DNA of 64,000 nt from a virus: IMG/VR virus record IMGVR_UViG_2864926767_000001; one strand, given 5' to 3'. How positions within the stretch are numbered: position 1 is the first letter of the stretch; each line of letters starts with the position of its first letter. A program made the position numbers and the translations under genes. Below the pieces are notes generated by a model that was not told the DNA's origin, searched no databases, and worked only from the letters and a program-made list of their open reading frames with translations. This document shows positions 1 through 64,000 of this stretch, in pieces.

Positions 1-134
1 TGACTGACGGAAAAAGCGTTGGTCTGCTCAGCGCCCTGACTAAGGCAGGTCTTGCCTTCGAGGGCCGTCAGCACAACTCCCTCAACGATGCGAAGAACCT
101 GGCCCGCCTGATCACCAAGGAAAACCTCCTCTAG
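1..134 (+). CDS. 3' end of a DEDDh 3'-5' exonuclease (ERI1/KapD-like), partial
   Basis: Frame from nt 3 reads TDGKSVGLLSALTKAGLAFEGRQHNSLNDAKNLARL..*, resembling the ExoIII H-x4-D motif; N-terminus lies outside the window. Confidence 0.55.
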   Translation, partial: TDGKSVGLLSALTKAGLAFEGRQHNSLNDAKNLARLITKENLL

Positions 135-146
135 CGATCTAGCGGC

Positions 147-184
147 CAAAGAAAAAGCCGCCGGGCATTGCGCCAGGCGGCTTT
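147..184 (-). terminator. Intrinsic terminator ending the tRNA operon (possibly bidirectional)
   Basis: Minus strand AAAGCCGCC-13nt-GGCGGCTTTTTCTTT, just downstream of the last tRNA. Confidence 0.8.
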
Positions 185-209
185 CGAGATCCGCACGATG
201 CGGTCAAAT

Positions 210-285
210 TGGAGCGGATAAGGAGGTTCGAACTCCTGGCCTGCGCCTTGGCAAGACGCCGCTCTACCAGCTGAGCTATATCCGC
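210..285 (-). tRNA. tRNA-Gly(GCC)
   Basis: Cloverleaf with encoded CCA; anticodon loop TTGCCAA. Confidence 0.95.
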
Positions 286-286
286 G

Positions 287-394
287 TGGTGGACGTTGCA
301 GGAGTCCAACCTGCTACCCCTCCTTGCGCAATGGCTGAGCCTAGCGTGGTAGCGAACTACCAGGCCCGCAAGGAAGAGCTGCCTCAGCACGCCC
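287..394 (-). ncRNA. 108-nt tRNA-like RNA with G3-U70 acceptor stem, T-arm and CCA but no anticodon arm
   Basis: GGGCGT/ACGTCC-A-CCA acceptor; T-arm GCAGG-TTGGACT-CCTGC; 12-bp helix CTCTTCCTTGCG/CGCAAGGAGGGG; internal UUCG hairpin. Confidence 0.7.
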
Positions 395-415
395 CTTGAA
401 ACTACACAGACAACT

Positions 416-491
416 TGGTGGAGAATGCGGGGTTCGAACCCGCGACCTCCTGCATGCCATGCAGGCGCTCTCCCAACTGAGCTAAGACCCC
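416..491 (-). tRNA. tRNA-Ala(GGC)
   Basis: Cloverleaf with CCA; loop ATGGCAT; G3-U70; U5.U68 and C6.U67 mismatches. Confidence 0.92.
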
Positions 492-499
492 GATGAAAC

Positions 500-575
500 T
501 GGTGGAGCAGGTGGGGCTCGAACCCACGACCTCAGGCATGCCATGCCTGCGCTCTTCTAACTGAGCTACAACCCC
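500..575 (-). tRNA. tRNA-Ala(GGC)
   Basis: Cloverleaf with CCA; loop ATGGCAT; G3-U70. Confidence 0.92.
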
Positions 576-590
576 GGTACTTCATTGAAC

Positions 591-666
591 TGGTGGAGAA
601 TGCGGGGCTCGAACCCGCGACCTCCTGCTTGCAAGGCAGGCGCTCTTCCAACTGAGCTAAGACCCC
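591..666 (-). tRNA. tRNA-Ala(TGC)
   Basis: Cloverleaf with CCA; loop CTTGCAA; G3-U70; same mismatched acceptor stem as 416..491. Confidence 0.93.
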
Positions 667-671
667 AAAAC

Positions 672-746
672 TGGTGCATGCGGAAAGATTCGAACTTTCG
701 GCCCCTCGATTATCGGTCGAGTGCTCTACCGCTGAGCTACGCGTGC
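672..746 (-). tRNA. tRNA-Ile(GAT)
   Basis: Cloverleaf with CCA; loop CCGATAA (C at position 33). Confidence 0.88.
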
Positions 747-790
747 ACAACCCTTTTCTACTCCGGCGGAAATCCAACGCCGGGTGAACC

Positions 791-866
791 TGGTGCCGAA
801 TGAGGGACTCGAACCCATCGCCCTCGCCCTTACCAAGGGCGCGCTCTACCACTGAGCTAAAACGGC
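791..866 (-). tRNA. tRNA-Thr(GGT)
   Basis: Cloverleaf with CCA; loop TTGGTAA. Confidence 0.92.
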
Positions 867-876
867 AGTGAAACAT

Positions 877-1134
877 TGGTGGAGATGACGGGAGTTGAAC
901 CCGCGCAACTGCTACTCAAGACCTTTCAATCCCGAGCTCCAAGGAGCTTTAGACTACGCTTCCCGTGCTTGTTTGGCCCCGCCAGGGTGGAGTGATTACC
1001 AGAACCCTTGAGGGGGCTCCCCTGGCCGCTATCGGTGCTTCTGAGACGTTCCGCTCCTCAAGATGAACAGTCGGGTTTTACCCCTCCGGCTTCTAGTTTA
1101 TGCCGTGCTCGCGACCAACTGAGCATCCATCCCC
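877..1134 (-). ncRNA. 258-nt tmRNA-like / tRNA-like RNA (G3-U70 acceptor, tmRNA-type T-arm, internal pseudoknot)
   Basis: GGGGATG/CATCTCC-A-CCA acceptor; 3' end GCGGGTTCAACTCCCGTCATCTCCACCA resembles ssrA 3' ends; interleaved CTTGAGG/CCTCAAG and GCCAGGG/CCCTGGC pairings. Confidence 0.7.
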
Positions 1135-1139
1135 GTATG

Positions 1140-1215
1140 TGGTGGTAACGAAGGGCTTCGAACCCCTGACCTACCCCGTATGAAGGGGCCGCTCTACCAG
1201 CTGAGCTACGTTACC
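1140..1215 (-). tRNA. tRNA-Met(CAT), elongator-like (Ile2 not excluded)
   Basis: Cloverleaf with CCA; loop TTCATAC; paired G1-C72. Confidence 0.88.
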
Positions 1216-1216
1216 T

Positions 1217-1286
1217 TGGCAGACCGCCCCGGATTCGAACCGAGCCTCTTCAGTTTTGGAGACCTAGAGGGTGCCAGACACGACCT
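1217..1286 (-). tRNA. tRNA-Trp(CCA), 70 nt, lacking a normal D-arm
   Basis: Acceptor AGGTCGT/GCGGTCT-G-CCA; loop CTCCAAA; T-loop TTCGAAT; only 9 nt in place of the D-arm. Confidence 0.72.
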
Positions 1287-1314
1287 GTTAAAACCTTCAA
1301 TTTCCGCTTAAAAG

Positions 1315-1391
1315 TGGGTTGAGAGATGGGGATCGAACCCACGACAACCGGAGCCACAATCCGGTGCTCTGCCAACTGAGCTACTCTCAAC
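1315..1391 (-). tRNA. tRNA-His(GTG)
   Basis: Cloverleaf with G-1, C73 and CCA; loop TTGTGGC. Confidence 0.95.
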
Positions 1392-1400
1392 ATCGAAACT

Positions 1401-1476
1401 TGGTAGATCCGGGCGGGCTCGAACCGCCGACCCTCTGCTTGTAAGGCAGATGCTCTTCCCACTGAGCTACAGATCT
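1401..1476 (-). tRNA. tRNA-Val(TAC)
   Basis: Cloverleaf with CCA; loop CTTACAA. Confidence 0.95.
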
Positions 1477-1490
1477 ACAAACCTTGAAAA

Positions 1491-1565
1491 TGGCGGCCCT
1501 TGGTGGGATCGAACCACCTCGTGGCGGGGTCAAATCCCGCTGCCTTCCCACTTGGCTAAAGGGCT
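1491..1565 (-). tRNA. tRNA-Gln(TTG)
   Basis: Cloverleaf with CCA; loop TTTTGAC-type with TTG anticodon; A1.C72 mismatch. Confidence 0.92.
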
Positions 1566-1608
1566 ACAACTCTTCTGCCTGCCTCTCTTCCGCAGGACTT
1601 CTTCTGTT

Positions 1609-1684
1609 TGGCGGCCCCGGTAGGACTCGAACCTACGCATGCCTGGATCAGAACCAGGTGCCTTACCAGCTTGGCTACAGGGCT
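1609..1684 (-). tRNA. tRNA-Gln(CTG)
   Basis: Cloverleaf with CCA; loop TTCTGAT. Confidence 0.93.
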
Positions 1685-1690
1685 ACTGTG

Positions 1691-1775
1691 TGGTGATGGA
1701 GGTAGGATTCGAACCTACGAACCTTCCGGAGCGGGGTTACAGTCCGCCGGCTTTGACCACTTGCACTACTCCATC
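1691..1775 (-). tRNA. tRNA-Tyr(GTA)
   Basis: Cloverleaf with long variable arm and CCA; loop CTGTAAC. Confidence 0.93.
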
Positions 1776-1861
1776 ATGACTTTCTCGCCAGGGCCGATTC
1801 AGGCCACCTCCTGGCTCACTGATTTTTTTCTGCCGGCGGAGGCTTCGCCTCTCGCCAAATT

Positions 1862-1937
1862 TGGCTCCGATTCCTGGACTCGAACCAGGGACTCCCTAGT
1901 TAACAGCTAGGTACTCTACCAACTGAGCTAAACCGGA
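1862..1937 (-). tRNA. tRNA-Asn(GTT)
   Basis: Cloverleaf with CCA; loop CTGTTAA. Confidence 0.95.
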
Positions 1938-1981
1938 ATTGACCTTCTCAAATCCCTGCAAAATCCTGCAGGCCTTGCATT

Positions 1982-2057
1982 TGGTGGGCCGCATTGGACT
2001 TGAACCAATGACCACCCGCTTAAGAGGCGGGTACTCTACCAACTGAGTTAGCAGCCC
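1982..2057 (-). tRNA. tRNA-Lys(CTT)
   Basis: Cloverleaf with CCA; loop CTCTTAA. Confidence 0.95.
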
Positions 2058-2160
2058 AAAATCATCCCCAGTGTATCGCCGTGGGGTGCGCCGCATACGA
2101 AGCGGGTCGGGTCTCAGCTCCCTGCAGGTTGCCCGTGGGCAATCCTGGTCTGCTGGTCTC
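2058..2160 (-). repeat. Structured ~100-nt element, copy 1 (immediately upstream of tRNA-Lys(CTT))
   Basis: Aligns with 2567..2664, with compensatory base changes in two stems. Confidence 0.75.
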
Positions 2161-2162
2161 TT

Positions 2163-2240
2163 TGGCGGGCCGGGGGAGGACTCGAACCCCCTACCTCAAG
2201 GATTTGGAATCCCGTATGCAGCCAGTTACACCTCCGACCC
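2163..2240 (-). tRNA. tRNA-Trp(CCA)
   Basis: Cloverleaf with G73 and CCA; loop TTCCAAA; one extra C between T-stem and acceptor stem. Confidence 0.85.
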
Positions 2241-2335
2241 GTGTTACTCAGCGAGCGGCCAGGAATTTTTACCCTACCAGTCTGCTGTCTTGCCCATCGA
2301 GTTGGCGTATTCCACCATCTCAATTACCCCTAAAT

Positions 2336-2411
2336 TGGCTCCGGGAACAGGGCTCGAACCTGTGACCCGCGCATTAACAGTGCGCTGCTCTTCCGACTGA
2401 GCTATCCCGGA
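2336..2411 (-). tRNA. tRNA-Asn(GTT)
   Basis: Cloverleaf with CCA; loop CTGTTAA. Confidence 0.95.
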
Positions 2412-2490
2412 AAGGTACATCTACATCTCTGCGTAAGCGGCCCCTTCACGCGCCCTTCCGCTGGCTCCCCGTAACGGGAGCCCCCTGATT

Positions 2491-2566
2491 TGGTGGGCCG
2501 CATTGGATTCGAACCAATGACCAGATGGTTAAAAGCCACCTGCTCTGCCAGCTGAGCTAGCGACCC
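2491..2566 (-). tRNA. tRNA-Lys(TTT)
   Basis: Cloverleaf with CCA; loop CTTTTAA. Confidence 0.95.
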
Positions 2567-2664
2567 AAAATCGTCCCCAGTGTGTCGCCGTGGGGTGCGC
2601 AGCATACGGAGCTGGCCGGGTCTCGGCTCTTTGCAGGTTGGCCAGAAGGCGCCTGGGCTGCCGG
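2567..2664 (-). repeat. Structured ~100-nt element, copy 2 (immediately upstream of tRNA-Lys(TTT))
   Basis: Aligns with 2058..2160. Confidence 0.75.
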
Positions 2665-2716
2665 TTATCTATCTTGCCCTCCGCCCGCTTGGGCCACTGG
2701 GAGGACATTGCATTTT

Positions 2717-2792
2717 TGGTGGAAAAGGACAGGTTTGAACTGCCGACCTCACCCTTATCAGGGGTGCGCTCTACCAACTGAGCTACTCTTCC
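2717..2792 (-). tRNA. tRNA-Ile(GAT)
   Basis: Cloverleaf with CCA; loop CTGATAA. Confidence 0.95.
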
Positions 2793-2797
2793 AAAGT

Positions 2798-2872
2798 TGG
2801 AGCTGAAGACAAGATTCGAACTTGCATAAAGGTGGGTTGCAATCACCTGCCTATCCGTTCAGCCACTTCAGC
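2798..2872 (-). tRNA. tRNA-Cys(GCA)
   Basis: Cloverleaf with U73 and CCA; loop TTGCAAC. Confidence 0.92.
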
Positions 2873-2969
2873 ATCAAACTTTTCTCAAATTTTTGGCGCA
2901 CTTATCCCGCAACTTGAATAACAGTTTTAAAACAACTTTTAAGACAACATCTTAAACTTCAAAAACAAC

Positions 2970-3047
2970 TGGTGCATCAGGGCAGATTTGAACTGCCGAC
3001 CCTCGGGGTTTCACGCCGATGCTCTAACCAAACTGAGCTACCGATGC
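2970..3047 (-). tRNA. tRNA-Phe(GAA)
   Basis: Cloverleaf with CCA; loop GTGAAAC; C31.C39 mismatch. Confidence 0.88.
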
Positions 3048-3085
3048 ATTTAAAACATGAACTTAGAACTGCTAAGTTTCACTAT

Positions 3086-3162
3086 TGGTTGCGGGAGACG
3101 GATTCGAACCGCCGACCGCCGGATTATGAGTCCGACCATCTACCAACTGATTGTATCCCGCC
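3086..3162 (-). tRNA. tRNA-Met(CAT), initiator-like
   Basis: Cloverleaf with CCA; loop CTCATAA; unpaired G1.A72; only two G-C pairs near the anticodon loop. Confidence 0.85.
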
Positions 3163-3169
3163 TAAAACC

Positions 3170-3256
3170 TGGTGGAGCCGGTAGGACTTGAACCTACAGT
3201 GGGCGTCGCCCGGCGGATTTACAGTCCGCTGACTTTACCAATTCGTCTACGTCTCC
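3170..3256 (-). tRNA. tRNA-Tyr(GTA), first gene of the operon
   Basis: Cloverleaf with long variable arm and CCA; loop CTGTAAA. Confidence 0.93.
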
Positions 3257-3311
3257 AGGGTGCTTGGAACCTGCCTTGGGACGTTTGGCCACGTAGAACT
3301 TTATTCTGCGC

Positions 3312-3348
3312 AAACAAAAACCCCGAGGCTTTGGAGGCCTCGGGGTTT
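3312..3348 (-). terminator. Attenuator terminator upstream of the tRNA array
   Basis: Minus strand AAACCCCGAGGC-CTCCAAA-GCCTCGGGGTTT-TTGTTT, about 55 nt before the first tRNA. Confidence 0.85.
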
Positions 3349-3408
3349 ATTTGCCCTTTTAGCCGGCCTCCGCTTCTCAGCGCAGACCGACGAAAATTCG
3401 GTCTACGC
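3333..3408 (-). promoter_or_regulatory. Alternative attenuator hairpins (1:2, 2:3 and antiterminator 3:4)
   Basis: 1:2 GCGTAGACCGA/TCGGTCTGCGC (3380..3408); 2:3 CGGTCT-G-CGCT-GAGA-AGCG-G-AGGCCG (3364..3389); 3:4 GGAGGCC (3371-3365) with GGCCTCC (3339-3333). Confidence 0.8.
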
Positions 3409-3498
3409 AGGAGTCTTCACGCAATAATTGATAAACCACTGGGCCGCGATTTGCTTCGCGCCTTGCTGGTTCATGTGATTGTGGGTCATTGCGTTCAT
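3403..3498 (-). CDS. Leader peptide, 31 aa, MNAMTHNHMNQQGAKQIAAQWFINYCVKTPA (below the ORF-track cutoff)
   Basis: SD AGGAG 6 nt before ATG; stop TAG lies inside hairpin 1:2; composition mirrors the tRNA array. Confidence 0.85.
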   Translation of the reverse strand: MNAMTHNHMNQQGAKQIAAQWFINYCVKTPA

Positions 3499-3522
3499 GG
3501 ATAACTCCTGGGATGTGAGATC

Positions 3523-3570
3523 ATTAAAACAACGCTCTTATTCTTCGTCAACTACTTTTTTGAAATTTTT
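3523..3570 (-). promoter_or_regulatory. Strong sigma70 promoter of the tRNA operon
   Basis: TTGACG (3551-3546), 17 bp, TG-extended TTTAAT (3528-3523); A/T tract upstream resembles an UP element. Confidence 0.8.
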
Positions 3571-3671
3571 TTCAGAAGCTGTTTGCTGCCCCTTCGGCTC
3601 CGTCCTTATCATGGAGATAACAAGCATTACCCACCCTTTGGGTGACTACGCTGCCAACTAGGAGAACAACA

Positions 3672-4610
3672 ATGGTCAGCAGAATTGGACAGGCTCTGAA
3701 GAACTGCCTGACGAACGAAGTAGCTCACGCGAAGGCGATCACTGAGCATGACGCGTCGACCGGTAACAACTTCGCCTACAGGCTCCTCCCCGCCTCCGTT
3801 GTTGGCGCAAGCCTGATGAAGCTGTACCTCTCTGCTTCGCAACCTGGCAACAGCGTTACCGAAAACGTCCTGGCCGCTGGCCAGATGGTCGTCGACGCTA
3901 CCGCCGGCTTCGCAAACGACCACTCGACCGGCCTGATGGTTGGCGGTGCAGTCGTTGCTACTGCCTTCGCCGCCACTTTCGTGAAAGGCCTGGCGCTGGA
4001 AAACGAAGAGCTCCGCAAGCGCCTGAGAGATGCCTTCCAGAAGGAGGGCTATGGCGAAGAGGCCGTTCGATCCGCAGAGCGCGCTCACGCAGCTTTGCTG
4101 AAAACTCACAGCGACCTGAACTCCCTGGTGCACGCTGAGACACAATCGCTGAAGGCGCTGCTGCTCAAGCCGAGCAAGGAGCTGGTGAAAATCGCCAAGA
4201 AGCACAAGGTCGACATCGTTGACCCGGAAGCTCAGCGTGACCTGCAGATGGCTTACATCCACGGCCTACGTCAGGCCCTGGCAGAAGGTGTCGCGAAAGG
4301 TCGTGACATGTCCGGGAGCGTGAAGATCCACTCCAGGGACGTGAAGGCGGCCATCCTCGCCGGCATGACCACCTACTACCAGGCAATCGTGGGCAGCGAG
4401 CCGTCTCTCGGAGCTAAGGTGAAGTACACCATCACCGGGCGTGAAGGAGACCTCATCCAGGACTCCGTTGCCGGCCAGAAGGCCCAGAAAGGCTATGACG
4501 CCATCCGCGCCATGGATGCCGATGCACCGAAGGGTGAGTACTCCAAGAAGGAGATCCTCGAAGCCCTTCAGAAGCGTGAAAGGGATTCCTCGGTCGATCT
4601 CGGTCGCTAA
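3672..4610 (+). CDS. Hypothetical protein (2 possible TM segments; C-terminal PKGEYS motif)
   Basis: AGGAG SD before ATG 3672; coding-like codon bias. Confidence 0.75.
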   Translation: MVSRIGQALKNCLTNEVAHAKAITEHDASTGNNFAYRLLPASVVGASLMKLYLSASQPGNSVTENVLAAGQMVVDATAGFANDHSTGLMVGGAVVATAFAATFVKGLALENEELRKRLRDAFQKEGYGEEAVRSAERAHAALLKTHSDLNSLVHAETQSLKALLLKPSKELVKIAKKHKVDIVDPEAQRDLQMAYIHGLRQALAEGVAKGRDMSGSVKIHSRDVKAAILAGMTTYYQAIVGSEPSLGAKVKYTITGREGDLIQDSVAGQKAQKGYDAIRAMDADAPKGEYSKKEILEALQKRERDSSVDLGR

Positions 4611-4625
4611 GGACTCCCCCTTGGC

Positions 4626-4910
4626 TCAGATTCCATCAATCTCGGCCAGGTATTTCTCGATGGTGCTGACCACCTCCAGGGTGGTCAGTTCATCGAAGGG
4701 GCCCGCAGCTTCGATATACCGACGGAGATCCTCCTGGTAGCTCATTCCCATATTGGAGAGGATCAGCAAGCCCTCCCTGTCTTCCTGAGATAGCTCTCCT
4801 TTCCCTAGCTCCCCAAGCTTCAACCCAGCCGCCTCCAGGCGCGGGTAGAAGGACACAAACTTGTCCTTGGCCTTCTTGGTGAGGTCGTAGGCCTTGGCCG
4901 AATCGGTCAT
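4626..4910 (-). CDS. Hypothetical protein
   Basis: ORF track; ATG 4910 chosen; fills the gap between neighbours. Confidence 0.6.
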   Translation of the reverse strand: MTDSAKAYDLTKKAKDKFVSFYPRLEAAGLKLGELGKGELSQEDREGLLILSNMGMSYQEDLRRYIEAAGPFDELTTLEVVSTIEKYLAEIDGI

Positions 4911-5116
4911 CTCTGCAATTCCATGTAAAAAGAAACGTTTAGTCCCGTGGATCGAGCCCATGAGCCATCAGGCTCAGTCAGGCCGTGGCCTGCCGGCGTA
5001 TCGATCCTGGCGGGGAGGTTCCGACAATATTCCGGATAAAGACGGGCGGCAGTCAACCGACATTTACATGCTCGGGGATGCTGGAATAATGAGGCCTCGC
5101 TCTCGGAAAGGCTCTC

Positions 5117-5674
5117 ATGAAACGTCTACTCGCATGCCTGATGCTCTGCGTAGCTACGCTTGCATCACCCCTTCTGCAGGCTGGCCAGGCGCCCGTCGAC
5201 TGGCGGATCGCTCTGCTCAGCCAGGATCGATGCCTTAACCTCTATCGTCAGTCCACCAAGGAGCGGGTCAACGCCTGCTACTGGTACAAGCGGACGGGCC
5301 TTGATGCTGTCGGCTACGCCAAGGCGAACTACATCCTCAGAGACGCAGAAGAGCGCGTTCAGACGCGCATGGACGTGAAGCTGCTGGACGTGCTCTTCCT
5401 GATCCAGCAATGGCTCATCGCCGAAGGGCGCAACAGCGACATTCACGTGCTCTCCGGCTTCCGTACCCCGGCGCACAACAAGCGCCTGGAAGCCTCCGCA
5501 AAGGACTCACAACATCTCCATGGCAAAGCCGCCGACATCTTCATCCCAGGCCTCAAGACAAACCTGCTCGCAGCCATGAGCCGTGTGATCGGCGTGGGCG
5601 GTGTCGGCATCTACCCGGTGAAGAATTTCGTGCACGTAGATACGGGCAACGTAAGGGTGTGGGTCTACCGATGA
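5117..5674 (+). CDS. YcbK/DUF882 (peptidase M15A, MepK-like) secreted peptidoglycan endopeptidase
   Basis: Signal peptide; SGFRT..N, SQHLHGKAADI, GVGIY..NFVHVDTG motifs. Confidence 0.9.
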   Translation: MKRLLACLMLCVATLASPLLQAGQAPVDWRIALLSQDRCLNLYRQSTKERVNACYWYKRTGLDAVGYAKANYILRDAEERVQTRMDVKLLDVLFLIQQWLIAEGRNSDIHVLSGFRTPAHNKRLEASAKDSQHLHGKAADIFIPGLKTNLLAAMSRVIGVGGVGIYPVKNFVHVDTGNVRVWVYR

Positions 5675-6222
5675 AATTCCTGGTCTTCGTTCTGTTTGCG
5701 CTTATAGTTGCCGGCTGCTCTTCCAGCCCACCTAAGGCCCCTCTTCCACCACAAACTTCAATCAACTTCGGAACTTCTTTTTCGAACTTCGACAGCCTAC
5801 CCGTAACGCTAAGCGCAGCAGTTTCTAAAGACCCTGTCGCATCGAGTCGGAAATATTCAGAGCAAGACCGAATGCGGGCAGTGAAACGCATCCTCGATGC
5901 GAACTTCACCTACAAGCATGACTTCGCCCAATATGGTCGCGGCGTAGCCTGGCACGCACCCTCCCAGGTAAGGGTCGTCAAAGGGAGGTTCGTCGGTGAT
6001 GTGAAGGACTACTGCGTCCTTGCGAGGGCCATGCTAGAGCAGGCTGGGCTCCCGGCCAGGATCGCCATCACCGGCAGAATCTACGACCGTCAGTTCCACT
6101 TCATTGCCCTTTCAAACAATTATGCAATCGACAAACTTCAATTAGATATTCGCGCAACTTCCTACTATGAAATCCAGGCCGTATCGCGGAACGACATAAA
6201 CAAGCCCTGGGAACTCAAGTAA
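5671..6222 (+). CDS. Lipoprotein, transglutaminase-like cysteine-peptidase fold, nucleophile motif altered
   Basis: Lipobox IVAGC; ATGA coupling to ycbK-like gene; GDVKDYC where GDCEDYA is expected; later H and D present. Confidence 0.6.
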   Translation: MKFLVFVLFALIVAGCSSSPPKAPLPPQTSINFGTSFSNFDSLPVTLSAAVSKDPVASSRKYSEQDRMRAVKRILDANFTYKHDFAQYGRGVAWHAPSQVRVVKGRFVGDVKDYCVLARAMLEQAGLPARIAITGRIYDRQFHFIALSNNYAIDKLQLDIRATSYYEIQAVSRNDINKPWELK

Positions 6223-6225
6223 CCG

Positions 6226-6254
6226 TTGGCACTGTAGTTTTCGTGTAATAAACT
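6226..6254 (+). promoter_or_regulatory. Putative sigma70 promoter
   Basis: TTGGCA-17-TAAACT. Confidence 0.45.
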
Positions 6255-6306
6255 CGGGCAAAACAATAATAAGACGGGTGCCCTAATAAGAAGCCCGCTA
6301 CCCGAT

Positions 6307-6774
6307 ATGCCAATCAATCACTATGTCTTTGAGTTCATTCTTGCCTGCGTTTCCATCGGGCTACTGCTCTGCTTCTTCAGGGGGTCACCCGACATCCTGA
6401 AGGACGCGGCACAGAAGGTCTCTTCTTCCAGGACTCTGCTGCGCAATGTGGGTGGCGTAGCCCATACCTGGCGCCTCAAGGTCTACATCGACCACAACGA
6501 AGGCTCCAAAGGCCTGCACTACATCCTCGAGTTCAGGACTCCTACGTCCGTTTTCAAGGAATGGCTGCCGCTCGCCATTGCCCAGGCTGACAACCACTTG
6601 CAGGCACTGCTCATGATCCATCGTGAGCTCAAAGACCAGCTCGACCCTAACGGCCGGGCCCAAGACTGCTACGTCGAATCTTCCTCTCACCTGGCGTTGA
6701 ACAGGGGGCTGGCAGTGGTTGGTGCGGCCTCCCTTGTGTTTGTTGTGCTTCGGCAATTGTTCTATATTTCGTAA
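6307..6774 (+). CDS. Hypothetical membrane protein (N- and C-terminal TM)
   Basis: ORF track; two hydrophobic segments. Confidence 0.65.
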   Translation: MPINHYVFEFILACVSIGLLLCFFRGSPDILKDAAQKVSSSRTLLRNVGGVAHTWRLKVYIDHNEGSKGLHYILEFRTPTSVFKEWLPLAIAQADNHLQALLMIHRELKDQLDPNGRAQDCYVESSSHLALNRGLAVVGAASLVFVVLRQLFYIS

Positions 6775-6822
6775 CCCTCGCCTGGCTTGCCAGGCCCTAC
6801 ACAACAGACCAGGACGCACAGC

Positions 6823-7389
6823 ATGACGATCAAGTCGGACAAATGGATTCGGGAAATGGCGCAAAAGCACGGCATGATCGAGCCGTTCGTAGAGCGCCAG
6901 ATTCGCGGAGCTGAGGATCAGCGCGTGATCTCCTACGGCGTGTCGAGCTACGGATACGATGTTCGCTGCGCCGCCGAATTCAAGGTGTTCACCAACATCC
7001 ACTCCGCCGTGGTCGATCCGAAGAACTTCGACGAGAAGAGCTTCGTCGACATCAACAGCGACGTCTGCATCATTCCGCCGAACTCGTTTGCCCTGGCCCG
7101 CACCGTCGAGTACTTCCGCATCCCGCGTGACGTGCTGACCATCTGCCTGGGCAAGAGCACCTACGCGCGCTGCGGCATCATCGTCAACGTGACCCCGCTG
7201 GAACCGGAGTGGGAAGGCCACGTGACCCTGGAATTCTCCAACACCACCAACCTGCCGGCGAAGATCTACGCGCACGAAGGCGTGGCGCAGATGCTGTTCC
7301 TGCAGTCCGACGAGGCATGCGAGGTGTCTTACCGTGATCGCGGCGGCAAGTACCAGGGCCAGACCGGGGTCACGCTCCCGAAGGCATAA
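6823..7389 (+). CDS. dcd: dCTP deaminase
   Basis: [48 protein letters not shown], typical gammaproteobacterial Dcd. Confidence 0.97.
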
Positions 7390-7400
7390 CCCATCGCTCG

Positions 7401-7531
7401 GTAGCGGGACAGCTGTAGTCCCGCTACGCGGCGAAGTCACCCCGCCCTTCGGGCCAAGCCCGGCAGTCGCTCTAGCTCCTCTTGCCGGGAAAGGCGTACC
7501 AAGCGGCAATAGTCCCGCTTCGCGGCGAAGT
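7401..7531. repeat. Hairpin-rich intergenic region with a 22-nt direct repeat
   Basis: TAGTCCCGCT(A/T)CGCGGCGAAGT at 7416-7437 and 7510-7531; 10-bp hairpin GTAGCGGGAC/GTCCCGCTAC at 7401-7427. Confidence 0.7.
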
Positions 7532-7608
7532 TTGGGCTGAGCAAAGCCCAGCCTCCTTCCTTTTGGCGAGTAGTAGCCCTGCCCTTGGCAGCGGAAGGGC
7601 CTCGCTGC

Positions 7609-7845
7609 TCAGGTCTGCTGCAGAGTGTCGGGATAGCCCGTCGTGATCCCCTTGCCTGTCGCTTTGATCTTGATGATGCGGTGTGGTGGGTAATGCGTCA
7701 TCTCCCCTTCCTTTGTATGCCTGTAGCCGGTCTGGATGATCGCAGAGCAGTGCTCGCGGGCGGACTCCGGCGATGCCACTTCGTACTTGTAGATGTTGCC
7801 GCAGTCGATGTAGACCTGGATTGTGATCTTTTCGGACTCGCTCAT
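7609..7845 (-). CDS. Small hypothetical protein
   Basis: GGGAG SD before ATG 7845. Confidence 0.7.
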   Translation of the reverse strand: MSESEKITIQVYIDCGNIYKYEVASPESAREHCSAIIQTGYRHTKEGEMTHYPPHRIIKIKATGKGITTGYPDTLQQT

Positions 7846-7967
7846 TGGGCTTTCTCCCATGCACATTTAGCGGGGAATTGTTCCCTGGGCAGTGCTCTCG
7901 GTCAACCACGCGCGCCCTTCGACCTGAAAGGTGCCTATTGAGTACAAAAGGCTCATTTCATGACATA

Positions 7968-7996
7968 TTGACATGATGCTTGGTTGCTAGTAAGAT
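7968..7996 (+). promoter_or_regulatory. sigma70 promoter
   Basis: TTGACA-17-TAAGAT upstream of 8021. Confidence 0.75.
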
Positions 7997-8020
7997 GTCT
8001 CAAAGTTCAGAAGGATCGGA

Positions 8021-8821
8021 ATGATGAAAACACTCGTAGCTGCCCTCGCCCTGCTGGTAGCCGGCCATGCTGGTGCTGCCAACCTGTACAAGGATGGCAC
8101 TGAAGCCCACAAGATGGCTGCTTTTGTGGAGAACATCGTCCCGGCCGACATGAGCATTGTCTTCGTCCAGGAAGGAAAGCCTGGTGTTTACGATTCTCAG
8201 CTGGACAAAGCCAAGTTGGCATCGGCGGCTGTGAGCGAAAAGTCTATCTCGAAGATCAGCTCAGCCAGCTTCAGCAAGGGGCTGTCGGTTGATCGTGCTG
8301 CGGCGATGACTGTTGTTGATGGAACCATTCCTGAGAACCGTCCTGCACCCCGAGTGTGCGGCATCTATTTCCGCGATGCTCGCGAACAGAAAAGCTACGT
8401 CGGCCTCACACACGAATCGATTCACTGCGCCCTTCGCCCTCTGTACGGCGACAAGGCATTCGTGCGTGCAATGCAGCCGGTTGCCGACCTCAAGGTCGAC
8501 CTGTCGGTGTACAACAAGATCGCCTACTTCGAAGAGTTGGTGGTTGCTGGCTCGATCATCTCCATGAACGACCGGGGCGACATTCCTGCAATGTACCGCA
8601 GGAACATTGGCAATGCCCTCAAGCGCGGCCCCAACCACGCGGGGACGCCTTACTACAGCTTCCTTCGCCTCATGGAGCTTTGCCCTGTCGGCGCCAAGTG
8701 CCCGAGCACTCCGAAAGAGGCCGCTGAGTTCTTGGCGAAAGACAAGATGATGCTCGAGGCTATGCAGAAGGACTTCAGCTTCTTCGCGGTCGCAGACGGC
8801 CAAATCAGAAAAGCCCCCTGA
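8021..8821 (+). CDS. Secreted protein with HExxH (THESIH), possible zinc metallopeptidase
   Basis: Signal peptide MMKTLVAALALLVAGHAGA; HESIH motif. Confidence 0.6.
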   Translation: MMKTLVAALALLVAGHAGAANLYKDGTEAHKMAAFVENIVPADMSIVFVQEGKPGVYDSQLDKAKLASAAVSEKSISKISSASFSKGLSVDRAAAMTVVDGTIPENRPAPRVCGIYFRDAREQKSYVGLTHESIHCALRPLYGDKAFVRAMQPVADLKVDLSVYNKIAYFEELVVAGSIISMNDRGDIPAMYRRNIGNALKRGPNHAGTPYYSFLRLMELCPVGAKCPSTPKEAAEFLAKDKMMLEAMQKDFSFFAVADGQIRKAP

Positions 8822-8838
8822 CGGGGGCTTTTCTTTTG
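8809..8838 (+). terminator. Intrinsic terminator (likely bidirectional)
   Basis: AAAAGCCCCC-TGAC-GGGGGCTTTTCTTTT between convergent genes. Confidence 0.75.
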
Positions 8839-8845
8839 GGGGGCG

Positions 8846-10798
8846 TTACAGGGACAGGCCGCTGTCTTTACCCTTCGTCTGCGAGAAGAGCAGGTCAAGA
8901 TCTTCCCTTGAGTAGGTTCCCTTCGGCACCGCTTGCGCCATCTTCTCAACAGCTGCTGGGCCGTGAGCGACGCTAGCCACCGATGCAGCATGATCCGCCA
9001 ACGGCCTTACCGGGGCATGGTAGGACGGATCGATGACCTGATGCGGAACCTGCAGAACGAAGGGATGCCCATCTGGGGTAACCAACGGGAGGATGTTCGG
9101 GTTAGACCCGATCAGCTCTTTGTTGGCCTCGTAGAGTGCGTTCACCGCATTGGTCACGCTGGCATTCGTTACCGGAACACCGGCCTCTGACAGCGACTTC
9201 TCAGCGATCTTCCAGAGGCTATCCCCCTTCACCACAGTGTGCGTTGGCACCACTTCGGCGCTGGGCGCGACTACTGCCTCTGCTGGAGCAGTAGATTCAG
9301 GAGCAACTGGCACATCAGCATTTGGAGTAACTACCGGCGACTCTGCATGCACCTCGGCAGGTGCTTCAGGAACCACCGGAGAGTCGTCCATCAGGGCATC
9401 TTCGGAGGAGTAGCCGTTAGACGGATCAACACCGGGAATACCTGCGAACATATTCCCAGATGCATCCAGGTGCACCGAGCCACCTGCTCCAGGGAAGAAT
9501 TCGGTGCCGGCAAGGCGCTTACCGAGCTCGGCTGCCTGGTTGTAGGCATACTCGGCACCGTCACGAACTACGCCCAGGCTGTCGCCCGCGACATGGCCAG
9601 CTGCTGCCAAGTTCGGGTAGTGCGTTCCGATAGTGTCGCCGGCTACCGCAAGCTGCTCTGAGAGCTCGCCAGTGAATTTGGAGCCGGCTTCTGCGACAGC
9701 AGCGTAACCACTCGAAGCCAGATCCTTGCTGGCATCGACCGCACCATGGAATGCGCTGGCAATAGCGTTGTTGATATCTGCCAACGCCTCTACGGGATGC
9801 GTAGTCGCTTTGATGATGAAGTCGGCGGTATCCATGTAGGCGTGTCCGACAACAGCGCCTGCCGCAGCACCGTATTCTGATGCGGTCTCGAAAGCTACTT
9901 CGGCGCCATGCTGGATCGACTCTGAACCAGAGGCCATGCCGGCCTGAATGGAGCTGTTGATGCCTTCCATCGTGGCGTCGTAGTTTGAGGCCAGGTTTTC
10001 TACAGTGCTGCCCACTGAGCCGAAGTCGATGTGCGAAGCACCCAGGCACAGGCCGGCCAGCGCGATGGTCGGCACGCCATACTTCTTGAAGGTCTCGGAG
10101 CCGAAGATGGCTGCAGCCGTTTCCTTCATCTCCGCGAACTTGTCAGCGATCTTGCTGGTGGGTACGCCCTGCTTCTCCAGGGAATCTGTAATCTTGTCGG
10201 CAAGGGTCTTGGCCAGACTCCGGACGCTTTCGTTCTCGCCCAGTTTGCGGGCAAGGTAGACACCGGCCTTGAAGCCGATCTTGGTCACGATGGTGCCGCT
10301 GGCACAGGCGATCCCCAGTGCAGCGACATTGAGGGCCTTGTGGCCATGCTCGCTGTTGAGGAAGTGCACGATGTTGTCGCGCACTGCCGCGACACGGGCA
10401 CCGAGCAGCGGACGAGAAGCGTCAGGGAAGGCTTCTTCGAAAGCACCAGTGGTCTTCAGGAAGTCCGTGAACTCAGCCGGAAGCTTTCCGATTTCTTCCT
10501 GCGTTAGACCAGCACGGCCTTCCAGGTAGGAGTTGATCGGGAAATCGTTGGCCTGCTTGGCGACTGCCGTCCAGACATCTTCGAACATCGCCTGGCTCTC
10601 GGCGATGGACTCATCCTGGAACAGCGTCTCGAAGACGCTGCGAGGGTCTTTGCGGTTTTTCTCCTGGCGCATAACGGCCTGGAGAAGCTCCTCGAACCTG
10701 CCCTGGCGCTCCAGCTCCCTGATGACCATCAGGTACTGCATGTAGCGCTTGGAGTCGTGAAGGCTCACGTCAATGTCGGGATTCAGGTCAGTAGCCAT
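8846..10798 (-). CDS. Large protein with Ala-rich middle, Pro/Glu linker and C-terminal LysM domain
   Basis: HTVVKGDSLWKIA..ALYEANK..IGSNPNIL; AGGAC SD; ends KDSGLSL. Confidence 0.8.
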   Translation of the reverse strand: MATDLNPDIDVSLHDSKRYMQYLMVIRELERQGRFEELLQAVMRQEKNRKDPRSVFETLFQDESIAESQAMFEDVWTAVAKQANDFPINSYLEGRAGLTQEEIGKLPAEFTDFLKTTGAFEEAFPDASRPLLGARVAAVRDNIVHFLNSEHGHKALNVAALGIACASGTIVTKIGFKAGVYLARKLGENESVRSLAKTLADKITDSLEKQGVPTSKIADKFAEMKETAAAIFGSETFKKYGVPTIALAGLCLGASHIDFGSVGSTVENLASNYDATMEGINSSIQAGMASGSESIQHGAEVAFETASEYGAAAGAVVGHAYMDTADFIIKATTHPVEALADINNAIASAFHGAVDASKDLASSGYAAVAEAGSKFTGELSEQLAVAGDTIGTHYPNLAAAGHVAGDSLGVVRDGAEYAYNQAAELGKRLAGTEFFPGAGGSVHLDASGNMFAGIPGVDPSNGYSSEDALMDDSPVVPEAPAEVHAESPVVTPNADVPVAPESTAPAEAVVAPSAEVVPTHTVVKGDSLWKIAEKSLSEAGVPVTNASVTNAVNALYEANKELIGSNPNILPLVTPDGHPFVLQVPHQVIDPSYHAPVRPLADHAASVASVAHGPAAVEKMAQAVPKGTYSREDLDLLFSQTKGKDSGLSL

Positions 10799-10934
10799 AG
10801 GATTGTCCTCTTTTCATCAATCTATCACTGCAGATTTTTCAGCATCAACAGATGGCGCAATATCCAGATAAAGATTGACTATCTCCTTTTATGCATTATT
10901 CTTGGTGTCACTTAGACATGAAATGGAGTTTCCC

Positions 10935-11126
10935 ATGCCTGCAGCTTCCCTCACTCCCGCCCAGCTCTCCCTCCTGCGTGAAGAGAGCGGCATCGAGTCG
11001 AACCTCAACGCCGACCTGAAAGTCCTGGTTGATCTCGGCCTGGCCACCAGCACCGAGACCCTCACCGGCTCCCTCACCTGGAACATCACCGAAGCCGGCA
11101 AAGAGCGCGCTCAGCTGCCCTCCTGA
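10935..11126 (+). CDS. Small winged-helix-like protein
   Basis: GGAG SD; LVDLGLA..WNITEAGKE pattern. Confidence 0.55.
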   Translation: MPAASLTPAQLSLLREESGIESNLNADLKVLVDLGLATSTETLTGSLTWNITEAGKERAQLPS

Positions 11127-11129
11127 GCC

Positions 11130-12176
11130 TCAGGGCTCAAAGCCTTCATTCGTCGCCTTTGGCGAGACTAGCTGTAGAAGATGCCCGTACTCCTCCTGGG
11201 CATCTTCATCAGCGAACTTCGCACCTCGCAGAACCCCTTTGCTCACCACGATCTCGCTGTTCGGCGAGATGGTTCCCTGGATGATGTCCTCGGGCCGGTA
11301 CTCAACTTCGAGAATCAGGTCGGCCAGGTCGCTCATGCCGGTGTAGTACTCCGTGAAGCCCACATCAGTTCCGAGATATAGGCCGCCTTTCGGCGCGAGG
11401 ACGCGACCTAGTTCCAGGTCGACAGACTCGGCTCCGTAGAGGGTACTGACCTTCTGGGTATCAGGGTCAAAGGCTACAACCCGGTAGCCCATGTGTGGCC
11501 CACTTTTGGCTCCCTCGAAGTCACGGAAGAACTTAAGCTCTGCCTCCGACAGATGGGTAGCAACGGTCACGCCTTCCAGGTAGTTGCTTACCTCATTCGC
11601 CAGATCCTGCGCCAGCCCGTTACCCCGGAGGTCGCGCAGGACGTAGATGCCCTGCACTACCTTCTCCTTATCGACCGCAACACCAGCCACTGCCTCTCCA
11701 TCCTTGTAGAGCACGAATCGAGTAACTGTGCCCTGGATTTGGCGAATATCGTGACGGATTGGGGCTGCAATCCTCTCATCTCCGTTCTGGCCCGCCAGGC
11801 GGCCGTCGTTCGGGCCAAGGAGAATTCTGGATGCCGAGTTCGAATACAGCCACTCGCGCTGAGCAATCGCTGCGGACGGGTCAGAGCTCTTCGGAGCCCG
11901 GCCATCGACCGTGAAGAAAAACTCGAAACCGCTGTGTTGTGCGAAGAAAACGACCTCCTCGTCAAACCGGGCCACGTAGAAGACAACGTCCTCATAGGCT
12001 CTGACCAGGTCATCCAGGCTCTCACCATCATCCAGCCAGGCGCTCGGGTCGCAATTCCTTTCAAATTCAGCTTGGCTGATACGGGTCGCCCTCCCCATCA
12101 GGCTATGCCAGATGGCCTCACCGTTGTCGGCGCGGGAACGAAGTGCCTGGCAGGTCAGCGCGTACTTAAAGTCCAT
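11130..12176 (-). CDS. Multidomain (polyvalent-type) protein with a central GNAT acetyltransferase domain
   Basis: VAGVAV..QGIYVLRDLRGNGLAQDL matches GNAT motif A. Confidence 0.65.
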   Translation of the reverse strand: MDFKYALTCQALRSRADNGEAIWHSLMGRATRISQAEFERNCDPSAWLDDGESLDDLVRAYEDVVFYVARFDEEVVFFAQHSGFEFFFTVDGRAPKSSDPSAAIAQREWLYSNSASRILLGPNDGRLAGQNGDERIAAPIRHDIRQIQGTVTRFVLYKDGEAVAGVAVDKEKVVQGIYVLRDLRGNGLAQDLANEVSNYLEGVTVATHLSEAELKFFRDFEGAKSGPHMGYRVVAFDPDTQKVSTLYGAESVDLELGRVLAPKGGLYLGTDVGFTEYYTGMSDLADLILEVEYRPEDIIQGTISPNSEIVVSKGVLRGAKFADEDAQEEYGHLLQLVSPKATNEGFEP

Positions 12177-12210
12177 AAGGGATACCTTGTGCTTTTCCTC
12201 ATCTTAGGGT

Positions 12211-12825
12211 GTGATGCGCGCCAACCTCAATCGGCATCAGCCTGCCGGCCGGAAACAAGGAGAATCTGTGGACTGGAAGGAGCTTCACTCATTCCACATC
12301 GTGCACCGTGGTGAATATGACCTGCTCTTCGAGATGATCCTGCCCGACTATGGCGTCGACGGGCTGTTGGTGCGCCAGCAACCTAACGACATCCAGGTGA
12401 TCATGTCGGAAATCGTGAGACGCTGGATCGAAGAGGGACATGCTGAGTTCCTCACATACGTAGCCCAAGGACTGCGCTTGAAGAAAGCGCTCATCTCCAC
12501 CTCACGTGCGATTAGTCGGCGCCTCTCGGGAACGTTGGCCAAGATCAGTGAGCGGCAATGCCTTGGCGCACTCGTCGACCACGACGCTCAGGCCTTCACG
12601 GCCTACGTCACGAACCTTTGGGAGGGGTACAGAAACACGCAGACCTTTACCGACCTGGTGGAATCGGTGATGGAAGCGCCAGGCCGGCTAGATGAACTCA
12701 GGAAAGCCAAGGTAACGCGTTACCAGGCAATGCGGCTGCACGAGTGCTTGCCCTGTGACTGGCTGCTCGACCGTATGGGTCTAGCGTACCAGACAAGGGC
12801 AATGGCAAACGTGATGGGACTTTAG
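12211..12825 (+). CDS. Hypothetical protein
   Basis: ORF track; C-terminus resembles the shared motif (QTRAMANVMGL). Confidence 0.6.
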   Translation: MMRANLNRHQPAGRKQGESVDWKELHSFHIVHRGEYDLLFEMILPDYGVDGLLVRQQPNDIQVIMSEIVRRWIEEGHAEFLTYVAQGLRLKKALISTSRAISRRLSGTLAKISERQCLGALVDHDAQAFTAYVTNLWEGYRNTQTFTDLVESVMEAPGRLDELRKAKVTRYQAMRLHECLPCDWLLDRMGLAYQTRAMANVMGL

Positions 12826-13511
12826 CCGCCGTTTATCGTTTCCGAACTGAGGTCGGCGCCAACGAACTTGAGCAGTGCGATCTCATTGGAGCAGTAGGTC
12901 GAAGACAGGGTGAACGCCAGGTCTCTCCAGGCCTGCTGCTTCTGGATCATTGCGAACTGGCCGCTCGGCATGGCTTCGATCTCGGGGTCGAGAGCACGGC
13001 AAGCCCCAGTACCGATCAGTTCGAAGAACTCGTTCGGGAAGGCCGCGATGAACTTACCGATATCACCCTGCCGGCGGGCCCTGGAAGCCAGGACTTCCAG
13101 CAGACCGGCCAGCGATGTGTCTGGGTTGAACCTGGAGAGGATTTCTAGCCAATCAGGCTCCCACTTGTCGCCGCCGGTCTCAATGTGCTTGTACAGCATG
13201 CACGGGCGGCCGATTTCGACCATGTTCAGCCCGTCGTGCATCATTGCCCCATAGACCAGGTCGACCGGAAGTCCATGGTTCTCGATGCGGTCGACGAGGA
13301 AATCGCGGCCGGCGGCCGAGTACAGGAGGATCGCCAGCGTCCAGGGGCCAGTGCCGCTACCAGTCAGGTAGTCACGAATCCCTTCGAGGATGGGCTTGTT
13401 GGTGAACAACGGCTTAGCCATTGCATCGAACTGGGCGGCGTCTTTGATCAGGTCACCGTTGAGTTCAAACAACTTCCTCAGGCGGTGTTCGGAAAGCAGT
13501 GCGGGATTCAT
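12822..13511 (-). CDS. Hypothetical protein
   Basis: ORF track; GAGAGG SD. Confidence 0.65.
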   Translation of the reverse strand: MNPALLSEHRLRKLFELNGDLIKDAAQFDAMAKPLFTNKPILEGIRDYLTGSGTGPWTLAILLYSAAGRDFLVDRIENHGLPVDLVYGAMMHDGLNMVEIGRPCMLYKHIETGGDKWEPDWLEILSRFNPDTSLAGLLEVLASRARRQGDIGKFIAAFPNEFFELIGTGACRALDPEIEAMPSGQFAMIQKQQAWRDLAFTLSSTYCSNEIALLKFVGADLSSETINGG

Positions 13512-13590
13512 GTGTCACCTCTCGAATCCCTACAATTTACAGAATAAAGAGGGACTTTCAATCCCCCTTTTTCCATCATTCCGGTATAGC

Positions 13591-14706
13591 CTACATCTCG
13601 AATCCGCCAAGTTCTTTGGCTTTGGCTTTCTTTGGAACTGGTTCTTCCTGATGAACTTCGGCGTGTTCGCACTTTCTGATCAAGCCGAAAACATCGATGG
13701 GGTCATTTCCACGGGGCTCTGTGATTTTCCCGAGCGGAGATATTGTAACTTTCACCCCATCCTCCAGATTGAGCATGTAACCGGTGCCATTGCCGGCCGC
13801 ATACATTCCGATTAACCCCCCGCTCACCTGCATTTCCTTGGTCGGATCGATCTTCAGCAGATCCTGGAGTTCAATGGTTCCGTACCAGCACGGCAGGCTT
13901 GTGTATCCGCAGTTATCGTAGATGGTTGCTACGTCCTCAATAGGGACTACCGAGGCCCCAGGTGCGATGCCCATCTCATCATCGGCCTCGATCCACTTGT
14001 CGAACTCATCCATGTCCGTTGGTGCCTCGCCAGCGGTGATTGCTGCCAAAGGGCTTGCATTGAGGAGCCTGAACAGGGACTTGAGACCATCCGTTTTCAG
14101 GTGGTCGCCGGCATCCTGGAAGCCACCGTTTGCTTCGATGTCTCCAAAGTCTCGGTATTGGCGGTTGATATCTTCATCACCAGAAGGGGCAACGTAAACC
14201 AGCGGAATTCGCACGTTCTTAACCGCACTGAGAATATCTGATGGGTCGTTTTCAATGACCTTCTCTGTGATTGCTTGTCTGATTTCCGTCGAGAGATCGT
14301 CGGAGTCGACGTCACAACCTAGCTCATCGGAGATTGCACAGATTTTTTGGACAGCCTCTTTAACTTTTCTTTCGCTAAATACCATGTCTGAGACAACATC
14401 TTCCTGACTGTCTACCCCGAGGTTTCCCTCGAAGCCCATCTCAAGCAAGATGTCGGTGATGGTGTCACTCCATGACAGCTCGGGGGCTTTCCCAGATTTC
14501 GGCGAACGGTAGTCCGTCATTGCCTCGGCGACCTTCACCGACAGCATCTTAAGGTTGTCTCCCTCGATCCTGATGTCGTGCCAGTGGTAGCTGTCGAATT
14601 TCCCTGCAAGCTCGTCGATAAGATCACTCAGGCCGTCACGCCACGAGTCCAGGACGTCTACGTTCTCAATCTGGTACTCGTTCCCATCCAGCTCAATCGT
14701 TGTCAT
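13591..14706 (-). CDS. Acidic hypothetical protein
   Basis: GGAG SD before ATG 14706; ends KELGGFEM. Confidence 0.75.
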   Translation of the reverse strand: MTTIELDGNEYQIENVDVLDSWRDGLSDLIDELAGKFDSYHWHDIRIEGDNLKMLSVKVAEAMTDYRSPKSGKAPELSWSDTITDILLEMGFEGNLGVDSQEDVVSDMVFSERKVKEAVQKICAISDELGCDVDSDDLSTEIRQAITEKVIENDPSDILSAVKNVRIPLVYVAPSGDEDINRQYRDFGDIEANGGFQDAGDHLKTDGLKSLFRLLNASPLAAITAGEAPTDMDEFDKWIEADDEMGIAPGASVVPIEDVATIYDNCGYTSLPCWYGTIELQDLLKIDPTKEMQVSGGLIGMYAAGNGTGYMLNLEDGVKVTISPLGKITEPRGNDPIDVFGLIRKCEHAEVHQEEPVPKKAKAKELGGFEM

Positions 14707-14811
14707 GCCAGGCTCCAATTTTCACCAGTATGGAGAAAGCATGGAATTCAGCTCAACGGGTATTTGAACCTGGCGCCACTCCATCCCTAGAATTGGGTAG
14801 AGGGAGATTAA

Positions 14812-15426
14812 ATGAGCCAGAACATACCCAATCATCTTCACTACGAGATCTACCAGTCGCTCCAGCACGTTGTGCCGGCGGACGCTGTGCGCCAAGCACT
14901 GGTGGAAGATGAAGCCGCGCGCCTCGTAATCTGCGGCCGCAATCCTGAAGAGGTCGAGGCCTACGCTGCACGCGTTAGAGAGCTTGGCCCGGAGGCCCTG
15001 GTCGCCACGGCCTTCGAGATGTGCATCACCAACGATAGGTGCGACGGAGATGGAAACGTCGGAATCGACCGGGACGGCAAGATCTCTTTCCAGACCCGAG
15101 ACCTCTACCGACAATTTCTGCTTAATTCCGTCTGCTCAGCGCTTACCACCGCCGCCGGCCGCGAGCTGGAAGAGCCCGAACTCAAGCTGGTAAGGGACGG
15201 GGTTGACCGCCTGAAATCGCAAGGTAGAGTCACTATCTCGGTGGACTCCATTGGCCACGAGCTCGTGCTGTCCCGCGAAGATTGCTCTGTGTCCGGCGTT
15301 ACGCTGGGTACACCGATCACTCAGCCGCATTATCGCGATATTGAAACCAGTCTGATTCAGTTCGTTGAGCAGTACCTGCCGGCGAACACCAATGAAGTCG
15401 ACAACTCCCCTGGAGTGAGCGTATGA
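14812..15426 (+). CDS. Hypothetical protein
   Basis: GGGAG SD; ATGA overlap with next gene. Confidence 0.75.
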   Translation: MSQNIPNHLHYEIYQSLQHVVPADAVRQALVEDEAARLVICGRNPEEVEAYAARVRELGPEALVATAFEMCITNDRCDGDGNVGIDRDGKISFQTRDLYRQFLLNSVCSALTTAAGRELEEPELKLVRDGVDRLKSQGRVTISVDSIGHELVLSREDCSVSGVTLGTPITQPHYRDIETSLIQFVEQYLPANTNEVDNSPGVSV

Positions 15427-16736
15427 GCCAGGTACTGAAGAGCGAGCAGTGGGTCATCACGGACAAACTCCCCGTCCTGATGGCGCGTATGGACAAGATC
15501 AACGAGCGTCTGCGCATGTCCAGCGCGCCGCTGTTGACGATCTCTGTCGAGCCCCTGGGTGTGCGCACCATGCGCAAGGGACTCCAGGAGATCACTGCCG
15601 ACTTCAGCAAGGTACGCATCGAGCGTCAAATCGCCGATGACGTGAACCACACCAAGGTTCTAGCTCATACCCGAATTGCGCTGAGCACCGGGGTGATGAC
15701 CCACACCTTCTACGATGACCTCAACGAGGAACAGGTCTACGCGATCCAGAACCCGGCATCGGCTTGCAAGTGCGACCACTGCAACCACGACCGCCAACGC
15801 GTAAACATCTACACCGTTCAGAACGACCAGGGCATCTTCCGCGTCGGCAGCAGCTGCATCGACGACTTCTCCAAGCTGAAGATGAACAAGTGGCTGGCCG
15901 CTCACGAAGATGCCGTGGAGCAGCTCAACAAGTACTCGGAGATCACCTTCTCCGACATCCGCGATCACGGTGTCCTGGAAGTCGACAGCCTCCTGGCCGA
16001 AGTCGTTGAGCTTCTGCAGAAAGGGCCGTATCAGACCAAATACGAACACGGCATCAGCACAGGCTATATCGCCTTCGGCAACGTGCAGCTCAAGGTCGAA
16101 CAGAACGATGGGCGCGCGCCTGAGTACCCGGATGACGTCATGGAGTCAGTGCGCCTGATTAAGCAGATGATCCTGCAGAGCGAGTTCTCCGAGACCGAGC
16201 GCCTCAAAGACATCAGCCTGAGCCAGCGCAATATCGTGAACAACGGTTACGTGACTGTTGCGCAGGCGCCGATCATGGCTGGCGCCGTTGCATGGCATAA
16301 CAAGCACAAGAAGCTTCAGGCCGAACGCGAGGCCGAAGGGTCTGCGCCTAAGGCTCAGAGCAACGTAGGCACCGCCCACCTTGGGGCCGTGAAAGATCGA
16401 ATCGTCTTCAAAAATCTCCAAGTCGTAGGTGTCTGGGCTGGGACTTCTGATCGTGGTTTCCCGTTTACCAAGCTGACCATGCTTGATGACCAGAATCACG
16501 TGATCACCTGGAAAGCTTCGACTCACCTGGATCTTGATAAAGGCGACCGAATCAACCTGGTGGGATCAGTGAAGGGCCACGCGACCTTCAACTCGAAGCT
16601 CTTCGGCAAGGAAGTTCAGGCCACGGAGATGACCCGCTGCAGCATCCTGACGAACGAGGAAGTCCTCGAGGCAGAAAAGCCGAAGAAGGCCCGCACTCGC
16701 AAGGCACAAGAAGAATCCCTTTCCCCGGCAGCTTGA
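15423..16736 (+). CDS. Hypothetical protein with CDHC Zn-binding motif and C-terminal OB-fold-like domain
   Basis: CKCDHCNH..GSSC; HLGAVKDRI..KGDRINLVGSVKGH. Confidence 0.65.
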   Translation: MSQVLKSEQWVITDKLPVLMARMDKINERLRMSSAPLLTISVEPLGVRTMRKGLQEITADFSKVRIERQIADDVNHTKVLAHTRIALSTGVMTHTFYDDLNEEQVYAIQNPASACKCDHCNHDRQRVNIYTVQNDQGIFRVGSSCIDDFSKLKMNKWLAAHEDAVEQLNKYSEITFSDIRDHGVLEVDSLLAEVVELLQKGPYQTKYEHGISTGYIAFGNVQLKVEQNDGRAPEYPDDVMESVRLIKQMILQSEFSETERLKDISLSQRNIVNNGYVTVAQAPIMAGAVAWHNKHKKLQAEREAEGSAPKAQSNVGTAHLGAVKDRIVFKNLQVVGVWAGTSDRGFPFTKLTMLDDQNHVITWKASTHLDLDKGDRINLVGSVKGHATFNSKLFGKEVQATEMTRCSILTNEEVLEAEKPKKARTRKAQEESLSPAA

Positions 16737-16744
16737 GGTAGGTG

Positions 16745-17020
16745 ATGGAAAACATTCAGAACGCGCTCAACACTCTGATGCGCGCCTGCTCCGATGCGAA
16801 CATGCCCGTGTTCGTTGCCTTCCAGCAGTCGGAGCACAGCGTGCGCGCCGTGACTGCCTGCGAGCAGCTGTCCAGTGGCGATAGCTTCAAGCTGGCCAGG
16901 AAACTCCTGAAGGCTGGGAGCCTGGACTCGTTCATGAAGATCGTGATCGCCGATGCCCAGAAGTCGGGCCATGATTCGCTGTTTCTCAAGTCGATTGGCG
17001 TTCCCACACAACCGAAGTGA
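16745..17020 (+). CDS. Hypothetical protein
   Basis: GAGG SD; operonic with upstream genes. Confidence 0.7.
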   Translation: MENIQNALNTLMRACSDANMPVFVAFQQSEHSVRAVTACEQLSSGDSFKLARKLLKAGSLDSFMKIVIADAQKSGHDSLFLKSIGVPTQPK

Positions 17021-17059
17021 CCAGGTGCCACCGCCCGGCAGCACCCTCACCCGCCCGGC

Positions 17060-17788
17060 TTAAGCCGGGCTTGTTATGTCCCAGCCATCGTCCAGCTCGA
17101 ACTCTTTCGCCATGAGCCGCGCCAGCGGCACGTGATTTTCACGCATCTTGGCCTGCACCAACTCAAGCCGGCGTTCTTTGGTCGTCAGATGGCGGATGAT
17201 CACCATGAGTGCCGGGCTCTGAATCATGGCCCACTTGGTCAGCAGATCAGTCTCGTCAGCCCGCTCGGAGAAGCCCAGCATCGCACGCCAGTCGATCAGA
17301 CCACGCGCGACCAGCACACGTAGCAAGGTCTTGTTGTCCGCAGTCGGGTTCAACATGCAGTTCGTGTAAATCTTCTTGGCGTATGCCGGGCTCAGCCTGG
17401 CACCACATTCGAGCACCTGCAGGAAGGTGGGGATGCTGCGCAGATCCAGGATGGCTTCCAGCAGCTTCGTCAGAAGTGGCTCCTGCGCCAGCGCCGGCAC
17501 CGCCTCGAGGAGGCTGGTGACGGTGTCCTTCCGGTAGGCACCTAGCAACACCTCGGGGATGTGATCTTTCAGGTGCGCTTCGACCAAGGGATCAGCGGCT
17601 ATCGCCGACAAGGCGCTCCAGTGGCCCTGGAAGGCCATCTCGGCAAGAATGCGGCCGGTGGCCCCGTGCATAGCCATCTCAGCAAGGAGAGCCTCTTTGG
17701 GGCCTTCCCGCTGCCCTTCCGGTGCATCTAGGTACTGCTGGAGTACTTCAAGTCCATCCATTTCATCAGCTCCTTGCTGGTTGAACAT
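17060..17788 (-). CDS. Hypothetical helical protein
   Basis: ORF track. Confidence 0.65.
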   Translation of the reverse strand: MFNQQGADEMDGLEVLQQYLDAPEGQREGPKEALLAEMAMHGATGRILAEMAFQGHWSALSAIAADPLVEAHLKDHIPEVLLGAYRKDTVTSLLEAVPALAQEPLLTKLLEAILDLRSIPTFLQVLECGARLSPAYAKKIYTNCMLNPTADNKTLLRVLVARGLIDWRAMLGFSERADETDLLTKWAMIQSPALMVIIRHLTTKERRLELVQAKMRENHVPLARLMAKEFELDDGWDITSPA

Positions 17789-17822
17789 CCCGAAACCGCA
17801 TTCCCCGTATGAAATCTTTGAT

Positions 17823-19290
17823 TCATGCGCGGGTCAAGGTTTCAGGCGCACAGCGCCTTCACTCTTGACGTTCTGCCAATAGCTGTACGAATATACAGCC
17901 ATGCTGAACGGGATCCGCTGTCGCGCTCATCCAACCACCGAGCAGGCCAAGAAACTGGCCCAGTGGATCGGTTGTGCGCGACTGATCTACAACGCAAAGG
18001 TATCGGAAATGCAGTATTTCCGCACCTTCTCGCGTAAGGCGTTGGGCGCCGGCCAAGCCGTGATCGATCAAGCGTATTCGCAGTTCAAGGACGCTGAACT
18101 CACCCCGTTCCTGAGCGAGGTTCCGTCGCAAATTCTGCGTAATTCAGCCGTGCAGTTCATGAACGGCTGGCAGCGATTCCTCAAGGGCCTGGCCTCTCCG
18201 CCAACCCACAAACGCAAGGGTGAGCGAGACAGCGTTCATCTCACCAACGAACTGTTCCGGTTCGTTGACGAAGGCCTGATAGAGATCGGCACGAAACGCT
18301 TCCCGGTTGGCACCCTGCGGTTCACGCAACACAGGGAAATCACCGAACCGAAGTCCATCATCGTCAGCCGCAAAGCCGGCAGATGGTACGTCAGCTTCAA
18401 TTTCGAAGACGCAACACTGGCTCCGCCGCGCCCTCGAGACGAGATTCTGGCCGATCTGTCCCATCTCGATGAGGCTCAGCTAACGGCAATGACCTGGGCC
18501 GGCGACCGTGGAGTGCGGGACATGCTGCACGGCAGCGATGGCCAGGTGTTCCACCTGACCGTCAGCGCTGTGGCCAAGAATCGACGCAGGGAACTCACCA
18601 AGAGGCGCCTTCAGCGGCGCCTCGCCCGGCAGCAGAAGGGTTCCAGGCGCCGCGACAAGACCAAGCGTCGCATCGCGCATATCAGCAGTGGCCAGGCTGA
18701 GGTACGGCGTGATTTCGCGCACCAGACCTCACGGAAGCTGGTCGACAGCCCGTACCAGGTATTCGTGTTCGAAGACCTGAAGATCACCAACATGACCCGC
18801 CGGCCGAAGCCAAAACAGGACGAAGCGACCGGCGAATACCTGCCCAATGGCGCTGCAGCGAAAGCCGGCCTGAACCGAAGCATTCTGCAGAGCTGCTGGG
18901 GCAACATCGTACTTTACACTCACTACAAGGCCGAACGAGCGAACAAGGTCACCATCAAGGTGCACCCGCATTTCAGCTCGCAGACGTGCTCCCAATGCGG
19001 ACACACGTCATCCGAAAACCGCTCTGGAAAGCAGTTTTCGTGTACCTCTTGTGGCTTCAAGGCAGACGCAGATGCCAACGCCAGTGCCGTGCTTCGCGCC
19101 AGAGGCGCGAAGCACATCATCGACGGAGAATGGCGTGAGCAGAAGGCCAAGAAGACAGTGAGTTTCAGGAAAAGGGGCTCGGAACGCGTCCCTCAAAACC
19201 ACGTGGAGAGACCTGTCGCACTGTGCGCTCAGATCTCAGTGAAGCGCGGATGCCCCGCTTGAAATCTTCGATTCAAGCGCGGGTAGTTCA
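17823..19290 (+). mobile_element. IS200/IS605-family element carrying only tnpB (IS1341-like)
   Basis: TTGAT at 17818-17822 followed by left-end hairpin GTCAAG..AGGCGC-ACA-GCGCCT..CTTGAC; right-end hairpin CCGCTTGAA/TTCAAGCG-CGG then TAGTTCA ending at 19290; no tnpA. Confidence 0.8.
17901..19262 (+). CDS. tnpB: TnpB/InsQ-family RNA-guided endonuclease
   Basis: N-terminal PTTEQ..GCARLIYN; RuvC D (AGDRG), E (FEDLK), D (DADANA); Zn finger SQTCSQCG..CTSCG. Confidence 0.93.
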   Translation: MLNGIRCRAHPTTEQAKKLAQWIGCARLIYNAKVSEMQYFRTFSRKALGAGQAVIDQAYSQFKDAELTPFLSEVPSQILRNSAVQFMNGWQRFLKGLASPPTHKRKGERDSVHLTNELFRFVDEGLIEIGTKRFPVGTLRFTQHREITEPKSIIVSRKAGRWYVSFNFEDATLAPPRPRDEILADLSHLDEAQLTAMTWAGDRGVRDMLHGSDGQVFHLTVSAVAKNRRRELTKRRLQRRLARQQKGSRRRDKTKRRIAHISSGQAEVRRDFAHQTSRKLVDSPYQVFVFEDLKITNMTRRPKPKQDEATGEYLPNGAAAKAGLNRSILQSCWGNIVLYTHYKAERANKVTIKVHPHFSSQTCSQCGHTSSENRSGKQFSCTSCGFKADADANASAVLRARGAKHIIDGEWREQKAKKTVSFRKRGSERVPQNHVERPVALCAQISVKRGCPA

Positions 19291-19299
19291 CATTTGAGG

Positions 19300-20427
19300 T
19301 CAGATATCCAAAACCGTCGCCATCATCTTCGTCTGCTGCTTCTCACTCATCTTCGGTGAGAAGTCCATGATGTTCTTCTCGATCAGCTCATCCATAACAT
19401 CCCGGCTCAGATGCTTGATGAACTGGTCGAAGCGGCCGAACTGCTGGAGGAGCTGAATATGCTCCCGCTTGAATCGCCTGTTGCCAGCGAATTGGGCCGC
19501 ATCTTTGGGGGTAGTCAGGTCGCTCTCCATCGCCCACCTGATGTGCTCTTCAAGCTTGCTATCCGTCGATGAAGCTAGGATAGCCCGGTTGGTAGGACAG
19601 GCATAAAGACCTGCTGCAACCATCACATCTCTGCAGCCTGGAAAGCGATCAAAGGTGAAACCGTTGAGAACCGAGACCATGCATGGTTTCGAATACTTAA
19701 AACAATGCTTACTCTGCACTAGCTTCGTGTAGTAGGCCTGCAGTTCCTTGCTCGGCTTGGCAGCCACTGGATGAAGCCTGGCGAACTCCTCAAGCCTCAT
19801 GCCAAGCACTCTCTCAAATGCGGCCTCCCACCGATAGATGGCCTGAGTGTCGCGATTTTCATATGCGACCTTATCCTGGATCTCCCCCGCACGAGCGATG
19901 GCTACCATCAGGGTCATGCAGACCTTGTCGTAATTCTCGGGCTTCTTGGCTTCTTTTGCCCAGGAACCCTTGAACAGCGCAGGGGCGGACTCGATCACGT
20001 AAGGCTCAACCATCATCCAGTTGCAGAGCTCTTCGAAGCTCTTGCCCGGCTGAATCGCAGCTCGCACAGCCTCATGCTGAAAACGCACGTTGTCCCAGTT
20101 GAGCGTGTTGAACTGCACCACACCAGGAGCAGTGACCTGCTTTATCCATTCGAGCATACAGGCCGTGTAGACCGGGATCATCTCCGGCTGCTCCTGGGTC
20201 TTTCGGGAAAGACGAAACAGAAAGTGCTCGACCTCCTTGTATCCCTTCTTGCTGCTCAAGGTGTACATCGCAACCTGCGGGAACTGCTTGAGGATCAGCT
20301 CCGGATCACGCGTGAACCCCATTTCGTTCAGGAGTGTGTCGCGATACTTTTTTTGTCCGTATTTGCGATCAATCGCTTCCTGGACTGCTTTGGCGTACAG
20401 CGGGTCGTCAGTGATTTTCCAAGGCAT
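19300..20427 (-). CDS. Hypothetical protein with shared C-terminal motif
   Basis: AGGAG SD before ATG 20427; ends EKQQTKMMATVLDI. Confidence 0.75.
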   Translation of the reverse strand: MPWKITDDPLYAKAVQEAIDRKYGQKKYRDTLLNEMGFTRDPELILKQFPQVAMYTLSSKKGYKEVEHFLFRLSRKTQEQPEMIPVYTACMLEWIKQVTAPGVVQFNTLNWDNVRFQHEAVRAAIQPGKSFEELCNWMMVEPYVIESAPALFKGSWAKEAKKPENYDKVCMTLMVAIARAGEIQDKVAYENRDTQAIYRWEAAFERVLGMRLEEFARLHPVAAKPSKELQAYYTKLVQSKHCFKYSKPCMVSVLNGFTFDRFPGCRDVMVAAGLYACPTNRAILASSTDSKLEEHIRWAMESDLTTPKDAAQFAGNRRFKREHIQLLQQFGRFDQFIKHLSRDVMDELIEKNIMDFSPKMSEKQQTKMMATVLDI

Positions 20428-20722
20428 GCTTCTGTGTCTCCTTCTTACTCTCACGGTACGGCTGGATAAGCCATCTCCACAAGCCGAGGAGGTTGGTCAG
20501 GAAGAAGGTCACCTCAAGAATCATCATGCCGAACGCATCCATTGAGCCGGCAAACAGGAAGAGTCCCCATGCCGATACGATGAAGAATGGCCAACCCCAC
20601 TTCGACCACCTGGTATTGCTGGCCACCATCAGTGCGCCAACCACACCGAAGACCGTACCGACCCACTGAGTGACCGTCTGATACAGGGTGTGAACCACTA
20701 CTGCGCATTCAGCTTCGACCAT
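20408..20722 (-). CDS. Small 3-TM membrane protein (PnuC/PQ-loop-like half transporter); start uncertain
   Basis: QWVGTVFGVVGALM..WGWPFFIVS..FFLTNLLGLWRW. Confidence 0.55.
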   Translation of the reverse strand: MVEAECAVVVHTLYQTVTQWVGTVFGVVGALMVASNTRWSKWGWPFFIVSAWGLFLFAGSMDAFGMMILEVTFFLTNLLGLWRWLIQPYRESKKETQKHALENH

Positions 20723-20835
20723 CGAGGGCCTCTCAAGAGAAGATGGGTCAGCACACCGGGGAAACAACCCCGCCAAGAAAAGTAATCGGCCTGACAAGGT
20801 CAGGCCGACTTGGTAGTGCTCAATTGTCGCCTAAA

Positions 20836-21471
20836 TCAGCCTGGCGTCCTAGATGGCTCAGGCGCCGGAGCTTGATCATTTGACATGCGGCGCTCGCTTG
20901 CGCGAATCGCGCCCTGAACAGTGCTCTTCACACTGTCCATCCTTGCTTTGAGATCAGCGTGATCAGCGGCATGCCCGTTTTTTTCGAAAGCACCACGGAT
21001 CTTGCCGCTGAGCCTCCCCAGCAGCTCCATGAGAAGCTTGAGAACAACCAAAATACCGTTGTTTTCCGGCGAATGCTGCAGGCGCTCGCCCTGTGGGCCA
21101 GTAAGGGTCTTTTCGATGCGCTCGAACTCATCGCGAAGCTCAAGTGCTTGCTCTGGCGTCACGTCATCACTACGCATACGCTCCGCGATTTCCTCAAGGC
21201 GCATATTGCAGCGACGAAGCTGATCGAGGCTGTAGCATTTAGCCAGGTTCTCCTCGATCTTCTCCTTGACCGGGTCATAAGGTGTACCGCTGTTGAGCGC
21301 GTCTACGGTCTCCTCAACTGTACGCTGGTCAGGCGCCGGTTCTGGCGGCGGAGTGGGCTCAGGGGTCGGATCGGGCTCAGGCTGGCGATACGGATCCGGT
21401 TCTGGCGTCGGTGCCGGCTCCGGAGGAATCTCGGCCTCGGGCCCACGGTTTTCGTCGTAGTTCATGCTCAA
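20836..21471 (-). CDS. Hypothetical protein with Pro/Glu-rich N-terminus and coiled coil
   Basis: ORF track; AAGGAC SD. Confidence 0.7.
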   Translation of the reverse strand: MSMNYDENRGPEAEIPPEPAPTPEPDPYRQPEPDPTPEPTPPPEPAPDQRTVEETVDALNSGTPYDPVKEKIEENLAKCYSLDQLRRCNMRLEEIAERMRSDDVTPEQALELRDEFERIEKTLTGPQGERLQHSPENNGILVVLKLLMELLGRLSGKIRGAFEKNGHAADHADLKARMDSVKSTVQGAIRASERRMSNDQAPAPEPSRTPG

Positions 21472-21477
21472 TGTCCT

Positions 21478-22308
21478 TTACAGGGAAAGTCCGTAGTTCG
21501 CCTTCTCCTGTTCGTGAGAAGACTTGATCGCTTTGAAGCCAAAGAACTCCGGGTCGACGTCGAACGATTGAACCAGGCGTTTCTTCGCAACCGGGCCATG
21601 CGCAACTTTGCACAGGTCATACAGCGACAGGTGGCGGCGATGCATCTGGCCGGCGAGGATCGCAGTCGCAACACGCTGAGTTTTCGGGTCTTCGGAATGG
21701 AAGAACTGCTTCACCCACTTGTCGACGGTCGCATCATCCTCGGCCAGGCCCAGGGCCTTCACGCCCCAGCGCTTGACGATGTTGCTCAGCGCCAACTCGT
21801 AACGCGAGGACAGTTTGAACTCAGGGTCGAACGCCCTCACCATCGCCTTGAACAGCTCAGGCTTACCATCACCATGCCCGGCGGATACCGCGCGGGTCAG
21901 GAAGTGGATAGCCGGAGTCAGCTTGGCGCCACGGTCTTTGACCAGGGCGGTTAGGTCATCGAGGGTAAACAGCGCCGAGTGGTCGGACAGGAAGACGTTC
22001 TCCTTCCTCCTCAGCATGTGGAGGTAGGTCGCCACCCCGTGGGCGTTCGGAGCTTCGGCCATGGCGCGGAAAATCCTGCGGTGGTCATCAGAGTCGATGA
22101 CATGCTGATTCAACTCCAGGATGAACTCGTTCCTCTTCTTGAAGACACTGGGTTCAGGGCTCATCCACGCGGAACTCTGGAAGATCTGCACGAGCAGGCC
22201 GTGCATACCCTCAAGAGAGTTTGTACCGAACAATTCGCCCATTCGACGAGTATCGAAAGTGGTCAGAATGTCCTTTATGGCTCTGTCGTCTAGCCTAAGA
22301 TTCATCAT
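21478..22308 (-). CDS. Hypothetical protein
   Basis: GGGAG SD; ends ANYGLSL. Confidence 0.75.
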   Translation of the reverse strand: MMNLRLDDRAIKDILTTFDTRRMGELFGTNSLEGMHGLLVQIFQSSAWMSPEPSVFKKRNEFILELNQHVIDSDDHRRIFRAMAEAPNAHGVATYLHMLRRKENVFLSDHSALFTLDDLTALVKDRGAKLTPAIHFLTRAVSAGHGDGKPELFKAMVRAFDPEFKLSSRYELALSNIVKRWGVKALGLAEDDATVDKWVKQFFHSEDPKTQRVATAILAGQMHRRHLSLYDLCKVAHGPVAKKRLVQSFDVDPEFFGFKAIKSSHEQEKANYGLSL

Positions 22309-22436
22309 GTAACTCCCACATTTGATTCATCGTACAACATGAGAGTCGCAGCTTACATCTAGCCAGCGCGCAATTTCCTATATATTGACACACTTGAGTG
22401 CCATGCAATAATCCATCGGACTTGCCGAGGATTGTC

Positions 22437-24386
22437 ATGCGCACATATACCAAATGGGCACTCGTGGTAGTTGCCGTCCTGATTGCCGCGCTCGCCGGGG
22501 CCTATCTCTACGTCAACAACGAAACCCCCGAAGCCACTAACCCCGGCTACGACATCAAGAAGCCAGAAGAAGTCTTTCTACTGAAATCTGGACAGGCTGC
22601 CAATATTGAAGCAATTGTCGTTGCTGGCAGCATTTACGATGGCGCGAAAGACATCGTTATCAAGTTCAAAGACACCAAGAATGCTGCGATCTACCAGCGA
22701 GTTGTCTACGATGGGTGGATTCGTTTTGAACAGAAGTTCCTTACTGGTGCGCTGAAAGAAAACCCCAGCATCGATTTCCGCATGATGGAATCGATGAGTG
22801 GCATCGGTAAGATTGTTGGCCAGGCCAATGACCCGACCGCCCTGATCACAGTTGGCAAGGCCAAAGGCGGTCTTGCAGACCTAATCAAAATCCTACTGCC
22901 GATGCTTGTCCTGGTAGGAGCACTGATCTACACGCTGCGCCTGCAGATGGGGATGGTGAGCAACTCCTTCGAGATTGCTCGCCCATCAGACATCAAGGAC
23001 ACCCTCGACGACATCGTCGGCATGCAGGACGTCAAGAAAGACCTGATGCAGCTGGCCGAGATGTTCACCAAGCCGCATGAGTACCGGGCGTTTGGTGCTG
23101 ACAAGCCGTTCAACGTCATGATGACCGGCGAGCCTGGCACCGGTAAGACGATGATGGCTCGCTGCCTGGCCAAGATGCTCAACGTGCCGATGATCTATGT
23201 CTCGGCCTCGAACCTGGAGTCCGGCTTTGTAGGTGGCGGTTCAGGCACCCTGCGCAAGATGTTCAAAGCCGCCATGAAGCTCAAACGCTGCATTGTCTTC
23301 ATCGATGAGGGCGACTCCTTGTTGGCAGCCCGCGCAGCGCATGGCTCCAACCGCTACGAGAACGACACCATGACTGCGCTGCTGGCCATCCTCAGTGGTG
23401 TCCAGGCACAGCAAGCAAAGGGCGTTATCTGGATCATCGCCAGTAACTTCGACGAAGGCACCATGAACATGGACGCGGCAATGCTGCGCCGCTGGCCCAT
23501 GAAGATCGGGTTCCGCCTACCCTCTTACCATGAGCGCCGGGAGCTGCTCACCCGCCTCCTGGAGCCATTCCGAAGCAAACTGGGCGCAGACATTAATCTT
23601 GACCACCTGGCGACCATCACCGGGGGCATGAGTCCGGCTAAGCTCGGGGATATGACCACCAGGGCGTCTCTGATCGCCATCCAGGAAGAATCGAAGATTA
23701 CCCAGGACATCCTTGTCCGGGCCTACGAACGCCTCATGATGGGTAACACAGACCGTTCGCCAAAGGGTACTGCTGACTCAAAACGCCGGATCATTGCCAT
23801 CCACGAGACTGGCCACTTCATCATGGAACTCCATCACGCCATGATCGCGGCCAACAACGATCTGAGCCTGCTGCCGGAGAAGTTGCGGGTACTTAAAATC
23901 TCCACTGAGGCCGTACCGAAGATCGGCGCCGAAGGCTACGTCCTTAGCCGCAACGAGGAATCCCCTCTGCGTACCCGCGATCAGCTCGAGGAGCACGTAG
24001 CGGAGCTTTACGGCGGCATGGCCAACGAAGAACTGCACTTCCACGGAGGCGGGGTCACCACTGGCGCGCACCAGGACATTCGACAGGCAACCCTGATCCT
24101 CAACACCATGTACAGCGAGATGGGCTTCTACAGCCACTCCAAGGTCAACCTGCGCCTACTGGCCGGCGAACGTGGCGCGGTGGATGATACGACCCGGATG
24201 AACATCACCAACAAATCCGAGGAGATCTACCGGCAGACCCTGTCCACCTTGCGCAGCTACCAGGCACTCTCCGACATCCTGGTGGAGCACCTGATGATCA
24301 ACCATGTGATGACGGTCAGGGAGGCAATCCCAATCGTAAGCGAGTACTATAAGGGGAAGAACTCGCCGCTTCGCCGGTACAGTTAA
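22437..24386 (+). CDS. ftsH: FtsH-like membrane AAA+ zinc protease (peptidase M41)
   Basis: Two TM segments; Walker A GEPGTGKT; Walker B FIDE; HETGH; GGMANEE; GAHQD. Confidence 0.88.
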   Translation: MRTYTKWALVVVAVLIAALAGAYLYVNNETPEATNPGYDIKKPEEVFLLKSGQAANIEAIVVAGSIYDGAKDIVIKFKDTKNAAIYQRVVYDGWIRFEQKFLTGALKENPSIDFRMMESMSGIGKIVGQANDPTALITVGKAKGGLADLIKILLPMLVLVGALIYTLRLQMGMVSNSFEIARPSDIKDTLDDIVGMQDVKKDLMQLAEMFTKPHEYRAFGADKPFNVMMTGEPGTGKTMMARCLAKMLNVPMIYVSASNLESGFVGGGSGTLRKMFKAAMKLKRCIVFIDEGDSLLAARAAHGSNRYENDTMTALLAILSGVQAQQAKGVIWIIASNFDEGTMNMDAAMLRRWPMKIGFRLPSYHERRELLTRLLEPFRSKLGADINLDHLATITGGMSPAKLGDMTTRASLIAIQEESKITQDILVRAYERLMMGNTDRSPKGTADSKRRIIAIHETGHFIMELHHAMIAANNDLSLLPEKLRVLKISTEAVPKIGAEGYVLSRNEESPLRTRDQLEEHVAELYGGMANEELHFHGGGVTTGAHQDIRQATLILNTMYSEMGFYSHSKVNLRLLAGERGAVDDTTRMNITNKSEEIYRQTLSTLRSYQALSDILVEHLMINHVMTVREAIPIVSEYYKGKNSPLRRYS

Positions 24387-24422
24387 ATTCACCCCATCAA
24401 TTCAGTATCAGGATGAGAAGAA

Positions 24423-25286
24423 TTGACCAAGAACGACACCTCTATCGCCTACTCGCTCCATGAACTCGGCGCGGACATGCACCTCCGCAACTTCTGGAGT
24501 GAGTTCGGCGCAAAGAGAGCAAAGAGCATAAAGCGCTCTGAGCTCTACGCGACTCAGGTCGAAAACTCGGCAATGACTGGCGACCAACTCCCCTTCTCCA
24601 TCGCCATCAACGAGTACTACTGGGAGAAAGAGTCTAAGCGTGTTCTTTTCCCGAAGTCGGCTGCAGACATCATGTCCATCTTTGAGGCGCCTGAAGCTCA
24701 GGCGGAAGATGCGAAGTTCGTACTGCCATACGACAGCTTCATGGTCGCTCTACCCGAAGGGTTCGAGTTTGAAGGTGAAGTAATCCCACCGTTCCTGGTT
24801 TCGTTTATCGCCAAGGCTGAATCTCGGAAAAAACTCTTCGCCCCCATCCTGAAACTTGCCGGTTTGAGCGAATTTCATAAGGTAGACCTGTCAGAAGAAG
24901 TTGCCAGAGGAGATAGCCTTCTCTCGATCAACTACCAGGACTACAACATCAACGGGGCTAGCGTTCTGTTTAGCCGAGCGGCCTCGAAGTTGCCGATCTA
25001 CCGCAAGTGCAAAACTCCAGAGGAGCTTGAAGACCGCACACAAGTAATCATTGATGACGCGATGGGCGTGATGCTCGACGACGTAGACTTCAAAGTGCAG
25101 TTCTTCATGGTCAAGTTCGTCCTGGCACTGGGCACCCACTTCGCCATCAACGGGGTGAAGTCAGTACAGTTCGGATACCCCACCGCCAAACCCCCCAGGA
25201 TGGCGCCGGTCTCCAACGCTTACAGCATCTACGCCAGTACACTCTCCTACGTCGCAGAGGCTGACCGGGCCCACAATATCCTGTAA
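24423..25286 (+). CDS. Hypothetical protein
   Basis: ORF track, TTG start, operonic position. Confidence 0.7.
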   Translation: MTKNDTSIAYSLHELGADMHLRNFWSEFGAKRAKSIKRSELYATQVENSAMTGDQLPFSIAINEYYWEKESKRVLFPKSAADIMSIFEAPEAQAEDAKFVLPYDSFMVALPEGFEFEGEVIPPFLVSFIAKAESRKKLFAPILKLAGLSEFHKVDLSEEVARGDSLLSINYQDYNINGASVLFSRAASKLPIYRKCKTPEELEDRTQVIIDDAMGVMLDDVDFKVQFFMVKFVLALGTHFAINGVKSVQFGYPTAKPPRMAPVSNAYSIYASTLSYVAEADRAHNIL

Positions 25287-25346
25287 ATTGTGGTGACCTC
25301 AGCGCCTGGCCCCTCCAGGCGCTGCAACCATTTTGCGGGCCCTGCG

Positions 25347-26441
25347 ATGACTGACGAAACTCCGCCGATCATGTCGGACGATGAACTCGACGCCCTTCTG
25401 CTCGATGCCATTGAGGAGGCGCCAGCAGTTGCGGAGCCTGCCCCGGCCGCAGCGCCAGCCGCTGCCGCTCCCAAGCCTGCAGCCCAGCCACGGCCGGCCT
25501 CGAAAGCCAATCACGTGCACCAGGTCTCCCCCGAGGCCCAGCGCGTGATCGAAACCATCATGCAGCGCAAGGTGGTGCGAGATCGCCTACCGGCGCTTGA
25601 GACGATCCACGACCGCCTGGCCAAGAGCGCGCGGATGGAGCTGTCCGCCCTCACCCGCAAGACCTGCGACGTCACTGTGAAGTCGATGGAGTGGATGTCC
25701 TTCGAGGCATACCTCGAAACACTTCCCAAGCCGGTGAGCTTCAACAGCTTCTTCATCAAGCCGTTGAGCGGCACCGGTCTGCTGGCTATACATCCCGGCA
25801 CCATCCTGGCCACGCTGGACTTCATCTACGGTGGCAACGGCGTGATACCCAGCGACATCTCGCACCGGGACTTCAATCGTTTCGAGACCAGCGTGATCGG
25901 GATGCTGGTCGAGCCCACCCTCTTCCGTTACGGCAGGGCCTGGAGCTCGTCGCGCGAGGTAGAGACCGAGCTGCTTAAGTCCGACAGCAACCCTAAGTTC
26001 ACCAACCTCACCATGTCCCCACAAGACATGGTGAGCGTGACCACCTTCGAGGTGGACATCCTCCGTACCCGGTCGTACTTCAACATCGTCCTGCCCTACT
26101 CCATGCTGGAGCCGATCAAGCGCTCGCTCAACGAGCACTCCATGGACATCAATCCAGAGGAGGAGGAAGAGTGGAAGCGTAAGTTCCAGGAGGAGCTGAA
26201 GGCCACCAACGTCGAGATCTCGGCCAACCTGCTGAAGATCGACACCACTCTGGAGGAGCTGGCCAATCTGCAGGTAGGCCAGGAGTTCTTCATCGACTTC
26301 CCGAGCCGGGTAATCGCGGAGGCTGCTGGCGTCCCGGTGATGTCCTGTCTGTACGGGAACGTGGGCAAGTCCAAGGCTCTCCAGGTCGACAAGATTTACG
26401 ACCACAGCGCTCTGCTCAAAATCGCTAAAGACTTGATCTGA
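25347..26441 (+). CDS. fliM: FliM-like flagellar switch protein, orphan copy
   Basis: IMSDDELDALL (CheY-P-binding-like); RLPALETIHDR; LAIHP..GGNG..RDFNRFE; NIVLPYSMLEPIK; C-terminal SpoA-like LQVGQ..LYGNVG. Confidence 0.85.
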   Translation: MTDETPPIMSDDELDALLLDAIEEAPAVAEPAPAAAPAAAAPKPAAQPRPASKANHVHQVSPEAQRVIETIMQRKVVRDRLPALETIHDRLAKSARMELSALTRKTCDVTVKSMEWMSFEAYLETLPKPVSFNSFFIKPLSGTGLLAIHPGTILATLDFIYGGNGVIPSDISHRDFNRFETSVIGMLVEPTLFRYGRAWSSSREVETELLKSDSNPKFTNLTMSPQDMVSVTTFEVDILRTRSYFNIVLPYSMLEPIKRSLNEHSMDINPEEEEEWKRKFQEELKATNVEISANLLKIDTTLEELANLQVGQEFFIDFPSRVIAEAAGVPVMSCLYGNVGKSKALQVDKIYDHSALLKIAKDLI

Positions 26442-26500
26442 GCCGGTTGCACGGGGTCTTGCTCCATACCTATTCTGATTCAAACGGAGGATCAGACCCC

Positions 26501-26878
26501 ATGAAGAGCCCACGCAACCAGATCGAAGTGCAGTGCGCACCGCATGACAGCGACTACCTGGCCTACGTAGACCACGTCTACGACTGCTGCGATGCCGAGC
26601 TGCCATCGATCAGAGAGCACAACGAAAAGATCACCGCCCTCCTGGAAGGTGCTGAAACGCCGAAGGATGCGAAGGCAGAAATCACCGGCCACGTGCAGAA
26701 GTACGTCGAGAAGATCGCCCGCCGCGAAGGCGTACTGGTCGGCTCCCCGGCCGGCAACTTCAAGGCCATCGCCGAGCGCGTGGCTGACGATTGGATCGCC
26801 GGCTACGAAGAAGAGCAGGCCTACATCGCCAACGCCAGCAAGCAACGCGCCAACGAAGGCTCCGGGCTCGGCCTGTAA
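26501..26878 (+). CDS. Hypothetical protein
   Basis: GGAGG SD; ends GSGLGL. Confidence 0.75.
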   Translation: MKSPRNQIEVQCAPHDSDYLAYVDHVYDCCDAELPSIREHNEKITALLEGAETPKDAKAEITGHVQKYVEKIARREGVLVGSPAGNFKAIAERVADDWIAGYEEEQAYIANASKQRANEGSGLGL

Positions 26879-26900
26879 CCTTCACTGCCTCCGGCCGAAG

Positions 26901-26927
26901 AAACCAGTCCCAGTGACTGGTTTTTTC
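26901..26927 (+). terminator. Intrinsic terminator
   Basis: AAACCAGTC-CCAGT-GACTGGTTTTTT. Confidence 0.75.
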
Positions 26928-26994
26928 ATTCTCGGCGCCCTACCTTGCTGCTTCGCTCAGTCTGTATCCTGAGGGTACAGAAGAGGCTTTAGGC

Positions 26995-27636
26995 ATGACG
27001 ACCAGAACTCCAAGAACGATCACCATGTGGCACGGCTCCCGGCGCTGGGTTGGAAAACCTGAGATCCGAAAGCCCGCACAAGGTCGCGCCGAACACGGGC
27101 CTGGCATCTACACGTCAAACGACTACGAAAGGGCTCTGAAATACGCCCAGGGCGGTGGTGTTGTTCGCAAAGTGGAGTTTTCACCCAGGCTGCTGCTCGA
27201 GGATGCGGCTATTCCCCTGGAAAGTGCAGTGGGCTTCGTCCGGAAGCACCTTAAAGGGGAAAAGCGCGAAACTGTCATCGCTGACCTCATCCGTATTCAG
27301 GAGAGACGCATCAACTCCCTTTCTGGCAAGACGTTTTGCGGTAAGGGCGACCACTTCATCATCGCCGAGGTACTCCGCAACCTCTTGGTCAACAACGATA
27401 CCTGCATCGGTAAAACCGGCGTCGCGCTAGCTGATTATTTCGTCAGCCACGGGATCGATGCAGCCATCTCGCACATTCAGCGCGACGAGTACTGGGCTGT
27501 GATATTCAACCCAGCCTGCATCCTGTCAACGACGCCAGTCAGACAGTCTGAAATCCACTTCTCCGAGTACATGCTGCCCAGCCCTATCGAGCCGGAACCA
27601 CGCAGCAAGGAAGCGGACGCGGGACTGTCCCTCTGA
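26995..27636 (+). CDS. ADP-ribosyltransferase-like (ART-PolyVal-type) protein
   Basis: WHGS..HGPGIYTS..ALKYA pattern; ends DAGLSL. Confidence 0.55.
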   Translation: MTTRTPRTITMWHGSRRWVGKPEIRKPAQGRAEHGPGIYTSNDYERALKYAQGGGVVRKVEFSPRLLLEDAAIPLESAVGFVRKHLKGEKRETVIADLIRIQERRINSLSGKTFCGKGDHFIIAEVLRNLLVNNDTCIGKTGVALADYFVSHGIDAAISHIQRDEYWAVIFNPACILSTTPVRQSEIHFSEYMLPSPIEPEPRSKEADAGLSL

Positions 27637-27639
27637 TCC

Positions 27640-28539
27640 TCAGATCTCGATCACCAGGTTGGGGTCGTACCCGATGCGACCCTCCTCCCTGGGATAGCCG
27701 AACATGTTGCTGTGGACAGGGATGCCATGGAGCAGAATTCCACCGTAATTGTGGTGGGTATGCCCGTACATCAGAGTATCCGGCTTGTACTGCTGTAGCA
27801 GCAGGTCGTCAGCACTTGCGAAATACGCACTCGGTGGAAAATTGGGATGGCCCAGGTCTTTCAGGGGTGGGAAGTGCGTCAGAAGCACTCGTTTCTTCCC
27901 TTCAGAGTCTTTGTGCCATTGCTTATAGCGGCAAACAGCCTGCAGGTTAAGATCACGCATCCCCTGCGGAGAAAGGCATGACATTCCCTTCGCCGCGCGC
28001 CCACGGAGCGCCTCTTCGACTGCATGTTCCTTTGGCAGGTACTCAGTCATGATCAACTTGAAGTCGTAGTTCATGCCGCTGAGCGCCATCGAGTCCCCCA
28101 CCCTGTCTGAACCATGAAGGGCGAAGTTCGTCCACCAGGTGGAGCCGAAGAAGGAGACTCCATCGATGTCTACAGAATCATCGAGCAGGATGTGGGCCCC
28201 AGGGATCTTACTGAACTCATCCCGCCAGTACGCCTCCAGATCGCGCTTCACGGTCGACGCATAGTAGGTGTACCAGTACTCGTGATTCCCCGGAAGGACG
28301 AGGCAGGGAACGCCGAGACGCTCCACAACACGCCTGGCGAGATCCGGCAGCTTATCACCGTCAGCGAGGTCGCCCAGAGCCACGAAGACATCAACGCTGC
28401 CGGCGACCGGCAGCAGTGCGTCCACCAAGGGGATGAGCTCATCACCCTCCAGGTGGGTGTCAGAGAAGCACCCTATACGCAAAACCGTCCCCTTCTCTTT
28501 TTCGATCAGTCTATCAAACCCTGATGGCAAGGCATCCAA
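27640..28539 (-). CDS. Calcineurin-like metallophosphoesterase
   Basis: SDTH, GDLAD, GNHE, THFPP, GHTH motifs. Confidence 0.92.
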   Translation of the reverse strand: MDALPSGFDRLIEKEKGTVLRIGCFSDTHLEGDELIPLVDALLPVAGSVDVFVALGDLADGDKLPDLARRVVERLGVPCLVLPGNHEYWYTYYASTVKRDLEAYWRDEFSKIPGAHILLDDSVDIDGVSFFGSTWWTNFALHGSDRVGDSMALSGMNYDFKLIMTEYLPKEHAVEEALRGRAAKGMSCLSPQGMRDLNLQAVCRYKQWHKDSEGKKRVLLTHFPPLKDLGHPNFPPSAYFASADDLLLQQYKPDTLMYGHTHHNYGGILLHGIPVHSNMFGYPREEGRIGYDPNLVIEI

Positions 28540-30351
28540 TTACAGGTTAAATGTCTCGATCAACGTGGTGGTCAGCGTTGCGTCGGCGAGTCGGTCGACG
28601 TAGGGCTCAAGCTCTTCCGGAGTGAACACCTGGCCCAGGATCACTTTAAGGCGGGGTGTCTTGCACTTCGGAATGAGCTCATCGAGGGGGAACGTGGCTA
28701 GGTACAACTCGTAGATGTTGTCATCTCGACGTGGCGACGCTTTTTTGAGCGCTTCTGCAAGCGATTCTGGCCTTGGAAGTTCGCCGTACCAACCTCCCAG
28801 TCGCAGCCACGAAATTCGGTCTGAATTCGTTAGGTTTTGAAAGTTCTTCCGCTTCAAATTGTGCTTGTGCGGCACTACCTTAAACTTAGCAGCTACGAGC
28901 TCACTAATGGCAGAATGTTCAAATTCGAGATCGCGAGTATCGAAATTCATTCCGAAGTTGTCGCGAGCATAAACAAGAACATTGACAGGGACATCCTTGT
29001 TCGACTTCCTGAGCGCAGCCTTGATAAAATCATCGTCAACAACAGATCGCAGGCTTCCATCAGAGAGAGCCATGCTTGAAATTTCTATAGGCGTAGTAGA
29101 GTCAATTATCGGCAGATCAAACTTGTTGTGCCCCATAGTATCTTTGTGCAACGCTAGGAACTTCGCATTGCAAAGCAATTGCTCAAGCCTTTCACAGTCA
29201 ATAGTTGAAGCTTTTGACTCCTTTTCAGCAGAACAAGTCAACGCAAGCTCTTCTATATCGATGAGAGCAATAGAATACCCTGCGGGAGCTTCGTGCCCGA
29301 TACAGGCATTCACACTGAGAATCTGAGAGAGGAAGCCAGATCCAATCTGGTTCGTATATCCAAACTCTAGACCTGCCACGTAATGCTGCCCCTCAACAGC
29401 ATAAGATGTGCTTTTAAGCATTGCACCAATGCTAACAAAGCAGGCGGCCGTATCAATCACTCCGGTTTCTCCCCGCACATTCCTTTCATGGGAAAGGAAC
29501 GCAGCAAGTGGGGCGTAGTGATGCTTAAGGCCGTCTACTCCATAGATCATCGCTTGCCATGGCAACACGCATTTCTTGCTGAACCGGTTTTCGTCTTCAT
29601 TCTTGATCAGGCAAGGAACATGTGAGACAAGTCGACCATACAGGGCGTCCCCCTGCATGCTGTGGATCGCGTGGAATAGGCTAGGGTTCCGAATCACTCC
29701 ACCTGCCACCACAGGAAGATCTTGAATCTCCAGCCTGTTGGTGTCAGCAAGATTCGTTGTCACAAGCCCATTTGTTGAGTTAGTAATTGAGCCGATCCTT
29801 CCTACTGCGGCTGATGCAGAGCATCCCATTGCAATCAAGGCTGTAAGACACTTCTTTACATCTTTAGACGAGAAAAACCTGAATGGCTCGCTTGTCTTGA
29901 ATCTTCCTCTGATTCGCGTTGTTTTAAATTCCGTTTCATTAGAAACTAAAACTTCAATGGACTCTTTTGACGCAAATGGCTCAAGCAATTCAAACATCTC
30001 TACATCGACATTGTATGCAGCAAGAGCGGTCAAATCATGTATATTCTCTCCTACGTGCCGAATGCACAATTGGAGATACTCTCTATCCAGAGACTCTCTT
30101 GTTCTGTAGTCGCAAATAGCGTCCTGTATGAATCGAACTGCGTCCTCGGAACTCAAGCCATAGAGATTAAGGAGATCCTGGCGAACGGGAGAGTCAGGCA
30201 TCGAGTAGTGAAGCCTGACTTCGACCGGCAAGTCCGCTAGTCTCTTGTATACTTGAGGCAGGATCAGCCTGACGAAATCCCTCGCAGCATCAAGGTTGCC
30301 GTTCTTGATCTGCTCATCGATGAAACCGGCCGTAAAATCAGTCATATTCAA
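28540..30351 (-). CDS. AT-richer hypothetical protein with shared C-terminal motif
   Basis: 603-aa ORF; ends DATLTTTLIETFNL. Confidence 0.8.
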   Translation of the reverse strand: MNMTDFTAGFIDEQIKNGNLDAARDFVRLILPQVYKRLADLPVEVRLHYSMPDSPVRQDLLNLYGLSSEDAVRFIQDAICDYRTRESLDREYLQLCIRHVGENIHDLTALAAYNVDVEMFELLEPFASKESIEVLVSNETEFKTTRIRGRFKTSEPFRFFSSKDVKKCLTALIAMGCSASAAVGRIGSITNSTNGLVTTNLADTNRLEIQDLPVVAGGVIRNPSLFHAIHSMQGDALYGRLVSHVPCLIKNEDENRFSKKCVLPWQAMIYGVDGLKHHYAPLAAFLSHERNVRGETGVIDTAACFVSIGAMLKSTSYAVEGQHYVAGLEFGYTNQIGSGFLSQILSVNACIGHEAPAGYSIALIDIEELALTCSAEKESKASTIDCERLEQLLCNAKFLALHKDTMGHNKFDLPIIDSTTPIEISSMALSDGSLRSVVDDDFIKAALRKSNKDVPVNVLVYARDNFGMNFDTRDLEFEHSAISELVAAKFKVVPHKHNLKRKNFQNLTNSDRISWLRLGGWYGELPRPESLAEALKKASPRRDDNIYELYLATFPLDELIPKCKTPRLKVILGQVFTPEELEPYVDRLADATLTTTLIETFNL

Positions 30352-30412
30352 TCCCCAGAGATACGTTTAGTATAGGCAGACAGCTATCCTAAGAAGAACA
30401 AGTTTGTACGCT

Positions 30413-30877
30413 ATGAGATCATTCGGTATATGCGCTGCAGTATGCGCATCGCTACTGCTATCCGGCTGCAATACGCGGCCTTACGCACCTGTAGAAGTGG
30501 TTGAGAAGTCAACGATCAGCGAGGACTTCATCAGTCTTCGAGAAGGCGGTTATAGCCCTGCTGGGCAACCAGCGCCCATGGACGCGCACTCATCTGAGGT
30601 CGCAACCTTCGCCGCTCCGTCGGCGCCTGTGTTTACCATGACGCAGGAACTGCCCAAGGCTCCAATTCCCTCGAAAAACAGCCCCCTGGCGGTGGAGAGA
30701 CGAGCTGCTGAGTCCATTGCCACTCTTGAGTCGGCTTACCAAGCCGGCGACGCGAAGGCTGCGTACCAGCTCGCGCAGATCAAGTATCGCCAGGGGCACA
30801 ATGAAGAAGCGGACATGATGATGGACTACGCGGCCAGGCATGGATATGCGCCGGCTGCGGCCGCGCGATCCCGATAA
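30413..30877 (+). CDS. Lipoprotein with Sel1/TPR-like C-terminus
   Basis: Lipobox LLSGC; AAYQLAQI..AARHGYAPA. Confidence 0.65.
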   Translation: MRSFGICAAVCASLLLSGCNTRPYAPVEVVEKSTISEDFISLREGGYSPAGQPAPMDAHSSEVATFAAPSAPVFTMTQELPKAPIPSKNSPLAVERRAAESIATLESAYQAGDAKAAYQLAQIKYRQGHNEEADMMMDYAARHGYAPAAAARSR

Positions 30878-30880
30878 CCT

Positions 30881-32356
30881 TTAGAGATCGAAGCCGGATA
30901 CGGCCTTGCTTGTCATGATCTCGTCGGACTTCCACTCCACCTCGTCCCAGAGATCGGCTGGTATGGTGTCGGAGTAGAGGGAGTGAAGGGTCTGGTAATC
31001 CTCGTAGGATAGCTCTGCGAGCCCTTCCCTACCCCTCTCGCAGGAGAATACTGTAAGCGTCAGTTGGCCTAGAGACTTCGGCCTTTTCTTCATGGATAGG
31101 CCAATCTTCAGGACATCGACGGACAGCCCATTGCTTAAGAGCCCCAGATCAATGGGGGCTTGCTGATGGTAGAGGCTCACTGCGATCAGGAGATCGCTGA
31201 AACGACAGTCACTGATCGCTTCGGGCTCTTTGTCCAGGAGAACAGCTAAGGCCAGGCGCATGTGTCCCCTGGCTTCAGCTTCCGTCCGATTGTACCGAGT
31301 GGCCAGTAGAGCAAGATTCTTATCGCGACCACTGTCACTGCGAAGAAGCTCCATGAATTTCACTGCAGCCACGTGCCTGCTCAAGGCTCGCTCACCCATC
31401 AGTGTCTCCACAGGGATCTGGGCGGCGCCTAAGGCAGTGATAAAGCTTCGATACTCATCAAGCGAGAAGACTCTGTTCTGCTCCATTGCTCGCATGAAGC
31501 CCTTGGCGAAGATCTTCATCGCCTCCGGTGGAGCATTGCATTGGGTCAGGTCAATTGTCCTATGACAATCCTCCATGGCTCTGGCCAAGCGCCCGGCGAA
31601 GTACTTTGCGCCGGCCACTTTCATGAAAAGTGACTCGCTCTGCAGCCGTATGACCTCAAGCATCTCGAACATTTTCCAGCTACCTGCGGATGTCACGAAC
31701 AGTGACAAGCAGACACCTAGGTCATCAAGAGACTCCTCGCTAGTTTTCTGAGGCCTCACATAGTCGCGGAGTGCCTCTGGCTGGCCTAGCATGAAGTCGA
31801 GGACGTAGGCTGAGTCTCCGACGTCCACAAGCGCTCGAACGACTATCTGGAACGCTTCCTGTGCCTCGCAGATCGAGCCACCAAGCTTGTCGAGAGGCGC
31901 TGCAATTACGATGCTATCGAGCATCTTCCGCAGGAGCCCAATATCGCAACTGGAGAGATCCTGGTTCTTTATGAACGGCTCGCATCCCTCGTCCAGGAGG
32001 AAGTGCATCAGCGGGATAACATCGCGATCCCCCCGCAGATGCGTACTGAGGCAGGCAGAGAACGTACTCTGGAAGTCTGAGGCTTTACGCCCCAACTCGA
32101 TAGCGATCTTGACCGTCTCGAAGTTCATGAGCCCCGGCCATCTGGCACAGAGACCGTCCACGTGACGCAGTGCAGTGGCCTGGATCATCGACACAAGGCG
32201 CTTGTCGCCGGCAGCCTCTATGAGGCCCTGCTGCACAATGCTGTGCAGCGCGCGGAAGCTCGCCTCGAGCCAGGCAGTGGTGGAGTCGTCTTCCACACCT
32301 AGAGGGGATTGATGCAGGGCAGCACTCAGTCTTTGACTGATCTCGTAAGCGGTCAC
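30881..32356 (-). CDS. Hypothetical helical protein with shared C-terminal motif
   Basis: GAGGAGG SD, GTG start; ends DEIMTSKAVSGFDL. Confidence 0.8.
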   Translation of the reverse strand: MTAYEISQRLSAALHQSPLGVEDDSTTAWLEASFRALHSIVQQGLIEAAGDKRLVSMIQATALRHVDGLCARWPGLMNFETVKIAIELGRKASDFQSTFSACLSTHLRGDRDVIPLMHFLLDEGCEPFIKNQDLSSCDIGLLRKMLDSIVIAAPLDKLGGSICEAQEAFQIVVRALVDVGDSAYVLDFMLGQPEALRDYVRPQKTSEESLDDLGVCLSLFVTSAGSWKMFEMLEVIRLQSESLFMKVAGAKYFAGRLARAMEDCHRTIDLTQCNAPPEAMKIFAKGFMRAMEQNRVFSLDEYRSFITALGAAQIPVETLMGERALSRHVAAVKFMELLRSDSGRDKNLALLATRYNRTEAEARGHMRLALAVLLDKEPEAISDCRFSDLLIAVSLYHQQAPIDLGLLSNGLSVDVLKIGLSMKKRPKSLGQLTLTVFSCERGREGLAELSYEDYQTLHSLYSDTIPADLWDEVEWKSDEIMTSKAVSGFDL

Positions 32357-32385
32357 GGCGGCCCCTCCTCTGCAGGTTCCTGGTG

Positions 32386-32556
32386 TCAGCCCTGCAGCTC
32401 GCGCAGGTAGCTCTGGTACGACTCTTCACGTAGGTTGATCGGGCGCGGACGCTTGTGCTTCCGCTCGGGCTCTGGGTACGCGGCGTATCTCACGACCTCA
32501 CCGTTGAATTGGGCTTTCATGGCGTCCAGCATGTTACTCAGAGCTTCTTTTGACAT
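32386..32556 (-). CDS. Small hypothetical protein (56 aa, not in ORF track)
   Basis: Hand translation MSKEALSNMLDAMKAQFNGEVVRYAAY..ELQG*. Confidence 0.55.
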   Translation of the reverse strand: MSKEALSNMLDAMKAQFNGEVVRYAAYPEPERKHKRPRPINLREESYQSYLRELQG

Positions 32557-32629
32557 GGTTTTAAACTACAAATTGCGATGTTGATGATGAGGAAAGTGCG
32601 AATTTCCAGGTATTTGTTGCCCGAAATGA

Positions 32630-32664
32630 AAAAACGGCGCCGGACTTAACCGGCGCCGTTTTCG
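32630..32664 (-). terminator. Intrinsic terminator
   Basis: AAAACGGCGCCGG-TTAAGT-CCGGCGCCGTTTTTT. Confidence 0.8.
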
Positions 32665-32813
32665 GATGCAGCGCTTACAGCTTCTTCTTTGAAGAAGTTG
32701 TCGATCATTTCGCAGGATTTATCGATGTTTTCGGAGAAGGATTCCAGACTTTTGAGGTCTTCATTCTCCAGCTCACCCTGGGCGGGAATCGATTCTTTGC
32801 TGTCAGATTTCAA
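32646..32813 (-). CDS. Small acidic protein (55 aa, TTG start, not in ORF track)
   Basis: AGGAGG SD; 14 D/E versus 5 K. Confidence 0.5.
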   Translation of the reverse strand: MKSDSKESIPAQGELENEDLKSLESFSENIDKSCEMIDNFFKEEAVSAASENGAG

Positions 32814-33636
32814 GCGCTACCTCCTGGTTATGCGTCTTGGGCCGGGCAATTCTACCAGAAAAGAGTTCATCATTGGCATGCGCTTTCATGAGCTCTTTAG
32901 CGAGAACACGAAGGCGCCGGCCAATACCTTCTGAGAGATCAGACTGAATTCCGTTGCTGGCCATGTAATCGTCGAGCTTCTCCAGCTTTGGCTGCAACTT
33001 GCGCATGGCAGTTACATACAGACGTTGGAAGCAGACTGTAGCACTTTTGCAGGAGAAGCCAGCGCGAAGGGCCCACGATACGCCCAGGCGTGCCTGAGTA
33101 TGCGCGCCGAGGAGCGATGTCTTGAGGTTCTTGGACGCCACCTTCACGGCTTGCGCGGTCTTGGGGCCTGGCTCGCTCCGGTGCTGACGCAGAGCCACCA
33201 GCAGCTTCCCGGTGCGCACCGTGATCTCGCAGCCAAGGAGCGCCAGCTTCTTTGTCGCCATGCGCATACGCTCCTTACGGAACTGCTCAATATGCTCCAT
33301 AAGGATAGGGCTGTAGTTGAATTGCCTGTCCGCCACTTCATTAACCGCCCGATTGCTCATCAAGCCAGCCTCATGCGCTTTTGCCGCCTTAATGACGGTG
33401 GCGAGCGTTTTCTGTTCTGGCGGGAGTACCACAATTTCGCTCAAAAGCTCGAGGCTGATGCGCCCGGTGCGCTCCCAGATCTCGTCGATCTTGAGACCGC
33501 AGATGTACTCGAGCGAGAAGACCAGCTCCTCATTGCTCAGGGAACCCGGCTTGAGGCTGAAGATGTTGTGGATCTGCCGGCTGGTCATCGCGACGAACTT
33601 GAGCAGTTCGTCCTGGTAATTGGCGTGTGTGGTCAT
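32803..33636 (-). CDS. Hypothetical coiled-coil protein
   Basis: GAGGGG SD before ATG 33636. Confidence 0.7.
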   Translation of the reverse strand: MTTHANYQDELLKFVAMTSRQIHNIFSLKPGSLSNEELVFSLEYICGLKIDEIWERTGRISLELLSEIVVLPPEQKTLATVIKAAKAHEAGLMSNRAVNEVADRQFNYSPILMEHIEQFRKERMRMATKKLALLGCEITVRTGKLLVALRQHRSEPGPKTAQAVKVASKNLKTSLLGAHTQARLGVSWALRAGFSCKSATVCFQRLYVTAMRKLQPKLEKLDDYMASNGIQSDLSEGIGRRLRVLAKELMKAHANDELFSGRIARPKTHNQEVALEI

Positions 33637-33692
33637 GACTACCCCTCTCTGCTTCGATTCTGGCATAGCCGAAACAGAGAGGGGAACAGGCG

Positions 33693-34139
33693 TTATCGGC
33701 CGGAGAGGCCCGCTACACCCAGGTTGGCCAGCTTGTCTGCACGCTCATTACCTGGATCGCCGTTGTGACCGCGTACCCACACCCACTCCACCTTGTGGAA
33801 GGTGCAGAGGGCGTCCAGCTGCTTCCACAGTTCAACGTTCTTCACCGGGCCACCGGATGCCAGGCGCCACCCTTTGGCCTTCCAACCCTTCAGCCACTGA
33901 TTGAGGCCATCGAGCACATACTTCGAGTCCGTGTGCACAACGACAACGCTAGCCGTGGCCAGGGACTTGAGGGCCTCAATTACAGCAGTCATCTCCATCT
34001 TGTTGTTCGTGGTGTCCTTGTCACCACCATAGGCCTCGGTGTCGCCGGCAGAGCCCTTGATCAGGTAACCCCAGCCACCAGGGCCTGGATTGCCCTTACA
34101 GGCGCCGTCGGTATAGATCACTACCTTACCGTCACTCAT
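33693..34139 (-). CDS. rnhA: Ribonuclease HI
   Basis: YTDGACKGNPGPGGWG, TTNNKMEM, TDSKY, WVRGHNGDPGNERADKLA. Confidence 0.97.
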   Translation of the reverse strand: MSDGKVVIYTDGACKGNPGPGGWGYLIKGSAGDTEAYGGDKDTTNNKMEMTAVIEALKSLATASVVVVHTDSKYVLDGLNQWLKGWKAKGWRLASGGPVKNVELWKQLDALCTFHKVEWVWVRGHNGDPGNERADKLANLGVAGLSGR

Positions 34140-34641
34140 GTTCTTCTCCGCGTTTCTTGATCGCAGCACGGGCCTCATCGGCGGCCTTCGAGAGTGTCTC
34201 TCGGGTAGCCGAGCTCAGACCAGTGACCACAAAGTCATTCAGAACCAGGCCATTCTTGCCAATGTCAGCCCAGCCGACGTTCGCGCGCTTGCAGATGTCG
34301 ATGCACTGGTCACGCACGTGTCGGCTGAAGTGCACGATGCTGCCATCAGTGGTGTGCACGACCTTGATGTGCTGGTCGATACCCTCTTCCACCGCCAGGT
34401 CGACAACGATGCGCTTCTGAGCCTGGCTCAGGACGCCGCCGCTTGCGTCATCCATCGGGATGAAGAACAGCGGGTAGGACGCCCTGATGGTGGTCAGGGT
34501 GTTGAACTCCTGGAGCGACTCCAGGAAGGTGCGGCGACGCTCCTTGGCTTCGCCGGCCGAGGTAACCAGGTGTACTTCGCCTTCAGCGAAGCGGACGAAT
34601 GCCTGCAGAATTTCCAGGCTGGGGCCGTTTACGGTATCCAT
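34132..34641 (-). CDS. Hypothetical protein
   Basis: Operonic overlap with rnhA. Confidence 0.65.
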   Translation of the reverse strand: MDTVNGPSLEILQAFVRFAEGEVHLVTSAGEAKERRRTFLESLQEFNTLTTIRASYPLFFIPMDDASGGVLSQAQKRIVVDLAVEEGIDQHIKVVHTTDGSIVHFSRHVRDQCIDICKRANVGWADIGKNGLVLNDFVVTGLSSATRETLSKAADEARAAIKKRGEEHE

Positions 34642-34645
34642 TTCT

Positions 34646-35095
34646 CTATTCAACCTCTTCGTTGAAGGCCTTCGCCAGTCGGTAAGCGTCCTGAAGCGCA
34701 TCGTCACTCCAGGGAACCGGGTTGATCGGGTCGCCCTGCTCTGCAGAGTCAGTACCGATCACCAGGTTGAAAGACATCCTGACGCCGACGTCATCGAACA
34801 GACGGCAGATCAGTTTCGCATCGATGGCGTTGTGCACCATCACGTCACCCGCAGCGAACAGTGCGTTCATCTGCCGGCACACCAAGTAGGCATCGGTGCC
34901 TTCTGCCACCAGGGTCACCCTGGCCTTTTTGTGCAGAAGCTCTGCCTGATCATCCCAGCCCGTCCAGTCTTCCAAAGGGCAGACCAGACGGCTCCACTTG
35001 AATCCGCCTGCCGCAACAACGCCCAGGGCGACCGGGGTCGCATCATCCTGGAAGGTGCTGGCATGGACAAAGCAGACATAGGGGGCTTCACACAT
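34646..35095 (-). CDS. Possibly degenerate DEDDh exonuclease-fold protein
   Basis: LVCPLEDWTGWD..AELLH and ALQDA resemble the family, but ExoI DxE reads FVHAS. Confidence 0.4.
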   Translation of the reverse strand: MCEAPYVCFVHASTFQDDATPVALGVVAAGGFKWSRLVCPLEDWTGWDDQAELLHKKARVTLVAEGTDAYLVCRQMNALFAAGDVMVHNAIDAKLICRLFDDVGVRMSFNLVIGTDSAEQGDPINPVPWSDDALQDAYRLAKAFNEEVE

Positions 35096-35147
35096 ATCCT
35101 TTCCTCGAGAGCCCGTTCCTAATGAAGATGGTTCAGCAATTGAGATT

Positions 35148-35561
35148 TCAAAGCGCCAGCTGCGATTTTTTCATATCTGCAGTCGAACAGATAGCTTCAG
35201 GCACGTCCAAATGGTAAATCCAGTGGGCTCCGTGCCGGCATCTGGTCAGTTCCCAGCCGAAGGCCACACCCTCAGGAATATCGTCGAGTCGATACACCGA
35301 GTAGCCATGCCGGCGCAGATCAGGCGTAAACACCGGAAGCTCACCGATGAAGACAAATCCGCTGGGATGGGTGGTCTTTAGTAGCTTGGCCAACTCCTCC
35401 CACTTAAGACCCAGGGTCGAAGTCACAAGACACAACAGATCCTTCTCCTCGACGAGGCTCTTCAGATCGGAAGCTCTACTGCAGCGGAGGCGGCCATCTT
35501 CAAATACGCGGGTACAGGCGAACACGATGAACGCCATGAGGATGATGGAGAGGATGTACAT
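35148..35561 (-). CDS. Hypothetical protein with N-terminal TM
   Basis: ORF track. Confidence 0.6.
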   Translation of the reverse strand: MYILSIILMAFIVFACTRVFEDGRLRCSRASDLKSLVEEKDLLCLVTSTLGLKWEELAKLLKTTHPSGFVFIGELPVFTPDLRRHGYSVYRLDDIPEGVAFGWELTRCRHGAHWIYHLDVPEAICSTADMKKSQLAL

Positions 35562-35631
35562 GAGGCACCGATGGTTGTAGCCCGAAGTCTAGAGACGCGG
35601 GAGCACCTGCGTCAATTTCCAGGTAAAGGAG

Positions 35632-37179
35632 CTACATATCGAAGACCTGTGTCATCCTATTCGTCATGAGAGAGTCGTCTCGGAACGGGATTGAATCGAG
35701 ATACTCATTGTCAATGGCGTTACCTGCAGCATCCCGGAGGGCCTGCAGCTCAGAAGCATCCAACCAGGCCATGCTTCTCTTCGTCTTCGGCGCCCTGAGG
35801 AATGGAACGATCTGGTTTTCGGCAATCCACCCTGCAGATGCCGCATGGCCTCCGAAGCCGCGAATCAGAGCTTTAAGCAGGTGCCGGGGGATGCCTCGCT
35901 CTGTAATTCCCACCTTCGGAAGAAGGTTTTCACCTTCCGAAATGGCCGCTCCAACGGCGACTAGCTCGTAGTCGCGCGTGGCGTACCTCGAATCACGGTG
36001 CTCACTCAGTTTCATGAGATACAGAGCGTTGGTGGGCAACATCTCTGACAGCTCCAGTACATCGGCGCCAGGCCGCCTGGCTAGCGCCAGGAACTCATCG
36101 ACCCCTTTGAGACCATTCTTGAGATCACCCTTGATGACTGCATAGTGATCAGGAAGGTTCTTTCTAGTTACGCACGAAAGTAGCCTTTCGAAGGTCTCGT
36201 AAGGGCCATCGAAATGCTCCCACAGAGCGCTCCGAATTCGTTGCCCCACGATGACCTGCATAGTCTCGTATTTGAAATCAACAGAAGCAATAAGGTCTTC
36301 AATGTCTGTGTACCTATTAATAAGAGCACAGAATTCATCCGACCCAACCAGCTCTCCATAGAGAGCTGGGGCAGCACTCTTGACTCCGAACGCAATGTTT
36401 CTGGAAAACTCGTGGGAAAGTATCAATATTACGGCCTGGGCTGACATGGACTCATCACAGTCTTTCTCTACGAGCCGACGCGAAGGTCTTGCCTGCCTCG
36501 AAAGTTCTACCAAGAATCTGGCATTTGTCTGAATGAACTCAATTGCAGCGACTGTTCCTTCCTTTCCACCTACGAATGACATGTCGACCAAGACATGCGT
36601 CATTTGGGTCAGAAGAAGCCGTGGATCAAAACGATAGTGGTTTTCAAGCAGGCTATTCAGTAGCCTACTTAGCAGAGCCGTAACTTTAACTGTCTGTTCG
36701 TCAGAATGCGTTGGCGGAAGAAGCTGAGGTTCACGTCTATGCAGTGGATCACTCGGAACCCCTAGAATTCCGCCTAGTTCAATTCGCATCTCAGCATAGA
36801 GTCTGGTCACGTCCGGCTGCTTTACAGATTCCATCTCACGGATGATGGTCAGGTAGACATAGCCATCGTTTGGCCCCGTCTGCCCTCCTATCGCAATAGG
36901 ATCAGGGATGACGCTAATCGCTTGAGCGAGAACATCGTGCCTGAACAGATAACCGAAGCCGTCGATCAGAGACCGGCGAACAGCCGCGCCCGCCTCGGCG
37001 TAAACGATCTGATTGCTTTGCACCGACAGGTCAGCAGAAGCATGCCAGGAGTGGATGATCTTCACCGCCTGGATCATTTGAAGGATGGTTTGATCTGAAT
37101 CCCTGCGGGAGAGGTAATCCAAGGCCTCATTGAGGTCGGTTACGGCTTTCCAGACCTCAAACTGACTGACTGCACTCAT
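35632..37179 (-). CDS. Hypothetical helical protein with shared C-terminal motif
   Basis: 515-aa ORF; ends DSLMTNRMTQVFDM. Confidence 0.8.
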   Translation of the reverse strand: MSAVSQFEVWKAVTDLNEALDYLSRRDSDQTILQMIQAVKIIHSWHASADLSVQSNQIVYAEAGAAVRRSLIDGFGYLFRHDVLAQAISVIPDPIAIGGQTGPNDGYVYLTIIREMESVKQPDVTRLYAEMRIELGGILGVPSDPLHRREPQLLPPTHSDEQTVKVTALLSRLLNSLLENHYRFDPRLLLTQMTHVLVDMSFVGGKEGTVAAIEFIQTNARFLVELSRQARPSRRLVEKDCDESMSAQAVILILSHEFSRNIAFGVKSAAPALYGELVGSDEFCALINRYTDIEDLIASVDFKYETMQVIVGQRIRSALWEHFDGPYETFERLLSCVTRKNLPDHYAVIKGDLKNGLKGVDEFLALARRPGADVLELSEMLPTNALYLMKLSEHRDSRYATRDYELVAVGAAISEGENLLPKVGITERGIPRHLLKALIRGFGGHAASAGWIAENQIVPFLRAPKTKRSMAWLDASELQALRDAAGNAIDNEYLDSIPFRDDSLMTNRMTQVFDM

Positions 37180-38336
37180 CGAACCTCATACTCCTTCGCC
37201 CGTATAGGGGCATTATCCCCTGTGAGCGAAGGTGGATTCACCACGTAAGAATCGACATGAACCAGCACAGCCTCTTTGGCCTGACCCGTTCCGCGCCAGC
37301 GCACTCCGAAGTACGCGCTGCGATAATGGAAGCCTTGTTTGCCCTTTGTCCCGGCCGTTTCAGGCCTCTTCTCCATGGGCACGTAGATCTCTGGCCCCAG
37401 GATGATCCGGTCGTAGGTGCGTGCCAGGCGCTGCTCTAGCTTTCGCTTTTTCTTATCAGCGACACCCTCGATCTTCTTCGCCAGCTCCGTCGCCTCATTG
37501 AAGGGGCGGAACAGCTTGGTCTCCTTCCTGCCGACGTAGATGTAGAAAAGGACTTTGGCTACAAAATTGAGGGCCTCGGTGAGCCCTTTGACGAACTGAC
37601 CACGCTCCTCGAAAGGCTTGGCATTGCTGATGGCGCTCACGGCTCGATCCACCAAGGCCAAGACCGATTCTTCTTCGTCCTGGATGTAGAAATCGATGTA
37701 GTGGCAGGTGTCCAGGCGTGGAGACGGATGACGCCCCACTGGGCTCTCCGTGAAGGTAATGCGCATTTCGCGGACAGGCTGAGACGGATCGATCTCGAAA
37801 TTGTCGATCACGTTCCTTGGTAGCGCGCGGCCACTCGTGTGCCGGGTCTCTTGGATGTAGCACCCCTCACAGATGAAATACCCAGTTCCGAAGTCCATTT
37901 TATGATCGGACTTGGCGCGGTTTTCAGGCTTGTCAAACTCCAGATAACAACTCGCCATTGGGGGCCTAAGGAATTTGACCGGGATGTTTTTCTTAATTTT
38001 TGTTTCGGCTAACTGGAGCGATATATTTTCGTTGAGTGTATAGGTAGACCCCTTACACACATCGTGGCGAATCATGCAGTACTGTGCCTTCAGAACACCA
38101 CTGTAGGACTGCACATAACTCTGTCCAATATAATTGGCCAAGTACTCCAGAACGCCAACCCAGGAATCGTTGTACAGCTGAATTCGGCGAGCCATGATTT
38201 CCATGCCGCCGTGCAAGTACATTCTGCGAAGCTCCAGGAACTCAGGAATTCTTGCTCGAACTGGCAGACTCAATGCAAGGACATCACCACCCATCGCATC
38301 AAGTGTTTTTGCAAGTTGTTGTTCTGGAGTAAGCAT
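37176..38336 (-). CDS. Hypothetical protein with basic C-terminal HYR..W.GTG motif
   Basis: AGGA SD; ATGA coupling with downstream gene. Confidence 0.75.
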   Translation of the reverse strand: MLTPEQQLAKTLDAMGGDVLALSLPVRARIPEFLELRRMYLHGGMEIMARRIQLYNDSWVGVLEYLANYIGQSYVQSYSGVLKAQYCMIRHDVCKGSTYTLNENISLQLAETKIKKNIPVKFLRPPMASCYLEFDKPENRAKSDHKMDFGTGYFICEGCYIQETRHTSGRALPRNVIDNFEIDPSQPVREMRITFTESPVGRHPSPRLDTCHYIDFYIQDEEESVLALVDRAVSAISNAKPFEERGQFVKGLTEALNFVAKVLFYIYVGRKETKLFRPFNEATELAKKIEGVADKKKRKLEQRLARTYDRIILGPEIYVPMEKRPETAGTKGKQGFHYRSAYFGVRWRGTGQAKEAVLVHVDSYVVNPPSLTGDNAPIRAKEYEVR

Positions 38337-38422
38337 TTCCGATCCTTCTACTCTGTTTCAGCCTTGCTAGCGTGGATTGACAGTACACCGCTCGTTGTTA
38401 TGATCTTCAAAAAACCGATGAG

Positions 38423-39163
38423 GTGTACATGGTTCTGCAAGTCTCTGACTTCTCGCTAGCTAACGTCGCCCATACTGCTGATACCAAGCGCTGGCACAAG
38501 GCTCGCAGCCACAGGCTGCAGATGTTAGCCGAACACGCCTACAGAGTAACGATCTTTTGCCAGTACCTGGCTGAAATCATTGACCCGATGATGGACGCTG
38601 AGACTGAGCTTAAGCTCCTGCACAAGGCGTTATGGCACGACACGGCCGAGACGATCACCGGGGATCTTCCGACCCCGATCAAACGTCTGCTCGCCGCGTT
38701 CTTCCCGAAGGATCAGAACCCCATCGATGATCTGGAGCTCAGCGTCTGTGCCCCCTACCGCCGGGCCCACGAAGCTGCGGAGGGAAGCTACCTTGAAGTC
38801 ATCCTCAAGCTGGCCGACATCATGGATGCCCACCACTTCATTCGGTATGAAGGGCGCGGGAGGTCTGCCAAGGACATCGCCAAAGAGCGCAAGAACGCGT
38901 TCGGGCAATATGTCGACAAAGGCAAGGCCCTGTGGCCGCAATACAACTGGGATGGTGCCCACGAGATTCATAGGCGTCTGTTTACAGACGAACTCGTCGA
39001 ACTCGATTTCAATGAGATGGCCATCGGTAACTCTACCGACCACCGCCTCTTTGTCCCTATTCAGCAGAAGAAGAACCCCACATGCGGAGAAGGCTCCTGG
39101 TTCTCGACCTGGACGAGACACTCGTTCATTGCGAGGAGCATCCGTTCCCTTATGGGGCGGTGA
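38423..39163 (+). CDS. HD-domain 5'-deoxynucleotidase (YfbR-like)
   Basis: RWH..LAEHAY..WHDTAETITGDLPTPIK..KLADIMDA. Confidence 0.85.
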   Translation: MYMVLQVSDFSLANVAHTADTKRWHKARSHRLQMLAEHAYRVTIFCQYLAEIIDPMMDAETELKLLHKALWHDTAETITGDLPTPIKRLLAAFFPKDQNPIDDLELSVCAPYRRAHEAAEGSYLEVILKLADIMDAHHFIRYEGRGRSAKDIAKERKNAFGQYVDKGKALWPQYNWDGAHEIHRRLFTDELVELDFNEMAIGNSTDHRLFVPIQQKKNPTCGEGSWFSTWTRHSFIARSIRSLMGR

Positions 39164-39645
39164 AAACCCAGTTCCACCACATGGCTGTCCGACCCGGCAT
39201 CGAGCACCTCCTCGATACGCTGAAGGATCGCTTCGACTTCGCGCTATGGAGTAACAGCGGGCTGCCGTACATCCACGAGGTGCTTACCGAGCTTTGGAAG
39301 CCACACTGGCCAGCGCTGGTCGACATATTCTGCGGAGCAGACTCCGCACCCATATGCGAGAACGGCACCGCAAGGGGCTGGTTCAAGGATGTGCGCAAGA
39401 TCTGCAAGCGCCATCCCCAGTACGCGAAAGAGGACATCCTATGCCTGGATGACAAATGGGATGTGTGGTCTCGCTCCTACGGCAACCTGATCACGATCAG
39501 GGCGTTCTTTGGCAAGCCGGATCGCTGGCTTTACTCGGCCGCAGACTACATCAGCAGCATCGCCAACGAACCGAACTTCCGTAAGTTGGAGAAGCGCGGC
39601 TGGCACAATCGGTTTCCCGAGCAGTTCGACTCCTACGAGCCCTGA
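39082..39645 (+). CDS. HAD-superfamily NIF/FCP1-like phosphatase
   Basis: LLVLDLDETLVH, VRPG, LWSN, LCLDD. Confidence 0.85.
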   Translation: MRRRLLVLDLDETLVHCEEHPFPYGAVKTQFHHMAVRPGIEHLLDTLKDRFDFALWSNSGLPYIHEVLTELWKPHWPALVDIFCGADSAPICENGTARGWFKDVRKICKRHPQYAKEDILCLDDKWDVWSRSYGNLITIRAFFGKPDRWLYSAADYISSIANEPNFRKLEKRGWHNRFPEQFDSYEP

Positions 39646-39670
39646 CAATAACTAGAAAAAAGAGGCTTTC

Positions 39671-40201
39671 ATGCACTACGCACCCCAGCATCCGATCCAC
39701 TACCTGATCGGCTCCACCGTGTACGCCCCAGCTGTCATGAAACGGTGGCGGATGGAGCCGTTCGAGTACCAGATCCGCTACCTGTTCCTCTATGCCAGCC
39801 TGGCGGGCGCCATGGGTTTGACCACCATGAACCTGCACACCGCCGTGTCGATGTTCTGCTTCTTCGTGTTCATCATCGGTTTGATGTCACTGCCGGCAGC
39901 CCTGTTCGACATGAACACCTCGGTAGTGGCCGCCATCCGGGAGAACTTCGGAGGGGCAATCATCGCCTTCCACGGCTTCTTGATCACCTACCTGGCCATT
40001 TACACCACCATCCTGGCCGTGACAGTGCCGCTAGGGTTCTGGACAGTGCCTCTAAGCGCTGCAACGACCGCTCTCCCCCTGGCCCTCATTGTGGGCTACA
40101 GCATGCAACTCGTGGTGCTGGTGAAGCCTTCACTGCCCTGGGGCCTGGTGCCCGGCCTCTCCATCGGAGGCTTCATGCTCGCCTACTGGGTGCAGATATG
40201 A
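39671..40201 (+). CDS. Multi-pass membrane protein (Bax-inhibitor/YccA-like possible)
   Basis: About 5 hydrophobic segments; GAGG SD. Confidence 0.55.
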   Translation: MHYAPQHPIHYLIGSTVYAPAVMKRWRMEPFEYQIRYLFLYASLAGAMGLTTMNLHTAVSMFCFFVFIIGLMSLPAALFDMNTSVVAAIRENFGGAIIAFHGFLITYLAIYTTILAVTVPLGFWTVPLSAATTALPLALIVGYSMQLVVLVKPSLPWGLVPGLSIGGFMLAYWVQI

Positions 40202-40230
40202 AAAAGGGGGCCGATGGCCCCCTTCTCTTT
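40200..40230. terminator. Bidirectional terminator between convergent genes
   Basis: AAAAAGGGGGCC-GAT-GGCCCCCTTCTCTTT. Confidence 0.7.
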
Positions 40231-40244
40231 CCCTGCTCCGCCGT

Positions 40245-42347
<2,103 letters not shown>

Positions 42348-42365
42348 TTAAATCAGGAGCCCAAG

Positions 42366-44210
42366 ATGTCCACTTACAGCCCCCCTTCAAACGAGCTGGT
42401 CGCCGAACTGTTCAATCAGGCAGAAACGGAGGGGCGAGCTGACCTGCTTGAAGCGCTCGCCCCCTTCGTGGAGCTTGAAAAGTTGATCAAAATTGCGAAG
42501 CGCCAGGAAGGGAATGTGGGGCCGGCGCTACTGCGCGCGCTCAAGCGTGACTCCTACACTAAAAATGAGATCGATGAGCTGCTCTCTAAGGCCTTCGATG
42601 ACAATCAAACCTATCTGGACGCCATCGTCGAGCACATCGCCGGAACCAGTGACCACGGTGGTCGACACTTTGCCCTGATAGAGCTGTTGGGCAGAGGGTT
42701 TCATGCAGAGGCGCTGCATATTGCCAAGAGCTGTGATAGCACCAAGGAAGTGACCGAATATTTGAGGCAAAGAATTGATCGCCTCTCTGTAACTGGCGAT
42801 CCACACGCCGCGTCCTTTTCTAAACTTGGGGTTCCTTATAAGCTTCGCAAGGAATCAGTAGAACTCTTCAGTTTGCTAGATATCGACCACCATAAAGGCC
42901 TAGTTGGACAAGAAGTTCAATATAGGTATGGCGAAAATAAGAAAACCTATTGGAGTGAAGATCGCTATAAAGCAACCTTCGATCTCGTAGCCAGCACAAT
43001 CACGAAAGAACACATGAAGACTCCAACTCTGGTATCCAAACCAGATGGCGTCCGCATCATCTTTGGCGAGCTGATCGCCGCCGCCATCGCTGAGCGGGAT
43101 CGCATCCAAGGTCTCGGCGCCTGGCACAACGAAGCATTTCCTGAGTTCTACCCTGTCCTCTTCGCCCCAGAGGATGAAGAGGCTATCGTGCTCGCAGGCG
43201 CTATCCCAATGCTGCCGGCAGCCGCATTTTCCGCGACACCTACTCGAGGCTTCGTCGATTCAGCCGGGTTGATCAGCAAGAAAGACTCGTTCATGGCGAC
43301 CAGCTTCCTCCCGCATGAAGTGATTGGGGCACTCCAGAAACCTGGCAGCTTCAGGCTCGCATTGATTCACCACGAAAAGGCCCGCGTGATGCAGATCAAT
43401 CACCAGGGAGATCATGCAAAACTTACAGCCGCAATGCGTCTTCACCGCCCTCTGACTCCAGTGATGGCGAAGGGCGACCCAACCGACATTAATGAATTCA
43501 AAGGCATGTGGCGGATCAGTACGCACCTTTATGTAAAAGGTCATCCGATCTGGGAAAATGACATCTACCCTTCACTTCTTCCTCACACTCTTCACGAGGC
43601 GCTGCAACTCTATACCCCTGCGGAAATTGAACATATCAACCACCACTACAATCCTGATCGCGGTGCAAGCCCGCATAAAATGTATATTCGTCAGGATAAA
43701 TGCTCGTATGCCTGGCAGATTGAGAGAGCCAGATCGAATTTTGCTGAATTCAAAGCAAGATTTGGCTTCATTCCTTCTATTAAGCTCGAGGTAGACGAAG
43801 AATTTCTTCTCGAGCTTGCTAAAGCCAAACTGGATCTTGGGCCCAACGTATCGATCAGCTACCCGGACAACAGACCCAGGGTTGATTTCGATATCTACAG
43901 GCTAGAGGGCACCCTTGGGGTAACCTCCAAATACACCCAAGACCTACCAGGGCTGAGCATGAAGGCATTGCTTGCAAAGGCAGCCAAGAACATCAACACG
44001 AAGGACTTGGGGCAGGAGTCGCTTGCCCGCACCCTGGGCTTCATCGACCGTTACCCGCGTGAGGAGATCCTCAAAGCGATCACCACCGTCGGCCAGGTCA
44101 AGCTGGCGTACAAACATTTGGGCCTCACCGAAGACGAGTTTGAAACTCTTCCGACCAAGACCAAGGACGCGTACTACACCGGGGAGGCGATCAATACCTT
44201 CGGCATCTGA
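42366..44210 (+). CDS. Hypothetical protein with shared C-terminal motif
   Basis: AGGAG SD before ATG 42366; ends DAYYTGEAINTFGI. Confidence 0.8.
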   Translation: MSTYSPPSNELVAELFNQAETEGRADLLEALAPFVELEKLIKIAKRQEGNVGPALLRALKRDSYTKNEIDELLSKAFDDNQTYLDAIVEHIAGTSDHGGRHFALIELLGRGFHAEALHIAKSCDSTKEVTEYLRQRIDRLSVTGDPHAASFSKLGVPYKLRKESVELFSLLDIDHHKGLVGQEVQYRYGENKKTYWSEDRYKATFDLVASTITKEHMKTPTLVSKPDGVRIIFGELIAAAIAERDRIQGLGAWHNEAFPEFYPVLFAPEDEEAIVLAGAIPMLPAAAFSATPTRGFVDSAGLISKKDSFMATSFLPHEVIGALQKPGSFRLALIHHEKARVMQINHQGDHAKLTAAMRLHRPLTPVMAKGDPTDINEFKGMWRISTHLYVKGHPIWENDIYPSLLPHTLHEALQLYTPAEIEHINHHYNPDRGASPHKMYIRQDKCSYAWQIERARSNFAEFKARFGFIPSIKLEVDEEFLLELAKAKLDLGPNVSISYPDNRPRVDFDIYRLEGTLGVTSKYTQDLPGLSMKALLAKAAKNINTKDLGQESLARTLGFIDRYPREEILKAITTVGQVKLAYKHLGLTEDEFETLPTKTKDAYYTGEAINTFGI

Positions 44211-44228
44211 TCATCTTCGAGACCTAAC

Positions 44229-44252
44229 AACGGCGCCAGAAGGCGCCGTTTT
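44229..44252. terminator. Bidirectional terminator
   Basis: AACGGCGCC-AGAA-GGCGCCGTTTT. Confidence 0.7.
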
Positions 44253-44274
44253 CTATTGACCTATGAAGATCAGA

Positions 44275-45159
44275 TCAGATGTCCAGGATCGCAGACATGG
44301 CCTGGGTCTGGCCGGCGTCACCCATCTTCTCAACCAGGTCAGCTCGGCCGAGCTTGAAGGCCATGAGCCTGACCTCGTCAGTGTCGAGCTGCGAATCGAC
44401 CTCCCAATCGTTCATCTTCAGGATGTTGTCCACCACCACATGGGCCGCACTCTTGAAGTGGTCTTTAAGAGCATCACCGCCATCGAAGCCCTTTGTCTTC
44501 CAGGCCATCCGCCGCATGAGTTGCACCCAGCTCGGGTTAGGAGACTTCTCTCCCACCTCAATCCCGATCTCTCTGCGGATTTTCAGAAGGCACGCTTCGT
44601 CGTCGCCGGCAGCGATGGCTCCCGACAGGAACTGCTTGTTGCGCAGGTAGGTGGACACCATCTGATCCCGATAGCGGCCGGCGAGTAGTCCGCTGTCTTC
44701 GAGCTTCTGGGGGTCGAACTCAGAGAGTGTTCCGACAACCTGTACCAGGCCGTAATGCATCTCCAGCAGATCCATGATGTCTCTGGCCAAGCGAGCGCGG
44801 CCCTGGCGGATCGACTCGGACAAGGTCGACTGCCAATCGGACGCTTTCACCTGCCCGGTCAGGTCAGCAACAGCCCATAGCTTCAGCTGCACCCTGGCGA
44901 AGGGCTCAGGCATCGAAAGAATCGTTCGGGTGAATATCCCCTTGCCCAGGCCCGAAGACTTCACCACGGCGTCCGCAAGGGCCCTGTAGCGTTCCTCATC
45001 CGCAACCCGGCAGACGTTCTTCCCATCACGAAGCAGACAAGTGCTTACCGCGATACCGAACCCCTTGCTTCGCGATACCTGCTCGGCAAAGACGTTGAAA
45101 GCCTCGGTAGGTGAGCCCTCAGGGCTCAGAAGCTCGATGAGTAGGGTGGCATCAACCAT
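44275..45159 (-). CDS. Hypothetical helical protein with shared C-terminal motif
   Basis: GAGGTG SD; ends DAGQTQAMSAILDI. Confidence 0.8.
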   Translation of the reverse strand: MVDATLLIELLSPEGSPTEAFNVFAEQVSRSKGFGIAVSTCLLRDGKNVCRVADEERYRALADAVVKSSGLGKGIFTRTILSMPEPFARVQLKLWAVADLTGQVKASDWQSTLSESIRQGRARLARDIMDLLEMHYGLVQVVGTLSEFDPQKLEDSGLLAGRYRDQMVSTYLRNKQFLSGAIAAGDDEACLLKIRREIGIEVGEKSPNPSWVQLMRRMAWKTKGFDGGDALKDHFKSAAHVVVDNILKMNDWEVDSQLDTDEVRLMAFKLGRADLVEKMGDAGQTQAMSAILDI

Positions 45160-45167
45160 CTGTCACC

Positions 45168-46352
45168 TCAGAAATCCAGGTTCACAAGCATTGCTTTGGT
45201 CTGCGCATCATCAGAGGCATGACTGAAGAGCTCAGAGCAGTCAGTCATGATGAATGGCATCACCACCGTCAGGGCCTCCGGGGTCTTGTTGCGGAACAGC
45301 TTGTTTGCCTCCACGCCTTCGAGGATCTCGTCGTGGCACGCGATCAGCTCTTCTTTCAGCCCTTCCTCAGCGGTCGGCCACTTCAGCCCCGTCGCCTTGG
45401 TTAGGTCTGCCAGGAAGCCCAGGTACGACTTAACCTGCGAGTTGAACTCCTTCCCAGTCGCTCCCTCTCGCTTCGCGAGCTGCAGCATGTGGGCGTTACC
45501 CCTAAGCGCCACCACCAGGTCTGTGATCCTGGTCATCAGCGTCTTTTTCAGATCCGTGAGCTTGCTGCAGGAAAGCCCATCATTGGCCAGAGCCATAAGG
45601 CGTGCCGTGGCCTCGGGTGAACCACTCCGTGCGGCCTGGGCGCGGAGCTCGGGCAGGTTCGCCCAGAACTGCATCACCAAATCCTGGAACACCGGAGTCG
45701 TGAAAGCTTTACGATTGGCCGCAATCAGCTCGGCCACGCCCAAGTTGAACTCGATGTCATCGTAGGTTTTGGCATCGCGAAGCCCACCCTTGGCACCCAA
45801 CATCTCGTACTTCTTGGTGGCGGGCGCCAGATCGTAGATAACACGGGCGTTTTCAAAGTCGCTGGCATCCAGCATGCCCTTAACCACAGTAGCCGCGAAG
45901 CCGGCGGCCGCAGGCGCTTTGAGGAATTCATCTTGATCAGCCACTTTTGCCAGGGCAATGGCCAGGCGCGGGGTGATAGGCCTGCACAGACTTTCCGGCC
46001 ACTTCTTCGGCCTTCCCGCCTCAGAACCAAGGTGCTGGCCAATACCGGATACCAGGCCAAACGCCAGGTCGTACTTCCTGTCGTAGTTTCGGGGCTTTGA
46101 CTCTACGAGAGCCTCCAGCAGCGCTTCAATTTCATCGATAGCGCCAACCTGGGCCAACAGAGTGCCAACACTCCTCTGGTTCAGGGTTCCTGCCCCGCTA
46201 TGAAGCGGCTTATCGCCCAGGCACGGGAATGCTTCACTCACTCGAGCTTCCAGATCAGCCGAAAGCTCTTCGCTGATGGCCAGAGGGTTGTCCCAGATGT
46301 AATCCCGGCAGAACTGCTCAAGGCGGGCCCTCTTTTTGTCATCAATTGTCAT
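45168..46352 (-). CDS. Hypothetical helical protein with shared C-terminal motif
   Basis: Ends DDAQTKAMLVNLDF. Confidence 0.8.
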   Translation of the reverse strand: MTIDDKKRARLEQFCRDYIWDNPLAISEELSADLEARVSEAFPCLGDKPLHSGAGTLNQRSVGTLLAQVGAIDEIEALLEALVESKPRNYDRKYDLAFGLVSGIGQHLGSEAGRPKKWPESLCRPITPRLAIALAKVADQDEFLKAPAAAGFAATVVKGMLDASDFENARVIYDLAPATKKYEMLGAKGGLRDAKTYDDIEFNLGVAELIAANRKAFTTPVFQDLVMQFWANLPELRAQAARSGSPEATARLMALANDGLSCSKLTDLKKTLMTRITDLVVALRGNAHMLQLAKREGATGKEFNSQVKSYLGFLADLTKATGLKWPTAEEGLKEELIACHDEILEGVEANKLFRNKTPEALTVVMPFIMTDCSELFSHASDDAQTKAMLVNLDF

Positions 46353-46366
46353 GGCCTATACCCTGC

Positions 46367-48088
46367 TCACATCCCGTACCCGGATTCACGGTCGATCTCT
46401 TTCTTCGCCTTGGGAGCCGCGTGCTTGGCGCGCCACCCGGCAATGCCTTCCTCGAAAGCAGCGATCATGGCCTTCTCGTGCCCCATTTCTCGCCGGCAGA
46501 TGCGCCTCAGCCCTTCCGACTGCTTCACGAAGTCTTCACCGTGATAGTCATAGCGCAGGTGCGCCAGTTCATGGTGAGCAAGGTCGACGATGTCGCCAAG
46601 CATGTACTCAGGTTTCTCGGCGACGTCCGGGTTGATCAGGATCGAGCGCCGCTCTTTGCCGCTCTCCTGGTCTTTATCTTCCACGTGCAGTCCTTCCACT
46701 GTGCCGAACACGAACCCCGTCTGGATCAGCTTACCGCTGTAGTAGAACTGCCCGTCGGCGCCTTTCTCCACCCCGGCAAAATTCCGGTAACTCTCGTGGC
46801 TGAGCATGGTTCTGATCAGGAAGTCCCAGCCTGCCGCTAGCTTCGCATACCTCTTGAGCGACATCTTGGTGGCAATGTGGCCGGCCATCTTGGTTTGGTC
46901 TTCATCGCGCTCTTCCGTGCAATGCTTAACCTTGAAGTTCTCAGGGTATAGCTCGCTAGGGATGCCACCAAGCTTGCTTTGGATGGAATGGCGCTCCTTG
47001 ACCATAGTCCTGGCGAGTGCAGCAAACGGGTGCTTGCTACCTTCGTCCATTACCTCATCGCTCATCGACGCGAGCTCGTCGGCGAACTCCTCGACGGTTT
47101 TCCCCCTGACCGCCGCACCTTCTTTCAGATCTTCCTGGATCTGCTCTGAAAGCTGTTTCCAGTCGATGTTGTTCCGGTTCAGGGTCTTGTCGATGCCCCC
47201 ATTTAGCTTGAGCTTAGTCCGGTCGTTCACCAGCTCCTGGATGATCTTGTTCAGAGCAGAGCTCTTCTCGCCGAGGAGCTTATCCCGGTTCGAGGTGAAC
47301 ATCTCCTTCGAGGTGCCGGTGAGGTCAATGATCCCTTCGAATCCTGTGGTACCAGAGTTGCCATAGACACGCTCCCGGAACATGGCCAGGCCATTCATCC
47401 TGACCCACAACGACGATGAGCTGTACCCCCCGGAATTGTCCTTGAAGCTGAGCTTCCCAAGGACTGTATCCAGCCCGTAGTTGTAGTTCTGCTTGTTCGC
47501 AGACAGCGCCATCCCGTTAAGGGTTACCCTAACCCCAGGGCGGAATGTAGACATGCAGACAATCTGCTCAAGGGCTTGCTCCAGATGCCAAGCTTGAGCC
47601 TTGGAATGATCCATTTCGACCTCTAGGACTACACCTTGCAGAGGCGCTGACGTAGAGAGCTTGTAGTTACCCCCTTCCCCTTTAAGGAAGAGGTCGCGGG
47701 TTCGGATCGTGTACTGCTTGTGAGCGAATGCCAGTAGGCTTTTGGCGTAGCCAAAGCCGCCAATGGAGCCATCTGCCTTCTGAGATCCTCCCATGGAGAG
47801 GAACACGTCAGTCAGTGTCTCGCGACTCATGCCAGTGCCGTTGTCGGTGCAGGTTACGACAACAGTTTCCGGCTTATCCGGATGGTTTCTGATATGAAAA
47901 TCGATCTGCGTCGATCCAGCATCCAGCGCGTTCTGGAGAGCTTCTCGGAACCAAGCCTGGTGCCAATCCTGATACTCATTGACGGTTTGCGCGAAGAAGC
48001 TGTTGGGCAGCTGCACGCGGCCCTCGAAAATCCCGGTCTCAAGAACCTCAGGCTCAGCGAATAGTTCGGATTGGGTAGAAGTGCTCAT
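46367..48088 (-). CDS. GHKL (HATPase_c/Hsp90-MORC-like) ATPase with C-terminal HExxH
   Basis: REALQNALDA, DNGTGM, GGFGYAK; AHHELAH near the C-terminus. Confidence 0.85.
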   Translation of the reverse strand: MSTSTQSELFAEPEVLETGIFEGRVQLPNSFFAQTVNEYQDWHQAWFREALQNALDAGSTQIDFHIRNHPDKPETVVVTCTDNGTGMSRETLTDVFLSMGGSQKADGSIGGFGYAKSLLAFAHKQYTIRTRDLFLKGEGGNYKLSTSAPLQGVVLEVEMDHSKAQAWHLEQALEQIVCMSTFRPGVRVTLNGMALSANKQNYNYGLDTVLGKLSFKDNSGGYSSSSLWVRMNGLAMFRERVYGNSGTTGFEGIIDLTGTSKEMFTSNRDKLLGEKSSALNKIIQELVNDRTKLKLNGGIDKTLNRNNIDWKQLSEQIQEDLKEGAAVRGKTVEEFADELASMSDEVMDEGSKHPFAALARTMVKERHSIQSKLGGIPSELYPENFKVKHCTEERDEDQTKMAGHIATKMSLKRYAKLAAGWDFLIRTMLSHESYRNFAGVEKGADGQFYYSGKLIQTGFVFGTVEGLHVEDKDQESGKERRSILINPDVAEKPEYMLGDIVDLAHHELAHLRYDYHGEDFVKQSEGLRRICRREMGHEKAMIAAFEEGIAGWRAKHAAPKAKKEIDRESGYGM

Positions 48089-48117
48089 TTATCACCAAAA
48101 TGTCAGTCCTAGACCCA

Positions 48118-48519
48118 TTATGGGGATGGAGCAGCCTCCGAGAACAACTCCGGATGCATCTTCCGCAGTACGGCCTGGATGTTCTCGGCGTCGAAGGCAT
48201 CAACGGTGTACCCGAAATCACGGATACCGAAGGAAATGCTGAAGCTAGCCACCTCCCAGCAGCTGCGTCCCAGTCGAATCGCCTCCTGGACAAGGCCTCG
48301 CTTAACTACGTCGATCCAGGCCTCAGGATTTTTCACGAATGCCAGCAACTCTCCTTCCGTGCGGAATCCCTTTGCGTAATACGTCGAATTTTTCTCCGCA
48401 AGGGCAGGTCGCGTCCCACTCCGCTCATAGGTCTGCCAGGCTACGATCTGGTACGATCTCCCAGGGATGAATGCCCCGCTCAACGGGGTAAGTGCTGTTT
48501 CTAGTTTCTGGATGGCCAT
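48118..48519 (-). CDS. Hypothetical protein
   Basis: GGAGG SD before ATG 48519. Confidence 0.6.
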   Translation of the reverse strand: MAIQKLETALTPLSGAFIPGRSYQIVAWQTYERSGTRPALAEKNSTYYAKGFRTEGELLAFVKNPEAWIDVVKRGLVQEAIRLGRSCWEVASFSISFGIRDFGYTVDAFDAENIQAVLRKMHPELFSEAAPSP

Positions 48520-48581
48520 GGTTTCCTCCGACAACCCATTGTCGCTTGCGATCAAGGGCCGGTACAACACGAGGTCTACCA

Positions 48582-48977
48582 ATGTCAGCTCAGCACAAAG
48601 CAGACCGTGCGCTGCAACTTAAGCCCAAGGTGGGCACTGTGGATGCGGGCGCCAAGATAAAGGATAAGGCGCGCTGGGAGAACTTCGCCAAGCGTATCCA
48701 GCACTCGCCGGCAGTGCGGCGGCGTCTGATGGAGAAGCAGCAGGGGCGATGCCCAGTGTGTCTGGCAGGGGTAGAGCCCGGAGAGACTGTGCACCACGTC
48801 TCCTACGTGCATCAGTGCCAGTTCATCGAGACGCAGAGCCACGCCGCCCCGACTGCAAAGCGGCCGGAACGTGTGGTGAAGGCGCCCCCTTGCGAGGGCT
48901 GCGCTTCAATGGATCGCTGCCTCAGCTACCTAGCCCTGGTGCACGAGGATTGCCACATCCTCATACACATCCAATGA
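48582..48977 (+). CDS. HNH-like / Zn-finger protein
   Basis: QQGRCPVC..VHHVSY..ALVHEDCHILIH; GAGG SD. Confidence 0.65.
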   Translation: MSAQHKADRALQLKPKVGTVDAGAKIKDKARWENFAKRIQHSPAVRRRLMEKQQGRCPVCLAGVEPGETVHHVSYVHQCQFIETQSHAAPTAKRPERVVKAPPCEGCASMDRCLSYLALVHEDCHILIHIQ

Positions 48978-49569
48978 CCGGGTCGATGGCTGCTACGAGC
49001 TGAGCGAACACCTCGTCGACAGAGGCGGTGCCGTCGATGGTCACGAAGCCGTGTTTCTTCGCCAACTCCTGGTACGAGGCACGAACGCCTCGGTAGAAAT
49101 CAACGCCCCGGCGTTCGAACTTGTCCAGGCTACCGCGATTCTGGGAACGCTCCTTCGACAGCTCTGCTGGGATGTCGATGAAAATCACCAAGTCTGGGGT
49201 GACACCAAGGGTTTCAACGCACGCATTCTGCAGCAGCTCTACGGGCCAGCCGGTGTATGGCCCGTTGTACGCCAAGGTGCTGGGCCAGAACCTATCGCTG
49301 ATGACCAACTTCCCCTCGGCCAGCGCCGGCAGAATGCGCTCTTCAACATGGTGCATACGCGCCATGGTCATGAGCAGGGTCTGTGTCTTAGGGCTGATCT
49401 CAAGCTCTTCGTTGAGGAGGAGCTCACGAGCCGTGATTCCAGGTACGGTGTGGTAGAGATCGCTGGTCAAAAGCACTTCACGGCCGGAGGCACTGTAGTG
49501 TTCGAGGAGTCTCTTAATCTGCGTACTCTTCCCGCAGGCCTCGATCCCCTCGATGGCAATCATTCCCAT
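48961..49569 (-). CDS. tmk: Thymidylate kinase
   Basis: IEGIEACGKSTQ P-loop; SDRF; PDLVIFID; DKFE; IDGT. Confidence 0.93.
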   Translation of the reverse strand: MGMIAIEGIEACGKSTQIKRLLEHYSASGREVLLTSDLYHTVPGITARELLLNEELEISPKTQTLLMTMARMHHVEERILPALAEGKLVISDRFWPSTLAYNGPYTGWPVELLQNACVETLGVTPDLVIFIDIPAELSKERSQNRGSLDKFERRGVDFYRGVRASYQELAKKHGFVTIDGTASVDEVFAQLVAAIDPVIGCV

Positions 49570-49633
49570 TATTATTTCACCATAAGCAATGAAGAAGCCC
49601 GTGTTTCCACGGGCTTCTGGGACAGGTGCCGGA

Positions 49634-50491
49634 TCAGGCTTCCTGGGAAGTCGAGGTGATGCTCAGCTTGGCCTTGCCGGTAACGTCCGACAGGGATACA
49701 GCTTCGTCACCAGGGTGTTCGGCGTCAGCCGGTGGGAAGACCAGGTCTTCGTCCACGAGATCGGAGGCAGCAGGGGTCACATCAACCACCTCGCCCTCGA
49801 TCACAACGCCCTTCTCTTCGACCTCAGGGGTCTGAGCCACAGCCTCAACGACCGTGGTTTCGGGTACAACCACTTCCGGCTCAACCACTGCGGGTACTTC
49901 CGCTGCCGGCGCAGCTTCAACAACCAACTCAGCTGCAGCCGCAGGAATCACCTCGGCCGCAGCTTCAGGCTTTCCCGATTGGGGCGCCTCGTCATCTGCC
50001 AGCTCGACCTCAGGGGTCGCCGGGGACTGATCGAGGTCGTCATCCTGGCCGACCGGAACGGTCACGCCAAGAACGTGGCTGAGCTGGGTTTTTTCCTTGT
50101 AGGAGTTTAGCTCGGCCGGAAGCTTGCGAACAACGCCGGCCAGGGCCTCCAGGGACTCAGCCAGGGCGCCGTTGGAGTGCTGGTACTGGTCACCGTAGGC
50201 CACGGTCACACTGTGCAGCACGCCTTCGATGCGGGCCTTCAGAGTAATGTAGCCGGAGGCGTCAACGGAGACACCCAGGCGGTCAGCGGCGCAGTCGATC
50301 ATCGAGAGCTCGCGGCGCGGCTCGAAACGCAGGCGAACCTTGTATTCGTTGTCGGTCGCGGTTTCGAAATCAGCGATACTGGCGGCCATCGCGACGCGAA
50401 TGGTTTCTTCCGGCAGCGGAGCTACTTGCAGGGCGTTCCAGACGGCTTGCACCGATTTCCACAGTGCGGTCTGCTTTTGAGTGAGTGCCAT
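49634..50491 (-). CDS. Hypothetical protein with long acidic Pro/Ala/Glu-rich tail
   Basis: GAGG SD; low-complexity C-half. Confidence 0.7.
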   Translation of the reverse strand: MALTQKQTALWKSVQAVWNALQVAPLPEETIRVAMAASIADFETATDNEYKVRLRFEPRRELSMIDCAADRLGVSVDASGYITLKARIEGVLHSVTVAYGDQYQHSNGALAESLEALAGVVRKLPAELNSYKEKTQLSHVLGVTVPVGQDDDLDQSPATPEVELADDEAPQSGKPEAAAEVIPAAAAELVVEAAPAAEVPAVVEPEVVVPETTVVEAVAQTPEVEEKGVVIEGEVVDVTPAASDLVDEDLVFPPADAEHPGDEAVSLSDVTGKAKLSITSTSQEA

Positions 50492-50591
50492 TACAACCTC
50501 TTCAGATGGACATGAATCAGATGGCTGCCGGCGCCTCCGTAGCAGGGCAGAACGTCATTTACCGTTATATTGTCAGAAATCTCAGCTCTTT

Positions 50592-51221
50592 TCAGAGATA
50601 TTTCCACTCCACGGGGTAGGCGCGGAGCGTGCTGCAGGCCCCTTTGCCCACAAAGACCTCCTCTCCCATGGAAGCGATGGCCTGATCGATGAAGCCCAGG
50701 CCGTCGTAAGGCGCGAATAGGGTCGATCCGCCGGTCATCAGCATGTACCGCGAGAAGGCCTCCTTCTCGATCTCCGAATCGATCTTCCACATTCCCTTGA
50801 GCTCCTTCGACTCCGCCACGAAGCAGTCATGGAGATCGAGAAGCTTGTTGAAGCCGCCTGGCAACCACTCCAGCATCACCAGGTGAGACTTAAGCTCAGG
50901 CCGCGAGAAGCCCCTGTAGATGAACTGCCACCCAAGGGCGCCAGCTTCTACCTGGATCAGCCACTCCTGCTCACCATCCTCTGCAGGCGCAGTGGGCTCG
51001 CGCTCAATCGCCACAGCCTCGAGGGCTTCAATGGCCGGCAGTTTGCTCACGAACAGCGCGCAGAGAGCGCCATCCTCCTCCTCGACCAGGTCGCCCAGGG
51101 CTGGGAAGAGCTTATGCACCATGCAGGCGCTCTCGGAAAGGTACGAAATCAGGGAGCCGGCGGCGACGTAAGGAGTCTCCAGCCCGGCTCCCATCAGGAT
51201 CTCCAGGTCACTCGTGAACAT
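50592..51221 (-). CDS. Hypothetical acidic protein directly downstream of the patatin gene
   Basis: GTG start 1 nt after the patatin stop codon. Confidence 0.65.
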   Translation of the reverse strand: MFTSDLEILMGAGLETPYVAAGSLISYLSESACMVHKLFPALGDLVEEEDGALCALFVSKLPAIEALEAVAIEREPTAPAEDGEQEWLIQVEAGALGWQFIYRGFSRPELKSHLVMLEWLPGGFNKLLDLHDCFVAESKELKGMWKIDSEIEKEAFSRYMLMTGGSTLFAPYDGLGFIDQAIASMGEEVFVGKGACSTLRAYPVEWKYL

Positions 51222-51222
51222 C

Positions 51223-53358
51223 TCAGATACTCATCATGGTGTCCCAGACATTGTCTTCGCGGAACTTGCTCTTGGATAGCGCCGCCATGAACTCTTCTGG
51301 AGAGTTAGCCTTGAAGATCGGGTCGATACCCTCGGTTTTTCCCACCGACAGATCCGTCCAGCGCTTCTTGAAGGCCTTCGCCTCGAGCTTCTGCTCGAAC
51401 TTCCACTCCACCTTGGCCAAGCCGGTTAGCCTGGTCATGGCATAGCGCAGGCGCGGGTCGTACTCCATCGAGTTGAGGAAGGACGATGCCATGTACCCGG
51501 CCACGCTCAGCGCCGAACGCTCACGACGGTTGATGTTGAAGTCCGCTGTCCCCACGCTACCCGATGAAATGAAGGCTATGTTGAGGAAGTCCTCTCGCGC
51601 CGGCTCGCTCGTCTTGTGCTTGTCCATGAAGGACTCGACCATGTTGCCGACAAACTTACCGTTGGCCAGCTGCTGCACTTTGCCCCAAAGCTCTTTCGGG
51701 AGGTTCAGGAGCTCGAAAGCGCGCATCTTGATCTGCTCGCTGTCGCGCAGGTACTTCTTGCAGAGTTTGGCCTCTACATCGTGCTCCAGCGTCGACAGCA
51801 TGAAGCCACGCATCTTGCTGCGGTACTCCTCTGGAGACGAGTATTTGTCGGCCCAGATGGAGATTGGCATGTTGTTCGTGATCCCGCCGTCCCTGAGGTG
51901 GCGGCCCTCGTGCTTAATATGCTTGAAGACGTAGGGGATGTTCATGCTGGCCCTGACCGCCTTTTTAATCGGCATGTCGACATAGTCGCCGCCACCGGCC
52001 CTGCAGGTGACTGCTTCGATTCCAAAGAGGACGTATCGGGTGTTAGTGATCGCCACCCCGAACTCCTTGAAACCATGCGACGGCGCCAGCTCCGCAAGTT
52101 GCTTGAGCTGCTCGAAGTTGAGGTTGCGGATCTCCTCCACGGTGGACAATTGAGGCTTCACGATGCGCCTGATTTCAATGGGCACCGCCTTCACCTTCTC
52201 CTGGATCACGTCACCGATGAACGACTCGATGGAGTCCCCGTCCAGCTTCCTGGTGGTGCGACGCACACGGATGCAGGTCAGAGCAGCCTGGAAGTACTTC
52301 GTCCTCGAGCCCAATGGCACGAAATCGAGGACACCGATCAGCTTCTCCAGCCCGCGCACCTTCAGATGCCTGTTGAAGTCCTTCATCGCCTTACGGTAGA
52401 TGAGCTCAAGCTTGGACTCGCCACCGTAGGACACTTCCAGGTCGCGAATCTGCTGCTGTAGCAAGTCCTCAGTCAGATTGGTCAGGGACTTGTAGGTCGC
52501 ATTCGGAATGGCTTCGATCAGCTCAGGAATCAGGTACTGAGCTGCGAATTTCTTCAGCAGGATGCCTTCAAGGCCAGGGTCAGCATGGATGTCCAAGACG
52601 TTGGCCTTGGTAGCCGCTTTTTTTACCCAATTGAACGTGGCCGCACTTTCAGCGAAGAACTGGGCAAAGCGGCCTCGCTCTACGAGTTCCCTAACTTCCT
52701 CTGCGTTGTAGCCCATTGCTACAGGGAGGCCCATAAGCGCGCCGGCTGATGTACCAGCGATGTACTTGATACCTTTGAGCATCCCCCGGTCGCTTAGATC
52801 GGAGATTGCACCTGCGAAGGCCATCCCTTTGGCACCGCCTCCCTGGAATACGAGTACTTCAGGGCCAGCGGCTCGCTTTCCGTACTCTGAGTTAATCCTC
52901 TTCTGGAAATGCACGGCACGCGAGGCGGCCTCACTGATGACACTGTTCAAGTGCTCCATGTAGGTCGCCAGTCGGGCTCGTTCACCCTCCGGCACTGATC
53001 CAATAGAGAACTGCTGAATCTCGTTCACCAAACGTTCAAAATGCCAACGGAAACCGATCAGTTTTTCACGCTGATAGTCAGGCAGCGCCGCGTCCAGGGC
53101 TTGAAGCTCTACCTGATTGCCAGGATTGTTGTAATTAGAAATGACGTCCGAAAGGACTTTGATGATGTCCGGCAGGCTTTGCTCAGGGTCAGCTTCGTTC
53201 AGCTGCACGCCGAAGACGTTGATCCCATAGACGTTGAGCTCACGCCAGTTGTCCCGAGCGAACGTGGCGAGCTTGTTGATGGTGATCTCACGCATCACAT
53301 CGTTGAAGGCGCTTTTACGTGCAGCCTGCACGCGCTCTAGTTGTTTTTTGTAGTTCAT
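51223..53358 (-). CDS. Patatin-like phospholipase with N-terminal extension and large insertion
   Basis: QGGGAKG, GTSAG, DGG motifs. Confidence 0.9.
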   Translation of the reverse strand: MNYKKQLERVQAARKSAFNDVMREITINKLATFARDNWRELNVYGINVFGVQLNEADPEQSLPDIIKVLSDVISNYNNPGNQVELQALDAALPDYQREKLIGFRWHFERLVNEIQQFSIGSVPEGERARLATYMEHLNSVISEAASRAVHFQKRINSEYGKRAAGPEVLVFQGGGAKGMAFAGAISDLSDRGMLKGIKYIAGTSAGALMGLPVAMGYNAEEVRELVERGRFAQFFAESAATFNWVKKAATKANVLDIHADPGLEGILLKKFAAQYLIPELIEAIPNATYKSLTNLTEDLLQQQIRDLEVSYGGESKLELIYRKAMKDFNRHLKVRGLEKLIGVLDFVPLGSRTKYFQAALTCIRVRRTTRKLDGDSIESFIGDVIQEKVKAVPIEIRRIVKPQLSTVEEIRNLNFEQLKQLAELAPSHGFKEFGVAITNTRYVLFGIEAVTCRAGGGDYVDMPIKKAVRASMNIPYVFKHIKHEGRHLRDGGITNNMPISIWADKYSSPEEYRSKMRGFMLSTLEHDVEAKLCKKYLRDSEQIKMRAFELLNLPKELWGKVQQLANGKFVGNMVESFMDKHKTSEPAREDFLNIAFISSGSVGTADFNINRRERSALSVAGYMASSFLNSMEYDPRLRYAMTRLTGLAKVEWKFEQKLEAKAFKKRWTDLSVGKTEGIDPIFKANSPEEFMAALSKSKFREDNVWDTMMSI

Positions 53359-53553
53359 CGGGAAAACAGCGCCATTCCAATTAGTTCCTCATTATTGGCA
53401 TGACCATTTATTGCCGATCAATACAAGCAGATCTCCTTATATTGAAAATTGCGATTTGACAGATTGTGAATGTTCGCGACTTGTAACCTTGACCAGGGGT
53501 AGTTCGCTAAATATAATGGTTTCAGATTGGCATCCTGACAATTTGAGGGAAAT

Positions 53554-53946
53554 ATGCTCACTCGCGCACTCCAACTCGAATTGCTCAAGAACAAACGGGC
53601 CAATATCGAGCATCAGATCGGGCTCCTCAATGCTGAGCTTCGCCAGATCGAAAACTCGATCACAGAGATCGAACTCTATCGGTCGAAGGTTCAACGGGTA
53701 GCTGACCAGGTAATCGCACTCCTGGAGGACAATGACCTGCCGGTGAACGACTTCCTAAAGGCTCTGCTACCTCCCAAGCCGGAAAACCGCCCCAAACACG
53801 TCTATTTCAATACCGCCAAGCTCGTATACGTGAATCCCTTCACCCACGAGACCCTTGTAATCACGAGCGCCAACAGAAGCCAGCTGGAAACCTGGGAGCG
53901 CCATTATGGCAAGGCCAAGGTACGAGGCTGGATTCGCCCGGCCTAG
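53554..53946 (+). CDS. MvaT-family (H-NS-like) xenogeneic silencer
   Basis: N-terminal coiled coil; C-terminal YVNPFTHE..N..L..W...YG...V..W. Confidence 0.7.
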   Translation: MLTRALQLELLKNKRANIEHQIGLLNAELRQIENSITEIELYRSKVQRVADQVIALLEDNDLPVNDFLKALLPPKPENRPKHVYFNTAKLVYVNPFTHETLVITSANRSQLETWERHYGKAKVRGWIRPA

Positions 53947-53992
53947 CTCCCTATCATCTGCGGATGGATAAGCACGGCGCTTTGGAGTACAG

Positions 53993-55378
53993 ATGAAGAT
54001 CCCCTGCCCCCTTCCCATCTTCGATGACAAGAAGTACCTGAGTGAGCTGCGTGGCGCGCAGCAGGAAAAGGCAAGGCCGCACAAAGGGGCAATCCCCAAG
54101 TGCGATAATCTCGATGAGGTGCTCGAAGACTACCGCAAGGCCCTCGACTTCCTGCTGAAGTACGAAGGCAGCGACGACACCTTCGCAACCTACCGCCGGG
54201 AGATCGACCGCTTCATGCTCTGGCTCTGGTACGCCAGGCCGGATGCCAACGGAAAGATCGGCAAGCCAGGCCTTCTCCATGAACTCAAGCGCGCCGACAT
54301 GGAAGCCTACTTCGACTTTATCAAGGCACCTCCTCTTGAGTGGCGGGACATCCAGATCCGGAATCGCTTCCTCGACGTGGGCGGAGAACGCGTCCCTAAT
54401 CCCGAATGGCGGCCCTTTGTCGCCAAGATCAAGAAGCTTGAGCGCAAGAACGCCATCCACGGAACGGCCGATACCGCCCACGCTCGCGAAAATCTCGATG
54501 AGAAGGCGCGCCCGGACATTGAGAAGTACAAGATGTCCGACTCGTCCTACGCCATTGCCTTCGGCACCCTGCGCAGCTTCTTCACGTACCTCCTGGACGA
54601 GGAGCACGTAGGACGAAACCCGGTTGCGCAAATCTCCTCCAAGAACAAGAAGATCAAGAAAGAGGACGATGACCACGTAGAGCAAAGCGTGAAACGCCTC
54701 ACCATCGACCAGACCAGAGCCCTCTTCGAATCCGTTGAATCATTCCGTGAGACTCTCGGAGAAGATCGATACGAGCGCCTGCGCTTCATCCTTAGCCTGA
54801 TGATGGCGTTTTACCTGCGGATTTCCGACGTGGCCCACAAGGACGAAGACAAGCAGCCAGTGCATGGCAACTTCTTCACCATCGTCGACAAGATCGAAGG
54901 AAAGCAGGTTCGCTCCTGGTGGTTCAAGGCCACCGGCAAGGGCAACAAGAAGCGCACGATCCCGGTAAGTGAAGACGTGCTGAAAGCGCTACGCCGGTAT
55001 CGTACATCCCAGGGCATGTCGCCCCTTCCAGTGCCCAAGGAGAAAACCCCTCTCTTCCCCAAAGCGCGCGGTCAAGGAGGACTTACTTCAACTCGCCACG
55101 TCCGGGCAATGCTGCAGGCAGTTTTCGACGAAGCCTTCAAGCGCCTGCGTGCTGCAGGGAGAGACGACGACGCCAACATGCTGATGCAGTGCACCGTCCA
55201 CTGGCTGCGACACACAGGCATCTCTGAAGACGTTACTCGCCGGCCGCTAGAGCACGTTCGCGACCAGGCAGGCCACACCAACCTGGAGACGACCAAACGA
55301 TACATCTCCAGCAGCCTGCACGAGAAACACGAGTCCTCAGAGCACGCCGCGCTGCTCACCTCAATCCAGGGTGACTGA
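53993..55378 (+). CDS. Tyrosine recombinase (XerC/D-like)
   Basis: YLRISD, GKGNKKR, HWLRHTG, GH...ETT.RY catalytic set. Confidence 0.93.
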   Translation: MKIPCPLPIFDDKKYLSELRGAQQEKARPHKGAIPKCDNLDEVLEDYRKALDFLLKYEGSDDTFATYRREIDRFMLWLWYARPDANGKIGKPGLLHELKRADMEAYFDFIKAPPLEWRDIQIRNRFLDVGGERVPNPEWRPFVAKIKKLERKNAIHGTADTAHARENLDEKARPDIEKYKMSDSSYAIAFGTLRSFFTYLLDEEHVGRNPVAQISSKNKKIKKEDDDHVEQSVKRLTIDQTRALFESVESFRETLGEDRYERLRFILSLMMAFYLRISDVAHKDEDKQPVHGNFFTIVDKIEGKQVRSWWFKATGKGNKKRTIPVSEDVLKALRRYRTSQGMSPLPVPKEKTPLFPKARGQGGLTSTRHVRAMLQAVFDEAFKRLRAAGRDDDANMLMQCTVHWLRHTGISEDVTRRPLEHVRDQAGHTNLETTKRYISSSLHEKHESSEHAALLTSIQGD

Positions 55379-56245
55379 TGGCTCGTTCGCGTACCTGAAA
55401 ACACGGATGCTGGAAGCCAGTGGCTCGTTGTCGTCGATCAGCTTGTCGCCGCGCACCTTCTTCTCCTTCTTCGGCCACCGCTTCGGATCAAATTGGCTTG
55501 CCAAGAAGATGTCGTCGCGCTCAACAATAGGGCCGGCGTACAGGATCGGGAGGTAGAACAGCTTCGTGTCCGCGTACTTGCCCGTTAGCGAATCGATGAT
55601 GTTCCCCTTTACACCGGCCGGGTTGAACTGGATCTGAGCAACCGGTAGGTGACTGGGGTACTCCTTGAGCGTTTCATAGTCGATCCTGGCCGAGTCACTG
55701 GTGTACATCTTGCTCTCCAGGAGCGCGAGGGCCTCGGACACGGACATCTTGTGAATCGTCCTGGGCATCACGCCCGAGAACCTGATGCTCTTCGGCTCGT
55801 ACTCGAGCACCGGGATGCGCCGGTAGATGGCCTTCAGTGAGAGGCGGCCATACCCGATGTTGGTGAGCATCTGCCTGACTGCGATGCTCTTCTGGCTCTT
55901 CTTCAGCGTGGTGCCGGCCGTGCCGCGCAGTCGATCCTGGTAGCTGTCCATCTTGGCCCTGAATGCAGCCTTGAGCTGATTCACGTGCCGCGCGAGCTCC
56001 ATCACTTCTGGCTCAACACAGATGGCACCATGAAGCGTCTCGGTGAAGCGTGCGTCTGCTGCCCCACCAGGCACGTAGTAGTTCTTGAAGATGCCCTGGA
56101 TCTTCTCCACTGCAGCATGCCCAACCTCGAACGGGCCGGGATCAGCAGCGCAGAAGGCATCGGTGGGGTTCTGCAGCGCAGTGCAGAGATCATCGATGCC
56201 CAGGATCAGCTCTTCCAGACTCAGCTTAAGTTCAGCGATTTCCAT
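55361..56245 (-). CDS. Possible Tus-like replication terminus site-binding protein
   Basis: Size, T..L.GAICV segment and position convergent on a tyrosine recombinase, from recall of plasmid families; no decisive motif. Confidence 0.45.
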   Translation of the reverse strand: MEIAELKLSLEELILGIDDLCTALQNPTDAFCAADPGPFEVGHAAVEKIQGIFKNYYVPGGAADARFTETLHGAICVEPEVMELARHVNQLKAAFRAKMDSYQDRLRGTAGTTLKKSQKSIAVRQMLTNIGYGRLSLKAIYRRIPVLEYEPKSIRFSGVMPRTIHKMSVSEALALLESKMYTSDSARIDYETLKEYPSHLPVAQIQFNPAGVKGNIIDSLTGKYADTKLFYLPILYAGPIVERDDIFLASQFDPKRWPKKEKKVRGDKLIDDNEPLASSIRVFRYANEPSVTLD

Positions 56246-56312
56246 GGCGAACTCCTGTGTATATATACAGGATCGCCCAGAGTGACAAAGAAAGGAAGGC
56301 CCCAGAAACGAA

Positions 56313-56334
56313 GAAGCGGGCCTTAGCCCGCTTC
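56313..56334 (-). terminator. Hairpin downstream of the initiator gene
   Basis: GAAGCGGGC-TAAG-GCCCGCTTC followed by TTCGTTT. Confidence 0.55.
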
Positions 56335-56337
56335 TGA

Positions 56338-57462
56338 TCAGATCCCCAGCTGTGGTTGCTCGGTCATCTCTTGAAAGATCGCGTCTTCTGCTTCGATCTC
56401 AGGATCGGCCGAGTCCTCGGGCTCCGGTGCCGCAGGAATGAACTCGAGGGTGTTGGCGCCGATCTTGAGTGCCGGCCCACGCTTGAGACCACAGAGCTTC
56501 CAGTCCCCGGTCTCCTTCGAGCGCTGGAAACTCCAGCCTGGCTCGATGAACTTCTTCTCTTCGTACTCCTCAAGCCGGGTCTTCATCTGGGACTTGAACT
56601 TGCGACCCATCTTTTCGAAGGTCGAGTTGTAGCCGGCCAGGTGGAAGTAGGACTCCAAGGGAAGGTCGTAGACACCGTCCCGGTGAGATGCGACGAAGGT
56701 CATGAAGCGTTTGCCGAAGGCATCGAGCTGCCGGCGTACCTCATGTGGCACCAGGGTGGTGTTGACGCCGTCGAAGAGCAGGCAAGTCAGCGGATCGAGG
56801 TTGAGTACCTCACGGCCGCGAGTCTTGTTGCGAGTACGGTTGGTCAGGAAGCCCATCTCGATGTCAACGTCCTCACCATTGGCCAAGCCTTCGGTGAGCA
56901 GCTTGATATGCTCCCCGTAGACCAGCTTGATGTGGTTGGCGTAGCTCACAGTATCAGGGTCAGTTGATGCTGAAGGAGTCGTAAGGATTCGAACGAGCTT
57001 TTCCAGAGCCGGCCTGCTCGATACACGTAGGCGGGTGTCACGAAGGTCTTCCAGGATCTGTTCGACCTTGGCGAAGGAGCTACCGCTATCACCCAGACCC
57101 AGAACCTCAACCAGCTCCGCCTTGGTGACGGAGACTGGCTTGAAGATTGAACGGCCACGGGTATAGGCCAGGAGCTTCGTCCAGATCTCTTCGTGGTCAG
57201 CTAGAAGAGTCGCCCCCTTCAAGAAGATGCTCTCCCCACTGATGGAGAAGACAGGCGTCCAATCGTTGGTCTCTTTCAAGCTCTTAGGGGCAACAACTCG
57301 GAAGATGCAGCTTCGGGCGATGGGATTCGCCTGCTCGAAGTACTGCTCCCCTTGAAAAGGCAACTTGCCCTGGAGCACAGTGCTCTCGAGCTTTTTGGCC
57401 CGCGCTTCCTTCTTCTGATCCTTCGAAGAGCTCTGCTGCTGTTGTTCCCCGGTCATTTCCAT
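56338..57462 (-). CDS. TrfA-like plasmid replication initiator
   Basis: ANPIARSCIF, ASH....DL.LE....LAG segments resemble TrfA; adjacent iteron field. Confidence 0.75.
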   Translation of the reverse strand: MEMTGEQQQQSSSKDQKKEARAKKLESTVLQGKLPFQGEQYFEQANPIARSCIFRVVAPKSLKETNDWTPVFSISGESIFLKGATLLADHEEIWTKLLAYTRGRSIFKPVSVTKAELVEVLGLGDSGSSFAKVEQILEDLRDTRLRVSSRPALEKLVRILTTPSASTDPDTVSYANHIKLVYGEHIKLLTEGLANGEDVDIEMGFLTNRTRNKTRGREVLNLDPLTCLLFDGVNTTLVPHEVRRQLDAFGKRFMTFVASHRDGVYDLPLESYFHLAGYNSTFEKMGRKFKSQMKTRLEEYEEKKFIEPGWSFQRSKETGDWKLCGLKRGPALKIGANTLEFIPAAPEPEDSADPEIEAEDAIFQEMTEQPQLGI

Positions 57463-57589
57463 GTCTCGCTTCGAAATTGGCGATTTGTCAATTCATGGAA
57501 TCATATATGCCCAGGAAGGCGCTTGCATACGAGTTTTAGACCATTTTGATCTTAGATGACCAACCTACCCATCGAAGTGATCGTTTGGC

Positions 57590-58474
57590 CCGTGATCTGA
57601 GGTACAAACGTAAGCTTGTCAGGGCAACCCAAGGTTGAAATCACCGCGATATCAGGAACAAAAAGGAAGCCAGCGCCGCGATCCCAGGAACGGCAAGTGA
57701 CTGATCTTACGGCAAAAAGTTGTAGCGTTACCGCAAACACTGCTGCCGTGATTCTAGGTACAGATTTCTCAAACCCGCGTCAGCTGTGGCATTCAGCCGC
57801 TTCATCAACCAGCGTAGGCGGCCGGCCACGATCCTAAACACCGTGATTCCAGGTACAGGTGTGCATTCTAGACGCCTGCATGGTGATCAATACCGTGATC
57901 ATAGGTACACAGGGGCACTATATGGCCACCCTGCCGTGATTTCAGGTACACCAGGGCGCTAAATGGCCACTCGACCGTGATTTGAGGTACACGCAAACGC
58001 CTAAGAGACCGGGAATAGAGGTACAGGGAGTCATTCACGGGAAGCTAACCGTGATTCTAGGTACAAAAGCGTACCTGAGATCACGGTGGAATGCCTCTGA
58101 GCCCGCTAGGCCGGGATCTCAGGAACATACGGCCGGAACCTCACCGTGATTCGAGGTACAAAAGGAGTTCATTTTGTACCTGAGATCACGGCCCGCAGGA
58201 CAAGGCGTACCTCGGATCACGGCGAACCGTGAAATCCCTTTGAAATCAACAGGATAGGCAGTATTTAGGCGACTTATACAAAGTTACACACAGCATATAA
58301 ACAGGGTATGAACAGGGTTACTCACAGGAATCCGTGATTCTAGGAACGGCCGACGTGATCTCAGGTACGGTGACCGTGATCTGCGGAGCGCCATCCGTGA
58401 GAACAGGTACACAAACCGGGAGGCAAGGAACAGATTTCGGGATGTGAGGTACGCTTTTCGCGATTTGAGGTACA
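57590..58474 (+). repeat. Iteron field / replication origin: about 22 copies of a 17-bp CCGTGATYNNAGGTACA
   Basis: Direct copies at 57590, 57644, 57676, 57746, 57841, 57893, 57934, 57975, 58009, 58049, 58111, 58144; inverted at 58070, 58175, 58206; seven at exact 21-bp spacing from 58332 to 58458. Confidence 0.88.
58230..58330. promoter_or_regulatory. AT-richer origin spacer with DnaA-box-like 9-mers
   Basis: TTATACAAA, TTACACACA and TTACTCACA, plus ACAGG repeats, between the two iteron groups. Confidence 0.45.
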
Positions 58475-58702
58475 GCTCAAAATCCTGAAAGCCACATGCT
58501 GCGCGGCCTACAAGGGAGTCAGAAGGGCCTATAACCCTATTCTCTAACTCGGTTCTAACCGGCCTGGGGGCTGTTAACCCTCTTCAAAGAGCAAACCAGT
58601 CTTGTTGTAAACCAGTTGGCTCTTAACCGGGATTCGAAGCAGAGCGAGCTCCGAATCCCGGACACTTAAGCGCCAGGGCGACGCAAAAGCAAGAGCGGGT
58701 AA

Positions 58703-59008
58703 TCAGGAAAAGGCGCGGGAACGATCCCCGGCGTTTATGCCTGCAGCACCGGAGCGCTCGAACGAGAAGATCGGGCTAGCCACGTAACTGATCTTCGACC
58801 ACCAACGGGAGAAGTCTCTCCGGCTGCTGGATTTGCGCTGAGCGGAGCGGACGATGTTGCAGATATCGACCACCTGGATCATCACCTCACCGTTGCGCAC
58901 AGCTTTCACCAGCTCGGCGTCAGTGGCGTCCGGCATCGGGCCAATGAAGATGCGCTGGTTACACTTACGCGACAGCAGAAGGCCTACGCGTTCAATCCCG
59001 CTTTGCAT
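58703..59008 (-). CDS. CsrA/RsmA-like protein with insertions (copy 2)
   Basis: GLLLSRKCNQRIFIG..VMIQVVDI..KISYVASPIFSFER; GGGAG SD. Confidence 0.55.
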   Translation of the reverse strand: MQSGIERVGLLLSRKCNQRIFIGPMPDATDAELVKAVRNGEVMIQVVDICNIVRSAQRKSSSRRDFSRWWSKISYVASPIFSFERSGAAGINAGDRSRAFS

Positions 59009-59300
59009 GTGGCGTGTCTCCCGTAAGCAGTTCTTCGCGCAGCACAGAGATCGCTTTGGATGCATCGATCCCGATCCTTGCGCCAGCGCCACCACGTTGC
59101 TCGCCTTCGGCCTCTTGTGGCCTTTGGCGGCTTCCCTGTTCGTTGCCCACATCCGCCAGGTTGATCCAGATACCCTGGCGCATGGCCTGGGCAATCTCGG
59201 CGTCGGAGGCCGCAGGATGAACCTTCAAAGTGAGCTTCTCGCCGATCTTGATCGCGAGCACCCTTTCCGAGGCTTTGACGCCGGAATCTGCGTTGCTCAT
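58992..59300 (-). CDS. CsrA/RsmA-like protein with insertions (copy 1)
   Basis: LAIKIGEKLTL..IWINLADV..ARIGIDASKAISVLREEL; GAGAGG SD. Confidence 0.7.
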   Translation of the reverse strand: MSNADSGVKASERVLAIKIGEKLTLKVHPAASDAEIAQAMRQGIWINLADVGNEQGSRQRPQEAEGEQRGGAGARIGIDASKAISVLREELLTGDTPHAKRD

Positions 59301-59364
59301 GGCTTGCCTCTCAAATGACAATTAAGCATATATTGACAGAATCGGCGATCTTGGCAATACCCAG

Positions 59365-60189
59365 TTAAGCGTCCCCTGAGCCTTCTGCGGCGCTGCTTTC
59401 GGCAGGTTTGTCCTGGATTGCTTTTGAACCGGATGGGCCCACGCGAATGGTCTTTTGTCGCGATGGAGCCGCTCTCTGCCAGGGTTTTAGGCTCTCTCGA
59501 TCCTTCTCGATCTCCATATGTTGGAGCATGCGACTGGCCCTGGTGGACAGCGGGCCAAAAGCATCGCCTTTATGAATAAATTGCAACTGCTCTGCCGCAG
59601 ACTGAATTAGTTGGAAATTGTTCGCAAACCACGCCTCGCGCCCTAGGTAGTCAGCCACCTCCGCCAGCGCCGACGGCGATGCATTCAGCCTCAGAACCCC
59701 GACAGCTTCCATGGTCTGGCGCAATCGTTCCAGTTGCGCATCATTCACAGTCTGCTTCAGGCGATTCCAGAAGCCCTCCGGGATCTCCACGACCAGAGCT
59801 ACTGACCTCAGCATTGGAACGAACTCTGCAGCCGTGAGTCTCTTGGACTCATAGCGCTTGAGTGCGAACTTGAGCGACTCGTTGACCATCTGAGCCGCTG
59901 TCGTAGCGGATTTGCCTGATAGGGCGCTGCGCGCAAGCTTCGACAAGTGGCTGACGGCGTGCGCATGCGCGCGAACCCGCAACTTCTGCAGCAAATCACC
60001 ATCAGGAACATTGATGGTCTCTGCTTTGTCTTCTGACCATTTCTGGTTTTCTCGAGCCGGTTTCGACCAGGGGTACTTGAAGGCGCCGTCCCCTTTCTTA
60101 TTCCGCAACTTCAACGTCAAGTTGTCGTAATCAAAACCAACGATGTCCCACACCATAAAACCTCCCGGCTTAGCTGGTCGGAAGTTCAC
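59365..60189 (-). CDS. Hypothetical protein (start uncertain)
   Basis: ORF track. Confidence 0.65.
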   Translation of the reverse strand: MNFRPAKPGGFMVWDIVGFDYDNLTLKLRNKKGDGAFKYPWSKPARENQKWSEDKAETINVPDGDLLQKLRVRAHAHAVSHLSKLARSALSGKSATTAAQMVNESLKFALKRYESKRLTAAEFVPMLRSVALVVEIPEGFWNRLKQTVNDAQLERLRQTMEAVGVLRLNASPSALAEVADYLGREAWFANNFQLIQSAAEQLQFIHKGDAFGPLSTRASRMLQHMEIEKDRESLKPWQRAAPSRQKTIRVGPSGSKAIQDKPAESSAAEGSGDA

Positions 60190-60982
60190 TCGCCTGCATG
60201 TGTTGAATGATGTGCCTGATGGATACTTCGTGGCCTTTGGCCTTCAGGCTCGCCTCAACCTCTCGATAAAACTGAACAGGGTGAACACTTGGGGCAGCTA
60301 GCGTAGTTAGACCATATATTTTGTTCTTCGGATCTCGCACATCCCTGGCCACAATCCTGAAGTGCTCCTCTAGTGCAGTCTCCATGGCACTTTCGTTCAC
60401 ACTTCGCCTGATCATGCATAGCGCAAACTGGTTGTCTGGCACCTTGTAGAGCATGCCGGCGGCCGCAAGGATATTGGCGATGCCGATGATCATCCGATCC
60501 ACCTGGAGCCCCACGAACTCCTTGAATGCGTACTCCAGCTGCCGTGAGGTCAGGATATCGATAGTGGTATTAGACCACACCAAGGATGGCTCATTGCAAT
60601 ATTCGAACCTGGTCATCCGTGCCACATCACGGGTATCACATCGCAAACCCAGCTCCAGCGCGAGTTCTTGGAATTTTGTCTTCAACGAGGCTCTTTTCGA
60701 AATCTGATCATGAACTTGAATGGAGTATCCAAGACGTCCCATTGTTAGCATGATTGTGAGAGATAGCGGAAACTCATGTGGTATACGGAACTGCAGACTC
60801 AGAAGTCCGTACTGGTGTGCCAGGTAGGCGTCTACCGGCCTTGGCATTACAAGTTGCCTAGGGTCAAAGCCGCTATGTAACGCTGAGTGAATATCGCTAT
60901 AGGACTGGGGCTTCAACGACTCCAGAACGTTGTTGAAAATCTCCTCACGAAGTTGTTCAAAGGAGAAATCTGTAATAGACAC
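60170..60982 (-). CDS. Hypothetical protein
   Basis: ORF track, GTG start. Confidence 0.65.
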   Translation of the reverse strand: MSITDFSFEQLREEIFNNVLESLKPQSYSDIHSALHSGFDPRQLVMPRPVDAYLAHQYGLLSLQFRIPHEFPLSLTIMLTMGRLGYSIQVHDQISKRASLKTKFQELALELGLRCDTRDVARMTRFEYCNEPSLVWSNTTIDILTSRQLEYAFKEFVGLQVDRMIIGIANILAAAGMLYKVPDNQFALCMIRRSVNESAMETALEEHFRIVARDVRDPKNKIYGLTTLAAPSVHPVQFYREVEASLKAKGHEVSIRHIIQHMQASELPTS

Positions 60983-61103
60983 AGAGCGGCACCCGAATTT
61001 GTTCTTGTTATCCCACTAGGGTACTGGTTTCAAAAGGAGTTTCAACTTGATGGTGCGGGCCACTCTGGTATAGAATGGCCACCATACCGCACAGATGGAG
61101 AGC

Positions 61104-64000
61104 ATGATGCTCGCACACCGTTTGTCCGGCCCCTCGTTTGCTTCCGCTTGCGCCAAACTCCTGGAAGAAAAGAGTGGCCTTGTAATTGCCCGAAATGAAC
61201 ACGAAGCCAGCACCCTCCTTCAGGAGATCGGCTTCTACGCACCTGCGCTCAAATCTCGCCTCCTGCTGATCCGCGACAGCGAAACCTTGCCGTTCGACCT
61301 TGAACGTGCGCCGTCGTCGATCATGAGTGAACGCGCCTGGATGCTGAATCGCTTGGCAAACAACGACGTCGATATGCCCATCGTCATCGCATCGGCAGTC
61401 AACTGCATGCGACTGATCTCCGGCAAGGACTTCTGGAAATCGGCCAAGATCAGCTTGAGCCTTGGCGACTCACTGGCCAGTAAGTTCGGCGAGAACCTCT
61501 CCAGCCTCCTCGAGCTAGGGTACGCCGAGGCCAAGGCCGTGAAAATTCCTGGTCAATACGCGACGCGTGGTCGTGTAGTCGACTTTTTCCCGGTCGGCAT
61601 CAGCCACGGTGAGGATTTCCACGAGAACACCCCGGTACGCATGACCCTCGATGAACTGGGCCATATACAGTCGATTATCAAGATCGATGTTCTCACCCAG
61701 GAATCCGTTGGAAAGCCGCTGCTGAGCCTAGATGTCTTCCCGAACCGCGAATACCGCCTGGATCGTGAATTCGTTGAGTCCTTCAGAAGCAAGTCGTTTA
61801 CCTACCACGACAACCCCCGCGTATTCGAAAGCTACAAGGTCGCCCTCTCACTGCGCGACCACCCTGAGTTCATGTCCTGGATTGGCCTCAATCCCAGCAA
61901 CGTAACCACGTTGGTCGATATGCTCGAGTACGACGAGGTTCTCGCAGATTTCGGCGTAGCTCAGGCCATGGAAGAGCAATGGCGCCTGGTTGAAACCCGT
62001 CACATCGATATCCGTGACGATCTCTCGCGTACCTGCCCTCCCATCGACATGTCTTGGCGTTCCCCGGAAGCGACTCAGCGCGCCCTGGATGCAGCCAACT
62101 GCTGTACTTACACCACGCCGGTTGTACCCAGTGGCATGAAACGTGTGGGCACCCTGGACGATGCCCTTGCGCTCCTCAAGAGCTTAATCGACGAGAAAAC
62201 CCCGATCCTCTTCGTCATGAAGAGTGCTGTGCGCGCACGCCACGTAAAAGTGATCGGCAGTATGCTCGGTCTCCGCGTCGCCACTGACGTCTCCTTTGAG
62301 CAGTTCATTGCCAAGCCGGTCGGTCAGGCCGTGTTGCAAGGTACGCTGACCAACGGCTACCTCGACACCGTTGCCGGCTACCGCCTGATCACCGAGTACG
62401 AACTCTTCGGCACCAGCATCGAATCTTCTTTCGACGAGGACATTGGCGAGTTCCAGCGCAAAGCTGCCCTGCAGGGCCTGGTCGACATCAAGGAAGGCGA
62501 CTTCCTGGTGCATGCCACTAAAGGGATCGGCCAGTTCCAGGGCTTCGAAACCATCAACTTCACCGGCACCGAAGAAGACACAGTGCGGATCGGCTTCGCC
62601 AACGATGCCAGCATCTTCGTTAAAGTCAGCGAACTCGACATGGTGTCGCGTTACTCGGGTGGCGATGAGACGAAGGTTAAGCTTTCAAAGCTGAACCATG
62701 AAGCCTGGGCCAAAGGCCTACAGAAGGCTCAGGAAGACGCCCTTTCCGGCGCCCGCCAGCTGATCCTCGTTCGCAATGCTCGTCGACGCATGGCCGGCCT
62801 GCGCATGAACGAGCCTGATGAAGACTACGATCACTTCGTCGAGACCTTCGAGTACGAAGAGACTCCCGACCAGAAGCGCTCTATCTCGGAGATCATCCGC
62901 GATCTGACCTCTGGCCAGCCAATGGATCGCCTGATCTGTGGTGACGTAGGTTTCGGCAAGACCGAGGTCGCTCACCGCGCTGCATTCATGGTTGCCAACC
63001 AGGGTTACCAGGTAGCACTTCTGGCCCCTACCGCCCTGCTGGCCGAGCAGCACTACCTTTCGACACGCACACGCTTCGAAGGTACTGACATCAAGGTTCT
63101 CCAGGTAACCGGCAACAAGGTTCCGAAGGATGTGCTGAAGGTCATCCGGAATGGCGAGCCGTGCTATGTCATTGGCACCAACCGCCTGCTGCAGAATGAC
63201 GTCTTGTTCGGGCGACTGGCACTCATCATCATCGACGAAGAGCAGCGCTTCGGGGTTGACCAAAAGGAGCAGTTGCAGGATCTGCGCGGCGACAAACACG
63301 TCCTAGCCATGACTGCGACCCCCATCCCCCGCACCCTGACCCTCTCGATGGTAGGCATCCGGGACATCTCGGTCATCGCTACTCCGCCGGCACGGCGCCT
63401 TTCGGTTCGTACCATCCTGCGGCAGCCGGGAAACAGTGTATTGCGTGAGGCCATCGGCCGTGAGCTTTCCCGCGAAGGTCAGGTCTTCTACGTCCACAAC
63501 AGCGTCAAGACGATGCCGGATTGCGCTGCACGCCTTGCAGAACTGTACCCCACAGCCCGTATCGGCCAGCTTCATGGGCAGATGGGCAAGGCGATGACCG
63601 AAACCCTGGTGGCCTTCCAGAAGCATGAATACGACATCCTGGTGTGCACCACCGTGGTCGAGGTTGGTATCGACATCCCGAACGCGAACACGCTGATCGT
63701 CGAAAACGCCGATCATTTCGGCCTGAGCCAACTCCACCAGCTTCGCGGACGTGTGGGTCGCTCCTCCCGCCAGGCCTATGCCTACCTGCTCAGTGAATCC
63801 AGTCCTGGCACCAAGGAACACCAGCGCATGGTGGCGATGGAAGAGTCGTCTAACCTTGGCCAGGGCATCCTGCTGGCCCGCCACGACCTCGAAATCCGAG
63901 GGATTGGTGAAGTTCTGGGTCGCGAACAAAGCGGTCATGTCCACGCCATCGGCTTCAGCCTGTACATGCGCCTGCTGCAGCAAGCGATCACCGTCCTTGA
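61104..64000 (+). CDS. mfd: Transcription-repair coupling factor Mfd, runs off the window
   Basis: GGAGAG SD; SETLPFD, RGRVVDFFP, GDFLVH..GIG, GDVGFGKT, IIDEEQRFG, MTATPIPRTL, QLRGRVGRS, DLEIRG.GE.LG..QSG. Confidence 0.95.
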   Translation, partial: MMLAHRLSGPSFASACAKLLEEKSGLVIARNEHEASTLLQEIGFYAPALKSRLLLIRDSETLPFDLERAPSSIMSERAWMLNRLANNDVDMPIVIASAVNCMRLISGKDFWKSAKISLSLGDSLASKFGENLSSLLELGYAEAKAVKIPGQYATRGRVVDFFPVGISHGEDFHENTPVRMTLDELGHIQSIIKIDVLTQESVGKPLLSLDVFPNREYRLDREFVESFRSKSFTYHDNPRVFESYKVALSLRDHPEFMSWIGLNPSNVTTLVDMLEYDEVLADFGVAQAMEEQWRLVETRHIDIRDDLSRTCPPIDMSWRSPEATQRALDAANCCTYTTPVVPSGMKRVGTLDDALALLKSLIDEKTPILFVMKSAVRARHVKVIGSMLGLRVATDVSFEQFIAKPVGQAVLQGTLTNGYLDTVAGYRLITEYELFGTSIESSFDEDIGEFQRKAALQGLVDIKEGDFLVHATKGIGQFQGFETINFTGTEEDTVRIGFANDASIFVKVSELDMVSRYSGGDETKVKLSKLNHEAWAKGLQKAQEDALSGARQLILVRNARRRMAGLRMNEPDEDYDHFVETFEYEETPDQKRSISEIIRDLTSGQPMDRLICGDVGFGKTEVAHRAAFMVANQGYQVALLAPTALLAEQHYLSTRTRFEGTDIKVLQVTGNKVPKDVLKVIRNGEPCYVIGTNRLLQNDVLFGRLALIIIDEEQRFGVDQKEQLQDLRGDKHVLAMTATPIPRTLTLSMVGIRDISVIATPPARRLSVRTILRQPGNSVLREAIGRELSREGQVFYVHNSVKTMPDCAARLAELYPTARIGQLHGQMGKAMTETLVAFQKHEYDILVCTTVVEVGIDIPNANTLIVENADHFGLSQLHQLRGRVGRSSRQAYAYLLSESSPGTKEHQRMVAMEESSNLGQGILLARHDLEIRGIGEVLGREQSGHVHAIGFSLYMRLLQQAITVL

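Follow-up and report, generated by a model that had tools for sequence, protein, structure and literature searches.

What kind of RNA, if any, is made from a stretch of 108 nucleotides that has both ends of an alanine tRNA but no anticodon arm between them? The element, which we call X108, occupies positions 287–394 on the minus strand of the window, that is, the whole 64,000-nucleotide stretch of viral-record DNA analyzed here (IMG/VR IMGVR_UViG_2864926767_000001); the 5′ end of its RNA would lie at 394 and its 3′ CCA at 289–287. An earlier description made from the letters only, which we call the sequence-only reading, took X108 for an alanine-identity, anticodon-less tRNA mimic and, more specifically, for a miniature tmRNA tRNA-like domain (TLD).

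Results

X108 in the tRNA operon of a megaplasmid

X108 is the second-to-last gene of a 3.3-kb tRNA operon in which all tRNA genes within 210–3256 are on the minus strand, 21 of them called by ARAGORN and 21 by Rfam. According to ARAGORN, three tRNA-Ala genes immediately precede it; the adjoining one, tRNA-Ala(GGC) (416–491, minus strand; ARAGORN and Rfam), is separated from X108 by a spacer of 21 nt (395–415). Downstream, the gap between the CCA of X108 and G1 of the operon's last gene, tRNA-Gly(GCC) (210–285, minus strand; ARAGORN and Rfam), is one nucleotide (286), as had been noted before, and in this position ordinary tRNA processing should excise X108. The array's intrinsic terminator, read from the sequence at 146–181 (minus strand), is a GCCGCC...GGCGGC hairpin followed by a U-run; the consensus scan skipped it owing to a loop-size limit. 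An 83-codon open reading frame at 139–390 overlaps tRNA-Gly and is spurious.

The contig that contains the window is 450 kb long with 57.5% GC, within a 7.58-Mb assembly whose large chromosomal contigs have ∼66% GC; contigs with this lower GC amount to ∼1.0 Mb. Proteins encoded in the window include a TrfA-like initiator, an NAD-dependent ligase, an FtsH-like protease and an Mfd-like helicase. We read the replicon as a ∼1-Mb megaplasmid of the pMPPla107 type in a Pseudomonas-like host of 66% GC, because pBASL58 and two other ∼1-Mb Pseudomonas plasmids encode homologues of a 258-nt RNA of the array. The first of these, from Pseudomonas sp. Leaf58, is a member of the pMPPla107 family, whose megaplasmids reportedly carry 44–54 tRNA genes (PMC6482414).

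Converging on the array terminator is a gene for a 184-aa exonuclease of the RNase T/DEDD family (window 1–134, plus strand; L001:794–1348). Its homologues, with 54–60% identity, lie on metagenome contigs of 0.8–1 Mb, suggesting uncultured relatives of the megaplasmid, and no tRNA array lies next to these homologues. The divergent gene at 3642–4610 gave no homologue.

A tRNA-like end on a rod-shaped body

The predicted fold of the whole of X108 has a minimum free energy (MFE) of −51.7 kcal/mol (z −2.6), with pair probabilities of 0.77 to 0.999 in its stems. In the acceptor stem, GGGCGU (389–394) pairs with ACGUCC (291–296), giving 6 bp (RNA positions 1–6 with 99–104; probabilities 0.77–0.998) that include G3:U70 (window 392/293) and, as the fifth pair, G5-C68; a G7-A66 mismatch follows. 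A73 (290) and an encoded CCA (287–289) complete the 3′ end. The T-arm GCAGG/UUGGACU/CCUGC (298–314; RNA 81–97) has a perfect 5-bp stem and a deviant loop (303–309) with G at position 56. Where a D-arm would be, there are 9 unpaired nucleotides, the linker GCUGAGGCA (380–388; RNA 7–15), which include GGC, a candidate partner of the G56 T-loop. The acceptor stem, T-arm and linker are as the sequence-only reading describes them, and G3:U70, A73, G2:C71 and CCA make up a full alanine identity set, which predicts charging by AlaRS.

The interior of the molecule is a rod. A helix of 13 bp, one more than counted before, joins RNA positions 16–28 (window 367–379) with 67–79 (316–328), and its outer five pairs include three G-U. 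It stacks directly on the UUCG hairpin already recognized earlier, which is a 9-bp stem with a C-C mismatch (343–366; RNA 29–52; loop at 353–356). Between the hairpin and the 3′ strand of the helix lies a 14-nt bulge, AGGCUCAGCCAUUG (329–342; RNA 53–66), whose 3′ end together with the next bases reads AUUGCGC, the probable remnant of an anticodon loop (U33, UGC, G37). The 5′ strand of the helix contains UCCUU, probably the former 5′ strand of the anticodon stem, and the 3′ strand would comprise the 3′ side of the former loop, the 3′ strand of the stem and the variable region. This inner arm of 64 nt has an MFE of −33.9 kcal/mol (z −4.1); none of 200 shuffled sequences was as stable, and the structure makes up 64% of the ensemble. 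The antisense strand of X108 folds 10 kcal/mol worse than the sense strand, as is expected from the G-U pairs. The additional long-range pairing that had been proposed between GCUGAG and CUCAGC does not hold up: the two hexamers are complementary, but their predicted pairing probability is 0, their pairing in place of the long helix costs ∼12 kcal/mol, and we estimate that ∼1.4 such 6-mer matches are expected by chance in 108 nt.

Scans with Infernal/Rfam and with ARAGORN had been proposed as a check on X108, and neither calls it. ARAGORN passes over it even in intron mode; against Rfam it reaches the gathering score of no family, and a search with 116 nt alone at E≤10 returned nothing. When the ARAGORN threshold was set to 70%, an 81-nt 'tRNA-Trp' appeared, built on the internal acceptor-like heptamer GGGCCUG; it requires mismatched stems and was rejected. 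A descriptor scan of the ∼1 Mb of megaplasmid contigs for non-canonical elements with acceptor, T-arm and CCA found only three, all of them in this array and on the same strand.

Probable descent from a tRNA-Ala(UGC)-type gene

We compared the 3′ half of X108 with those of the array's 19 class I tRNAs. Its score is 13 against tRNA-Ala(UGC), 12 against tRNA-Ala(GGC)1 and at most 5 against the other 17. In the alignment with tRNA-Ala(UGC), which runs from GCAAG to the 3′ end, 31 of 41 positions are identical, and two stem positions show compensated changes (T-stem 51:63, A-U in X108 and G-C in the tRNA; acceptor 4:69, C-G and G-C). From A63 to the 3′ end, the parts of X108 follow one another as in the 3′ half of a tRNA: AUUGCGC (U33, UGC, purine 37), then a stem strand of 5 nt that is complementary to RNA 21–25 (UCCUU), then a short variable region, and finally T-arm and acceptor strand. 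The 5′ part shows no discriminating similarity to the array tRNAs, and the distance from the acceptor strand to the old anticodon-stem strand is just 13 nt, against ∼19 in a tRNA. This arrangement fits a paralogue of the tRNA-Ala(UGC) type, and the simplest history we can infer is that, in a tRNA-Ala paralogue, most of the D-arm was lost and ∼37 nt were inserted where the anticodon loop begins on its 5′ side. The insert has no further copy in the genome that would mark it as a repeat element. We also considered UUGCG, present at RNA 24–28 and 64–68, as a target-site duplication and rejected it: chance alone should give a 5-mer repeat in 108 nt, and deleting one copy together with the insert fails to restore a valid anticodon arm.

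Placed beside tRNA-Ala(UGC), a canonical class I tRNA (RF00005), X108 shares G1-C72, G2-C71, G3:U70, A73, CCA, a 5-bp T-stem, a 7-nt T-loop that keeps U54 and A58, and the setting in a tRNA operon. It differs in having no D-stem, in the ∼37-nt insert, so that there is no 7-nt loop, in G rather than C at position 56, and in the G7-A66 mismatch. The canonical cloverleaf, D-arm and 7-nt anticodon loop are thus all missing, RF00005 is as silent as ARAGORN, and the description of X108 as an anticodon-less tRNA-shaped RNA stands, as judged from its sequence. Partial or degenerate tRNA genes of prokaryotes resemble X108 in being tRNA-derived and in having lost a part essential for decoding. In X108, however, the two ends have stayed in register, the 5′ acceptor strand matches and CCA is encoded, and the gene lies within an operon rather than at an integration scar.

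X108 and tmRNA

A genome-wide search with the tmRNA model RF00023 found two real tmRNAs, one chromosomal (198 bits) and one on megaplasmid contig C32 (145 bits). The megaplasmid tmRNA is full-length (360 nt) and has its own SmpB gene (165 bits) ∼1 kb away (C32:81675–83520); the chromosomal tmRNA and SmpB pair is on contig C16, and the genome has two SmpB genes. A complete trans-translation pair is therefore already present on the megaplasmid. Both tmRNAs begin with GGGGCYGAUUnGGAUUCGAC, where X108 has its linker, and the GGAUUCGAC-type D-loop motif that both contain is absent from X108. The RF00023 matches listed genome-wide include ordinary tRNA-Ala genes and do not include X108. In a 4-kb search by E-value, the one tmRNA-type match close to X108 was to the TLD-only model RF04321, with 17.7 bits (E 1.2) at 302–449, off the boundaries of X108. 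The YrlA model RF02553 gave just one insignificant match of 21 bits (gathering score 69), spanning tRNA-Gly, and none with X108 alone; X108 is unpermuted, its own ends forming the acceptor stem.

These results bear on the claim that X108 is a message-less TLD that binds SmpB (and EF-Tu) and modulates or competes with trans-translation, a mode of action reported for the tmRNA of phage DS6A, which lacks a CDS. Its layout resembles that of a TLD: it has the G3:U70, A73, CCA and T-arm of a tmRNA end, no D-stem, and a long helix that starts one nucleotide from the T-stem, although its acceptor has 6 bp and a G-A mismatch instead of 7 bp and its T-loop has G56. CDS-less tmRNAs are known from phage DS6A, from jakobid mitochondria and from two plastids (Mallomonadaceae) (PMC11915505), and these too are small alanine-identity RNAs with acceptor stem and T-arm but no anticodon and no tag frame, DS6A being the phage-borne case; in addition, one of the two SmpB genes is on the megaplasmid. 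However, the CDS-less tmRNAs are recognizable tmRNA homologues, whereas X108 has neither the tmRNA D-loop motif nor a match to any tmRNA model and is outscored on RF00023 by ordinary tRNA-Ala. Its 3′ half resembles tRNA-Ala(UGC), with a remnant of the anticodon loop, and it would coexist with the full tmRNA and SmpB of the plasmid. We conclude that kinship of X108 with tmRNA is not supported, and we consider the message-less TLD improbable.

G56 in the T-loop and the tRNA elbow

A G at T-loop position 56 occurs elsewhere in the loci that we fetched, where it goes together with a particular D-loop. Among class I tRNAs with C56, 281 of 287 have GG in the D-loop window. Of 27 tRNAs with G56, 16 have only GC or CG there, and most of the other 11 also have GC, usually as GGGC or GGCG. 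The search pattern (UUGGACU plus an alanine 3′ end) selects the tRNA-Ala genes found but not other tRNAs of the same loci, and the six G56 tRNAs of other specificities, which it did not select, are all without GG. This is the pattern expected if the G19:C56 pair of the elbow has been swapped to C19:G56. To judge from G56 and the GGC of its linker, X108 may have kept its elbow contact intact.

A search for relatives

A covariance model built from homologues had been suggested as a further check; the model used here (R1) was built from X108. In the host genome R1 detects only X108 (137 bits), the next best match having 22 bits. In 98 fetched loci it found no homologue, just generic tRNA-shaped matches of at most 26.6 bits, and it found nothing in CP136011, NZ_CP143488 and NZ_CP032678, three ∼1-Mb Pseudomonas plasmids that all have homologous arrays. 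BLAST with X108 against 60 relatives, 33 members of the genus, phages and plasmids gave chance fragments only. Scans of genome, viral and metagenome collections for the exact pattern of T-loop and 3′ end, which may let diverged copies escape, gave no X108 homologue; what they matched was coding sequence, tRNA-Ala genes that share the T-loop, and further RNAs lacking an anticodon. One such exact T-loop match, in plasmid CP136011, lies within coding sequence, and two further viral pattern scans gave nothing. When the 258-nt RNA was used as a marker in 400 genomes of the family, one related array was found, apparently that of the FeN3W plasmid already examined, as its coordinates match. X108 is therefore a singleton among everything searched: no homologues with the compensatory changes of a conserved structured RNA family turned up in genomes, plasmids, phages or metagenomes, and with no homologue no covariation test is possible.

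The 258-nt RNA lies in the same array (877–1134, minus strand) and has, besides a T-arm and a true D-arm, a perfect 7-bp acceptor with G3:U70, A73 and CCA; its RF00023 score of 27 bits is under the gathering score. Its homologues of 236–244 nt are found on three other ∼1-Mb Pseudomonas megaplasmids (L142 4668–4903, L143 5462–5700, L157 about 5994–6237). Because this RNA is conserved across four megaplasmids, operons of this kind demonstrably maintain at least one non-decoding RNA, the 258-nt family. The homologous array of pBASL58 (NZ_CP032678) includes, in addition, a 125-nt tRNA-shaped RNA (L157:7293–7417) that ARAGORN misses. It folds at −54.9 kcal/mol, has a 7-bp acceptor with G3:C70, A73 and CCA, a T-stem whose loop is 8 nt long and three hairpins inside, and is followed at a distance of ∼75 nt by the terminal tRNA-Gly(GCC). 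Both RNAs resemble X108 in the kind of operon, in their acceptor, T-arm and CCA ends and in their replaced interiors. The 125-nt RNA is the positional analogue of X108 but is not convincingly alignable with it (z 2.6); the 258-nt RNA cannot be aligned with it and is present in four megaplasmids, X108 in one.

Discussion

The explanation that we favor, and to which we give an even chance, is that X108 arose recently as a by-product when a tRNA-Ala gene was duplicated, is not essential, and survives as a stable RNA that accepts alanine. The D-arm would have collapsed to the 9-nt linker, and a UUCG-capped hairpin of ∼37 nt would have entered the anticodon loop at its 5′ edge. With its first bases the insert would then pair with the old loop, turning the anticodon arm into a continuous rod of ∼22 bp with the 14-nt bulge, and by this pairing UGC would no longer be displayed in a 7-nt loop. 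X108 is probably co-transcribed with the rest of the array. Bacterial RNase P takes acceptor/T-stem substrates that bear CCA, and it would be expected to cleave at G1 of X108 and at G1 of tRNA-Gly, with the single leftover nucleotide trimmed by a 3′ exonuclease. The product would presumably be alanylated through G3:U70 and A73 by the host's only AlaRS, whose gene is on the chromosome only, because the acceptor/T-arm half alone suffices for this enzyme: G3:U70 minihelices are AlaRS substrates, and a 12-layer stack of acceptor and T-stem with G3:U70 is all that AlaRS needs. The charged RNA would be excluded from ribosomal decoding, and any action it has would be through its acceptor/T-arm half.

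For an origin as a relic of tRNA-Ala speaks the fact that X108 is a singleton and redundant with three tRNA-Ala genes. The mismatched acceptors of five tRNAs upstream of it fit relaxed constraint at the end of the array, and a hairpin insert stacked on the old stem is enough to account for the stable rod. Other observations point away from mere decay and toward a selected, non-decoding alanyl-tRNA mimic, charged by AlaRS and acting through its acceptor/T-arm half, an alternative that we regard as rather unlikely though far from negligible. The acceptor and T stems of X108 are better kept than those of the neighboring bona fide tRNA-Ala genes; its processing and identity elements are intact, and its arm is rigid and well defined. 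G56 in the T-loop is matched by GC in the linker, as in working tRNAs of the G56 type, which suggests that the elbow contact was kept. Four G-U pairs against one internal mismatch, together with the 10 kcal/mol advantage of the sense strand, hint at maintenance at the RNA level, and related arrays hold other non-canonical tRNA-shaped RNAs, one of which, the 258-nt RNA, is conserved. Such a mimic could donate alanine to enzymes that need only the acceptor, such as the host's alanyl-phosphatidylglycerol synthase, or could be a decoy or spare substrate for defense toxins that read the acceptor stem. The host does encode an aminoacyl-phosphatidylglycerol synthase, and that of P. aeruginosa (AlaPGS) uses a tRNA-Ala minihelix as efficiently as the full-length tRNA (PMC6103681). 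With those minihelices X108 has in common the 12-layer stack containing G3:U70, which is all that AlaPGS, too, requires; they are laboratory constructs, whereas X108 occurs as a gene in nature and has a 64-nt rod in addition. Some toxins recognize base pairs of the acceptor stem, and a role in countering tRNA-targeting defenses has been proposed for phage tRNAs (bioRxiv 10.1101/2024.07.05.602228). Against selection stand the lack of any homologue in every search, and so of any sign of conservation, and the fact that hairpin insertion onto the old anticodon stem can explain the stability of the rod. Moreover, no partner gene adjoins X108, the synthase is chromosomal and has normal tRNA-Ala already at hand, and nothing links AlaPGS or acceptor-stem toxins to X108. 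None of our results favors the roles offered in the sequence-only reading, such as an SmpB/EF-Tu decoy, an alanine donor or a toxin decoy. A GNAT protein encoded at 11130–12176 was considered as an aminoacyl-tRNA transferase and set aside, its matches being weak and generic to the GNAT family. The boldest form of the idea, in which the megaplasmid encodes an alanyl carrier that is dedicated to this purpose, does not decode and is barred from the ribosome by the rod shape of its body, we hold to be unlikely. Such a carrier would be a private alanine donor, or a decoy for AlaPGS-type transferases, for toxSAS-like or other acceptor-targeting toxins, or for the plasmid's own SmpB, and X108 would be a young, independently evolved member of a loose class of anticodon-less alanine tRNA mimics.

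Two further accounts fare much worse. X108 could be a decoding tRNA-Ala in which the hairpin is an extra arm and AUUGCGC a usable anticodon loop, and the canonical order can indeed be read in it (stem UCCUU, loop AUUGCGC, stem AAGGA, a 5–6-nt variable region, T-arm and acceptor strand). But the loop would in fact comprise ∼44 nt, and the first bases of the insert are predicted to pair with its 3′ side (G28-C67 probability 0.92), a cloverleaf-like fold is 5.6 kcal/mol costlier than the rod, there is no D-stem, and the intron mode of ARAGORN is silent; we know of no bacterial pathway that splices so short an insert. This makes a decoding function very improbable. We give still less credence to X108 having no RNA product and being a chance tRNA-like stretch or a spacer. 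No sequencing run is listed as containing the X108 stretch, in agreement with that view; for the whole array, only three soil metatranscriptome runs are listed, with small word shares, and these carry no weight either way. Yet acceptor, T-arm, discriminator and CCA are in exact register, within an operon, on the transcribed strand and 1 nt from the next tRNA, and just three such extra elements occur in the ∼1 Mb of megaplasmid contigs, all in this array.

The tRNA arrays of megaplasmids and phages are usually taken as codon-supply kits, and in this one there are also RNAs in which nothing but the chargeable end of the tRNA is left. Should X108 be produced and alanylated, it would be a minihelix-plus-rod of natural origin that draws on AlaRS without feeding translation, and a convenient natural substrate for asking which enzymes read the acceptor end alone. 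If it is a relic, it is a tRNA gene caught losing decoding while keeping its processing and charging signals, which would be a plausible route to tRNA mimics. At present its weight is modest, as a singleton known from sequence alone.

Other unusual genes of these arrays

The five tRNA genes with acceptor mismatches (three Ala, Ile and Thr) lie just upstream of X108, at 416–866 on the minus strand, and the mismatches are at positions from 4:69 to 6:67. U5-U68 and C6-U67 occur in both Ala(GGC)1 and Ala(UGC), single mismatches in Ala(GGC)2 (6:67) and Ile (4:69), and two U-U mismatches, 5:68 and 6:67, in Thr; in related plasmids the acceptor stems of tRNA-Ala are perfectly paired. The mismatches may be a sign of decay, or may let these tRNAs evade enzymes that recognize the acceptor stem.

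The array contains two tRNA-Trp(CCA)-like genes that ARAGORN misses, both on the minus strand. One (1217–1286) is 70 nt long and D-armless, and its 9-nt linker GUCUGGCAC, with GGCA, resembles that of X108; the other (2163–2240) is near-normal and gives only a weak match to the tRNA-Sec model (28 bits). Beyond this plasmid, loci L017–L140, from metagenome, viral and MAG contigs, contain a widespread class of tRNA-Ala with the T-loop UUGGACU (G56) and with GC for GG in the D-loop, which in sequence looks like the C19:G56 swap; many of these genes are missed by ARAGORN. The same loci hold anticodon-less G3:U70 RNAs of 59 to 230 nt (for example at L097, L124, L139, L051 and L089), which belong to no Rfam family where checked. 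Finally, two similar GC-rich blocks of ∼100 nt (2058–2160 and 2567–2664, minus strand) lie directly 5′ of the two tRNA-Lys genes.

Follow-up and report, generated by a model that had tools for sequence, protein, structure and literature searches.

A conserved three-armed RNA motif in the tRNA operons of Pseudomonas megaplasmids

The tRNA operon of a probable Pseudomonas megaplasmid carries two copies of a structured RNA element, hereafter referred to as motif A, which represents a genuine and apparently undescribed RNA family. Both copies are encoded, like the tRNAs, on the minus strand of the window (the whole 64,000-nt stretch of DNA that was analysed, IMG/VR record IMGVR_UViG_2864926767_000001), and each stops 8 nt short of a tRNA-Lys gene. 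At roughly even odds (a probability of about 0.5), I interpret motif A as a passenger small RNA that tRNA processing sets free, akin to RNAC and RNAD of phage T4.

The window is carried by a contig (C1) of 450 kb and 57.5% GC, in an assembly (G000) totalling 7.6 Mb. The remaining large contigs are mostly of ∼66% GC, and the low-GC contigs sum to 1.06 Mb. The closest relatives of the proteins encoded near the tRNA array are found on ∼1-Mb Pseudomonas plasmids, and the window is probably part of a ∼1-Mb megaplasmid with a Pseudomonas host. Contig C18 holds another megaplasmid tRNA array, with genes for Ser, Thr, Leu, Pro, Arg and Met, at positions 112299–115471; several of its spacers, of 200–550 nt, look structured, and motif A is absent from it. 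Elsewhere in the window, an IS605-family TnpB gene is located at 17901–19262 (+), and a homologue search with the open reading frame at 3672–4610 returned only the self-match.

The two copies of motif A are 82% identical across 101 nt (BLAST, E=1.5e-20), and no third copy was found by BLAST in the 7.6-Mb assembly. Both share a common three-arm fold, with the stems listed in Table 1. The first-pass annotation had reported two such copies in front of tRNA-Lys(CTT) and tRNA-Lys(TTT), and all the stems that it named, with their compensated changes, were recovered; its ranges however took in the 8-nt tail (Table 1). It had also described one inner hairpin as freely varying, and P2 indeed differs between the copies in both length and sequence, with pairing retained. 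Other features that it described as kept need qualification: the linker CGTAT is found in both window copies, but its loop base T is replaced by C in a close relative, and the conservation of P4 and of the tail is partly due to recent gene conversion. Folded individually, neither copy performs better than shuffled sequences (z of −0.8 for copy 1 and −0.1 for copy 2), and the evidence for the fold is therefore comparative rather than thermodynamic.

Table 1. Coordinates of motif A, motif B and associated tRNA features in the window.
Feature	Position	Strand	Remarks
tRNA operon	210..3256	(-)	21 ARAGORN calls plus tRNA-Trp; low-GC megaplasmid
tRNA-Lys(CTT)	1982..2057	(-)	ARAGORN
Copy 1 tail	2058..2065	(-)	U-rich, 8 nt; 5' leader of tRNA-Lys(CTT); putative RNase P cut at its 3' side
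Motif A copy 1	2066..2158	(-)	P1, purine-rich 4x6 internal loop, variable P2; AGAC linker; P3 (2-nt bulge, 7-nt loop); P4 hairpin
Copy 1 P1	2152-2155/2115-2118	(-)	
Copy 1 P2	2125-2147	(-)	
Copy 1 linker	2108-2114	(-)	
Copy 1 P3	2102-2105/2091-2094	(-)	loop 2095-2101
Copy 1 P4	2082-2086/2066-2070	(-)	
tRNA-Trp(CCA)	2163..2240	(-)	3' end 5 nt ahead of copy 1; overlooked by default ARAGORN
Motif B	2412..2490	(-)	unrelated conserved two-hairpin element, after Lys(TTT) and before Asn(GTT)
tRNA-Lys(TTT)	2491..2566	(-)	ARAGORN
Copy 2 tail	2567..2574	(-)	U-rich, 8 nt; 5' leader of tRNA-Lys(TTT)
Motif A copy 2	2575..2666	(-)	architecture as copy 1; compensated changes in P1 and P3
Copy 2 P1	2660-2663/2624-2627	(-)	
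Copy 2 P2	2634-2655	(-)	
Copy 2 P3	2611-2614/2600-2603	(-)	
Copy 2 P4	2591-2595/2575-2579	(-)	

Homologues were identified by inspecting spacers in related arrays, by scanning for patterns and by looking up gene neighbourhoods. Eight further copies are present in related megaplasmids: one each in P. silesiensis pPL1, a P. serbica plasmid, pPLMAXa, the FeN3W plasmid and the metagenome contigs L039 and L063, and two in L093, a 97%-identical relative of the window. The three arms are common to all ten copies, which amount to ∼9 distinct, mutually related sequences and are always on the sense strand within a tRNA operon. A covariance model scores all ten at 77–107 bits, while the best unrelated match in any search reached 18 bits.

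Motif A starts at its 5' end with RAC, followed by P1 (4 bp), a 4x6 purine-rich internal loop, and P2. The linker AGAC(C/A) then leads to P3, consisting of 2 bp, a 2-nt bulge, 4 bp and a 7–8-nt loop, and the 3' part is formed by P4, with an 8-nt loop core, and the U-rich tail. Many of the unpaired bases are invariant, including an AC immediately 5' of P1. The internal-loop bases flanking P2 are C-C, A-A, U-U or A-G but never Watson-Crick, which suggests that they form a selected non-canonical pair. By eye, the internal loop of the six non-window copies fits a kink-turn, in which a 3-nt bulge precedes tandem G-A and A-G pairs, apart from an additional base in the short strand; in window-type copies the fit is degenerate. 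A CG core is common to the P3 and P4 loops, which resemble tRNA T-loops in some copies. Among the internal unpaired segments, no pseudoknot or kissing interaction of at least 4 bp is kept in all copies, nor was a conserved helix linking the 5' and 3' ends found, and a consensus scan revealed no internal promoter.

In all ten copies, the ten core pairs of P1 and P3 are Watson-Crick, and three of them show compensated swaps. All six variable core columns belong to just three of these pairs (a counting argument gives P=0.003), and a single one of 200,000 tree simulations of six substitutions left every pair Watson-Crick. Such covariation figures are to some extent circular, as the same sequences served to derive the structure. 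Over the alignment, 88–91% of cells are paired and 10 pairs have changed on both sides, compared to 25–46% paired in slid controls; even in P2, where length and sequence vary, pairing stays at 85–88%. G-U substitutions and pairing probabilities both favour the tRNA strand. Motif A is among the few window spacers that can be aligned to distant arrays, and compared to L093 its copies show 4 substitutions in 183 positions, against 57 in 833 for the other spacers (Fisher p=0.015). A further spacer, at 2244–2335 (-), is structured (z −2.8) and contains tRNA-like pieces; it evolves unusually fast relative to L093, and is missing from L045, a syntenic 903-kb P. aeruginosa plasmid.

The homologues, the covariation counts and the slow change relative to L093 thus support the claim of the first-pass annotation that the structure is under selection. 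The annotation had set this against simple duplication; the two window copies appear to be the product of one duplication with gene conversion, rather than of two independent recruitments. A patchy distribution, gene conversion between the two loci and unremarkable folding z-scores might be expected of a neutral relic, namely a decayed tRNA or spacer copied together with tRNA-Lys. However, the core changes are all compensated, although neighbouring proteins of these plasmids are only 27–60% identical, and there is neither an acceptor stem nor a CCA end, so that this explanation is largely refuted. A tRNA or tRNA-like gene was also rejected, since the two ends are not joined by a conserved in-register helix, P4 is not followed by CCA, and ARAGORN and Rfam are silent.

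Motif A is accessory and narrowly distributed, being carried by 7 of 14 arrays. No match was found by BLAST in phage collections, and six DNA patterns retrieved no homologue from IMG/VR, where the matches of four patterns, rescored with the model, reached at best the chance level of 18 bits. It was likewise not found in nine other large plasmids, nor in 150 genomes sampled from the class, and is therefore so far a Pseudomonas megaplasmid family. Two candidates for remote homologues were rejected as weak matches, L036 (E=0.68) and L113 (E=0.19, with no tRNA nearby). The Rfam search proposed in the first-pass annotation assigned no family: in Rfam 15, neither window copy matches at the gathering threshold or at E<=10, and the FeN3W and PLMAX copies are also without a match. 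A full-text literature search did not retrieve strings of the motif A sequence; a prior listing is possible in the supplements of a catalogue of 10,006 viral RNAs (PMC10690425), which fell outside that search. The publication on the megaplasmids pMPPla107 and pBASL58 mentions tRNAs, but not non-coding RNAs (PMC6482414).

The position of motif A suggested to the first-pass annotation an element dedicated to tRNA-Lys. Nine of the ten copies precede a Lys gene, but these comprise four window-type copies and five with the syntenic Tyr-motif-Lys-Met order of pPL1-type arrays, and go back to roughly two inherited arrangements. In FeN3W, the copy begins 3 nt past a tRNA-Asn and has no adjoining Lys gene. 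Conversely, motif A accompanies 7 of the 39 Lys gene calls in the 14 arrays and is lacking from the other 32 (a few calls being atypical tRNAs), and in L045 both orthologous Lys genes have plain leaders, of 15 and 25 nt. The case for a dedication to tRNA-Lys is therefore weak, and the claim was not established.

Gene conversion may have contributed to this arrangement. The T-arm and 3' acceptor strand of the two window Lys genes are nearly identical (2 differences in 33 nt), a likeness not seen between the L045 orthologues, and upstream of the Lys genes the two loci show 2 differences in 34 nt, then 7 in the next 40. This suggests gene conversion between the Lys isoacceptor loci, with Lys homology as its anchor. 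Such conversion can account for both the paired positions and the retention of P4, and no Lys-specific function need be invoked. Some caution against dismissing a link to Lys nevertheless remains, because Lys genes are also preceded by the unrelated motif B in 13 cases, and followed by it in two.

In motif B, a first hairpin precedes a second one that is bulged and has a G-rich loop. Motif B is more widespread than motif A: the 14 arrays hold 15 copies, of which 13 lie immediately ahead of a Lys gene and 2 immediately past one. Its carriers include the window, L001, L002, L003, L027, L030, L039, L045, L047, L049, L051, L059 and L063, and it is located just downstream of motif A in FeN3W; the window copy has no Rfam match. 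In the FeN3W plasmid (L005), a tRNA-like gene with a long insertion (7457–7586) directly follows motifs A and B. A third element, motif C, is a short hairpin with the loop AAAAGAGTG that recurs in many array spacers, including those of L001, L003, L005, L047 and L049, and at ∼113.4–113.8 kb of contig C18, with a similar hairpin at 1566–1608 of the window. It is possibly a protein or processing signal.

Motif A could act in cis, as a leader tuning how the adjacent tRNA-Lys precursor is processed or folded, for example if the linker paired with the first bases of the tRNA until a factor binds. The nine Lys-preceding copies end 7–15 nt ahead of the Lys +1 position, motif B suggests that Lys leaders attract structure, and in the minimum-energy fold of the copy 2 precursor the linker pairs with the 5' end of the tRNA over 7 bp. 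However, this pairing is just 3–5 bp in the other copies, the copy 1 precursor folds motif A and the tRNA independently, and Lys tRNAs are not preferred in cofolding. Together with the FeN3W copy and the plain leaders of L045, this makes a cis-acting leader unlikely, if the one I would consider with some seriousness. A broader proposal, in which motif A is a new catalytic or ligand-sensing RNA class controlling plasmid tRNA-Lys maturation in cis and, with motif B, makes up a group of tRNA-Lys leaders that can replace one another and are linked to anticodon-nuclease defence, appears doubtful.

In the passenger reading, motif A would be a ∼90-nt non-coding RNA gene riding in the polycistronic tRNA transcript of ∼1-Mb Pseudomonas megaplasmids. 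RNase P cleavage at the tRNA +1 position and 3' maturation of the preceding tRNA form an established processing pathway. The cut at +1 of the next tRNA would leave P4 and the short U-rich tail as an exonuclease-protected 3' end, 3' maturation of the preceding tRNA would free the 5' end, and with both cleavages motif A would accumulate as a separate small RNA. Its position before Lys genes would mostly reflect inherited gene order, with duplication and conversion via Lys-gene homology. Passenger RNAs of the RNAC/RNAD kind are conserved, structured non-tRNA units that are sense-encoded within a tRNA operon, as motif A is, and that accumulate as discrete stable RNAs, as motif A would. The distances to the flanking tRNAs are variable, as expected of a free-standing unit: the gap from the upstream tRNA is 3–60 nt, and P3 is followed by the downstream tRNA after 31–40 nt (252 nt in FeN3W). 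Against the passenger reading stand the lack of a conserved end-joining helix, the position of 9 of the 10 copies right before Lys, and the fact that motif B also hugs Lys genes.

RNAC and RNAD originate from the T4 tRNA region, their roles are unknown (PMC3014915), and both have been validated by Northern blotting (PMC9697503). Like motif A, they are small non-tRNA RNAs in the tRNA region of a mobile element, but they are found in a phage rather than a plasmid, and their expression is demonstrated, that of motif A being a prediction. GOLLD (RF02032), manA and YrlA are likewise structured non-coding RNAs among the tRNA genes of phages or megaplasmids; GOLLD is much larger than motif A, which matches no Rfam family at E<=10. 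The operons of this plasmid family carry other cargo RNAs, namely a tmRNA-like gene, motif B and, in L054, GOLLD. The tmRNA-like gene is located at 877–1134 (-) of the window and is 67–74% conserved across seven related arrays, while L054, a related element, has two GOLLD RNAs (8313–8765 and 9187–9586), one with a tRNA-Lys inside.

The invariant unpaired bases, in the purine-rich internal loop (k-turn-like in six non-window copies), the AGAC linker and the two CG-containing T-loop-like loops, might together create a tertiary surface for a protein to bind, with a tRNA-handling enzyme as the likeliest candidate; this part of the model is more tentative. No protein partner was identified. For YrlA or Y RNA, a gene for Ro60 (TROVE) is expected in the genome, and TROVE gave no match in G000, while the control was positive in two known genomes. 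Near the array but outside the window, contig C1 encodes an RtcB RNA ligase and a lambda-phosphatase-like metallophosphoesterase (19925–21058 and 44784–45611). The latter adjoins the array only in loci bearing motif A, but was rejected as a partner, as the family is also present in pMPPla107 and pBASL58, both without motif A. In L093 and L045, an RNase T family gene adjoins the 3' end of the array.

The same invariant bases, the open multi-hairpin fold and the AC 5' of P1 could also be those of a new class of small self-cleaving ribozymes, cutting the tRNA polycistron in a theta-like fashion, and two copies begin 3–5 nt past a tRNA CCA end. Theta ribozymes, a precedent for such an activity, fold as a nested double pseudoknot and have been proposed to process tRNA 3' trailers (PMC10879173). 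Both are small structured RNAs adjoining tRNA genes of mobile elements, but theta ribozymes are hosted by Bacteroidota and Bacillota gut phages, and motif A by Pseudomonas megaplasmids. An HDV/theta nested double pseudoknot with the catalytic J4/2 C was found in 0 of 9 copies (with a relaxed descriptor and no positive control), and the hammerhead CUGANGA core is absent from the 9 copies; other Rfam ribozymes are also unmatched. The ribozyme suggested by the first-pass annotation thus has no counterpart among these known cores. With 3–60 nt to the upstream tRNA, a theta-type cleavage site abutting the tRNA 3' end is not matched, and the absence of a conserved pseudoknot and the variable spacing to both tRNA ends further make a self-cleaving motif A quite improbable.

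A short GCUGAGA-like run gives motif A a surface likeness to the TPP riboswitch and to T-box leaders. This identity was rejected, as the U of the run is paired in P1 and is a C in copy 2, and there is no P2 partner, T-box sequence, downstream open reading frame or Rfam match; the gene downstream is a tRNA.

A multi-hairpin sense-strand RNA within a 3-kb untranslated operon could also modify RNA polymerase, as an antitermination or anti-Rho element aiding read-through, for which put/nut-type RNAs provide a precedent. This is very unlikely, considering the mid-operon site, the lack of a minus-strand terminator-like site after motif A, and the half of the arrays that do without it.

The first-pass annotation also noted that tRNA-Lys is a target of anticodon nucleases, which is confirmed for PrrC, and phage tRNA-Lys rescues from this nuclease (PMC11555353). 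Motif A might accordingly be a decoy for nucleases of the PrrC or PARIS type, and the RtcB RNA ligase is encoded 28 kb away on the megaplasmid. However, no hairpin loop carrying the Lys anticodon loop was found in the copies examined, which leaves the decoy proposal with hardly any likelihood. The P3 loop agrees with the Thr(CGU) loop at 6 of 7 bases in most copies, but mimicry of that anticodon arm was rejected, as it is not kept in copy 2, L093 and FeN3W.

With motif A, the cargo of megaplasmid tRNA operons gains an uncatalogued RNA family whose core is compact and testable. Natural pairs with and without the motif are available, namely the window and the P. aeruginosa plasmid L045, as well as pPL1-type plasmids that carry or lack it. 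If motif A were to self-cleave, or to gate tRNA-Lys maturation, this would constitute a new mechanism. As pPL1, PLMAX, P. serbica and FeN3W are cultured carriers, the role of non-tRNA RNAs in tRNA clusters is directly testable.

Follow-up and report, generated by a model that had tools for sequence, protein, structure and literature searches.

Between positions 3551 and 3311 of the window (by which we mean the whole stretch analyzed, 64,000 nucleotides long), the minus strand holds, in that order, a promoter, an AGGAG ribosome-binding site, an open reading frame (ORF) of 31 codons and a five-segment RNA switch with a strong terminator, and behind them lies an array of tRNA genes. We put at about 78% the probability that we are dealing with a ribosome-mediated leader-peptide transcription attenuator and that the genes under its control are the tRNA genes themselves. 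The case is built from sequence elements, from the matching of leader codons to array anticodons, from conservation, from covariation of both of the folds open to the RNA and from RNA contigs reaching from the leader into the tRNAs.

On the usual view, the promoter is the only point of control for tRNA genes, through growth rate and the stringent response; mobile elements can carry dozens of spare ones. To our knowledge, all of the leader-peptide attenuators described so far regulate genes for amino-acid biosynthesis, transport or synthetases, and our literature search found no paper describing leader-peptide attenuation of tRNA genes; its targets set the present leader apart from the described members. 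If our reading is true, attenuation gains a new class of target: a sensor acting in cis, which gauges decoding speed for each codon set and acts in return on the tRNA genes that match it.

The features are collected in Table 1. A sequence-only reading of the region, made before this analysis, had placed a strong promoter at 3523-3570; its hexamers and its A/T tract are there and are conserved in six relatives, but a generic scan called no promoter because position -11 is T and not A, so that our call at 3523..3551 rests on conservation in relatives and not on the scan. The -35/17/-10 layout is kept in six related plasmids despite differing spacer sequence, the family motif has its single match upstream of the array at this site, and alike A/T tracts lie 5' of the -35 in all related type I leaders, where they may work as UP elements. 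The AGGAG and the 31-codon ORF with the peptide then proposed can both be read directly; the relatives carry GGAG/GAGA-type motifs at the same spacing, and the placing of a short ORF with its ribosome-binding site directly 3' of the promoter is kept in all six of them. Between the leader ORF and the tRNA genes stands an intrinsic terminator (3348-3311), a GC-rich stem of 9-12 bp with a T-tract, whose pairs are kept in all relatives.

Table 1. Features of the leader and of the tRNA array behind it
Feature	Position	Strand	Details
A/T-rich UP-element-like tract	3553..3575	-	5' of the -35 hexamer; read from sequence
Promoter	3523..3551	-	-35 TTGACG 3551-3546, 17-nt spacer, -10 TTTAAT 3528-3523
Shine-Dalgarno (SD) AGGAG	3505..3509	-	6 nt 5' of ATG; read from sequence
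Leader ORF, proposed sensor	3403..3498	-	ATG 3498, 31 codons, TAG 3405-3403
Segment 1, 5' arm of hairpin A	3398..3408	-	Holds last sense codon and stop; 11 bp with 3390-3380
Segment 2, 3' arm of hairpin A or 5' arm of hairpin B (anti-antiterminator)	3379..3391	-	By folding
Segment 3, 3' arm of hairpin B (GAGA tetraloop 3378-3375) or antiterminator 5' strand (GGAGGCC, 3371-3365)	3362..3374	-	By folding
Segment 4, G-patch 3356-3354, terminator 5' arm 3345-3337, loop 3336-3330	3330..3356	-	By folding
Segment 5, terminator 3' arm 3329-3321 and T-tract 3320-3311	3311..3329	-	dG -20.8 (stem 3345-3337 / 3329-3321)
Regulated tRNA array	210..3256	-	21 canonical tRNA genes in 3,047 bp; ARAGORN and Rfam
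Intrinsic terminator closing the array	150..184	-	dG -21.3, then TTTTTCTTT

The operon had been counted at 23 tRNA genes. Twenty-one of these are canonical by ARAGORN and Rfam, in the order Tyr, CAT (initiator-like), Phe, Cys, Ile, Lys, Asn, Lys, Asn, Tyr, Gln, Gln, Val, His, Met, Thr(GGT), Ile, three Ala and Gly(GCC), but the other two are non-canonical Trp(CCA)-like genes (2163-2240 and 1217-1296) visible at relaxed thresholds only. The gaps of the array also hold other small RNAs. Within it we find neither a minus-strand terminator nor a second promoter of the family type, and from the leader down to 184-150 there are only tRNA and small-RNA genes, with none for amino-acid biosynthesis, transport or synthetases. 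Co-transcription of Arg, Leu, Ser, Asp or Glu tRNAs, which had been named beforehand as something that would tell against the idea, was looked for; because the array stops at its own terminator, no such tRNA is co-transcribed downstream. In size and density this is an L-array, for which PMC4758250 gives at least 20 tRNA genes at no fewer than 2 per kb, and it is both supernumerary and carried by a mobile element: the genome has 129 tRNA calls, and the array sits on contigs of 57.5% GC, against 65-67% for the host.

The leader peptide uses 14 amino acids (G, A, I, T, M, W, H, V, Q, Y, N, K, C and F), all of those that the array serves, together with a single Pro at codon 30 and with no L, R, S, D or E, a composition that agrees with what had been claimed for it. 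The array anticodons read 29 of its 30 post-start codons, where long ORFs of this replicon give a background readability of 0.53 (binomial P 1.7e-7); the earlier and rougher figures, 30 of 31 codons and a chance of about 1e-6, pointed the same way. Among the 5,005 small ORFs of the element the leader ranks first, the runner-up having a P of 1.4e-3, and it stands out as a 10,000-fold outlier.

Might nothing here be regulatory at all? The terminator would then be a leaky insulator or a processing element, the small ORF would go untranslated and its composition would be a by-product of local sequence constraints. Translation of the leader ORF is, after all, a prediction, and the outlying rank just given does not extend to the type II leader described below, which is not the top-ranked ORF for its own array; small ORFs rich in S, L, P and R are common by chance in this GC-rich DNA. 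Against such a view stand the size of the outlier itself and, as we shall see, the other arrays of the replicon, the conservation of the leader and the covariation of its folds, and we find the view scarcely credible.

For the attenuator reading, the other arrays are where the sharpest prediction lay: that a second array of the same replicon would have a complementary leader, rich in L, R, S, P, D and E. It was found, and twice over, for the leaders of the arrays on contigs C18 and C43 are each rich in the amino acids of their own tRNAs. The C18 array (which we call type II, that of the window being type I) consists of four Ser genes, a CAT tRNA, Arg(CCT), two Thr, three Leu and Pro, and its leader is made of 17 codons of S, L, R, T and P plus one ATA. 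The C43 array (type III) consists of Asp, Glu, Asp, Arg(GCG) and Arg(TCG) and lies behind two tandem leaders with cores rich in D, E and R. The small tRNA sets of the same replicon have bare promoters with no such leaders, which also argues against a nonregulatory origin. It had been proposed to search relatives for a conserved upstream ORF whose composition covaries with array content, and the three leader types do recur in six related Pseudomonas megaplasmids; although their sequences diverge, all seven plasmids keep the ORF with its SD, a stop codon placed within hairpin A and the composition class.

The comparison set holds 25 leaders from this megaplasmid and its six relatives, and since the plasmids are related, counts pooled over them are not independent. 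With that understood, the array behind the leader can read 91% of the codons in type I leaders, against 7% and 3% for the other two arrays, and 81% in type II leaders, against 13% and 3%; in type III leaders the own-array share is 48% overall but 43 of 44 codons between -9 and -6 relative to the stop. In each type III leader, non-array codons account for half of the ORF. The enrichment of each leader in codons cognate to its regulated product appears as the diagonal of this 25-leader cross-matrix, and type I leaders sample nearly every tRNA species of their own array. Moreover, codon choice tracks anticodons and not amino acids. All 11 instances of Ile in type I leaders are written ATC or ATT, and all five in type II leaders ATA; for Thr, type I leaders use ACC or ACT in all five instances and type II leaders use ACA or ACG in 9 of 11; and for Arg, three of four type II instances are AGR, whereas all 54 in type III leaders are CGN.

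These splits matter for the idea that the leader senses amino-acid supply, through charging, so that starvation for the array amino acids would bring on more tRNA transcription. Classical leaders (trpL, hisL and the ilv leaders) do exactly this, and the mechanism cannot tell a missing tRNA from an uncharged one; but a sensor of amino acids would have no need to divide Ile, Thr and Arg codons among leaders by anticodon, extra tRNA gives no relief from amino-acid starvation and no biosynthesis genes lie downstream to supply it. We regard this as very improbable. On the reading that we favor, in which the leader answers to the tRNAs of its own array, what is sensed could be how abundant the tRNAs are, whether they are damaged or whether they are charged; a link to anti-tRNA defenses would be speculation.

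The codons that break the rule are themselves informative. Non-array codons cluster at the end of the ORF, in the last three codons of type I leaders, the last two of type II and the last five of type III, which is the zone where a ribosome would already mask segment 1; Pro30 had been excused on the ground that it lies inside the structural zone, and the way in which the exceptions pile up there across the leaders agrees. Internal Met codons occur in type I leaders of exactly those four of the seven plasmids whose array I has a CAT tRNA. Against the rule, the match in the relatives is not perfect: there are two internal Ser codons (pMPPla107), a Gly codon (pBASL58) and a Thr codon (pPL1) with no matching tRNA, and in two of their arrays a Trp leader codon goes with no detected tRNA-Trp.

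How, then, would such a leader work? Transcription would start near 3516, and a ribosome would be at work on the 31-codon leader while RNA polymerase makes the five pairing segments. Were the ribosome to reach the stop in time, it would cover segment 1, so that segments 2 and 3 would pair (hairpin B), segment 4 would be left free, the terminator (4:5) would form and the array would be OFF. Were it to lag before about the last three codons, or never to load, hairpin A (1:2) would form across the stop, segment 3 would pair with the 5' arm and loop of the terminator as an antiterminator and polymerase would read through, leaving the array ON. Because nearly all of the sensed codons are read by the array's own tRNAs, the products of the array would speed the leader and shut the array off, and the result would be negative feedback on the supply of these tRNA species. 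The direction and timing of the switch, like the physiological signal that slows decoding, we infer. The tRNAs of the replicon would fall into three self-tuning units, namely type I (the window), type II (Ser/Leu/Pro/Thr-ACR/Arg-AGR/Ile-ATA) and type III (Asp/Glu/Arg-CGN), and each set is probably made by the plasmid only when its matching codons are read slowly.

Folding reproduces the four pairings of the sequence-only reading (1:2, of 11 bp over the stop; 2:3, with its GAGA loop; 3:4, GGAGGCC with GGCCTCC; and the terminator). In the antiterminated form GGCCTCC (3339-3333) pairs with segment 3 and CCC (3345-3343) with the G-patch. Its ON/OFF scheme is likewise what the models predict when a ribosome is set at the stop codon or upstream of it: in seven of seven type I leaders a free stop region gives A plus antiterminator and a masked one gives B plus terminator, two mutually exclusive folds selected, in silico, by the position of the ribosome. 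Only folds that end before the 3' arm of the terminator are informative in this respect, because minimum-free-energy folds of full length always give the terminator, as any attenuator would. The switch is a modest one at equilibrium (for leader 3403..3498, the model gives the 5' arm of the terminator a pairing probability of 0.69 in one state and 0.34 in the other), the antiterminator comes back once the ribosome mask is widened (+13) and each single leader beats only 89-97% of dinucleotide shuffles (P about 0.03-0.11 per leader). For type II leaders the equilibrium model gives a switch in two of seven plasmids only and none that is clear for the C18 leader; automatic terminator picking was unsuccessful on some leaders of this type.

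Compensatory base changes across the relatives lend support to both of the alternative conformations. For A plus antiterminator, nine pairs show such changes (five in helix A and four in the antiterminator helix), a number matched by 0 of 500 shuffles, and 91% of cells are paired against 30-44% when the partners are slid. For B plus terminator there are four such pairs, matched by 3 of 500 shuffles, with 98% of cells paired against 20-60% for slid partners; helix B by itself has two pairs changed on both sides and 97% of its cells paired. That two folds that exclude one another should both covary is not what one expects of an insulator or a processing element.

In much of this the leader resembles the classical attenuators (trpL, hisL, pheL, thrL and the multivalent ilvGMEDA and ilvBN). 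They, too, have a short promoter-proximal ORF with regulatory codons, a ribosome whose position picks an antiterminator or a terminator hairpin, an intrinsic terminator before the structural genes and, as signal, the decoding speed of particular codons. Yet they regulate biosynthetic enzymes and sense one to three amino acids through a short run of regulatory codons, whereas here tRNA genes are the target, 14 amino acids and some 17 anticodons are involved, nearly the whole ORF is regulatory and the product tRNA would feed back directly on its sensor. Moreover, an untranslated trp or his leader terminates, whereas the five pairing segments found here lead us to predict an ON state when the leader is untranslated or the ribosome lags. 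The pheM leader of pheST, with similar synthetase attenuators, is an instance of leader-peptide attenuation of a translation component, but pheM senses one amino acid, its product is protein and it controls no tRNA genes. T-box riboswitches also attenuate transcription according to the state of a specific tRNA, but they do so by direct binding of uncharged tRNA, independently of translation, and their targets are synthetase or amino-acid genes; a T-box identity for the leader was rejected, no covariance-model match appearing in 1-6000 at E up to 1. No other known RNA family was found on the leader, its sole match being a sub-threshold one to anti-hemB (22.6 bits, where the gathering score is 49.5).

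A comparison by content is offered by the Anabaena sp. PCC 7120 trn operon, the type case of L-arrays, which translational stress induces and TrcR represses (PMC8421152, PMC10272220). It is likewise supernumerary, horizontally spread, megaplasmid-borne and thought to be silent unless translation is impaired; its control, however, lies with a ribbon-helix-helix repressor protein, unlike the cis control by RNA and ribosome in three codon-specific units that we describe, and no leader ORF or attenuator is mentioned in either paper. If true, our reading would offer a route in cis to the same reported behavior of staying silent unless translation falters. The comparison also raises the thought that the leader, while a real ribosome-dependent attenuator, may be a general sensor of translation stress (antibiotics, cold, ribosome damage) that induces spare tRNAs, its codon composition being secondary or serving only to insulate the leader from tRNAs that the array cannot supply. 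Translation inhibitors do induce the cyanobacterial array (PMC8421152; PMC10272220), delay anywhere in the ORF gives read-through when the five-segment design is folded and type III leaders have many non-array codons. A generic sensor, however, would have no need of three leader types with near-disjoint codon sets on one replicon, nor would it call for synonymous codon choice to track the array anticodons or for type I leaders to sample so nearly the whole of their array, and we judge it unlikely.

We prefer the codon-specific attenuator and place it in a wider setting. From its draft contigs, an FtsH-like protein and the array layout, the window probably lies on a megaplasmid of about 1 Mb and 57.5% GC, a candidate member of the pMPPla107 family: the low-GC contigs total about 1 Mb, the FtsH-like protein shares 41-45% identity with its counterparts in pMPPla107, pBASL58, FeN3W and pPL1, and the three-array layout is common to this replicon and related Pseudomonas megaplasmids of about 1 Mb. 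We lean, with some reservation, toward the view that large mobile replicons, of which these are the present example, carry a modular, self-tuning controller of tRNA supply, in which the code is split into codon sets, each with an array and a leader and each transcribed only on slow decoding; it would match supply to a new host and restore depleted or cleaved tRNAs with no protein regulator. Such a controller could explain how a megaplasmid of 57% GC keeps its translational cost low in hosts of 60-67% GC. The idea can be tested at the bench because pMPPla107 and pBASL58, conjugative megaplasmids, are in cultured, transferable systems, and the leaders, as compact natural reporters of the availability of single tRNA species, could be reused as tools.

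Used as a query against plasmids with megablast and blastn, the leader gave generic tRNA matches or none, and neither leader nor array was found in 60 genomes of related species. The relatives were reached only by way of neighboring proteins and a terminator/antiterminator pattern, for which 31 of the 34 matching stretches were unrelated terminators with no tRNAs behind them. A soil variant, 97-98% identical, differs in the leader at six places: one synonymous codon (AAG-to-AAA), two positions in the loop of hairpin A, one in the spacer between SD and ATG and two, at 3350 and 3353, in the unpaired linker of segment 4. Metatranscriptome contigs, which are neither strand-specific nor end-mapped and do not show where transcripts end, span the leader, the terminator and then tRNA-Tyr/Met/Phe, while the flanking DNA is mostly uncovered. 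One of these contigs, X1, extends upstream of the predicted promoter. For array II the ATA codons of type II leaders hint that the CAT tRNA may be tRNA-Ile2. Pseudomonas sp. TH31 probably holds an eighth member of the family.

How could a short reading frame govern the tRNA genes that lie behind it? From the sequence and from folding models, the reading we favor is of a leader-peptide attenuator, which would time the arrival of the ribosome at the leader's stop codon: prompt arrival would bring termination, and slow decoding of any sensed codon would allow read-through into the very tRNA genes that read those codons. The supply of tRNA would in this way be governed by negative feedback, with three codon-specific units per replicon. 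The sequence-only reading had described the leader, the switch and the array, which we confirm in the DNA, and had taken them for an attenuator, an interpretation that codon match, complementary leaders, conservation, folding and covariation now support.

Features of the leader and its tRNA array (window coordinates)
Feature	Position	Strand	Details
A/T-rich tract	5' of -35 TTGACG	minus	from sequence
Predicted promoter	TTGACG 3551-3546; TTTAAT 3528-3523	minus	17-nt spacer; from sequence
AGGAG	3509-3505	minus	from sequence
Leader ORF	ATG 3498 to TAG 3405-3403	minus	31 codons; from sequence
Helix A	3408-3398 with 3390-3380	minus	11 bp; stop codon within 5' arm
Helix B (anti-antiterminator)	3391-3379 with 3374-3362	minus	GAGA cap
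Antiterminator	3371-3365 with 3339-3333; GGG 3356-3354 with CCC 3345-3343	minus	
Leader terminator helix	3345-3337 with 3329-3321; T-run 3320-3311	minus	GC-rich stem
tRNA-Trp(CCA)-like genes, non-canonical	2163-2240; 1217-1296	minus	only with relaxed ARAGORN thresholds
Terminator at array end	184-150	minus	strong

The first tRNA gene begins 55 nt beyond the leader's T-tract, and both ARAGORN and Rfam give 21 canonical tRNA genes from 3256 to 210 (minus strand); the count of 23 made earlier is explained by the two Trp(CCA)-like genes. The family-type promoter motif occurs once in the array and its upstream region, a terminator scan found no minus-strand terminator inside the array, and a terminator closes it, so that the array seems to be a single transcription unit, with its entry through the leader. 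The Trp-like gene at 2163-2240 combines an odd D region with G73, CCA and an acceptor stem of normal form, and scores 28 bits as tRNA-Sec in Rfam, and the one at 1217-1296 appears D-armless. The second gene of the array (3086-3162, minus) is an initiator-like CAT tRNA with an acceptor stem nearly identical to that of the host initiator tRNA, its 1:72 mismatch being G1/A72 where the host has C1/A72. An RNA of ~270 nt within the array at 867-1139 (minus), with 5' GGGGATG, 3' CATCTCCACCA and G3:U70 in its acceptor stem, has a weak and partial Rfam tmRNA match at 877-933 and could be co-transcribed with the tRNAs as an RNA of tmRNA-like or alanine-identity type. A repeat of ~100 nt (2058-2160 and 2567-2716, minus; 3' end ...CACCCCACGGCGA.ACACTGGGGA.GATTTT) lies directly 5' of tRNA-Lys(CTT) and tRNA-Lys(TTT).

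Under ordinary wobble rules, array anticodons can decode 29 of the 30 leader codons that follow the start, the sole exception being Pro30 (CCT). Long ORFs of the same replicon are 53% array-readable, which gives a binomial P of 1.7e-7, and of all 5,005 ORFs on the contigs of the replicon that start with ATG and have 15-45 codons, the leader ranks first (runner-up P = 1.4e-3); the rough chance estimate of 1e-6 made earlier was therefore fair.

The source genome (7.58 Mb, 83 contigs, 129 tRNA calls) falls into two GC classes: the contig of the window, with about a dozen more, at 57-58%, totaling ~1 Mb and including their own tmRNA, and the remaining contigs at 65-67%. The tmRNA of the megaplasmid-like replicon (contig C32:81675-82034, plus) has the tag ANDEVYSVAA; that of the host, on C16, has ANDDNYALAA. 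The best relatives of a neighboring protein (28% identity) and of an FtsH-like protein (41-45%) are on ~1-Mb Pseudomonas megaplasmids, namely, pPL1, pMPPla107, pBASL58 and the FeN3W plasmid. The FtsH-like protein (22398-24386, plus), with AAA and M41 peptidase domains, keeps that identity across all four and is a useful marker of the family. An IS605 OrfB/TnpB-like protein (Pfam Cas12f1-like_TNB, OrfB_IS605 and HTH_OrfB_IS605) lies at 17901-19262 (plus).

A complementary leader had been predicted for any second array of the replicon, and two such arrays exist. On contig C18, an array of Ser x4, CAT tRNA, Arg(CCT), Thr(TGT), Thr(CGT), Leu x3 and Pro follows a promoter, a 17-codon ORF of S, L, R, T and P with one ATA codon, and a terminator; on C43, Asp, Glu, Asp, Arg(GCG) and Arg(TCG) follow two tandem ORF-plus-terminator units, in whose ORFs the core consists of D, E and R runs. 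Such complete tandem units precede Asp/Glu/Arg arrays at C43:25955-26300 (minus) and at loci of pPL1 (L006), P. serbica (L057) and pMPPla107 (L017); no promoter-like motif was read between the units in the source genome or pPL1, and they may in effect form a double gate. The small tRNA sets of the replicon (Arg-Gly-Gly, lone Cys, lone Asn) have no leader, and their promoter lies immediately 5' of the genes.

Six relatives—pPL1, the P. serbica IT-P366 plasmid, pPLMAXa, pBASL58, pMPPla107 and the FeN3W plasmid—were reached through protein similarity and a pattern derived from the C18 (type II) switch, and in all six the three array types persist, each behind a leader of its own. A further match to that pattern is on a 950-kb contig from Pseudomonas sp. 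TH31 (locus L029, 7671-7711; array beyond the locus end), probably an eighth member of the family. When the 25 leaders are pooled, with counts that are not independent because the plasmids are relatives, readability by the leader's own array and by the other two is 91%, 7% and 3% for type I (the window's type), 81%, 13% and 3% for type II, and 48%, 34% and 17% for type III (the C43 type). In type III, Asp/Glu/Arg codons cluster between positions -6 and -17 relative to the stop, with 43/44 codons readable at -6 to -9; nonmatching codons fall mainly among the last three, two and five of types I, II and III, respectively. The match is imperfect: no tRNA fits two internal Ser codons of pMPPla107, a Gly codon of pBASL58 and a Thr codon of pPL1.

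Synonymous choice follows anticodons, not amino acids. Ile is ATC/ATT in type I (11/11; anticodon GAT) and ATA in type II (5/5; CAT); Thr is ACC/ACT in type I (5/5; GGT) and ACA/ACG in type II (9/11; TGT and CGT); Arg is AGR in type II (3/4; CCT and TCT) and CGN in type III (54/54; ACG, GCG and TCG). Type I leaders with internal Met codons are found in four plasmids, exactly those that have a CAT tRNA in their type I array. Might the leader sense amino acids purely, or stress of a purely generic kind? This anticodon-level partition argues against both. Candidate natural triggers of the attenuator are a codon usage that does not match that of a new host, damaged tRNA, uncharged tRNA and translation stress in general.

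Five segments of the leader RNA provide the alternative pairings listed in the table. We folded the transcript as it would stand just before synthesis of the terminator 3' arm. With the stop region free, the window leader forms A and the antiterminator (probability of 0.69 that the terminator 5' arm is paired); a ribosome at the stop that masks 7-10 nt beyond it yields B and a free 5' arm (0.34), and a wider mask brings the antiterminator back. Both states are minimum-energy folds in all seven type I leaders, five clearly different sequences among them. The switch amplitude of any one leader is larger than that of only 89-97% of its dinucleotide-shuffled versions. As the ribosome is scanned along the ORF, the RNA stays antiterminated until the A site is at about the last four codons, in agreement with the zone of relaxed codon choice. 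Type II leaders have all four helices and switch in the equilibrium model in only 2/7 plasmids; in these leaders the outcome would have to depend on synthesis order instead of equilibrium. Covariation supports both conformations: A plus antiterminator has 19 pairs, 9 changed on both sides (matched by 0/500 shuffles), with 91% of cells paired against 30-44% when partners are slid, and B plus terminator has 21 pairs, 4 so changed (3/500), with 98% paired against 20-60%.

At the sequence level, the window leader has what classical attenuators have, and it differs from them in its target (tRNA genes), its breadth (14 amino acids) and the use of nearly its entire ORF. The predicted default state also differs from that of trp or his: naked RNA, folded at the stage just before the terminator 3' arm, is antiterminated in 6/7 leaders, so that an untranslated leader is predicted to read through. 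Among described systems, Anabaena's inducible trn L-array, under the repressor TrcR, is functionally nearest (PMC8421152, PMC10272220); a leader or attenuator is mentioned in neither paper. The paper that defines the megaplasmid family, whose plasmids are cultured and transferable, gives tRNA gene counts and mentions neither leaders nor attenuation (PMC6482414). In the full-text literature searched, with subscription journals outside its coverage, leader-peptide attenuation of tRNA genes is not described.

A variant 97-98% identical is present in three soil metatranscriptomes of one study, in contigs that span the leader, the terminator and the genes for tRNA-Tyr, CAT tRNA, tRNA-Phe and tRNA-Cys. 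Their upper ends (3492, 3507 and 3606, the last upstream of the predicted promoter) do not give transcript ends. The flanking 9 kb is mostly uncovered, which argues for RNA rather than contaminating DNA as the source, and cotranscription of leader and tRNAs fits. The variant's six leader differences—one synonymous in a Lys codon, two in the hairpin A loop, two in the pre-terminator linker and one between SD and ATG—touch no paired segment. In the same three metatranscriptomes, many short contigs (90-97% identity, high depth of 50-250) match 6868-7385, which suggests that related elements have a conserved gene or RNA here with high expression; the ORFs that overlap this stretch match nothing in Pfam.

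What the first reader, a model, noticed from the sequence alone, without database searches (positions are those of the whole stretch)
12211..46352. Exactly registered 14-residue C-terminal motif in 7-8 unrelated-looking proteins
SEEN, last 14 aa: 19300 EKQQTKMMATVLDI; 28540 DATLTTTLIETFNL; 30881 DEIMTSKAVSGFDL; 35632 DSLMTNRMTQVFDM; 42366 DAYYTGEAINTFGI; 44275 DAGQTQAMSAILDI; 45168 DAQTKAMLVNLDF preceded by D; near-match 12211 LAYQTRAMANVMGL. Consensus [DE]-x3-T-x2-[MAL]-x3-[FL]-[DNG]-[ILMF]-COOH, with T at -10 in all eight. The bodies show no similarity by eye, and several are visibly AT-richer than the backbone. ESTABLISHED: type IV secretion substrates carry C-terminal signals. INFERENCE: a family of plasmid-encoded effectors sharing an export or chaperone-docking helix, or a common protease/adaptor tag.
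Basis: partly seen in the sequence, partly recalled or inferred. Interest (0 to 1): 0.75.

Follow-up and report, generated by a model that had tools for sequence, protein, structure and literature searches.

The report
Megaplasmid-wide C-terminal protein address tag
Eight unrelated proteins in this window, and 72 across a 1-Mb Pseudomonas megaplasmid, end in the same 14-residue helix; it is one lineage's version of an address tag found throughout this megaplasmid family and most likely marks proteins for export by the plasmid's Legionella-type secretion machine, which is untested.

Summary
All eight C-termini are as described. A position-specific scan finds the tail [SP]-[DE]-x3-T-x2-[MA]-x3-[FLM]-[DEG]-[ILMF]-COOH on 72 of about 1,012 ORFs on the genome's ~1 Mb of low-GC megaplasmid contigs. 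It finds none among 20,386 chromosomal ORFs and none above background in 400 other Pseudomonadaceae genomes.

The tailed proteins fall into 26 body families: two tandem paralogue arrays of 33 and 13, two pairs and 22 singletons. The eight window proteins stay unlinked under iterative HMM search. None of those tested has a Pfam, PHROGs or PADLOC hit. The conserved residues use all synonymous codons, so selection acts on the peptide, not on a DNA repeat.

The replicon belongs to the pMPPla107 family. It carries a Dot/Icm-type T4BSS, including DotL and DotM. In pMPPla107 itself, 158 of 949 ORFs end in R-[DE]-x2-Φ-[GAS]-x-DLGL-COOH. Homologous proteins on the two plasmids carry the two tails in the same register. 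One family shows at least five element-specific tail "dialects" in public data.

Best reading (about 50%): a translocation signal that co-evolves with the T4BSS coupling complex. The receptor is not identified and no experiment exists. I found no paper describing the tag. Earlier notes of this scan found the DLGL and LGL versions on other DNA.

The parts
12211..12825 (+). Tail-bearing ORF, 204 aa. The start is uncertain because the ORF overlaps other ORFs at its 5' end. Tail codons 12781-12822 encode LAYQTRAMANVMGL (Leu instead of D/E at -14).
   Evidence: (PSSM 22.7); no Pfam hit
19300..20454 (-). Tail-bearing ORF, 384 aa. Tail codons 19303-19344 encode EKQQTKMMATVLDI. Distant homologues on pMPPla107 end in DLGL.
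   Evidence: (PSSM 33.6); no Pfam, PHROGs or PADLOC hit
28540..30351 (-). Tail-bearing ORF, 603 aa, GC 0.48. Tail codons 28543-28584 encode DATLTTTLIETFNL.
   Evidence: no Pfam hit
30881..32356 (-). Tail-bearing ORF, 491 aa. Tail codons 30884-30925 encode DEIMTSKAVSGFDL.
   Evidence: no Pfam hit
35632..37179 (-). Tail-bearing ORF, 515 aa, probably all-helical. Tail codons 35635-35676 encode DSLMTNRMTQVFDM.
   Evidence: no Pfam hit
42309..44210 (+). Tail-bearing ORF, 633 aa. Tail codons 44166-44207 encode DAYYTGEAINTFGI. It is homologous over its full length (23% identity over 629 aa) to a 624-aa pMPPla107 protein ending ...TKRFATDLGL.
44275..45159 (-). Tail-bearing ORF, 294 aa. Tail codons 44278-44319 encode DAGQTQAMSAILDI. 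Its homologue on pMPPla107 (322 aa) ends ...RDKAFGHDLGL.
45168..46352 (-). Tail-bearing ORF, 394 aa. Tail codons 45171-45212 encode DDAQTKAMLVNLDF.
   Evidence: no Pfam hit

Best explanation
The 14-16 C-terminal residues form a short amphipathic helix that starts with a [SP]-[DE] cap and ends at the free carboxylate. Its conserved face is D/E(-14), T(-10), M/A(-7) and L/F(-3), plus a hydrophobic last residue. I read it as an address tag that one plasmid-encoded receptor recognises on about 70 otherwise unrelated, soluble, uncharacterised proteins of this megaplasmid.

The most likely receptor is the coupling complex (DotL/DotM and partners) of the plasmid's own Dot/Icm-type type IVB secretion/conjugation machine. 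The tagged proteins would then be translocated out of the donor cell, into conjugation recipients or into other target cells.

Shown here: the tag exists; it is plasmid-specific; it is selected at the peptide level; it sits in the same register in homologous proteins on related plasmids; and it has changed in concert within each plasmid lineage.
For: 1. Scale and specificity. 72 of about 1,012 plasmid ORFs carry the tail, against 0 of 20,386 chromosomal ORFs. Background in 400 other Pseudomonadaceae genomes is 0-2 pattern hits each.

2. Peptide-level selection. T(-10) is present in 70 of 72 and is encoded by ACC, ACG, ACA and ACT. Third-codon-position identity at identical residues is 46%. No conserved DNA lies downstream.

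3. Unrelated bodies. There are 26 BLASTP families. The eight window proteins stay unlinked by iterative HMM search. Pfam gives 0 of 17 own and 0 of 83 pMPPla107 representatives; PHROGs and PADLOC give 0 of 24.

4. Location. 64 of 72 have no TM-like segment and none has one at the N-terminus, so recognition would be cytoplasmic.

5. Machine on the same replicon. On contig C1: a DotL-like T4CP at 124026-126554; DotM at 126991-128334 (Pfam DotM_C 3.5e-32; Legionella DotM structures 6EXA and 6SZ9 at 1e-20); DotH/IcmK; DotI/IcmL; and IncI-like thin-pilus genes.

6. Concerted evolution. pMPPla107 (DotM 51% and DotL 62% identical) has 158 of 949 ORFs ending in R-[DE]-x2-Phi-[GAS]-x-DLGL, spread over 86 families. 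All 5 tailed proteins of this plasmid that have a pMPPla107 homologue hit DLGL-tailed proteins in the same register, for example VSDKLWTKAATAVLDI against VSKKLHDKNFGADLGL. Untailed proteins hit 226 untailed and 5 tailed. Of the best 150 hits of the famA profile in 1.84 billion proteins, 145 end in Phi-x-Phi-COOH. They show at least five dialects, and each dialect is uniform within its contig.

7. Resemblance to Dot/Icm signals. The tail is C-terminal and acidic (net charge of the last 20 aa is -1.8, against +0.28 for other proteins), with hydrophobic residues at -3 and -1. In Legionella, DotM binds acidic C-terminal peptides, and changing the last residue L to E abolishes transport. Those authors proposed that DotM interfaces co-evolve with other kinds of tail (PMC5802825).

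8. Open question. Baltrus et al. 2011 left open whether the pMPPla107 T4SS secretes effectors, and found none by homology (PMC3136466).
Against: - There is no experimental or structural evidence that any T4BSS component binds the tail, and no receptor was identified.
- Known Dot/Icm signals are degenerate and rich in Glu. This tail is sharply defined and has only one or two conserved acidic residues.
- A Vibrio parahaemolyticus 882-kb plasmid has the same ParM-DotM-DotL gene order but no famA homologue and no sharp tail in the 400 kb examined. The tag is therefore not an obligatory companion of this T4BSS lineage.
- No relaxase was found (PF03432), so I could not ask whether the machine's natural protein substrate carries the tail.
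- Exporting 7-17% of a plasmid's proteome would be unprecedented for a conjugation system.
- The paralogue arrays have no interleaved small immunity-like genes, so the target and purpose are unclear.
Confidence: 0.5

Rival explanations
1. The tail is a docking peptide for some other plasmid-encoded hub that is not a secretion system. Candidates are a scaffold, a cytoskeletal element (the plasmid encodes its own FtsZ, ParM-like actin and SecA) or a compartment. The tail would then localise or assemble the tagged proteins inside the host cell, in the way that PTS1, encapsulation peptides or PDZ ligands do.
For: Exact registration to the free carboxylate and a Phi-x-Phi-COOH core are typical of PDZ class II or TPR-type ligands. 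Concerted, lineage-specific change requires only a plasmid-encoded partner, not specifically a T4BSS. The plasmid carries many paralogues of cellular machines. The Vibrio megaplasmid has the same DotM-DotL module but no tag in the part examined.
Against: No candidate receptor was identified. A tag of this kind is not known for any bacterial intracellular hub at this scale. The tail's acidic-plus-hydrophobic C-terminal layout matches T4BSS signals better. I did not search the plasmid for PDZ, TPR, encapsulin or BMC shell genes.
Confidence: 0.2
2. The tail is a degron or adaptor tag. It would deliver the tagged proteins to a plasmid-encoded protease, for example the FtsH-like AAA+/M41 protein at window 22398-24386, and so keep a large accessory proteome short-lived.
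For: C-terminal tags are the classical way substrates reach AAA+ proteases. An FtsH paralogue lies among the tail genes in this window. A hydrophobic last residue is common in such degrons.
Against: Positions -2 (D, E or G in 64 of 72) and -4 (D in pMPPla107) are charged or Gly. Established knowledge is that non-polar tails, such as the ssrA LAA ending, are what ClpXP, FtsH and Tsp recognise, and that putting Asp there blocks recognition. It is hard to see why 70-160 rapidly diversifying ORFan families would all keep the same strict degron. The FtsH-like operon proteins have untailed homologues on pMPPla107.
Confidence: 0.12
3. The tail is a generic physical element, either a membrane-targeting amphipathic helix or a self-associating coiled-coil peg, or it mimics a host hub ligand such as the sliding-clamp-binding motif. 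The DLGL dialect resembles the C-terminal ...LGL ending that I recall for the DNA polymerase IV clamp-binding motif (from memory, not checked here).
For: The conserved positions -14, -10, -7 and -3 lie on one face of a helix. The famA model shows the tail as a terminal helix at residues 537-547. The -LGL-COOH ending of other dialects resembles the hexapeptide clamp motif QLxLxL (own knowledge).
Against: A membrane helix would not need an invariant Thr at -10, nor a coordinated switch to D/E at -10 and D at -4 on another plasmid. The Q and L of the clamp motif are absent, and the T-type tail (L-D-I) does not fit QL[SD]LF. More than 70 clamp ligands on one plasmid would poison replication. Host hubs are conserved across Pseudomonas, so they cannot explain plasmid-specific dialects.
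Confidence: 0.06

Closest known systems
C-terminal translocation signals of Legionella and Coxiella Dot/Icm (type IVB) effectors (hydrophobic residue at -3 as in RalF; E-block/Glu-rich motif read by DotM)
   Same: The signal lies at the extreme C-terminus of soluble cytoplasmic proteins. It is acidic, with hydrophobic residues near and at the end. It marks a large repertoire of otherwise unrelated, mostly ORFan proteins, often in paralogue families. The same replicon encodes a DotL/DotM coupling complex.
   Different: This tail is a sharply defined consensus in exact register, with an invariant Thr at -10 and one D/E at -14 instead of a run of Glu. It is carried by a conjugative megaplasmid of free-living Pseudomonas, not an intracellular pathogen. 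It comes in element-specific dialects. Translocation and DotM binding are untested.
...DLGL-COOH / ...LGL-COOH tag of pMPPla107-family megaplasmids
   Same: Same megaplasmid family. Same position and register in homologous proteins. Same Phi(-7), Phi(-3), Phi(-1) skeleton. Same kind of bearers, namely ORFans and tandem arrays.
   Different: Different consensus: T instead of D/E at -10; D/E instead of R-[DE] further upstream; D/E instead of G at -2; no Asp at -4. The DLGL DNA pattern is absent here, and the T-type pattern is absent from pMPPla107, pBASL58, pPL1 and the FeN3W plasmid.
XVIPCD domains of Xanthomonadales T4SS (type IVA) antibacterial effectors
   Same: A shared C-terminal element on diverse effector bodies, read by the coupling protein of the cognate T4SS (own knowledge).
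   Different: XVIPCD is a folded domain of about 120 residues, and each toxin gene has an adjacent immunity gene. Here only about 16 residues are shared, and the arrays have no interleaved immunity-like genes.
Carboxylate-anchored address tags such as peroxisomal PTS1 (-SKL-COOH) and PDZ class II ligands (Phi-x-Phi-COOH)
   Same: Exact registration to the C-terminus. A short consensus shared by dozens of unrelated proteins. Read by one receptor.
   Different: Those are eukaryotic or periplasmic systems. No PTS1-like receptor is known on plasmids. This tail is longer (14-16 residues, helical).

Membership tests
Dot/Icm (T4BSS) C-terminal translocation signal | The signal lies within the last ~20-35 residues of a soluble, cytoplasmically made protein | tested here: met
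   The tail occupies the last 14-16 residues. 64 of 72 bearers have no TM-like segment and none has one at the N-terminus.
Dot/Icm (T4BSS) C-terminal translocation signal | Hydrophobic residue at -3/-4 and at the very C-terminus (RalF; an L-to-E change at the end of the OSS consensus abolishes transport) | tested here: met
   L, F or M at -3 in 71 of 72; I, L, M, F or V at -1 in 72 of 72. Literature: PMC5802825. This is a sequence feature only; the functional requirement was not tested.
Dot/Icm (T4BSS) C-terminal translocation signal | Glu-rich 'E-block' at about -10 to -17, or an overall acidic tail | tested here: inconclusive
   There is a single conserved D/E at -14 (64 of 72) and D/E at -2. 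Net charge of the last 20 aa is -1.8, against +0.28 for other plasmid proteins. There is no run of Glu.
Dot/Icm (T4BSS) C-terminal translocation signal | A cognate T4BSS with a DotL/DotM coupling complex in the same genome | tested here: met
   DotL-like T4CP, DotM (DotM_C 3.5e-32; PDB 6EXA 1e-20), DotH/IcmK and DotI/IcmL all lie on the window's own contig.
Dot/Icm (T4BSS) C-terminal translocation signal | T4BSS-dependent delivery into a target cell; binding to DotM or to IcmSW/LvgA | not testable with these tools
   This needs reporter translocation and binding assays.
pMPPla107-family megaplasmid C-terminal tag | The replicon belongs to the family (shared ParM-DotM-DotL backbone) | tested here: met
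   DotM is 48-51% identical to those of pMPPla107, pBASL58, pPL1 and the FeN3W plasmid. DotL is 62% and ParM 56% identical to those of pMPPla107.
pMPPla107-family megaplasmid C-terminal tag | The tag sits in the same register in homologous proteins on the two plasmids | tested here: met
   All 5 tailed proteins with a pMPPla107 homologue match DLGL-tailed proteins, and the ends align residue for residue. The famA homologues show the same.
pMPPla107-family megaplasmid C-terminal tag | Consensus ...R-[DE]-x2-Phi-[GAS]-x-D-L-G-L-COOH | tested here: not met
   Here the consensus is [DE]-x3-T-x2-[MA]-x3-[FL]-[DEG]-[ILMF]. The T-type DNA pattern is absent from four relatives. The DLGL pattern gives 136 hits on pMPPla107, 46 on pBASL58 and none on the other three plasmids searched. 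The tail here is a different dialect of the same tag.
Non-polar C-terminal degrons (ssrA-type C-motif 1 for ClpXP, FtsH, Tsp) | The last 3-5 residues are non-polar (such as -LAA); acidic residues there block recognition | tested here: not met
   D, E or G at -2 in 64 of 72, and polar residues are common at -5.
Beta-clamp-binding motif QL[SD]LF / QLxLxL | Gln at motif position 1 and Leu at position 2 | tested here: not met
   No conserved Q-L lies at the corresponding positions of the T-type tail. The ending L-D-I lacks the last aromatic or Leu pair.
XVIPCD (type IVA effector C-terminal domain) | A conserved C-terminal domain of about 120 residues | tested here: not met
   Conservation across families is limited to about 16 residues. 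Beyond -16 it is family-specific.

The most novel reading that the evidence does not exclude
pMPPla107-family megaplasmids devote 7-17% of their genes to a hidden 'export proteome'. These are dozens to more than 150 fast-evolving ORFan proteins, each labelled with a plasmid-specific C-terminal zip code that only that plasmid's own type IVB coupling complex reads. A conjugation machine would then deliver a Legionella-scale protein arsenal into recipient bacteria or other cells, together with or independently of the DNA. The dialects would act as a private code that stops related plasmids from hijacking each other's machines.
Probability: 0.35. Interest if true: 0.92.

Novelty: new variant of a known kind. 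Interest (0 to 1): 0.8.

Why it matters
When pMPPla107 was described in 2011, it was left open whether its Dot/Icm-like system only conjugates DNA or also secretes proteins. More than 70% of its genes had no known function (PMC3136466).

A short, exactly registered, plasmid-specific tail on 72 proteins here and 158 on pMPPla107 gives that question a concrete handle. It supplies a ready list of candidate substrates. It supplies a minimal peptide for reporter fusions. The natural dialects allow specificity-swap experiments.

If the tag is a T4BSS signal, it would be the most sharply defined type IVB signal known. It would show that conjugative megaplasmids of environmental and clinical Pseudomonas move large protein cargoes. 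If it is read by something else, it defines a new intracellular sorting system. Either way it assigns a first shared property to a large block of genomic dark matter.

Tried and rejected
- **Chance.** Rejected by chromosome, sister-genome and reversed-pattern controls.
- **Full-length paralogy of the window proteins.** Rejected by BLASTP and iterative HMM search with tails removed. Elsewhere on the plasmid, two large paralogue arrays do exist (famA with 33 members, famB with 13).
- **A repeated DNA element or terminator encoding the tail.** Rejected: synonymous codons are scrambled and nothing is conserved downstream.
- **Function of the bodies.** Pfam, PHROGs and PADLOC gave no hits. The ESM-Atlas look-up of the 515-aa window protein gave only sub-threshold helical-repeat leads. 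The word-index homologue search for the 294-aa window protein found only itself.
- **famA fold.** The AF2 model (pLDDT 81) had no PDB match, and in AFDB only unnamed members of its own family.
- **Receptor hunt.** The conserved 440-aa protein next to DotL has only 13 homologues in 5.8 billion proteins, all at 39% identity or more; those with long contigs lie on ~0.9-Mb contigs. It folded poorly (pLDDT 65) and gave only weak OB-like and helical matches, which is uninformative.
- **Relaxase.** PF03432 found none, so the 'does the relaxase carry the tail?' test could not be done.
- **Exact T-type pattern in relatives.** Absent from pMPPla107, pBASL58, pPL1 and the FeN3W plasmid.
- **Vibrio megaplasmid with the same DotM-DotL synteny.** It has no famA and no sharp C-terminal motif in the first 400 kb. 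The remaining 480 kb was not fetched.
- **Literature.** pMPPla107 papers mention no effector or C-terminal motif. 'DLGL' combined with 'secretion' found nothing relevant.


Full report
**1. The observation**

The tail-bearing ORFs are:
- 12211-12825 (+)
- 19300-20454 (-)
- 28540-30351 (-)
- 30881-32356 (-)
- 35632-37179 (-)
- 42309-44210 (+)
- 44275-45159 (-)
- 45168-46352 (-)

'42366' is an internal start of the 42309-44210 gene, whose tail lies at 44166-44207. Thr sits at -10 in all eight. None of the eight has a Pfam hit.

**2. What the window belongs to**

The window is G000:C1:48247-112246, in a 7.58-Mb, 83-contig assembly. The chromosomal contigs have about 66% GC. Twenty-three contigs totalling 1.0 Mb (C1, C18, C32, C36, C40, C43, C49 and others) have about 57.5% GC.

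Just beyond the end of the window (which ends at C1:112246), the same contig carries a DotL-like coupling protein at 124026-126554 and a DotM homologue at 126991-128334. The DotM homologue scores 3.5e-32 against Pfam DotM_C and 1e-20 against Legionella DotM crystal structures. DotH/IcmK, DotI/IcmL and IncI-like thin-pilus genes lie at 213-235 kb.

DotM is 48-51% identical to those of four complete ~0.9-1.2-Mb Pseudomonas megaplasmids: pMPPla107, pBASL58, pPL1 and the FeN3W plasmid. Against pMPPla107, DotL is 62% and ParM 56% identical. The low-GC contigs are therefore a divergent member of the pMPPla107 megaplasmid family.

**3. More than chance, and much bigger than eight**

- A degenerate DNA version hits 33 versus 0. 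It gives 0-2 hits per genome in 33 congeners and 400 Pseudomonadaceae genomes, no more than its reversed control.
- An iterated PSSM separates 72 of about 1,012 non-overlapping plasmid ORFs (scores 5.9-34) from everything else. The next plasmid ORF scores -7.6 and the best chromosomal ORF 1.4.

The conserved positions are [SP](-15) in 50 of 72; [DE](-14) in 64 of 72; T(-10) in 70 of 72; [MA](-7) in 63 of 72; [LFM](-3) in 71 of 72; [DEG](-2) in 64 of 72; and a hydrophobic last residue in 72 of 72. The spacing -14/-10/-7/-3 puts the conserved residues on one face of a helix that begins with a Ser/Pro-Asp cap. In the AF2 model of one family the tail is a separate terminal helix (residues 537-547, after a break at Pro-Asp). 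Tail genes make up 11% of the plasmid DNA.

**4. Not paralogy, not a DNA repeat**

With tails removed, the 72 proteins fall into 26 BLASTP families. These are two tandem arrays (famA with 33 members of about 550-620 aa and median 25% identity; famB with 13), two pairs and 22 singletons, which include all eight window proteins. Iterative HMM searches with tails trimmed do not link the window proteins to each other.

The conserved residues use all synonymous codons (Thr: ACC 39, ACG 17, ACA 8, ACT 6). Third-position identity at identical residues is 46%. Nothing is conserved after the stop codon. Selection therefore acts on the peptide.

**5. What the bearers are**

They are soluble: 64 of 72 have no TM-like segment and none has one at the N-terminus. 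They are functionally dark:
- Pfam: 0 of 17 proteins from this plasmid and 0 of 83 family representatives from pMPPla107.
- PHROGs and PADLOC: 0 of 24.

By contrast, 15 of 20 untailed neighbours had clear domains. T4BSS structural genes and housekeeping paralogues do not carry the tail.

famA folds confidently (pLDDT 81) but matches no solved or named fold. It has only 169 representative clusters among 1.84 billion proteins.

**6. The key comparative result: dialects**

I assembled the whole of pMPPla107 from fetched pieces. Of its 949 ORFs, 158 (17%) end in R(-11)-[DE](-10)-x-x-[FLMI](-7)-[GAS](-6)-x-D(-4)-L-G-L-COOH; 142 end in exactly DLGL. They fall into 86 BLASTP families. A DNA pattern for this tail gives 136 hits on pMPPla107, 46 on pBASL58, and 0 on pPL1, the FeN3W plasmid and a Vibrio plasmid, with controls at 0-1.

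Every T-tailed protein of this plasmid that has a pMPPla107 homologue (5 of 5) matches a DLGL-tailed protein, and the ends align residue for residue. Examples are the 383-aa ...VSDKLWTKAATAVLDI against the 382-aa ...VSKKLHDKNFGADLGL, and the window genes 19300-20454, 42309-44210 and 44275-45159. Untailed proteins match 226 untailed and 5 tailed proteins. The two tails are therefore the same feature. It is kept at positions -7, -3 and -1, and switched in concert at -14, -11, -10, -4 and -2.

famA homologues on pPL1, pBASL58, pMPPla107 and the FeN3W plasmid end in ...[DE]-[LFI]-G-[LMI] or D-F-[GE]-L. Of the best 150 famA hits in the global library, 145 end in Phi-x-Phi-COOH. They form at least five recognisable dialects:
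- T-type
- ...DLGL
- ...[KR]GRxLExxLGL
- ...RVKxAGxxLSL
- ...RVxxVxSDFN[IL]

Each dialect is uniform within its own contig, including a 903-kb P. aeruginosa contig. A second sample (DRR294288) carries a T-type array 92% identical in DNA to contig C40.

Concerted, element-specific change across dozens of unrelated proteins is what one expects if all of them must fit one receptor encoded by the same element.

**7. Mechanism**

The tail shares the general layout of Dot/Icm signals. It lies at the extreme C-terminus, it is acidic (net charge of the last 20 aa is -1.8, against +0.28 for other plasmid proteins), and it has hydrophobic residues at -3 and at the end.

[quoted passage not shown] The authors explicitly suggest that in other species DotM has co-evolved interfaces for different tails (PMC5802825). 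The pMPPla107 authors noted a complete Dot/Icm-like system, could not find effectors by homology, and left open whether it secretes proteins (PMC3136466).

I therefore favour, at about 50%, a translocation signal read by the plasmid's DotL/DotM coupling complex.

Evidence against:
- No binding or export evidence exists.
- This tail is far sharper than known T4BSS signals.
- No relaxase could be found to test.
- A Vibrio megaplasmid with the same ParM-DotM-DotL synteny shows no such tail in the 400 kb examined.

Rivals:
- **Another plasmid-encoded hub or sorting receptor (about 20%).**
- **A degron for a plasmid protease, such as the FtsH-like protein in this window (about 12%).** This is disfavoured by the acidic or Gly residue at -2.
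- **A generic membrane or coiled-coil helix, or a mimic of a host-hub ligand such as the clamp-binding motif (about 6%).** This is disfavoured by the invariant polar residues and by the plasmid-specific dialects.

**8. Novelty**

I found no paper describing the tag. Earlier notes of this scan recorded the DLGL/LGL versions on other Pseudomonas megaplasmid windows (e1-2585761, e1-4045498) and a different tail on another T4BSS element (e1-5244247). I re-derived the DLGL result independently on pMPPla107.

What this window adds:
- A new dialect, the T-type.
- Residue-by-residue correspondence between dialects in homologous proteins.
- The demonstration that one family carries at least five dialects.

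Noticed in passing
window 8846-10798(-), 13591-14718(-), 21478-22308(-), 26447-26878(+), 26995-27636(+), 46367-48088(-), 56338-57462(-): A second C-terminal signature: a charged, Lys/Glu-rich linker followed by G-[LFY]-[SGE]-[LMIF]-COOH (DSGLSL, GGFEM, NYGLSL, GSGLGL, DAGLSL, SGYGM; TrfA ends PQLGI). About 12-18 plasmid ORFs carry it. Unlike the T-type bearers, several have known domains (LysM, GHKL ATPase, TrfA). Their pMPPla107 homologues lack it.
   Followed up: partly
window 22398-24386(+), 27640-28539(-), 40245-42341(-), 56338-57462(-): Plasmid paralogues of cellular machines lie interspersed with the tail genes: an FtsH-like AAA+/M41 protease, a calcineurin-like phosphoesterase, a full NAD-dependent DNA ligase and a TrfA-type replication initiator.
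   Followed up: no
G000:C1:117729-143061 (beyond the window's high end; loci L017, L018): The plasmid encodes SecA, FtsZ, a ParM-like actin, guanylate kinase, a class I ribonucleotide reductase, RecD-like and RecQ helicases around the DotL-DotM pair.
   Followed up: no
G000:C1:122483-123805(-) (L017:10237-11559): A conserved 440-aa protein lies immediately downstream of DotL. It has only 13 homologues in 5.8 billion proteins, all at 39% identity or more; those with long contigs lie on ~0.9-Mb Pseudomonas contigs. It has many invariant residues. The AF2 model is poor (pLDDT 65), with weak OB-fold-like matches.
   Followed up: partly
G000:C1:364-428 kb and C40:9-58 kb (loci L009, L011): famA is a set of 33 tandem paralogues (~550-620 aa, about 25% identical). 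They share an invariant Cys in an 'LCRTT' motif and a 'WFDDxLCWAS...HP' motif. The AF2 model is confident, but the fold matches nothing named. The arrays have no interleaved small genes.
   Followed up: partly
L130:8261-9979 (Logan DRR294288 contig, 92% identical to C40): One famA copy in this sister element has lost the tail (it ends ...KPTTDGPGL), while its 11 neighbours keep it. This may be a natural tail-loss allele or a frameshift.
   Followed up: no
G000:C61:14699-19248: A second, shorter coupling protein (611 aa, TraG-D_C) sits next to a 905-aa ORF on another low-GC contig. This may be a second, type IVA-like transfer system on the plasmid or on an inserted element.
   Followed up: no
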